Assembly (NCBI GenBank): GCA_008632985.1
Contig: QPGO01000041.1
Span: 496,001-522,901, forward strand
Length of the DNA: 26,901 nt
Origin: Psammoneis japonica
Lineage: Eukaryota
Direction of reading: 5' to 3'
In this document: piece by piece, positions 1-26,901 of the stretch
Numbering within the stretch: position 1 is the stretch's first letter
How the letters are laid out: every line of letters begins with the position of its first letter
Translations under genes and position numbers: made by a program
Notes under the pieces: generated by a model
What the model was told of the DNA's origin: nothing
What the model saw: the letters and a program-made list of their open reading frames with translations, nothing else
Database searches by the model: none

Positions 1-2
1 TG

Positions 3-839
3 ATGGTTGCTTTTTACTTGCTGCTATGTGGGGATGCGATACGTGGACCCCTTTCGGACGAAACCTTTTCAGTTTCATTGGATGATTGGCTTGGTGTTCT
101 GCAGGGTGGAGGGCGTTCCACGAAGCTCGCCAAGCCTCCCTCTAGTTACCAAGTGACAGTTAACTTCATTCAAGTCTGTCGAAACTACCTTCGTTCTTAC
201 GGAGTTTGTTGGGAGGGTTTCAACGACCAAGGTTTCTTGAAGTACCTATACGAATCCGCCACCGCTTTCTACGTTTTTGGCGGCTGTCCTGTAATTGACA
301 TGGCCGGTGCTATCAGAATTTCCAGTTCAACCGGAAGTGAAATTTCCTTTGCGCCGCTTGTCATTTCTATCAAGTCACACCACTACTTTTCACCAAAGCA
401 GGCCAAGGAGGAATGCGAAAAAATGTTGAAGAAGGCGGTTGACAGCGGCATTATGCGGGCGTTGTGTCTTCTCATTGTATTTGGGTCACCAACGTTGCCG
501 GGAAAATCGTCTAGTGACGACGAATATGCCTTTAAGGGATGTGTGGCAGACAAAATCGTTGGAGACAAACCTGTAGCTTGTATTATTCGGATCCCGTACA
601 ATGATGCTTTTGGGCTCACGGATTCCTTTGTGGAGCTGACATCTTGTGGAGTTGCGGTTGCTGAGTTGTTGGCGTCACATCCTTACATTCGTGCGAATGT
701 CGGAGTGCCGGAGGTGCTTAATCCCGATTTCGCACTCCGGCGAGGACAGAAAGACACAGAAGCAACGGCAATGTTGGGAGCTCTTTCAAAAGATCTCAGA
801 AAAGAAACCAAGCCTACCACCGACCACATGAATGGGTAA
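3..839 (+). CDS. 3' portion of an apparently intact gene (likely starts upstream of the window); possible Crinkler-type protein with a degenerate PD-(D/E)xK nuclease-like C-terminal domain
   Basis: 278-codon open frame ending TAA at 837-839, with normal Tyr usage and normal TA/CG content, unlike the rest of the window. CPVIDMAGAIR...PLVISIK resembles a restriction-endonuclease-fold core. The function call is inference. Confidence 0.55.
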   Translation: MVAFYLLLCGDAIRGPLSDETFSVSLDDWLGVLQGGGRSTKLAKPPSSYQVTVNFIQVCRNYLRSYGVCWEGFNDQGFLKYLYESATAFYVFGGCPVIDMAGAIRISSSTGSEISFAPLVISIKSHHYFSPKQAKEECEKMLKKAVDSGIMRALCLLIVFGSPTLPGKSSSDDEYAFKGCVADKIVGDKPVACIIRIPYNDAFGLTDSFVELTSCGVAVAELLASHPYIRANVGVPEVLNPDFALRRGQKDTEATAMLGALSKDLRKETKPTTDHMNG

Positions 840-1696
840 GCCACTGAGCTATTTGGTTGCATGGTTACTGCATTGGCAACAGGAAGCAGTGTTATGTTAC
901 TATGATGGACGTTAAATTCTTCTCTCAGGGTTGCCTCAAGATAATTCTTCCAGAAGACGTCATAGTCTAAGTTGTTAGGAAAGCAAATGTATTGCATGTC
1001 GCATTGGATAGAGTTGACGCACTCTCTGTTTCACACAATGAAATTTGCAGGATGGACAAAACACATTTTTATGCTAAAACGATGATTCGTGTCTTTGCCA
1101 CATGCCCCAAGAAGTTGTTCTTGGATGCACACTGGAATGTGTCTCTGGCCGAGCACCCATGCTTGTGCATGGTGTTGTGTTGCAGTCTGCTTTCTTTGAT
1201 GGGAGAACAGTGCCACAGCCCCTCCCACCTGCAGAAAGGGAAGGGGAGCCAACATCACTCATTGGTTTCACACCACCTGTAAACAACCCAGCTTGAAGAT
1301 TTGGGCTGGTGGTTGGAGTGAATGATGGGGGGCAGAAAATTGTGCAGAAATTGTTGTGCAAACAGACGGGTGCCAGCAATGACACCCACCACCTCTGGGC
1401 TCCAGGTGCTGCCTGTGCATTTGAGCCCTTTTGATGACTTTGAAATGGGGTGACATTTGAGGGTTGCACTGGATTTTTTGACACCTGTTTGCCATCTAAA
1501 AAGAGTTGCCCTATGTTGGCACCAAAGTGATCCAAGAAATGAGGCTCACAAATTTGACAGCAATCGTGTGCTGTCAGTGTCACAATGAGAAAGTGGCTGG
1601 AAAAGTTTGTGCAAATTCAAACAGTGACATTAAATGAGCTGACAAGCTGGTGTCATTTTGGTGCCACCTTTTCTCAAAAAGGAAAAAAAATGATTT

Positions 1697-2422
1697 GTGT
1701 CAATGCAGTGCTCTTTCTTTTGGGGGTGCAGCATTTGCAAGAAAAACCATTGCAATGGTGACAGGCAAATGAGGCAGAAGCAAAGGGGGTGCAAGGAGCA
1801 GCATTGGTGGCAGGTCAAAGAAGGGGAAAAATGCAAGGAAGCCAATGTTGCAAATCACCCTCCCCAGCCACCACTGCCAGAAGAAGTGCCAACACCAATG
1901 CCAACATGTGACAATGATGCTGACAACCAAGAAGAAGACTTGTTTGAGATTGAAGAGGCTGGCATCACTTTGGACTCCATGTTGGAAGACAGAGATGAAC
2001 TGCCAAACCAGCTCTGTTGCTCAGACACAAGAGAATTGCAATCACCAGCTGCTTCAAAGTTCTTGGTGCACCAGAGAATGAAAACTCAGGGAAAGTTCAC
2101 AACAGGATGGTTTCTGCAATCAGAAACATGCTCAAGCTTCCTGAGGGCGCTGATGTCACTCCTGTCTTTTATGCCCTTTTGGGGTGCCAACAAAAGAGCA
2201 TGCTGCATGATGGAGAACACAGGATCATTGCATGCAGCAATTCACACAGCAACAGGAGGGCTTCAGCCAATGAGCGTGGAGGGTGGTCAGATTGCTGCAG
2301 ACACACAAGAAGATGAACTCAGCTCTTCTCAAAGCCAGCATGCTGTCAACCATCATTGCAGAGAATTGGGTGAACAAGACAGTGTGACAAAGTCAGATGT
2401 CTTTTCATTTGTGAGGCAATGA
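1697..2422 (+). pseudogene. Possible degenerate gene remnant of unknown function
   Basis: Pro-rich and acidic protein-like stretch (HPPQPPLPEEVPTP...DNDADNQEEDLFEIEE). No Tyr and excess Cys/His/Gln. ORF length alone is uninformative in TA-depleted DNA. Confidence 0.25.
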
Positions 2423-2804
2423 AAGCCAAAATTGTCAAATTGAAACCACAAGCCAAGGAAATTGTGACTCTTTTCACACTTCTTGCGGATCGACATTGCG
2501 TCCTGTCGAACCGTCTTCTGATGACATCGCGGTGTGCTCTTTCTCAAACGCAATGATTGTGAGTCGTCACAAAAAAAATCTGTGCTGTGCAGCAACCTCC
2601 ACCAGCCACAAACAAAAAGAAAAAAGCGCAACATCTCAGATCAAAACAAACGTCATTCAAAAAATGGCGAACATGACAATCATCCGTCCATTGTAAAACA
2701 ATGAGAAAGTGCAACTGCAACAACACAAAAAATGTGCAGATCAGGTTACAAAACTGTTTTGAAGCCACGCCACCCACTGATCAGCAGGGGAGCCCTGCAG
2801 CAGC

Positions 2805-3321
2805 CCAATTCCTTGCAGGATGACAAAATGCCAAAGACGTGCTCAAGTCCAAAAAAACTCTTCAGGCGAAGCATGTGGTCAAAGATCTGACCTTGCACAC
2901 AAGGATTTTGCAGCGCTCTGTCATTCCCCAGCTTCTTGACTTCCACCATGCCTGTGAGACTTCCTCCCATGCCAACTGTCCAAATGTCAGGCTGAAGGTC
3001 AAAAATGCTTGGCTCGTTGAAACACTTGACTTGACCCTGCAGACCTGCAGTGTAAATGACCAACTGCAAAATTTGCTTCACGAGACCTTGAACATCGCTT
3101 TCAATCCCCCAATTGTTTGATTCACCATTGATTTCATGGCCAAGCCATAGATGCGAGTTGTCCTGTCCACACAGACTTTCGTCCAGAAGCACTCGGAAGT
3201 CACGCTCAACCATCAAGGCATCGTCGTGCTTCTCCTTTGAAACGCTGCCTTTCGATTTCGACCCCGAGCGCCTGCCGAGAGGCGGAACACCATCCTGAAA
3301 GAATGTTTTCATTGTTGCCAA
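2805..3321 (-). pseudogene. Truncated pseudogene of a PD-(D/E)xK restriction-endonuclease-fold protein (Crinkler-associated type)
   Basis: FDLQPDIW...GMVEVKK...GQIFDHM...VFGILSSCKE matches a PD...ExK...Q(IFD)Y...GILS(S/T)Y pattern with the Tyr positions reading His/Cys. Resemblance stops abruptly near 2805. Confidence 0.65.
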
Positions 3322-6300
3322 AGGATGAACTCAGCTTTGCTTTCAGCTCAGACAGGTCAGTGAGGCCGTCGTGCCAGCCAGTCTGTCTGTCCATCAGTGC
3401 GTTTTCAGTTTTCTCTGGAGACCCACCCAGTTTACAACAACCCAAAACTTGTGATCACTTGAGGAGTTTTCCCTGGCTTGAAGAACACATGAAATTGAAG
3501 GGAAAATTGTGACCTGGGTTCATTGGGATTGAGAAAGGATTCCAATCTTGTGCCATGTCAGCACAACCTGGATTTGCAGGCAACCTAAAATGCTTTGGGA
3601 GGGGGGGGGGGGACTCAGGACACGTTTCAACTTTCTCCCTTTCTGAGAACAAAGTGGCACAGATGCAACATTCTTGCCAACAGCTGTCAACATGTGGAAA
3701 ACCCAAAGGAGCTGTCATCAACCATTGTGTGGTTTGAAGTGACCAACGCTGATGTCATCTTGCAGACAGCAGCAGCCACCGCTGCACCAGTCAGCAGAGC
3801 AAGGAAAATGATGCAAGGGCTGTTGTTGGTTGGCTTGACTCTGTCTGCCAAAGGACAGACATCCAATGTTTCCTGTTTGTTGCTTGACTGGCTCATGCTC
3901 CTGCAGGCTCAAGTTCAAGAAACATGCTGGCGTGTCATTCATCTCAATGGAAAAATCTTCAACATCCACGATTTGGGACAATTTCATGCACGCCAAATTG
4001 CAGCCTTTTTGGCAAACATTTGGCCCATCATCTGTCCATCACATCATGGATTTTCATGACCCCTCAACCTTTTTCACCCCAACACAGCATGGCACAATGG
4101 TGCTGTTACACCGTCACAATTTTGAGCACAATGGAAGGTGAGGCATTGGTTGCTGACAATTGCGTTGGTCTTTTTTGATGCTCCAAAGGCTTGAAGAATG
4201 TGTCGTTGGTGAACAATGCCCCACCTTCTTTTGTCATGAAAATGCCATCTCTTTTTTGCCGTGGTTGCACCACATGTCAAGCATTGCACAATCTTGCAAG
4301 CAATGACAAGGTGTGCACATCTCTGTGTGATTCAAGTGCTCGACATTTGATTTTCCAATTTTCTCAGAGTGTTGCAATCTCAACCGATTCCATGGCATTT
4401 GACACCCACTGACTCACTTGGGCAGAAGTTTCACTCTCAACATTGGGTGGAACATCACCACATTCTTTGAAATCATCCTCTTCTTCAACCTCTTCTTCAG
4501 ATGAGGACTCAGCTGCCAGCACAGTTGTCATGGTGAAGAACAGTGCTCTGCGCTTCAGCGTTGGAGGCAGAAATGAAATTCTCACACTGCACGTAATTTC
4601 AGCACTGAAACATGCACAAAAAAAAAAAACAGCAAAAAATGCACAGGCCAACTCACATGCACAAAATGGGGTTGATGTGGTGGCCCTTTATGCCAGTCTG
4701 TTTCTTGAACTTGAGCCCACATGACTGGCTGTCACCAATGCCTCCATCAGCTAAAATGGTCATTCTTTGTTGTCATTGCAGCAACAACTGGCAGACAGTC
4801 AAAGGAAGCAACCCTCCCACCCACCCTGGGAGCCCACATGGCTGCCAGGATCCCAGCCAGTGACTGAGTCTGGAGCTTGAGCTTTGCAGATGGACCTCTG
4901 CCACCAACCAGTTTGGAGCTTGAGCCAGCAAGCTGTGTGGTTTGAATTGGCAACCCCCCACCCCCCATGACAAAAAACTTGTTGGTCAGCACAGGTGACA
5001 TTGACATGTTCATTGCATGGCAGGTGCACTGCAACATGTGGTGTGTGTGGTGATTGCATCAGGCAGATGGGTGGGTGTTCACTGCCTGTTAACATCAGGG
5101 CACGCATGCATCATCTGTTGGGTCAGGCATGCTGTGGTGGATTTTGTGCATGGCTGTGGGTGCTCAACATTGCCAACTGTTGTTGCAAATCTGAAAAAAT
5201 TGACAACAATGAACCCCAAAGACACACCAGCACCAACTGACAGTGTGGTGGCAGAGGGCACTGCCCATTGCCAGTGCATCTGATGCACCTGCCACTTCAG
5301 CAACAATGACATGGCTGTTGCTGCCGCACAGACAATGCATGTTGCAGCTGCCCCAGCCATGCAAAGGCACAGCCAAGGTCATTGCCCACAAGGATGGCCT
5401 CATTCTGCTTGTCCTGTGGAACCAAGTGAAGGAGTTTGGGGAATCAACCTTCTTCTAAAGCACAACTGTGCAATGGTCAAAAAGAGATGGAAAAAATGCA
5501 AAGTCTGGGGTTGCTGGCAATGTCGTTCCACTTGTTGCGTGCAATCAAACAGGTGAAATTGGAGGAGTGGGGCAACCTGCTTCTGAATCACAACTGTGCA
5601 ATGGCAGAAAGGAATGGGTGCAAGCATTTGGAAGCTCCTGCCATTCCAGTGTCTGTCAGTCAAAAAATGCATGTGAAACCAGGTGCACCCAGTGAGCCAC
5701 CAAAGGACATGGTGTGTTGGTGCTGGTGCCATGAAGAGCATCAAGAATTGCACACTGATGACAATGATGAGAAAATGAAGGGGGTAAAAAGGAGGCACCC
5801 ACAAAGGGGCAGAGAAGCTCCTGAAGGCCCCCAGCCAGCACAACAGCCCAGCCCGTGTTGGCCTGAACAGGTGTGACTTAAAGTTTGTGGAAGATGCAGA
5901 AGGCAAGCTGCATTGATGGTGCCAGAATCATCTTCATTTGAGGAAGGCAAGGGCAAAACCTTCAGTGTCACAAGTGGGCACCCCAGAAAACTGAGTGAGG
6001 CATTTGATCAGAAGCAGATGCCCCATCTTTGGGCACACATTGCAGCAAATCTTCAGCTGAGTTGGTGCATGTCATTGCTGTCGAAGGTTTGTTGTCTCAC
6101 CACATGTTGCTCAAGCACAGCAAGGAGTCACAGAGGGGGCAAGGTGGTGGGCATCAGGGTCTTTTTGATGCAAACCCAGTGCACTTTGCTCAAGACCTGT
6201 GGTGGAACACTTGCTTTGAAGGTCTCAAAGAGCATGACACATTTTGCTTTTTGTGCTTTGTGGAGGTCATTGTGGCTGCCTCCCACCCTTTGAGAGCTTT

Positions 6301-7753
6301 GAAGTTGGCAGCTGAGTCATTGGATTGGATCTTGATGTCAGCTGCCTGAGGAACAAGGGCAAAATCATTGGTGCACACCGGGTGCCACAAGTCCAGCACC
6401 ACAGAGGAGCCCCCCAGCAGTGGTTTGTAGCCACAGTCAGATCAGCTCCATCCAGACAAGCAGCTGTTTGTTCCCTGCCTTTGAAGACAACAGCATTTTG
6501 ATGCAGCATGTTAACACTTGCCCTCTGGAGTTGCTTTTTGGGCCCAAACTTTGTTTTGAGGCTTTGAGTCTCAGCAACTTTCTTGGATGCCCCCAGTCCA
6601 CCAAAAATCAAGACAAAGGAAGCCTTTTCTGCTTGAACAGTTTGACAGGAGCAATGATGAAGCTGGATTGTCAACGTCAGACAGAGGCACACAGCCCAAG
6701 CAAAATGGAACAAGCAATCAAAGGAAACATGAAAAAACATGAGCACTGCAGGTCCTGTCGTGTTGGTCTGTTGATCGGCACAGGCTTGCTTTGGCACATG
6801 CGGTCTGTCCATCAGCATGTCCAAGCTGTGGTGAAAAGTGCAGGCCTTTGGATCAGTTGAATTGGCAAAAGCACCAGGGCTTTGCCAGGCTGGCATTTGG
6901 CGAGTGCCTTCTGGAGGTCATTGGCAGCATGGTGCATGGGGGCAGCATTTGATGTGTGCTGTCAGGTTGTTGGTGATGATGGGAGCAGCAGGTGCTTGCA
7001 TGGTGGGTGGAGCTGTTTGACAAGTTCCACACCATCAGGAGCAAGGGATGCAGCAGGAAGGGAAGAAGCAACTCAAGTGCAGGTGGCAGAGAGGTTGTTG
7101 TTGACATTGGCAGCAATTTGGGTGGAGTGAATGCAGGATGAGCTGTCAAAGTCAGGGGGCTCCTCAGACAGTGTCAGACACATCTGGGATGGGAACAGAA
7201 TGTGACTCATCACAGAGGGTGCACATGGAGCCATTGTGGAAGAGAAAAAATGTTGTGTGATGGTTGTTGAAATCCAAATGTTGGAGTCCTTGGGGCTTGG
7301 GCAGAGGATGAGGGATTCAAAAGAAAGAGAAGCTTGAAAAAAGGTTCTGAAAAGATGTCTTCCAGGGTCAAGGTGGGTCATCGGCACAGTCAAAGGACTG
7401 GGAAGAACTGACAGTTCATTGGATGAGGTGGTGAAGAGTGAGGACAACTTGAAAGCAGGAGGAAGGAGGCAATTCATGCCAAATGGAGGCACGGAAAGGT
7501 GGTGGTGGTGTGGAAGGGCCAGCAAATGGATGGAGTCATTGAAGGGAAGCTGTCCATTCAGACAGCTCTTGGCATGGGCAGGATGATGCAATGAGTTGGA
7601 TGTTGGTGGCCATGCCAGGTGCATGGTGGGTGTTGCAAATGTGAGTGTGCAGGCAGGTGTCTCAAAGGCATGTCTTTTTGGTGGTGCATTGACGGTGACG
7701 GCATGGGTGCAGATTGTGTTGCTGGAAGAAAGAGTCGGGCATGGATCACAAGC

Positions 7754-7770
7754 TGCAATCTTTGTGCACA
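7754..7770. repeat. Left 17-bp target-site duplication of the non-LTR retrotransposon (TGCAATCTTTGTGCACA)
   Basis: Exact copy at 18447-18463; the two copies bracket ORF1 and ORF2. Confidence 0.9.
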
Positions 7771-7896
7771 AAAAAAACCAAATCAATTGTTTTAAGTGCT
7801 GTTGCACCTTTGCCCAGCAACACCGGCTCCGGCCAACCCACACTTCCAGTGCACCCCACTTGGAGGTGTGGCAGAAGTGCATGCAATTAGCCTGAA

Positions 7897-10769
7897 TCAG
7901 CATCTCCCGGAGGAGAACGCCCAATGGAAATAACTGGCAATGGTGCATGTGCTACAAGTCACTGGCCTCTTGACTTCCTTGAGGCTTTCCTTGAGTCTGG
8001 GATCTGGGCTTGATCACAGAAATCCAATTTTGTGTGCATGTTGCAGCAAAGGTCTCATGTTCTGCCACGGAATCAAGCAGAACATCTCAGTCTTTTGCCA
8101 AGTGTTCCTGACATTTGTTGCACACAGCTGTCAGTTCGGCCTCCACTTTGCATCTCTGAGAAGATTGTCTGGTTTCTACATCATGGCCGTGGACGTGCTT
8201 GTTGTGCTCTTCCCCCACAATTCCCGCCATTGTTGCCAGACAAACGTTCCCATCTGTGCTGTCCAGTTTGGTGGTTGTTTGTTCTCCTCCTGGCACTGAC
8301 AAAGGATCCCAGAATCTTGCAGTTGTCCAGATTGATTGACATTTTCCACAGAGAGGAATGCCTTCTGCTAAACACTTGCCCCCACCCCACGTTGGATTGA
8401 GCTTGCCACAGAACTCTGCATCTGCAATCAATGTCTTCAAGATGCGCCATCTTGCTGTTAAACCATGCTTCAATGGACTGCAACAAGAAATCCCGAAGGG
8501 TTGGCATGTTGTTGATTCGGTCACAATGCCTCCTTAGACCTTGTAGAAACTTTCTGTGCCATGGTTTGTCATGCGGACAGTGGAGCATGTGGTCCCCATC
8601 TTCCATGGGATGCTCACAATGAAGACACTGGTGAGGTCTTGCTGAATTGCAATGGCGGATGATCTCATTAGTGAGGAGAAGATCGTGAACCAGCTTGACT
8701 GTTCCAACGTGTTGCTTGGAATGATGTTTTATGAGGAAGGCATGAGCATCCCAATCCATCAGCTCCGTCACCTCTGGACTCCACTGACTGCATTCAACAA
8801 TGCACTGCAGCAGCTGTGGGGCGGTGGCCGCATGTCTGACATGATGTTCACAACCTGCGGTCAACGTGCCATCTGGAAGACTCAAACACGAGTGACAGTT
8901 TGGAAAGGGCAGCACCATTGTGGCATCCCAAGGGTGCTGGCCTTGGCATGCCCCTGCCAATCGATCCGCTCGGACGTTTGCTCTAGCATTGAGGGGCAGG
9001 GCATGAATTGGAGCATGCCAATCTTGATGGCCCTTCACTCATTTGACTGGCAGTGGCTGTGTGAAAGAGCCAGTTACAAATGTCCTCTCCATCTCAAGCC
9101 GAGTGTGCAGTGTCTCATCAATGACATCCCAGTCAGGAGACATGCTGTTGGCTCCAGGATGTCTGACATGAAAATCTCTTGTTTCATCCAATTGTTCCTC
9201 TGAGATTGGAGCTGGAAGGATTGTGGTGAGTTGATCAAGACAAGACACCAAAGCTTTGTTGTCACAGTGTGATTCCATCTCTGGAAGCTGTTCCACTCTG
9301 CAATGTTCCATGAACCAGCAAATGAATTGAAGGAGGGACAAAATGCCACAAGCCTCTGCCCGGCATGACGACGGTCTTCTGCCAAAGACTGGTCCTGCAC
9401 AATCCACCAGTGGTGCACCGTCCAGGGTGATTGTCTACCCAAAGGCAGCTCCATCTTTGATGGATCCATCACTGCCAGCTGTTAACTTTGATGACACAAA
9501 ACATTGGATTGGCATTTGCGGTGGTGAGTGAAAGTCCAGTTGGTCAAACAACTTCTCTTTCCACTGGCCCAGCAAGTGCAGTTTGTCTTGGAACATGTCT
9601 GGGATCCTGGAGCTCAGGAAGTCTGATGATGAAGTGTGGGGCAGAGCAAATGCCCATCAACCATCTTCTGTTGTTGACAGTTCTGCCGGAAAAGACTCTT
9701 CAGACGGGGCCGGAACTGTCTCCAACTCTGTGACAGAGTTGGTCCTCATGCCATTCACTTGAAAAATTTGACATCCGTTGGTTGATCTAACACACAGTTG
9801 CTCTTCAGAAGGAGAGAAGTGTGCTGAGGCTTGCATGCACATCTGAGATGGAGGCACTGACCAATTGCCAAGAGGTTCCTTGAGAGTGTGTGATGCCGAA
9901 GACACAGAGAGGCACAGAACTTGCGCCACGTGGTCCAGGCTCTTGTTCCTGGTTTTTGCTGTTCAACGTTGTTCAAGGAGCTGGAGTTGCTCTGAAGCAA
10001 CGGGTCTCCTGCTGTTTTCGTAGCCTCCAATGTCAAGCCATCTGCAAGAGCAATGTCAGACACTGACAACACCTGAACATGCAGTCGACAGCAATTCATC
10101 CATCTGACTTCTCTGTGAGAGAAGAGTTGGGACTGGAGCACAATGTCCATGATGCACTGATTGTCATCACGTTGAAGGGAAAAATGCCGGAATGAGTCAA
10201 ATGTGCTTTTCCTTGAATTCTGTGTGGAGAAAAACATGAACGGAGGCAAACCAACAAGATTCCACATGCGGGAGTTCTGCACCTGCATCCCACAGAAAGC
10301 TTTCTCCGGTTTCTGAGTTCAGTTGGATCCATGACACTGCAATGTGCAGCAGTTTGTGTGGTTGATCCTCTCCCAGATTTAATTTGGTGACTCCTCTGGA
10401 ATGCTTCAGTGACATTTGCAGTTGAGCAACGCCTTGCTCTGCATCCAATGATCGAAAACCTCTGCCTCCCAGGGCTTGGGGACCGCACAAGATGAATCTT
10501 TTTGCACTTTGATTGCACCCACATTTGGCAAAAATAATTCCCATGGCTTTCTGTTGAACTGCAAGCAACTCTTTGGGAAGGAAGGTTGAGTTTGGAAAAA
10601 TGCAAGTCATCGAAGAAAGGCAGCAAGCGTGGTGGCATCTCCATGTTTCAATGTGATTGAAGTGACAGGATCTAAGGAAGAGGGCCGCAGCATCACTCTT
10701 GTGTTGGAGTTTCTTCAATTGGGTCTTCTGGGAACCGATTGGAGCCATGCAGTGTCCAAGAGTTTTGTG
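7897..10769 (-). pseudogene. ORF2 3' half: RT C-terminal region, RNase H and CCHC zinc knuckle
   Basis: HKTLGHCMAP; SDGSIKDGAAFG (~9470); PSSCRAEACG (=SSYRAEAYG); CDNKALV; VKGHQD...NVRADRLA; CLHCEHPMEDGDHMLHC; QSNVGWGQVF; terminal TIASYF then TGA at 7897-7899. Confidence 0.85.
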
Positions 10770-10774
10770 CAGTG

Positions 10775-10853
10775 TGTTGTGGCACATGTGCTTGCATGTC
10801 ACCAGTGTGAACAACGGTTGGATGTGCAATCGCCCTTTTGTGTGCACATGACA
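10775..10853 (+). repeat. 5' LTR of the TRIM (79 bp, TGTTG...TGACA)
   Basis: 70/79 identical to 13461-13539 without gaps; all differences are transitions. Confidence 0.92.
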
Positions 10854-10863
10854 GGTTATGAGC
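10854..10863 (+). promoter_or_regulatory. Primer-binding site GGTTATGAGC (complement of the initiator tRNA-Met anticodon arm; half-tRNA priming as in Ty5/copia)
   Basis: Directly abuts the 5' LTR; complementary to GCUCAUAACC of tRNAiMet. Confidence 0.85.
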
Positions 10864-11146
10864 ATTGATTCGCTTGCCTCTGTGGCACAGCCCCGAGCCC
10901 AGGGAGTCGCCTCAAAATTGTTGAAACTACGACTCAAATTGAAATGCTTCATTCTTGTATAATTTTGTGACATTTTGCAATGTCCGCACAACGACACAGT
11001 CAGCGAATTGGACTGCACAAAATTCAGTCTATTGCCCACAACACACACACGCGATGAACAATTGCAATCGAGAAACGGATGGGTTCTCTCACACAATTTT
11101 TTAGTTTTCGATAACAAGAAAGTCATTGCAGCGTTTATCGCCAAAT

Positions 11147-11316
11147 AACTTTCAACAACTTTTTGTTGAAAGTCGTCAACTTTCAACAACTTTTTGTTGA
11201 AAGTCGTTAACTTTCAACACTTTTTTGTTGAAAGACGCAACTTTCAACAACTTTTTGTTGAAAGACGCAACTTTCAACAACTTTTTGTTGAAAGACGTAA
11301 CTTTCAACAACTTTCA
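11147..11316. repeat. Tandem array of five full plus one partial 30-31-bp hairpin units (AACTTTCAACAACTTTTTGTTGAAAGACGC)
   Basis: Direct reading; each unit contains the inverted pair CTTTCAACA / TGTTGAAAG. Confidence 0.95.
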
Positions 11317-11408
11317 ATCAACAATTCACAACGGCGGCACGAAAATCTGATTGGACAAGCGACGTCATCTAAGACATCCACGAAACACATTGCCGACACA
11401 GGGGCCCT

Positions 11409-11430
11409 CTGCAGTGGGGCCCCACTGCAG
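11409..11430. repeat. Perfect 22-bp palindrome CTGCAGTGGGGCCCCACTGCAG
   Basis: Equals its own reverse complement. Confidence 0.9.
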
Positions 11431-11870
11431 CATCGGCAGTGGAATTCCCACTTTGGAACTTTGCGCAGCAGCCAACACAATGAAGCGAGCCGACGGTGTC
11501 CCACTTTACGGCGTGATGTCTCAATGACGCTTAAACCGCATTCCCCGTTTCTTTTTTCATAATTGGGAAAAAATGCACAATGCATCCCACTGGGTTGGTC
11601 CCATTGTGTGTCATTGAGAATTGTGGATTTCTGTTTTGTTTGAAACCTCGAAGCAATTTCGAATTTGGAAAAGCGTGCACGAAGGATGCAGGTTGGTGCC
11701 ACACGTGGTGCGCAAGATGCAGCATGTTGGGACTCAGACTCGGAACTGGAAGGTGGTTCACTGCGCGGTTCAGCTTTGATTGGTGCGCACCGGCGCATCA
11801 GAAGGCGGCTCACTTGGAGCCATCGAAGGTGCTCCACTGCTGGGGACAACTAATTTCAAGAAATGAAGAA

Positions 11871-11998
11871 TTCTGAAACTGCTGCTGACGAATGTTCTGA
11901 AACTGCCATTGTGCACTCTGAAACTGCCTCCACAAACTTTGAAACCAGCACCATAAATTGTTAAACTGCTAAAACCACTGAACCAGCACTGAACTGCT
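11871..11998. repeat. Degenerate ~21-bp tandem repeat with core CTGAAACTGC
   Basis: ttctgaaactgc, ttctgaaactgc, ctctgaaactgc, tttgaaaccagc, gttaaactgc, ctgaaccagc, ctgaactgc in succession. Confidence 0.7.
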
Positions 11999-12545
11999 AG
12001 GCCAACTTCAAGCCGCTCTTGGTGGTGTTGGCAAGGCATGCATGGCTCCAGCTGTTCTCGTCACGATCTTTGACTTTTGTGTCACCCGACTGGATTGCAA
12101 CCCCAAAAACAATGTTGTCAGTGACCCTGACACGTGTCTCCTCCTTATGGACAAACGGTTCACCCTCCACTGGCACCCAATGTGGCTTGAGACAGCCATC
12201 CTCTTTGGAGTGGTAACGGCCAGTAAGCTTGAGAGGCGCTGGGAATCGCAAGATGAAATGTCAGCATCCACGACCGTGTTTCTCGTCTTCACGGAGTTTG
12301 GTGGTCAGCTTGCTGTGCGGTGTTTCCGTCTGGTGGCATGCATCACACAGCACCTTTGCGTTATGGTGAAAGCGCTCGCATTCGTGGTGGTGCGAGTGGG
12401 GTGCGGACGGCACCGTCATGAGGATGTCAGAGTCAGAAACCACCTGGGCCTCACACTTGTTCTCAAAAAAGTCCCCAGCATGTGCCGCCAAGCAGACAAT
12501 CTCAAAACCACCCTGGTGAACCTTGTTGTCCGTCTTAGGATGAAA
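11997..12545 (-). pseudogene. Passenger gene fragment (~180 codons, unknown function) inside the TIR element
   Basis: ORF-track entries 12261..12752 and 11997..12251 are in the same frame, split only by a TGA at 12261-12263 (probable CGA->TGA). Sequence looks globular (GGFEIVCLAAHAGDFFENKCEAQVVSDSDILMTVP...HFILRFPAPLKL...IVFGVAI). The 5' end runs into the second array. Confidence 0.5.
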
Positions 12546-12549
12546 GAGC

Positions 12550-12830
12550 TGTTGAAAATACCGACTTTCAAGAGAATTCTGTTGAAAGCTTGCTTTCAAC
12601 AGGTTTTTGTTGAAAGATCTAACTTTCAACAGGTTTTTGTTGAAAGATCTAACTTTCAACAGGTTTTTGTTGAAAGATCTAACTTTCAACAGGTTTTTGT
12701 TGAAAGATCTAACTTTCAACAGATTTTTGTTGAAAGCTCTAACTTTCAACAACTTTTTTGTTGAAAGATCTAACTTTCAACAACTTTTTTGTTGAAAGAT
12801 CTAACTTTCAACAACTTTTTGTTGAAAGTC
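12550..12830. repeat. Tandem array of eight 30-31-bp hairpin units (AACTTTCAACAGGTTTTTGTTGAAAGATCT) plus degenerate leading copies
   Basis: Direct reading; same core and orientation as 11147-11316. Confidence 0.95.
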
Positions 12831-13451
12831 GGTTGTCCGTTGAGTTGTGACCGTAAAATTAATGTGCAACATCTGTCATTGTATGTGTATATAGAAGAAA
12901 AGGGCAATTTCAATGTATTCGACGGACATGTGTTGCAGCCTACGAAAATGTCCATTTCACCAGAGTCGTTCGTGGGAACCAGACGCACCGCGCCTGCACG
13001 CACGAGCGCGACGGGACAGCTTCGACTTTCAACAGATTTGAGGCGACTCCAGAGAACAGTGGTCGCAGGTTCGACACCTTGATTCATGCAAAAAGTTCAC
13101 GGTAACGCAGGGGGGGCAAACGCCTATAACAGCCTAACTAACATGCAGAAAATGTCTGCGCAAGAGGAGCGTACAAAACATGCCTTCCAACCAGGGTACG
13201 AGAAGCCAACAGGGTACGAGACGCCTAACAGAGTAGCCTTACTAACAACACAAACAAGTTCACAAATTGAACAAAATACACATAAAAGCATCCCGACAGG
13301 CACAGGAGACACCTCTCCGGTGATTGCACTGACAGTTGTAATGCACAATGAAAACACACAAACATGCACACCTGACACTGACAACTAGAAAACATCCACC
13401 TCTGAATGTGATGCAAACCAGTGTGCTTCGTGAAGATCCTGACATCAGTTT

Positions 13452-13460
13452 GAAGGGGGG
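13452..13460 (+). promoter_or_regulatory. Polypurine tract of the TRIM (GAAGGGGGG)
   Basis: Immediately precedes the 3' LTR. Confidence 0.85.
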
Positions 13461-13539
13461 TGTTGCGGCACACATGCTTGCATGTCACCAGTGTGAACAA
13501 CGGCTGGATGTGCAATTGCCCTTTTGTGCACATGTGACA
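13461..13539 (+). repeat. 3' LTR of the TRIM
   Basis: Direct repeat of 10775-10853, followed by TSD CAGTG. Confidence 0.92.
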
Positions 13540-13544
13540 CAGTG

Positions 13545-16500
13545 CGCATGCTACAAGTTGTGTGCTTGAACGGGAAGTGGAGCCAGTCGGCGGAGAAGAT
13601 CTCAGTGTCAAGGTCTTCATGATGTGGACGAATGCATGGCTCGCCGCACTTGGTGAAATCCCACTCGACCACATGAGAAAGAAGCACTTGGGTGACTCGA
13701 GTTTGTGCTGCACTGCGTCCAGCAAATCACACCAGAGTTGATCATCCTGTTGTGATGAGAACAACAGGTCAAGAGTTGAAGGTTGAGGAGACTGGCACGG
13801 AAGTCATTGACTTGTTTGGACGTGTCGTCTGCACATCCTCGATTGTGCACGTGGATGAAGAATCAGCCATCAGGAGTTTTGAAGCATGCTCCTGTTGCTT
13901 TGGCATCAAAAATGTTGAACAAATGGCTGCAAAGGGTGTTCCAGTGCCACGGAAAATTGCCACTGCCTTGACCGGTGCCGCAGAGGGGGGAATCGTCCGT
14001 GTGGGAATGACTCCACTGGGCCAATCCCAGCAAGGTGCGCAGCCAGTGTCTGGCGTGATGCAAGGCATCTATTTTAACTTTGACCACGTGTGAATCCACT
14101 CCGTCACTCCGGGAACAAAGTCCAATGATTGCAGGGACATTCTTGTCAAAGCATGAGGTGAAATCATCGTCGCTTGTCAGTGTCATCTTTCTGGAAGCTC
14201 GGGACATTTCTGGCATCAGGTTTTCAAGAAACACAGGAGTCTGGGCAGAGAGGAAAGAGTGGCAGCCATAAATTCCTGGGTCACACATCCGGTGGTGCTC
14301 CATGTGTTGTGCCAGTTCTCGCCACTTTGTGCTCGCGATGATTTGAAAATCTGCTTTGCAGATGTGAATCACGCGCAGGCGGTGCATTTTGTTGTTGCCT
14401 GGCTCTTTGAATGTCATCACATTGATGATGTCTTTCCAGCGGTCATGTGAATGTCCCCATTTCAATGTGCAGTTAATGAGATGCAGTTGAATCATGAGTG
14501 ACGTTTGCTGAACCTGGTCAAGGAGTGATCTCTTCGGGGTCGGATTGCCTTGAGTGTCTTGAGCTTTAGAGTGTGAATGAGGTGCACACAATGCCTTCCA
14601 ACATCCAAGATGTGATCCTGATTTCAGCAAGGTGGACGTTGCTTCTGACCACATTTTCAATTTAGACAGCAATGCGGTGGATGAGAGACAATTGTTCACC
14701 GTTGGAGGTGTGTGACGACGAAGATGCTGGACAAGTGACAAGGTTGCATGGTTCAACTGACTGGTGTCACATTCTCCGTCCAAAACAAGTTCTGCCACAA
14801 TGGTGTCACCTTTGCACCCCAGGTCCACTGACAAGGACGGGACAGTCAGCGGTGCACCTTTGGCCTGGCCAAAATGACGTTGATTCCTGGACTGAAGTGC
14901 TGCTTCGACGTCGTCCGGAGCTTCCACTGTCATCCAATGCTCGCAAGTCTTTGGGTTGTCATGAGGATTCACTGGCACTTGAACAGTCTTAACACTGGAG
15001 TCCTCCTTGGCCTTGCATGCGTTAATCTTTCTAAAGACTCTCTTGGTCTCTTCTGCACATCGCACATTGCAAAGAATTTTGGCCTGAGCTTTTGACGCTT
15101 TGGCACCTTCTAGCTCCAGTTCTGCAATTTTTGTGTCTCATTCAGAATCACGGTGTTTCTGGCTCTCTCTCGCGATCTGTCGGCACTTGGATCTAGCACA
15201 GCGCAAAGCAGCAGAACATTCTTGGATTGTTGTGGGAAGGAGAAAGGAAGAAGAGATTTTACATTTCTCTTGAAGAACCAAAGGCACCACATCCTTGCGA
15301 TTGCGGAACATTGACATCATTCGGGACAATGCAAAAACTTGTTTCCAAAGATCAGTGAGTTTGATGGACCATTCTGGCTCTTTGTGACGTTTGCATTGCT
15401 TGGCTGCTGCCAGGGAGAATTGGGTCATGTCACGGTTGAGTTGCTCAGCAAGGCTGTGGTCAGGAGTGTCAGATTGAAACAAGGCTGTTGCACGATCCAG
15501 AATGTTTCTACTGGTGGTCAAGGGATCCATTGCTTCAAGACACATGGTGACATGTTTAGGAGACAATGCTTGGAGATCACTGAACTTTGGTCTTGATGAA
15601 TCAACTGACGGACTGCCGAACAGGGCAACTGTGTCAAAATCCACGAAATGGGCACGGTGATCCAAAGACATGCAACAGCTGAATGGTTCACATCCACAGT
15701 GCCGCACCGCTGCTAAAGCACCGGGGGTCGCTGGCACACAATCCAAATGTCTGGAGCCTTGCACACAGGCAGAAAAATCAAGGTCTTCATGCTTGTGATG
15801 CATGGCGTCCGACATGTTGAATCGTTGGGCCACAGATGCGAGAGTGTCGGAATCGTCACGGAAGTCTGTGTTAAAATTGCCTGCCAGAATCACTTCCCGT
15901 CTCATCTCAAAAGTGCTCAAGAATGCGTGTCAGATCGGTGCAGAACACTCACCGGGGATCTGGATTTGCTTGGCCTTGTTGATGGAGAAGTGCCACTTGT
16001 TGAGCACATGCAGTTGTTTTGCCTGCAATGGACAACGAGTTAGAACACACTCTGCAACACAAAACAAACATGACCTGTTGGCCGTGCTTTCCATCAAAGA
16101 TCTGCATGGACCAGCAACCCAATGGATCTTTGCATTGTGCTCAACACCTCGCGGACAGAGAGTTGCAAGATGTGACAGCGGTGCCACCTGGTTCACAAGG
16201 AGTGGAGAAGGGAGTCTTTGATGACAAACAGGTGATTCTGCCATGACACAAGCCTCTTGTTGCCGCTGCCGTGCAGCTGTGCCAAACTTGGAATTGTGCA
16301 GTGTCTGAACATGTCTCAGAGATGCCTGTGACATCAGCTTGAATTTCTGTGGCCACTTGTGCACAATCATTATAATGTCGCCACCACGGTGATCAAATGA
16401 ACAGCCATTGGTGTTGAACGCACACAATCTTGTGTGTCCAGACAATTTGGGGAGCAGTGGATCACCAACAGGGTCATTCGAAGACAATCTGGTGCAGTCA

Positions 16501-16650
16501 ATGGCAGTGGAGGGAGGGGCGTGACATCTTCCTGACAACAACTGGGTCCACTGCTGTGCAGTGGGATTAACTGCAGACGAAGGGGCATCACCCCTCATTC
16601 GGAGGCCGCGCTTCCTTGAAGGAAGGCTTTTGAAGACTTGCGTCTGCATC
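13545..16650 (-). pseudogene. ORF2 5' half: apurinic-like endonuclease (APE) and reverse transcriptase
   Basis: APE: RLCAFNTNG, DVTGISET, PGGT, DPLGRW, ILAGNFN, GSRHLDC, LDHRAHFVDFD. RT: KEPGNNKMHRLRVIH, DDDFTSCFD, LCGTGQGSGN, GCADDT (=YADD, ~13823-13839), QLWCDLL...LESPKC. Upstream boundary approximate. Confidence 0.88.
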
Positions 16651-16689
16651 ATGCAGTGGAGGCAGGTGAGACAACTGGGCCTGCCTCAA

Positions 16690-18372
16690 AGAAAATCTGA
16701 GTCATCCGTGTCTGTCACAGTTGCATCCCTGGGAGGATGATGAGAGGAGGGGGCTGCAGGGACCAACACAGCTTGCTTCTTGCGCTGAGGAGAAACTGGT
16801 GTGTTTGGAACCACAGATGCAAACGTCTCTTGAATCGTCGTTTGCAGCTGGGCTGTGAGAGTGGTTTGTAATTGTGTGGCCACTGCTTGCTGTGACTGGG
16901 TGGACAGCGCCGCAATTGATTCTTGGTGCTTCCGTTCTAGGGCTGCAAAACGTTTTTCTTGTTCTTGTTGGTTTTGACAAACAAGCTGTTGTAATTTGGC
17001 GATTTACGCAGACTGGTTCATCACATCCGACATGGGGATGGCACCAGGGATGACTGCTCCAGGCTCATTCTGCAACACCTGGGAATGCATGGGAAAACCT
17101 GCATTCACTCCGACACTTTTTGGGACTGGAGGACCTTTGGATTCTGTTGATTGAGGAGGAGCGATGGAAGCTGCTGGAGAAATGTCTGAAATGTCTAGAG
17201 ACGCCCAACTCTGAATGCTTGTGGAAGAGATGGATTGAACCCTGTCTGACATGTCATCACCAATGCCAGGGATCATGGGTTTGGGTTGGGCATCAGGGAT
17301 GCCTGCCTCTGCTGCAATGGCTTCAAACCACTCTGGAAGATGTTCTGCAATGCAGTGCTTGGCTTGATGGAACAAATCCTTGTCCACAAGAATGTCGCAC
17401 CTCTGGACAATGGATGGTTTCTTCAATGGGACCACGTCCAGGACTCCTGGCACCTCTTTAATTGCACCTGTCAGGCAAAAAGTGGGCTTCAATGTGATGC
17501 AATGCCGGTGTGATGTGGGTCTTGGCACTCGTTTTATGTTGTTTGTGGGTTGCTTTGTCAAAAGCTTCTGGTTGCAAATGACACCAGCGGGACAAGACCA
17601 ACACAAGAGGATGTTCTTTCAACACCTCCAATGAGGCGTGAATCACATCTTTTGCTTGATCATGGGGAGTTTCGATGGCATGGAAATTAGTCTGAAGAGA
17701 TTGATCTGCCAGTGATGAAGCCGACTGAACTGCCAACCTGACAGGCAATTTCAAGCGGCTGCGTTGAGGGAGAAGGACCATTGACAATTTTTGAGCCACA
17801 TCTTTGGGGCAATGCTTTGGGAGTGGGTCAACAAGTGGAGCCACTTGTGCCAAATCAACGATGGTCTCGTCCCAGTGGTGGTGGTGCATGTGGGTGCCAT
17901 TGTCTTTCAATGCTTTGTTGATGAAAGGGACATTCCTGACATTGGCAATTGACAAGGATGTGCGGATTCTGTGTGCAATGACAAACATTGGAGAACAACG
18001 GCGTGATCCACCCATGCAGTGCATGACGAAATGTTGAGAATGAGTGAGACCGGAAGTCAACTCGACAACGTTGATTTTGGGTGTTTTAAGACCACGGTTC
18101 AACACAATTGTCATCTGATTCATCAACGGATCTTGTGAGGCTTTCTGTTGGAGAGCATTGAGGATTGTGGCATGACCCATGGCTGACACCGTGGATGTGT
18201 TGTCGTCCGATGAGGTCAATTCAAAATGGACGGCAATCTCTTTGAGCATGGTGCTTTTGGGTTTTCCGGATCCAGCTCTGGTGGGAGTGGGTGGAGCATC
18301 ATCAACATCAGGTGGTGGATCTGGCTGAGGGTCACCGGCATGGCTGGCCTGTGGCAGCAGAGGATTTGTCAT
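16690..18372 (-). pseudogene. ORF1 of the non-LTR retrotransposon (frameshifted)
   Basis: Long protein-like overlapping frames (MTNPLLPQASH... from 18372; 17004..17606; 16686..16883) between the element 5' end and the APE domain. Confidence 0.65.
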
Positions 18373-18446
18373 GGTGACAAGTTTTCGGCACAAATTTTGT
18401 GCAGAATTCCAAGCAGAAACCATCAACAGGAACTTACACAGAAAAG

Positions 18447-18463
18447 TGCAATCTTTGTGCACA
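18447..18463. repeat. Right 17-bp target-site duplication of the non-LTR retrotransposon
   Basis: Identical to 7754-7770. Confidence 0.9.
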
Positions 18464-19484
18464 GAGGACAGATGTGCACACAAAAGCTTGGGAACTTGGG
18501 TCAGAGGGGTGTTGGTTGAAAGCCAAAAAGAGCAGCCCTCAAAAGGGTGTGACCAATTCACAACCCTCAACGGGGTGCGTGTGCCAATGGGCTCCATTTC
18601 TGAATGATTGTGGGTGGAGTGCAGCAGGGTCTTGATTTAGTTTGGCAGCACCACAGGCCAGTTTGTTCTGTTCCTTGAGGTCTGCAATGCACCATGCATG
18701 CAACCGCAATTGATTGATGAAGTGAGGCATGCAACAGCACACAATTGACACACAACAGAAGCTTGATTGACATGACTGAAGCACACATCACTGTGTGTCC
18801 TTGTGCGCAAGATGTTTGCACAAGTGAGGTGAAAAAAGGGAACATGTTGATCAAAAAGCTGACTGTGTGTTGACAAGACTTTCATGTAAAAAATGCAAAG
18901 GAGCCTGACATGTTTCAAAACAATGCTGTTCTGTGACATGGAAAGTTTTCACAGCGAAAAGTGTGCCAGATGATCACAGGACATCAGAGGCAGCAATGCA
19001 GTGGTTTCCACTTTCCTTTGTAAAATTTTGAGTGTGCATTGTTAAAATTGTCAACAAGCAGAACTTAAAAAATGCCAGCAAAAGTGCTTGACAAAATGAA
19101 ACTGTTTTTTGCATTTTATCTGATGTCTCGTTAACTTTTCTTGCACAAGCTTCAATCAAATGCATGTGATGTTTATTTAAATTAGGATCAAAATCTATTT
19201 TTTGTTGTGCATGGTTTGGTTTCCTTTTGATCGTACACAATCAATTTGAACTTGGTTTTAACTTTGTCCTCCTCACTCACGTGTGTGTGTCTTTGCACGT
19301 GTGCAGTCTGCAGCACTTCACGCACGCACGTGACCCACCTTCATTTTTCTTCACTTTTGCACAGCCCGTTGGTCTACGGCATTTTCAGCACATGTTTGCA
19401 TGTGCAATTTTCCACACATTTCACAACAGTGCACCCTCACCCCAAAGTTTGAAAAACGAGAGCGCGTGCTGTTATGATTCACGT

Positions 19485-20266
19485 GGATCTGTTGCGACAA
19501 TTCTTGAGAATCGACGATTCTTGAGAATCAGAGACCGAATCTTGTGAAAATCGATTCTTGAGAATCGGAGCTCGTGCCACGAATTGGAATCTTGTGAAAA
19601 GGGAATTCTTGTGAAAAATCTGTCACATGAATCCAAAGTCAAAATGGCGATCATTGTCGACGAGAAGTCAATCAACAGTCCCAACAATCAACCATGTGTT
19701 GCATCTTAATGGCTCACATGTTAATGAATCGAAAAATCTGAGAAGAGTTGGCTTCTTCATTGCTTTTTTGGTTGAAAGAGCACAACAACAACATCGGCGC
19801 ACGAGTGTTTTGACGGTTTTTTCGACTCCAGAGCGGCTTTCAAAGCACAGTGAGACTCTCACAAGTGTTGCAAACTAAGTGATGTCGAACAAGGTTGAAG
19901 CATTTATCGCAATGTCTTGAATGGTGTCGCTTCTTGCGTTGAAGACGCCATTGTCGTTCACAGCTTCGAAGTCGGTGCGAAAATCGCTTTACACTCACAT
20001 GCATTCTTCAATGATTGAATGTGCGTGACGTTGTAATTTTAAATTAGTGAATGCATGACACACTGGGAGTTTTCATGAGAATCAGTGACAGCTGTTCTCA
20101 AGAATCGAACTTCGATTCTTAAGAAAACAGGACGGCGGAACTTGTGAATCGTCCGTTGAGCACGCACGTCGAGCTAGAATTTTGCGTTCAACGGAAATCA
20201 GATTCTTAAGAATCGGCACCCGGATTCTTGAGAATCGGTTTTCACAACTTTCATCGTGACAGATCC
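19485..20266. mobile_element. 782-bp MITE-like TIR element with subterminal palindromic repeats
   Basis: TIR GGATCTGTTGCGA (19485-19497) versus GGATCTGTCACGA (reverse complement of 20254-20266). Flanks CGT / CAT (3-bp TSD with one transition). GATTCTT(A/G)AGAATC copies near both ends and CTTGTGAAAA repeats. Confidence 0.8.
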
Positions 20267-20511
20267 CATTGACTGGATTCGTCTCTCAGAAATTTGGAGC
20301 AGATTTCTGCGCAATTGGCACAACACGTCACCAAGTTGAAGTTCATTTTGTTGGCGGGAAAACAAAAAGCATGAGAATTATCACGCACCCGGTCGCTCGA
20401 CGATGATGCTCACCATTTTCCCAAAACCCATGACTTTTCATGTTGCGGCACAGAGCGACCTTCTACAAACATCAGTGAAGCCCCCTCTACCCCGCAACAT
20501 AAAAAATCACA

Positions 20512-23500
20512 ATGAGCGACGTCAGAAATTCATTCGTTGCCAAGCACGTGCAACTCGTCTTCGGGGACAAGCGTCTTCATAACTGTTGGATGCCGGTGGA
20601 CCTCTGGGCGGAACATTGCAATGCTAAATTTGGTTTTTCCAATGAGGATCTCCGTGTGATGGGCAGAGAGATAAAGAAGACACACAAAAACCAAGCTGGA
20701 GTGTCAAACGTGACAACAACAAACAACATTGTCGGCGATGGCGTGAGTCTGCACAAGACAGAATGCAGTTGTCAGATTGATGGCAAACGAGGAAACCACA
20801 CATTCTTTCATGTTGCTGCTGGGGTTCCCAGCCGATTTCTTTGTCCTCCAACAACTGGGAATGACAGTGTTGAAGCTTGGCTGCAAAGTGGGGCAGTCCG
20901 GAAGCAAATTGGGAGAGACTCAGTGCGACGAGCAGAAATGCTCACAGAGCATTCGGAGACGGATCCCGACATCCAGAACACGGAGAAGGCACGGCAAGCA
21001 AAGAAAAAGCAACGCACTTCAAATGAAAATGAAAATGACAACATGTCCATTGAAGATTTGGAGTCCGCCAGGCAAGACAATCTGCCACGATTCGACTGTT
21101 GGGATTCTACCTGAGCCCGTCGCATCTTTGCTCCGCCCTCTGTTTGCCCATCTGATGTTAATGTAAAGGCGGCTGCACAAGATGGAATCAACATTCTATC
21201 AGCTGTTGTCAACCATGCCCAAGGATGCAAATCTGTGTTGCCTGATCAGGATGACAACAATGTGACTGCCGACTGTGAGAAGGTTGCCATGAGGCATCGT
21301 GCGCTGTGCATCATGGTGGCGCTTCAGACGGCGCTTGACAATCTCAAAGGCGAAGGAAATGAGATTGAAGGCAACATGAGTTGGGGTGAGTGTTGTCAAC
21401 ATGCTGTCACTGGACTGAAAGAAGATGGCATCACGGCTGTGTCCAACTGGCAGACGGTTCAGCGGTGGCATCGTCGTTTGGCCGACGCCGGTGATCACTT
21501 TCCTCAAAGCCACAACCGAGGCAAACAACAGCTTCCATCCTTCTTCAGCGAGAATCCTGAGGTTAAGAATGCTTTTGCTCAACATGCAATCAAAAACTTG
21601 AAGGAACTGTTGGTCGAATTGATGCACGAGCACCTCCACCAAAAAATCACACCGGCTCTCATGCTAAATGCAAAGAAAGACGTCGTGATGGTGGATGACG
21701 AAGACTTTGAACAAGCTGTGGATTCTGTGGGTGAGTCTCCCGCGCTTAGTGCAGAAGAGGAAGCTGCTGAGGAAGAAACCAAGAGTTTGTTTCTTAAACA
21801 GCATAAACTCCGTTCACTTTCTATTTCCACAACAGCACGCTGGATGCGTCTCCTGGGATTTAGACACACAAACAGAATCAAAGGATTTTGTGTCGATGGT
21901 CACAAGAAGCCCGCCACAAAGTCGTGTCGCAAGAAGTTTACAAAGGAGCATCTTGAGTTGGAGAAGAGGTGCTGCCGGTGGATTCAATTGCCCTTGGACG
22001 AGGCGACCGAGCTCATGAACCAATCATTGGTTCCGCGTCGGGGTGAAAGCTCTGCATTCACTCGTGATGGTAATGTGTTTGTCGAGTTTCATGTGGACGA
22101 CTACAGCGGTTTCCGTGATGTGATTGCGCAATCGGACGACTTGAATGCAAGGCAGCATGACGGCTGTCTGAGTTTCCGCTTTCCCACTGGTGAAAAGCCT
22201 GTTGTCATGTGGGGACAAGATGAGGCCATCTACAAACAGTTCCTGTTGAGTAAGAAGGTGTGGGTGGGACCCAATGGCAAGACGGCTCTTGTCCCGAAAG
22301 ACGAAGGTCCAGGTGCCATGCTGTCTCTGTTCACATCTCGCAAGTTTGGTTTGTTGCGTGAGCTCGACAAGGAGCTGCTCAAGCAAGTCAATGAAAAGAG
22401 AAGTGGAACCAAGTGCAGTGACGAGGAAGCAGCAAAGGAAGCCAGGAAATCAAGCAACAAGAAGGACTTGGAGAAGAGCCCATTCCTGGTGAAATTCGAG
22501 TGCGGCTCCAACGACGAAGGCTGTTGGAACTACAATCACATGGTGACACAGTTGGAAGACTGTGTTGATGTGTTGGATGAAATGTGTCCAGAATTTGAGC
22601 ACGCATTTTTCTTTGATCACTCGGCAGGCCATGCGAAGCAGAGGGAGGACGGCTTGTCGGTTAACAAGATGAACCTGGGCTGGGGTGGGAAATACAAAAT
22701 GAGAGCAAGCAGGCTCACAGACAAATGCATTGGACAGCATGACAATGCTCACAGATTGCAAAGTGGTGAGACACAAGCAATGGCATTCCAGGAGGAAGAC
22801 GAAGGGCCTCACCTTGTGGCTCCGGAAGAACGACAGCAACGAAAGCACGACATCGTGACGAGCGAAATCAAGACCATTGACAAGCTCAGAGAAGAGCTAG
22901 AAAATGATCTGAAGCAAAATGATGCAAGCTGTGCGGTTCTCAAGGGTACAACCAAAAAGGATTTGCAAGATGATTGCGAAAAAGCCGGCATTCCTACAAA
23001 GAAGACCGTTCCGAAGATGGTGCCTGGTTGGGTGGGCAAGCCCAAAGGATTGCTGCAAGTCTTGATTGAACGTGGTTTGATTGATGCAAGCCCAAAACAT
23101 GGAAAGGGAGGGAAAAGGACAAGCATGGGAACTGCAAGGAAAATGCTGAGCCCGCAGAACTGCTTGCCTCCTGCAAAGATTTCGCGAATGAAACAACGCA
23201 ACTTCAGCATCATGCGAAGCTGCTTGGGGGTCCGAGTAATCTTGACTCCAGAATGCCATGCCGAATTGGCGGGAGAAGGCACAGAACATCTCTGGGCATG
23301 CTCCAAGGGTCAGTGTTGAAACCTCAACCTGTCACAGAAACGAGGGAAAGACAATTTCAAAAAATCAGTTGATTGTTGCTCATCGGAGGAGGTGTTGACA
23401 CTTGAACGCATTCGCAAGTTTGCCAAACGCACAAGACAGTGCATTCAAGCTTGCCATGTCATTGACAATGGATGCGTGGAGGACACAGAGAGGGTCCGCG

Positions 23501-23643
23501 AATTTGGACCTGTTGCGCTTGACAAGATGATCAAGACGTTCAAGACGCACCGATGTGCTCTTGATTTTGAGTTCAAGTTCGTTCGCTGCGTTGCGGAGAA
23601 CGAGGTTGCAGCGAATGAGGTTGCAGCTGCGATCTTGGAGTGA
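20512..23643 (+). pseudogene. Large IS630/Tc1/mariner-like DDE transposase pseudogene (~1040 codons)
   Basis: ORFs 20512..21114, 21235..23319 and 23392..23643 share one frame, broken by TGA at 21112 and 23317, with a probable compensated frameshift at ~23100-23225. Motifs: CVDGH, WGQDEAIYKQF, PKDEG, EGCWNYNHM, FFFDHSAGH, MNLGWGG, GKPKGLLQVLIERG, TPECHAELAGEGTEHLWACSK, FKTHRCALDF. No TIRs identified. Confidence 0.8.
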
Positions 23644-24065
23644 ATTTCGGAGCAAATTTTCAAAATCGCGCAGCCACAGTGTAATTCGTACGGGGACATT
23701 TTTATGACGTCAACATGACAATCACCATCATTGTTAGAGAGCTTGTTTCATTTTATGCCAGCTTACGTACATTTCTACACCAAGGAGTGTCACGACAAAT
23801 CCAGCAATACGTGTGGTCGCAAATCTGCAAATCGACAACCGGCCATGGCGGTGAAAGACTTTGCCCCATTGGCCGATGACAGCAGCTCAACGTGTGGTGA
23901 TGCCTGCCATCCTTCTGGTTGGTCAAGATGGGGTTTTATTCGGGCGCAGCTTGAATTTTGTGATCGCGAGTGTGCTGTCACGAATCTACCGCGTCCAGAA
24001 TGCTGAGCTGCTGGCGTGTTGTTGTGTGTTGTGTGCACGCAAGTCACAAACTCTCTTTTATGCAG

Positions 24066-25310
24066 CATTGTTGTAATCGCGTGTGTCAGAGTTTTGCATC
24101 CAGAATCATCATAAGTTGCCATAAATTACACTGTCCAAACAAGGCATGTACAAAAAGAGGTTCGTTGGTTTTTGACACATTTGCTGACAACACATCCGTC
24201 TTCTCCAATTTCTGTGTCCAGACCCAGAAAGACTGCAGGCGGTGCTTGTTCCTGCAGCTCTCAGAATCACACATGTGAAAAGTTCTTTACCATGTATGAC
24301 ACTCTTCAAAGAAGGCACGCACAAAAAGAGCTTCATTTGTTTTTGATGTGTTCACTTATGTTGCATCCATCTTCTCCAACTTCTGTGTCCAGATCCAGAA
24401 AGACTGCAGAGGCAGAGAGTGGGGAGGCAACCCATTGGAGGTTGCCTGAGTTGTTGGGCTCATTTTTAAAGGCTTCCCAAGTCTCTCCGCTGTTTGTGGT
24501 CAAGAGCAGCAGGGGGGGTCGACTGCAACAACCACAGCAGCTGCCAATTCCATGTCGATGGGTCGGGAACCGGCAGCAGAAGCTCCCGAATCGGCGGCGG
24601 CGGCGGATGCACCTGCAAGTCTACATTGAGGTTTCAATTGGTTGCTGTTGTTGTCCCACACACTCTCACAAAGTGTCACACATTTCTTTGCACTGAACAA
24701 GGTGGATCAGAGCAATGTTGCTTCACATGGTCCTGAATCGGCTTCGCGGGGTCGGGAACCGGCGGCAGAAGTGACCGAATTGGCCACGGCAGATGCACCA
24801 GCAAGTCCATGTTGCGGTTTCAATTGGTTGCTGTTGTTGTCCTGTACACTCTCACAAAGCATTTTGCACTTCTTTGCAATGAACAAGGTGGATCAGAGCA
24901 GTGTCACTTCACCTGGTCCGGAATCAGCGGCGCTGGACACACAGGCAAGTCTGCACATTGACGTCTCCATTGGTTGTGGTTGGTTCATCTTTGTTGTACT
25001 CTCACAATGTTTTCTGCACCGTTCGACAATGAACAAGGTGGCTGCCAGTGCTGGCAGTGGCTCTTCAAGAAAGAGAACTGCAGCAGCTGCTACAAACTCA
25101 CCTGCTCCAGAATCGGCGGTGCCGGATGCACCGGCAAGTCTATGTTGCTGTTCCTGTTGGTGGTGTTAGTTCATCCACATTGTACTCTCACAACGCATTC
25201 TGCACTTTTTTGGCAAATGACAAGGTGGCTGCAAGCAGTGGCACTTGAAGAAAGTGAGCTGCAACTGCTGCAGACTCCAGGGTGTTGTCTCCATCGGCGT
25301 CATTTAATTT
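24066..25310 (+). pseudogene. Intron-rich pseudogene with six predicted phase-0 introns and duplicated exon-intron modules (Ala/Ser/Pro-rich product)
   Basis: Predicted introns 24144-24221, 24315-24392, 24615-24701, 24801-24887, 24945-25037 and 25134-25224. All begin GCA and end AG, most with CTCAC/CTGAC-like branch sites. Intervening exons of 93, 222, 99, 57 and 96 nt keep one frame. In-frame stops are TGA. Ends approximate. Confidence 0.65.
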
Positions 25311-26593
25311 AAATGTAAACAACAAAATAGAATGTTCATGGTGCAATGCAAATGATTTTAATTTACAGGTTTTGCAGGGACAGAGGGTGGGCACTCTCAC
25401 AGGGAAAACGTGCCCCTGTTTCATGGTGAAACATTTTTTCTCATGGGGAGGGGGGGTCTGATCCCACAGCATAAAAATGTCAATCTATCATGGTTGACAT
25501 GTCATTGCCAGCTACACAACTAATGAGGTTTGAAACCATAAAAAAATTGTCCATGAAAGGAACAAAAATCACAATGAAAAGATGTGTGATGATCACTGCA
25601 TTGCGCGCTCTGATGGAGAACGCACAGAGTGGCAAGCATGAGTGAAGAAGTTTTGAAGATGTGGCCTCTGCAATTGCAGCTGGGTCACAAGGGGAACTCA
25701 AGGAGTTTTGGAACGGTGGTGCACTCACCTGGGCCAACTGACATGACCACTTCCCCATGCCCAGCTCTGTCGTTTGCAGTTTTGGAGTGTTGTTGCGGCT
25801 TTTGTGAGATCCCAACGGTGACCAACATTAAAAGCAGAAGCTCTCACGTCTCCAACAATGTGTCTGCCAAGTCACCTGACTGTGCAGTTGGAGAGAACGA
25901 GAAATGGTGTTGTTCTCACTTTTGCTGTGCTTCGCCGTGTAAAAATCAACCCAGCACAATGATCCACGCCGTTTTCACGGCAAAATTGAGCCACATTTTC
26001 AAGTGCTGCATGATGAAGTCTACCTTTTTGTCACCCTTCCTGCTCTGTGTAAATTCCCTGTCATCCCTTGAGCAATGCCAGCAGTCCAACTCTTGCCCAT
26101 CATCGTCATCAAGGTCCAACTCGGCAAATCGACAGGTCACATTTCTGGCAAACGGCTCTTAGAACGACAGAGAAATTGAACCTGTGCAGTTTGTTGGCCC
26201 AAGAGCGCACGCGGCAAAATGGGGCTTGGTGGGATCCTTGGCTGTCACCTCAACCGCCATGGTCCATTTGGGCAATGAGGTTGGTTTTTCTAAAAATGTG
26301 GCACCTGCGTGATTTCCATGGCGTCCCCACCCACACCGGTGACAGCAGTTTCCATCCGCAAGCAAGTGAGCACGCACCAATGCGCAGATGTTCTTGTCTC
26401 ATTTTGTGCTGCACGAGGTGCGCATGTGACATCGCAAGTTCAACATGGGACTCGAACAAACGCGGTTGACAGTCGAGATGCAGTCCTGCAGCTGGCAGGA
26501 TGGATGAGACCTCGGAGGTTGGCAGCAACATGAATGGCAACAGAGGCAAACAGACGCTTTGTTCAAAGTCGTTGTCCAGAAAATTGCAACGAA

Positions 26594-26901
26594 TGTCATT
26601 GCTTCTGTTTGAATCGATTTTGTGATGAGCTGTTTGTTTTTGAAGAGAAAATCTGAGTCTGGGTTGCAGTCGTGAGATGCGACCAGAATGACGTTGAGTC
26701 GTGACTCTCCCTCTCAACCGAGAGAGCTTGCCAGCCCATGAGAGCCTTTCCAGCAGTGCAGAACTCATCGGTCCGCAGTCCCTTTGTGAACTGATTGGCC
26801 AGTTGCTCTAGAGTGCTGACAGGTTGGATGTCGATCTCCAATTGTTCGACTTTGGTCCTAAACCAGTGGTGCGGGACACCGATGTGTTTGGTTCGCGGAG
26901 A
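26594..26901 (-). mobile_element. 3' end of a Ty1/copia (CoDi-like) LTR retrotransposon: RNase H C-terminus, PPT and probable short 3' LTR
   Basis: SPRTKHIGVPHHWFR...QLANQFTKGL...KALMGW (26731-26901), next codon CAA where the stop is expected, PPT GAGAGGGAG (26707-26715). LTR extent (~26594-26706) is tentative. The element continues beyond the window. Confidence 0.85.

Follow-up and report, generated by a model that had tools for sequence, protein, structure and literature searches.

The locus raises the question of how nearly all TA dinucleotides could have been lost from a block of transposable elements lying beside a gene of normal composition. The window, i.e. the whole 26,901-nt stretch of DNA that we analysed, contains 275 TAs (observed/expected, o/e, 0.15), with CA at 1.64, TG at 1.60 and CG at 0.50. 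The loss falls in a block of nested transposable elements (1076-26901, no strand assigned, extending past the window end) that is rich in CA/TG and poor in CpG. From ∼1076/1081 to 26901 there are 232 TAs against 1729 expected (o/e 0.13), and 1081-26901 holds 720 CGs against 1496 expected (0.48) and 5283 CA+TG against 3220 expected (1.64; CpA alone 1.66). The remaining 12 dinucleotides shifted by at most 0.11 between the block and the flanking gene, GC was the same in both (0.48), and all 16 NTAN contexts were depleted in the block, at 0.01-0.34. Two stretches free of TA, which the preliminary description had placed at ∼6514-∼7792 and 5092-5455, were recovered on recounting as runs from 6512 to 7793 (1281 nt) and from 5090 to 5456 (366 nt); by simple arithmetic, a 1281-nt run at the TA rate of the flank (∼4%) has a chance of ∼e^-52. 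We consider it probable (about 0.8) that a chromosomal, TpA-specific mutation process has acted in situ on dead nested transposons, and we demonstrate below the signature of the change from TpA to TpG/CpA and the direction in which it runs, show that it is specific to TpA, affects both strands alike and has a boundary, and find it again in reads.

The loss of TA is restricted to mobile DNA, and the neighbouring host gene is spared. The spared flank (1-1075, forward strand), which provides an internal control, comprises a single-exon ORF (3-839) encoding a conserved hypothetical protein together with the untranslated sequence downstream of it, and has o/e values of 0.58 for TA and 0.87 for CG. 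Of its 43 TAs, 14 lie within the untranslated 840-1075, and the five reported earlier for 241-300 were found at 243, 247, 249, 270 and 292. When the flank protein was compared with 5 homologs, Tyr was kept in 6 of 7 conserved columns and Ile in 7 of 7. The first TAs beyond 1075 are at 1280, 1497, 1512, 1631 and 2170, and CpG density falls after 1088, i.e. at the same place as the TA edge (1075-1088). This edge, together with the normal composition of the gene and of its untranslated tail, bears out the claim that the hypermutation is confined to the transposon block and ends sharply.

The most decayed part of the block (1081-7790, no strand assigned) consists of one or more elements without an assigned family and contains both TA-free runs (5091-5455 and 6513-7792). 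It has 21 TAs in 6710 nt (o/e 0.05), with CG at 0.19 and CA+TG at 1.80, and gave no match in a Pfam search. The adjoining LINE lies on the reverse strand and is split by a younger element. Its 3' half (7790-10826), delimited by tblastn of full-length homologs (P0012, P0013, P0019 and P0037), includes the C-terminal part of the reverse transcriptase (RT), an RNase H-like and zinc-knuckle region and the 3' end; read depth was maximal at 7338-8004, with A-rich loose ends at 7790. The 5' half of the same LINE (13475-18948), also recognised through homologs, holds the endonuclease and RT (13475-16487) and an upstream frame reaching 18948, with a single frame from 13863 to 17618 that contains 4 stops and is followed by 1 frameshift. 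TA o/e was 0.10 in the 3' half (CG 0.31) and 0.08-0.10 in the 5' half, and CG ranged from 0.31 to 0.54 across the host LINE. We found 2256 homologs of this LINE, the intact ones of which match Exo_endo_phos and RVT_1 weakly. The element nested in the LINE (10854-13446, no strand assigned) carries two 30-nt tandem arrays and lies between the copies of a 93-nt duplication (10761-10853 and 13447-13539, which are 84% alike). Its o/e values are 0.30 for TA and 0.80 for CG. Decay tracks residence time, because the host LINE has decayed further than this younger insert.

Further along the block, a transposon-like ORF on the forward strand (20503-23640) keeps a single frame for 1046 codons, without a frameshift; it is interrupted by 2 TGA codons, one of which (at 23317) occupies a conserved Arg position. 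It has six homologs, at 27-35% identity, and o/e values of 0.13 for TA and 0.73 for CG. Only weak hints of HTH_33 and HTH_Tnp_Tc3_2 were obtained from it, and it may encode an HTH and DDE transposase. The last feature (26251-26901, reverse strand) has the motifs HHWFR and MGWQ, which we tentatively assign to the Ty1/copia Pol C-terminus, and would be the C-terminal end of a Ty1/copia-type Pol with the sequence that follows it, in an element that runs beyond the window; its TA o/e is 0.08 and its sole Pfam match is to Retrotrans_gag (E 0.039). The six frames of the window together hold 88 spurious ORFs of at least 100 aa.

The direction of the change can be read from conserved tyrosines. In the LINE, set against 149 homologs, 1 of 8 conserved Tyr was kept, with 2 replaced by Cys, 3 by His and 1 by Trp (p 8.6e-4), and in ORF 20503-23640 1 of 13 was kept, with 6 replaced by Cys and 3 by His (Fisher p 3.6e-4). 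When these two unrelated elements were pooled, 2 of 21 conserved Tyr columns were kept and 14 of 21 had become Cys or His, the polarity being taken from protein homologs with 27-44% identity rather than from nucleotide-level sister copies. The reverse changes were absent (His to Tyr 0/15, Cys to Tyr 0/8), which agrees with the direction from TA to TG/CA that had been proposed. The effect was also specific to context: second-position A>G occurred in 8/21 cases at TpA vs 3/145 at other NpA (p 2e-6), so that A>G is indeed commoner at TpA than in other A contexts, and first-position T>C occurred in 6/21 cases at TpA, compared with 3/82 at TpN other than TpA (p 0.002). The LINE, transposase and copia motifs named in the preliminary description were located where it had placed them, and as illustrations of the direction they differ in value. 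For EGYW to EGCW in the transposase, 6/6 homologs have Y, and for LYGTGQG to LCGTGQG in the LINE, 58/109 homologs have Y and 0 have C; for GIEY to GTEH in the transposase, Y is found in 2/4 homologs and F in the other 2, whereas FEYG to FECG in the same protein is a weak example (Y in 1/6 homologs, L in 3).

A block derived mostly from retroelements might have acquired such changes through ADAR-like A>I editing of retroelement RNA before reverse transcription and integration, and ADARs favour a 5' U. However, RNA editing predicts A>G in the sense strand only, and in the two elements Tyr to His, which is T>C in the sense strand, was about as frequent (6 cases) as Tyr to Cys (8 cases), while the TG/CA skew per kb stayed near zero and never went beyond ±0.19. 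Editing of sense RNA is therefore strongly disfavoured, because both strands have changed. The lesser decay of the nested insert, i.e. decay that follows residence time, speaks against it too, as do the equal damage to ORF 20503-23640, which is not retroelement-like, and the coincidence of the TA edge with the edge of CpG decay, and we regard this explanation as very unlikely. ADAR hyperediting and APOBEC3 hypermutation resemble the present case in being deaminase-driven, biased by context (for ADAR, a 5'-U preference) and aimed at selfish elements, but they strike RNA or one-strand cDNA before integration, whereas here both strands of resident DNA are affected, to an extent that grows with residence time.

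Decay of CpG, of the kind expected from methylation, is seen across this block too, up to the shared edge and with TG and CA as its products as well, and the depletion of CpG in the block could suggest that it acted alone. It is unable to remove TA, however, and the CG deficit (776) is too small for the CA+TG excess (2063), of which it accounts for ∼1/3; with the TA deficit (1497) added, the total is 2273. The earlier view that decay of 5-methylcytosine alone is insufficient is borne out by these figures. In 19000-20500 TA is at 0.22 despite CpG at 1.05, and in 20512-23643, where CpG had been described as plentiful and TA as scarce, we measured 0.73 and 0.13. A TA-poor composition maintained by selection in these transposon families would be a related explanation, against which the metagenome relatives of the LINE had normal TA at 80/80 loci (0.48-0.88, median 0.68), in a sample that a seed motif needing Tyr/Phe biases against decayed copies. 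The median Tyr content of LINE relatives is 3.5%, and the elements in the block have lost conserved Tyr and contain in-frame stops. Neither CpG decay alone nor selected composition is a credible account.

Heavily modified DNA can give systematic miscalls in long reads, and the scarcity of TA could in principle be an artefact of assembly, polishing or base-calling, e.g. of a misread modified base. Against this, k-mer contigs of the public run X1 (word depth ∼200) carry the same TA-free sequence and differ from the window by 4 letters in 4460-7107 and by 4 in 1-2220; this run possibly comes from the same culture line or project as the assembly and is not fully independent of it. The flank gene on the same contig is normal, the changes make sense at the protein level and decay is graded by nesting order, and an artefact is accordingly extremely improbable. 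Among the 40 differences listed between the window and X1, 6 were between TA and TG/CA and 22 between CG and TG/CA, and per-site variability at TA sites was not above that at CpG sites (4 and 12 of 40). TA is thus no more variable than CpG in these differences, and present-day activity is not shown to be extreme.

According to the reading that we favour, i.e. a TpA-specific process acting in situ, 1076-26901 is a pile of dead nested elements (a LINE split by a younger insert, a transposase-like element and a copia end) whose DNA, after insertion, was changed from TpA to TpG or CpA by transitions on both strands. The process covers the whole block and halts within ∼15 nt of the neighbouring gene, and the decay has built up with residence time and is now near saturation. 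Ordinary decay of CpG to TpG/CpA, the footprint of cytosine methylation, occupies exactly the same domain, and we infer from this shared domain that the same silencing mark would aim both processes. A change of TA to TG or CA makes no stop codon and removes TAA and TAG. Genes would therefore be killed by missense (Tyr to Cys/His, Ile to Val/Thr/Met), with long ghost ORFs remaining in all frames.

The agent would presumably be an enzyme. A putative DNA adenine deaminase descended from the tRNA A34 deaminases (ADAT2/TadA) is the likeliest candidate, to which we give slightly less than even odds: deamination would yield A>I, read as G, and the natural substrate of ADAT2/TadA is U33-A34, hence a preference for 5'-T. 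Since TpA is palindromic, A>G is indistinguishable from T>C on the opposite strand, and a different in-situ agent would fit T>C equally, e.g. a modified thymine (5-hydroxymethyluracil, 5hmU, or J-type) that pairs wrongly with G, T that has been aminated, or repair synthesis that is error-prone and is drawn to silenced chromatin. The first of these gains from the dinoflagellates, in which 5hmU replaces T chiefly at TpA, and loses from the fact that 5hmU:A pairs are not known to be strongly mutagenic. Error-prone WA mutagenesis of the Pol eta type (A>G at TA and AA) is disfavoured: it predicts depletion of AA, which was at 1.23 in the block vs 1.26 in the flank (GA, AT and TT were likewise as in the flank), and Asn to Ser (0/21) and Lys to Arg (2/26) were rare or absent. 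Further points against an agent other than a deaminase are that ADAT2 reportedly edits DNA in amphioxus (PMC10354150) and that Bigelowiella natans has an ADAT2 homolog with DNA-editing residues (bioRxiv 10.64898/2026.01.13.699255), and we consider such an agent unlikely. The interpretation offered in the preliminary description is thus supported in part: a change from TA to TG/CA acting at TpA in the transposon block beyond 5mC decay alone is borne out, whereas the Pol eta-type repair at WA sites that it had put forward as one possible agent is disfavoured.

Fungal RIP was also rejected as a description of the block, as it needs enrichment of TpA and loss of GC, and we found TpA at 0.13, CpA at 1.66 and GC as in the flank. 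In Neurospora and other fungi, RIP changes C to T at CpA, with a gain of TpA, a fall in GC and the introduction of stop codons. The two are alike in being transition hypermutation of repeated or mobile DNA at the DNA level, with sharp edges, on both strands and with a dinucleotide footprint, and alike in function as genome defence through mutation, but opposite in chemistry and footprint: the changes described here eliminate TpA, raise GC, cannot make a stop and erase TAA/TAG.

We know of no targeted A:T>G:C hypermutation of DNA in cellular genome defence before the 2026 preprint on B. natans. That preprint describes how integrated DNA of NCLDV and virophages is hypermutated from TpA to TpG/CpA: of 231 mutations in two viral regions, 230 are A>G or T>C, each of these at a TpA, and the rate is ∼6e-7 per site per generation. 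It also reports RT and DDE domains to be over-represented among TpA-poor CDS, and proposes an ADAT2-like deaminase as the agent (Mettrop et al., bioRxiv 10.64898/2026.01.13.699255). The two cases have in common A:T>G:C at TpA only, on both strands and in foreign or mobile DNA, a long-term loss of TpA with gain of CpA+TpG, and the same ADAT2/TadA-like candidate, and by analogy we infer that the process here would be of the same kind. They differ in target (transposons here, viruses in B. natans) and in the extent of decay (TA at 0.13 over at least 25.8 kb and 0.00 over 1.28 kb here, vs 0.45 in the B. natans NCLDV region, for which the cut-off for clusters was 0.43). Here CpG decay spans the whole of the TA-poor block, whereas CpG, Tyr and stop codons go unmentioned in the preprint text; and the mutation rate was measured in B. 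natans, whereas here there is a footprint, the likeness being one of signature. The host lineage is probably different from B. natans, judging from sequence relatedness: the flank ORF has no near-identical protein on record (best match 47% identical), although B. natans is annotated, and of 120 relatives of the LINE the 3 hits that bear a name all come from pennate diatoms. A diatom host is likely.

The window is therefore probably from a second lineage with TpA hypermutation, in which decay has become saturated. We put at even odds the wider proposition that a TpA-specific enzymatic DNA defence is not peculiar to a single chlorarachniophyte but has also run to saturation in a eukaryote outside that group, a diatom or another, where it would be directed at transposons in the same domains as cytosine methylation and would act as a mirror image of RIP that makes no stops and erases TAA/TAG and Tyr codons. 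Saturated decay of ordinary transposons in a second, probably unrelated host would imply a general mechanism and would link the TpA process to the methylation-marked silent compartment. Hosts and the enzyme could be sought by genome-wide screens for TA o/e below ∼0.3, CA+TG above ∼1.5 and Tyr-poor, Cys/His-rich ghost ORFs; such blocks also pollute gene catalogues with long spurious ORFs, and work on base editing would have an interest in a TA-specific A>G editor of natural origin that acts on double strands. If true, the proposition would suggest that a genome-defence pathway both old and widespread exists in SAR lineages, one that would be open to dissection in genetically tractable diatoms.

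The window contains only 275 TA dinucleotides, giving an observed/expected (o/e) ratio of 0.15, with CA at 1.64, TG at 1.60 and CG at 0.50. The flank (positions 1-1075) holds 43 of these TAs (TA o/e 0.58, CG 0.87); the first ones beyond it lie at 1280, 1497, 1512, 1631 and 2170, and CpG density drops where TA drops, the last dense CpGs being those at 1080 and 1088. In the block of nested dead transposons that follows (1081-26901), TA o/e is 0.13 (1729 expected, 232 seen), CG o/e is 0.48 (1496 expected, 720 seen) and CA+TG o/e is 1.64 (3220 expected, 5283 seen). The deficits of TA (1497) and CG (776) sum to 2273 and approximately match the CA+TG excess of 2063, for which the CG deficit alone is too small. 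None of the remaining 12 dinucleotides differs by more than 0.11 between the block and the flank gene, and all 16 NTAN contexts are depleted, from a minimum of 0.01 (ATAT) to a maximum of 0.34 (TTAA). The TA-free runs of the preliminary description proved exact (6512 to 7793, i.e. 1281 nt, and 5090 to 5456), as did its count of five TAs in 241-300, and the observation of a TA-erased block is confirmed.

The flank gene (3-839) is a single exon of at least 278 aa whose top near-length database match has 47% identity. Its family is small and conserved and lacks a Pfam domain; the 5 homologs measure 249-340 aa, lie at 38-47% identity and have Cys, Asp and His positions that are invariant.

Pfam searches with 22 and then 12 ORFs of the window gave no significant match because the elements are too decayed, most of all in 1081-7790, and with Pfam silent on the window frames the LINE and the other elements were characterised through homologs. 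A LINE frame at 13866-15137 (minus strand, 424 aa) has 2256 relatives at E≤1e-3, and full-length relatives (∼1900-2100 aa) have weak matches to Exo_endo_phos and RVT_1, so that by homology the element fits a divergent endonuclease plus reverse-transcriptase LINE. Only 3 of 120 LINE relatives carry names, two from Fragilaria crotonensis and one from Cylindrotheca fusiformis; transposon families are able to cross lineages. The frame 13863-17618 has four internal stops and then one frameshift. When full-length relatives were aligned by tblastn, the LINE mapped to the minus strand in two pieces, 16487-13475 and 10826-8021, and is therefore interrupted by a 2.6-kb insertion at 10854-13446. This insertion is flanked by a direct duplication of 93 nt of LINE coding sequence (10761-10853 and 13447-13539), an unusual length for a target-site duplication, the copies of which are 84% alike. 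They differ by three TG-versus-CA dinucleotide mismatches, which were considered as a test and dropped, as ancestral CG and ancestral TA look alike. Within the insertion are two direct 30-nt tandem arrays, 11147-11314 (5.5 copies) and 12564-12828 (8.8 copies), separated by ∼1.25 kb, that could form the two ends of a non-autonomous element; neither array offered consensus TA sites that could be used.

Further along, a transposon-like ORF occupies 20503-23640 on the plus strand (1046 codons, two internal TGA, no frameshift). Six homologs match it at 27-35% identity, and it falls into none of the Pfam families. Pfam gives weak hints of transposase-type HTH domains, and the ORF is a putative transposase at most; a PDB profile search returned chance centrin matches only, and an AlphaFold model (pLDDT 46) added nothing to its classification. 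The window ends in what we take, from its motifs HHWFR and MGWQ (26251-26901, minus strand), to be the C-terminus of a Ty1/copia Pol. At 24560-24925 there is a 186-nt tandem duplication (two copies, 82% alike), with nearby repeat pairs spaced by 171-189 nt.

The direction of change was read from residues conserved among homologs. At columns of the 20503-23640 ORF where at least 4 of the 6 homologs agree, Tyr is retained at 1 of 13 (the others having become 6 Cys, 3 His, 2 Phe and 1 Leu), compared with 204 of 355 for other residues (Fisher p 3.6e-4). In the LINE piece, using columns with at least 60% agreement among 149 homologs and excluding P0057 (a single LINE-relative protein), Tyr is retained at 1 of 8, with replacement by 2 Cys, 3 His, 1 Trp and 1 Phe (p 8.6e-4). 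The flank gene, analyzed by the same column method as a control, retains 6 of 7 Tyr and 7 of 7 Ile. For a control on context, both elements were pooled and codon positions were fixed. The preliminary description had proposed A>G change targeted to TpA, and this is what the pooled columns bear out: second-position A>G occurs at 8 of 21 TpA sites (Tyr>Cys) and at 3 of 145 other NpA sites (Asn>Ser, Lys>Arg, Asp>Gly, Glu>Gly, His>Arg and Gln>Arg; p 2e-6), while first-position T>C occurs at 6 of 21 TpA sites (Tyr>His) and 3 of 82 other TpN sites (p 0.002). The reverse changes are absent (His>Tyr 0/15, Cys>Tyr 0/8). Intact relatives do not already encode Cys at the tested sites; the LYGTGQG column, for example, has Y in 58, H in 29, F in 16 and C in 0 of 109 homologs. 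One of the two stops in the transposon-like ORF, the TGA at 23317, replaces a conserved Arg and is a CpG event (CGA>TGA).

LINE relatives have median contents of 3.5% Tyr, 1.7% Cys and 4.2% His, and among the 150 + 117 examined P0057 is the sole one with a Tyr-poor, Cys/His-rich footprint. This protein (source ENA, 359 aa, 7.7-kb contig) has 0.56% Tyr, 5.0% Cys and 5.3% His, and its motif ICGAGQG carries C at the position of Y in relatives. Either it represents another decayed copy of this species, or it comes from a further host.

Editing of the sense transcript cannot give the pattern seen here, since sense-strand A>G (Tyr>Cys, 8) and sense-strand T>C (Tyr>His, 6) are nearly equal and, kb by kb, the skew between TG and CA never exceeds ±0.19. 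TA and CG are 0.30 and 0.80 in the nested insertion, against 0.10 and 0.31-0.54 in the host LINE; the insertion, necessarily the younger of the two, is thus the less decayed, which indicates that decay builds up after insertion. The transposon-like ORF has TA at 0.13 and CG at 0.73, and 18949-20502 has TA at 0.22 and CG at 1.01. Across segments, TA loss therefore outpaces CpG loss, and we infer a several-fold higher speed for the TA process than for methyl-CpG decay. That the transposon-like ORF keeps 1046 codons free of frameshifts yet has almost no Tyr also speaks for this. Low TA is not a property of the LINE family as such: in a metagenome scan, whose seed motif needed Tyr or Phe and was thus biased against decayed copies, all 80 of the 80 related LINE loci had TA at 0.48-0.88 (median 0.68), with medians of 0.95 for CG and 1.16 for CA+TG.

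The TA-less text is also present in read-derived sequence. The public run X1, available as Logan k-mer contigs with a word depth of ∼200, contains 0.89 of the words sampled from 1-10000, and its contigs match 1-2220 (4 other letters) and 4460-7107 (4 other letters, 2 indels), along with further pieces. It differs from the window at ∼0.2-0.35%, at sites where X1 shows the other letter only, and is therefore more than a copy of the window consensus, although X1 and the assembly may come from the same culture line. Of 177 differences tallied, 149 are transitions. The 40 of these that were listed comprise 22 CG<>TG/CA, 6 TA<>TG/CA (TA on the window side in 4 and on the run side in 2), 6 transversions and 6 other transitions; this subset takes in paralogous contigs and demonstrates only that CpG and TpA sites are variable. 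Among the runs listed as carrying the sequence none is marked as RNA, and contigs of a second run, X2, are confined to 1-985 and bits of 11541-11839. Summed X1 contig depth rises about tenfold, from ∼200 to ∼2400 at 7338-8004 and to ∼2000-2700 at 18677-20000. The rise at 7338-8004 is consistent with the LINE 3' end, as is typical for 5'-truncated copies; the other marks a high-copy repeat with normal CpG (1.0) and low TA (0.22).

A closely similar process is on record in Bigelowiella natans (bioRxiv 10.64898/2026.01.13.699255). According to that preprint, two integrated viral regions mutated at ∼6e-7 per site per generation in mutation-accumulation lines, 230 of 231 mutations there were A>G or T>C and those 230 all lay at TpA, the genome has 124 clusters of TpA-poor, CpA+TpG-rich 1-kb windows, 324 TpA-poor CDS are enriched in RT and DDE domains, and an ADAT2-like DNA adenine deaminase is the proposed agent (bioRxiv 10.64898/2026.01.13.699255). 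The deaminase-type inference of the preliminary description had thus already been made, and partly demonstrated, there (bioRxiv 10.64898/2026.01.13.699255); the interpretation stands largely as right, and its novelty in kind falls. The text of the preprint mentions neither CpG, tyrosine, stop codons nor diatoms (bioRxiv 10.64898/2026.01.13.699255), a term search of a DNMT paper (PMC9998398) gave nothing on B. natans, and our literature search found the signature described neither in diatoms nor anywhere else outside B. natans. Homology speaks against B. natans itself as the source: its annotated reference ought to contain a near-identical counterpart of the flank gene, whose top match has 47% identity, and a catalogue with hundreds of TpA-poor CDS ought to yield several Tyr-poor LINE relatives, where P0057 is the single one among the 150 + 117. 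The three named LINE relatives point to a diatom. A diatom or other ochrophyte is therefore the more probable host, another lineage is less probable, and B. natans is unlikely. The block probably represents a new host for this recently described TpA hypermutation, and is probably new as a saturated, transposon-wide, methylation-coincident instance of it.

The process is one of A:T>G:C change on resident DNA that is TpA-specific, strand-symmetric, domain-limited and co-extensive with the footprint of CpG decay. It would be enzymatic and directed to its targets by the silencing machinery that is also responsible for cytosine methylation. Error-prone Pol eta-type mutagenesis at WA sites, the other candidate put forward, is disfavoured, as AA is untouched. 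Chemistry on the thymine side may be at work instead, TpA being self-complementary. The most economical agent for the TpA change would be an adenine deaminase that evolved from the enzymes deaminating A34 of tRNA. The substrate of these enzymes is U33-A34, a context that would already supply the 5'-T preference, and the inosine produced from deaminated A would pair with C.

A TA>TG/CA change can never create a stop codon and removes TAA and TAG. On the plus strand of the block there are 692 TGA against 147 TAA+TAG, making TGA the only common surviving stop, and as a result of this near loss many long stop-to-stop frames are found in all six frames of 1076-26901; across the window, 88 reach 100 aa or more. 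Inactivation therefore proceeds through missense only and leaves ORF-rich 'ghost' DNA, the opposite of the outcome of RIP. The six frames examined in the block encode 0.0-0.6% Tyr, 3.5-5.8% Cys and 3.5-7.5% His. Gene finders would annotate such Tyr-poor, Cys/His-rich frames as genes, and the resulting 'proteins' could serve in database-wide screening for the TpA process.
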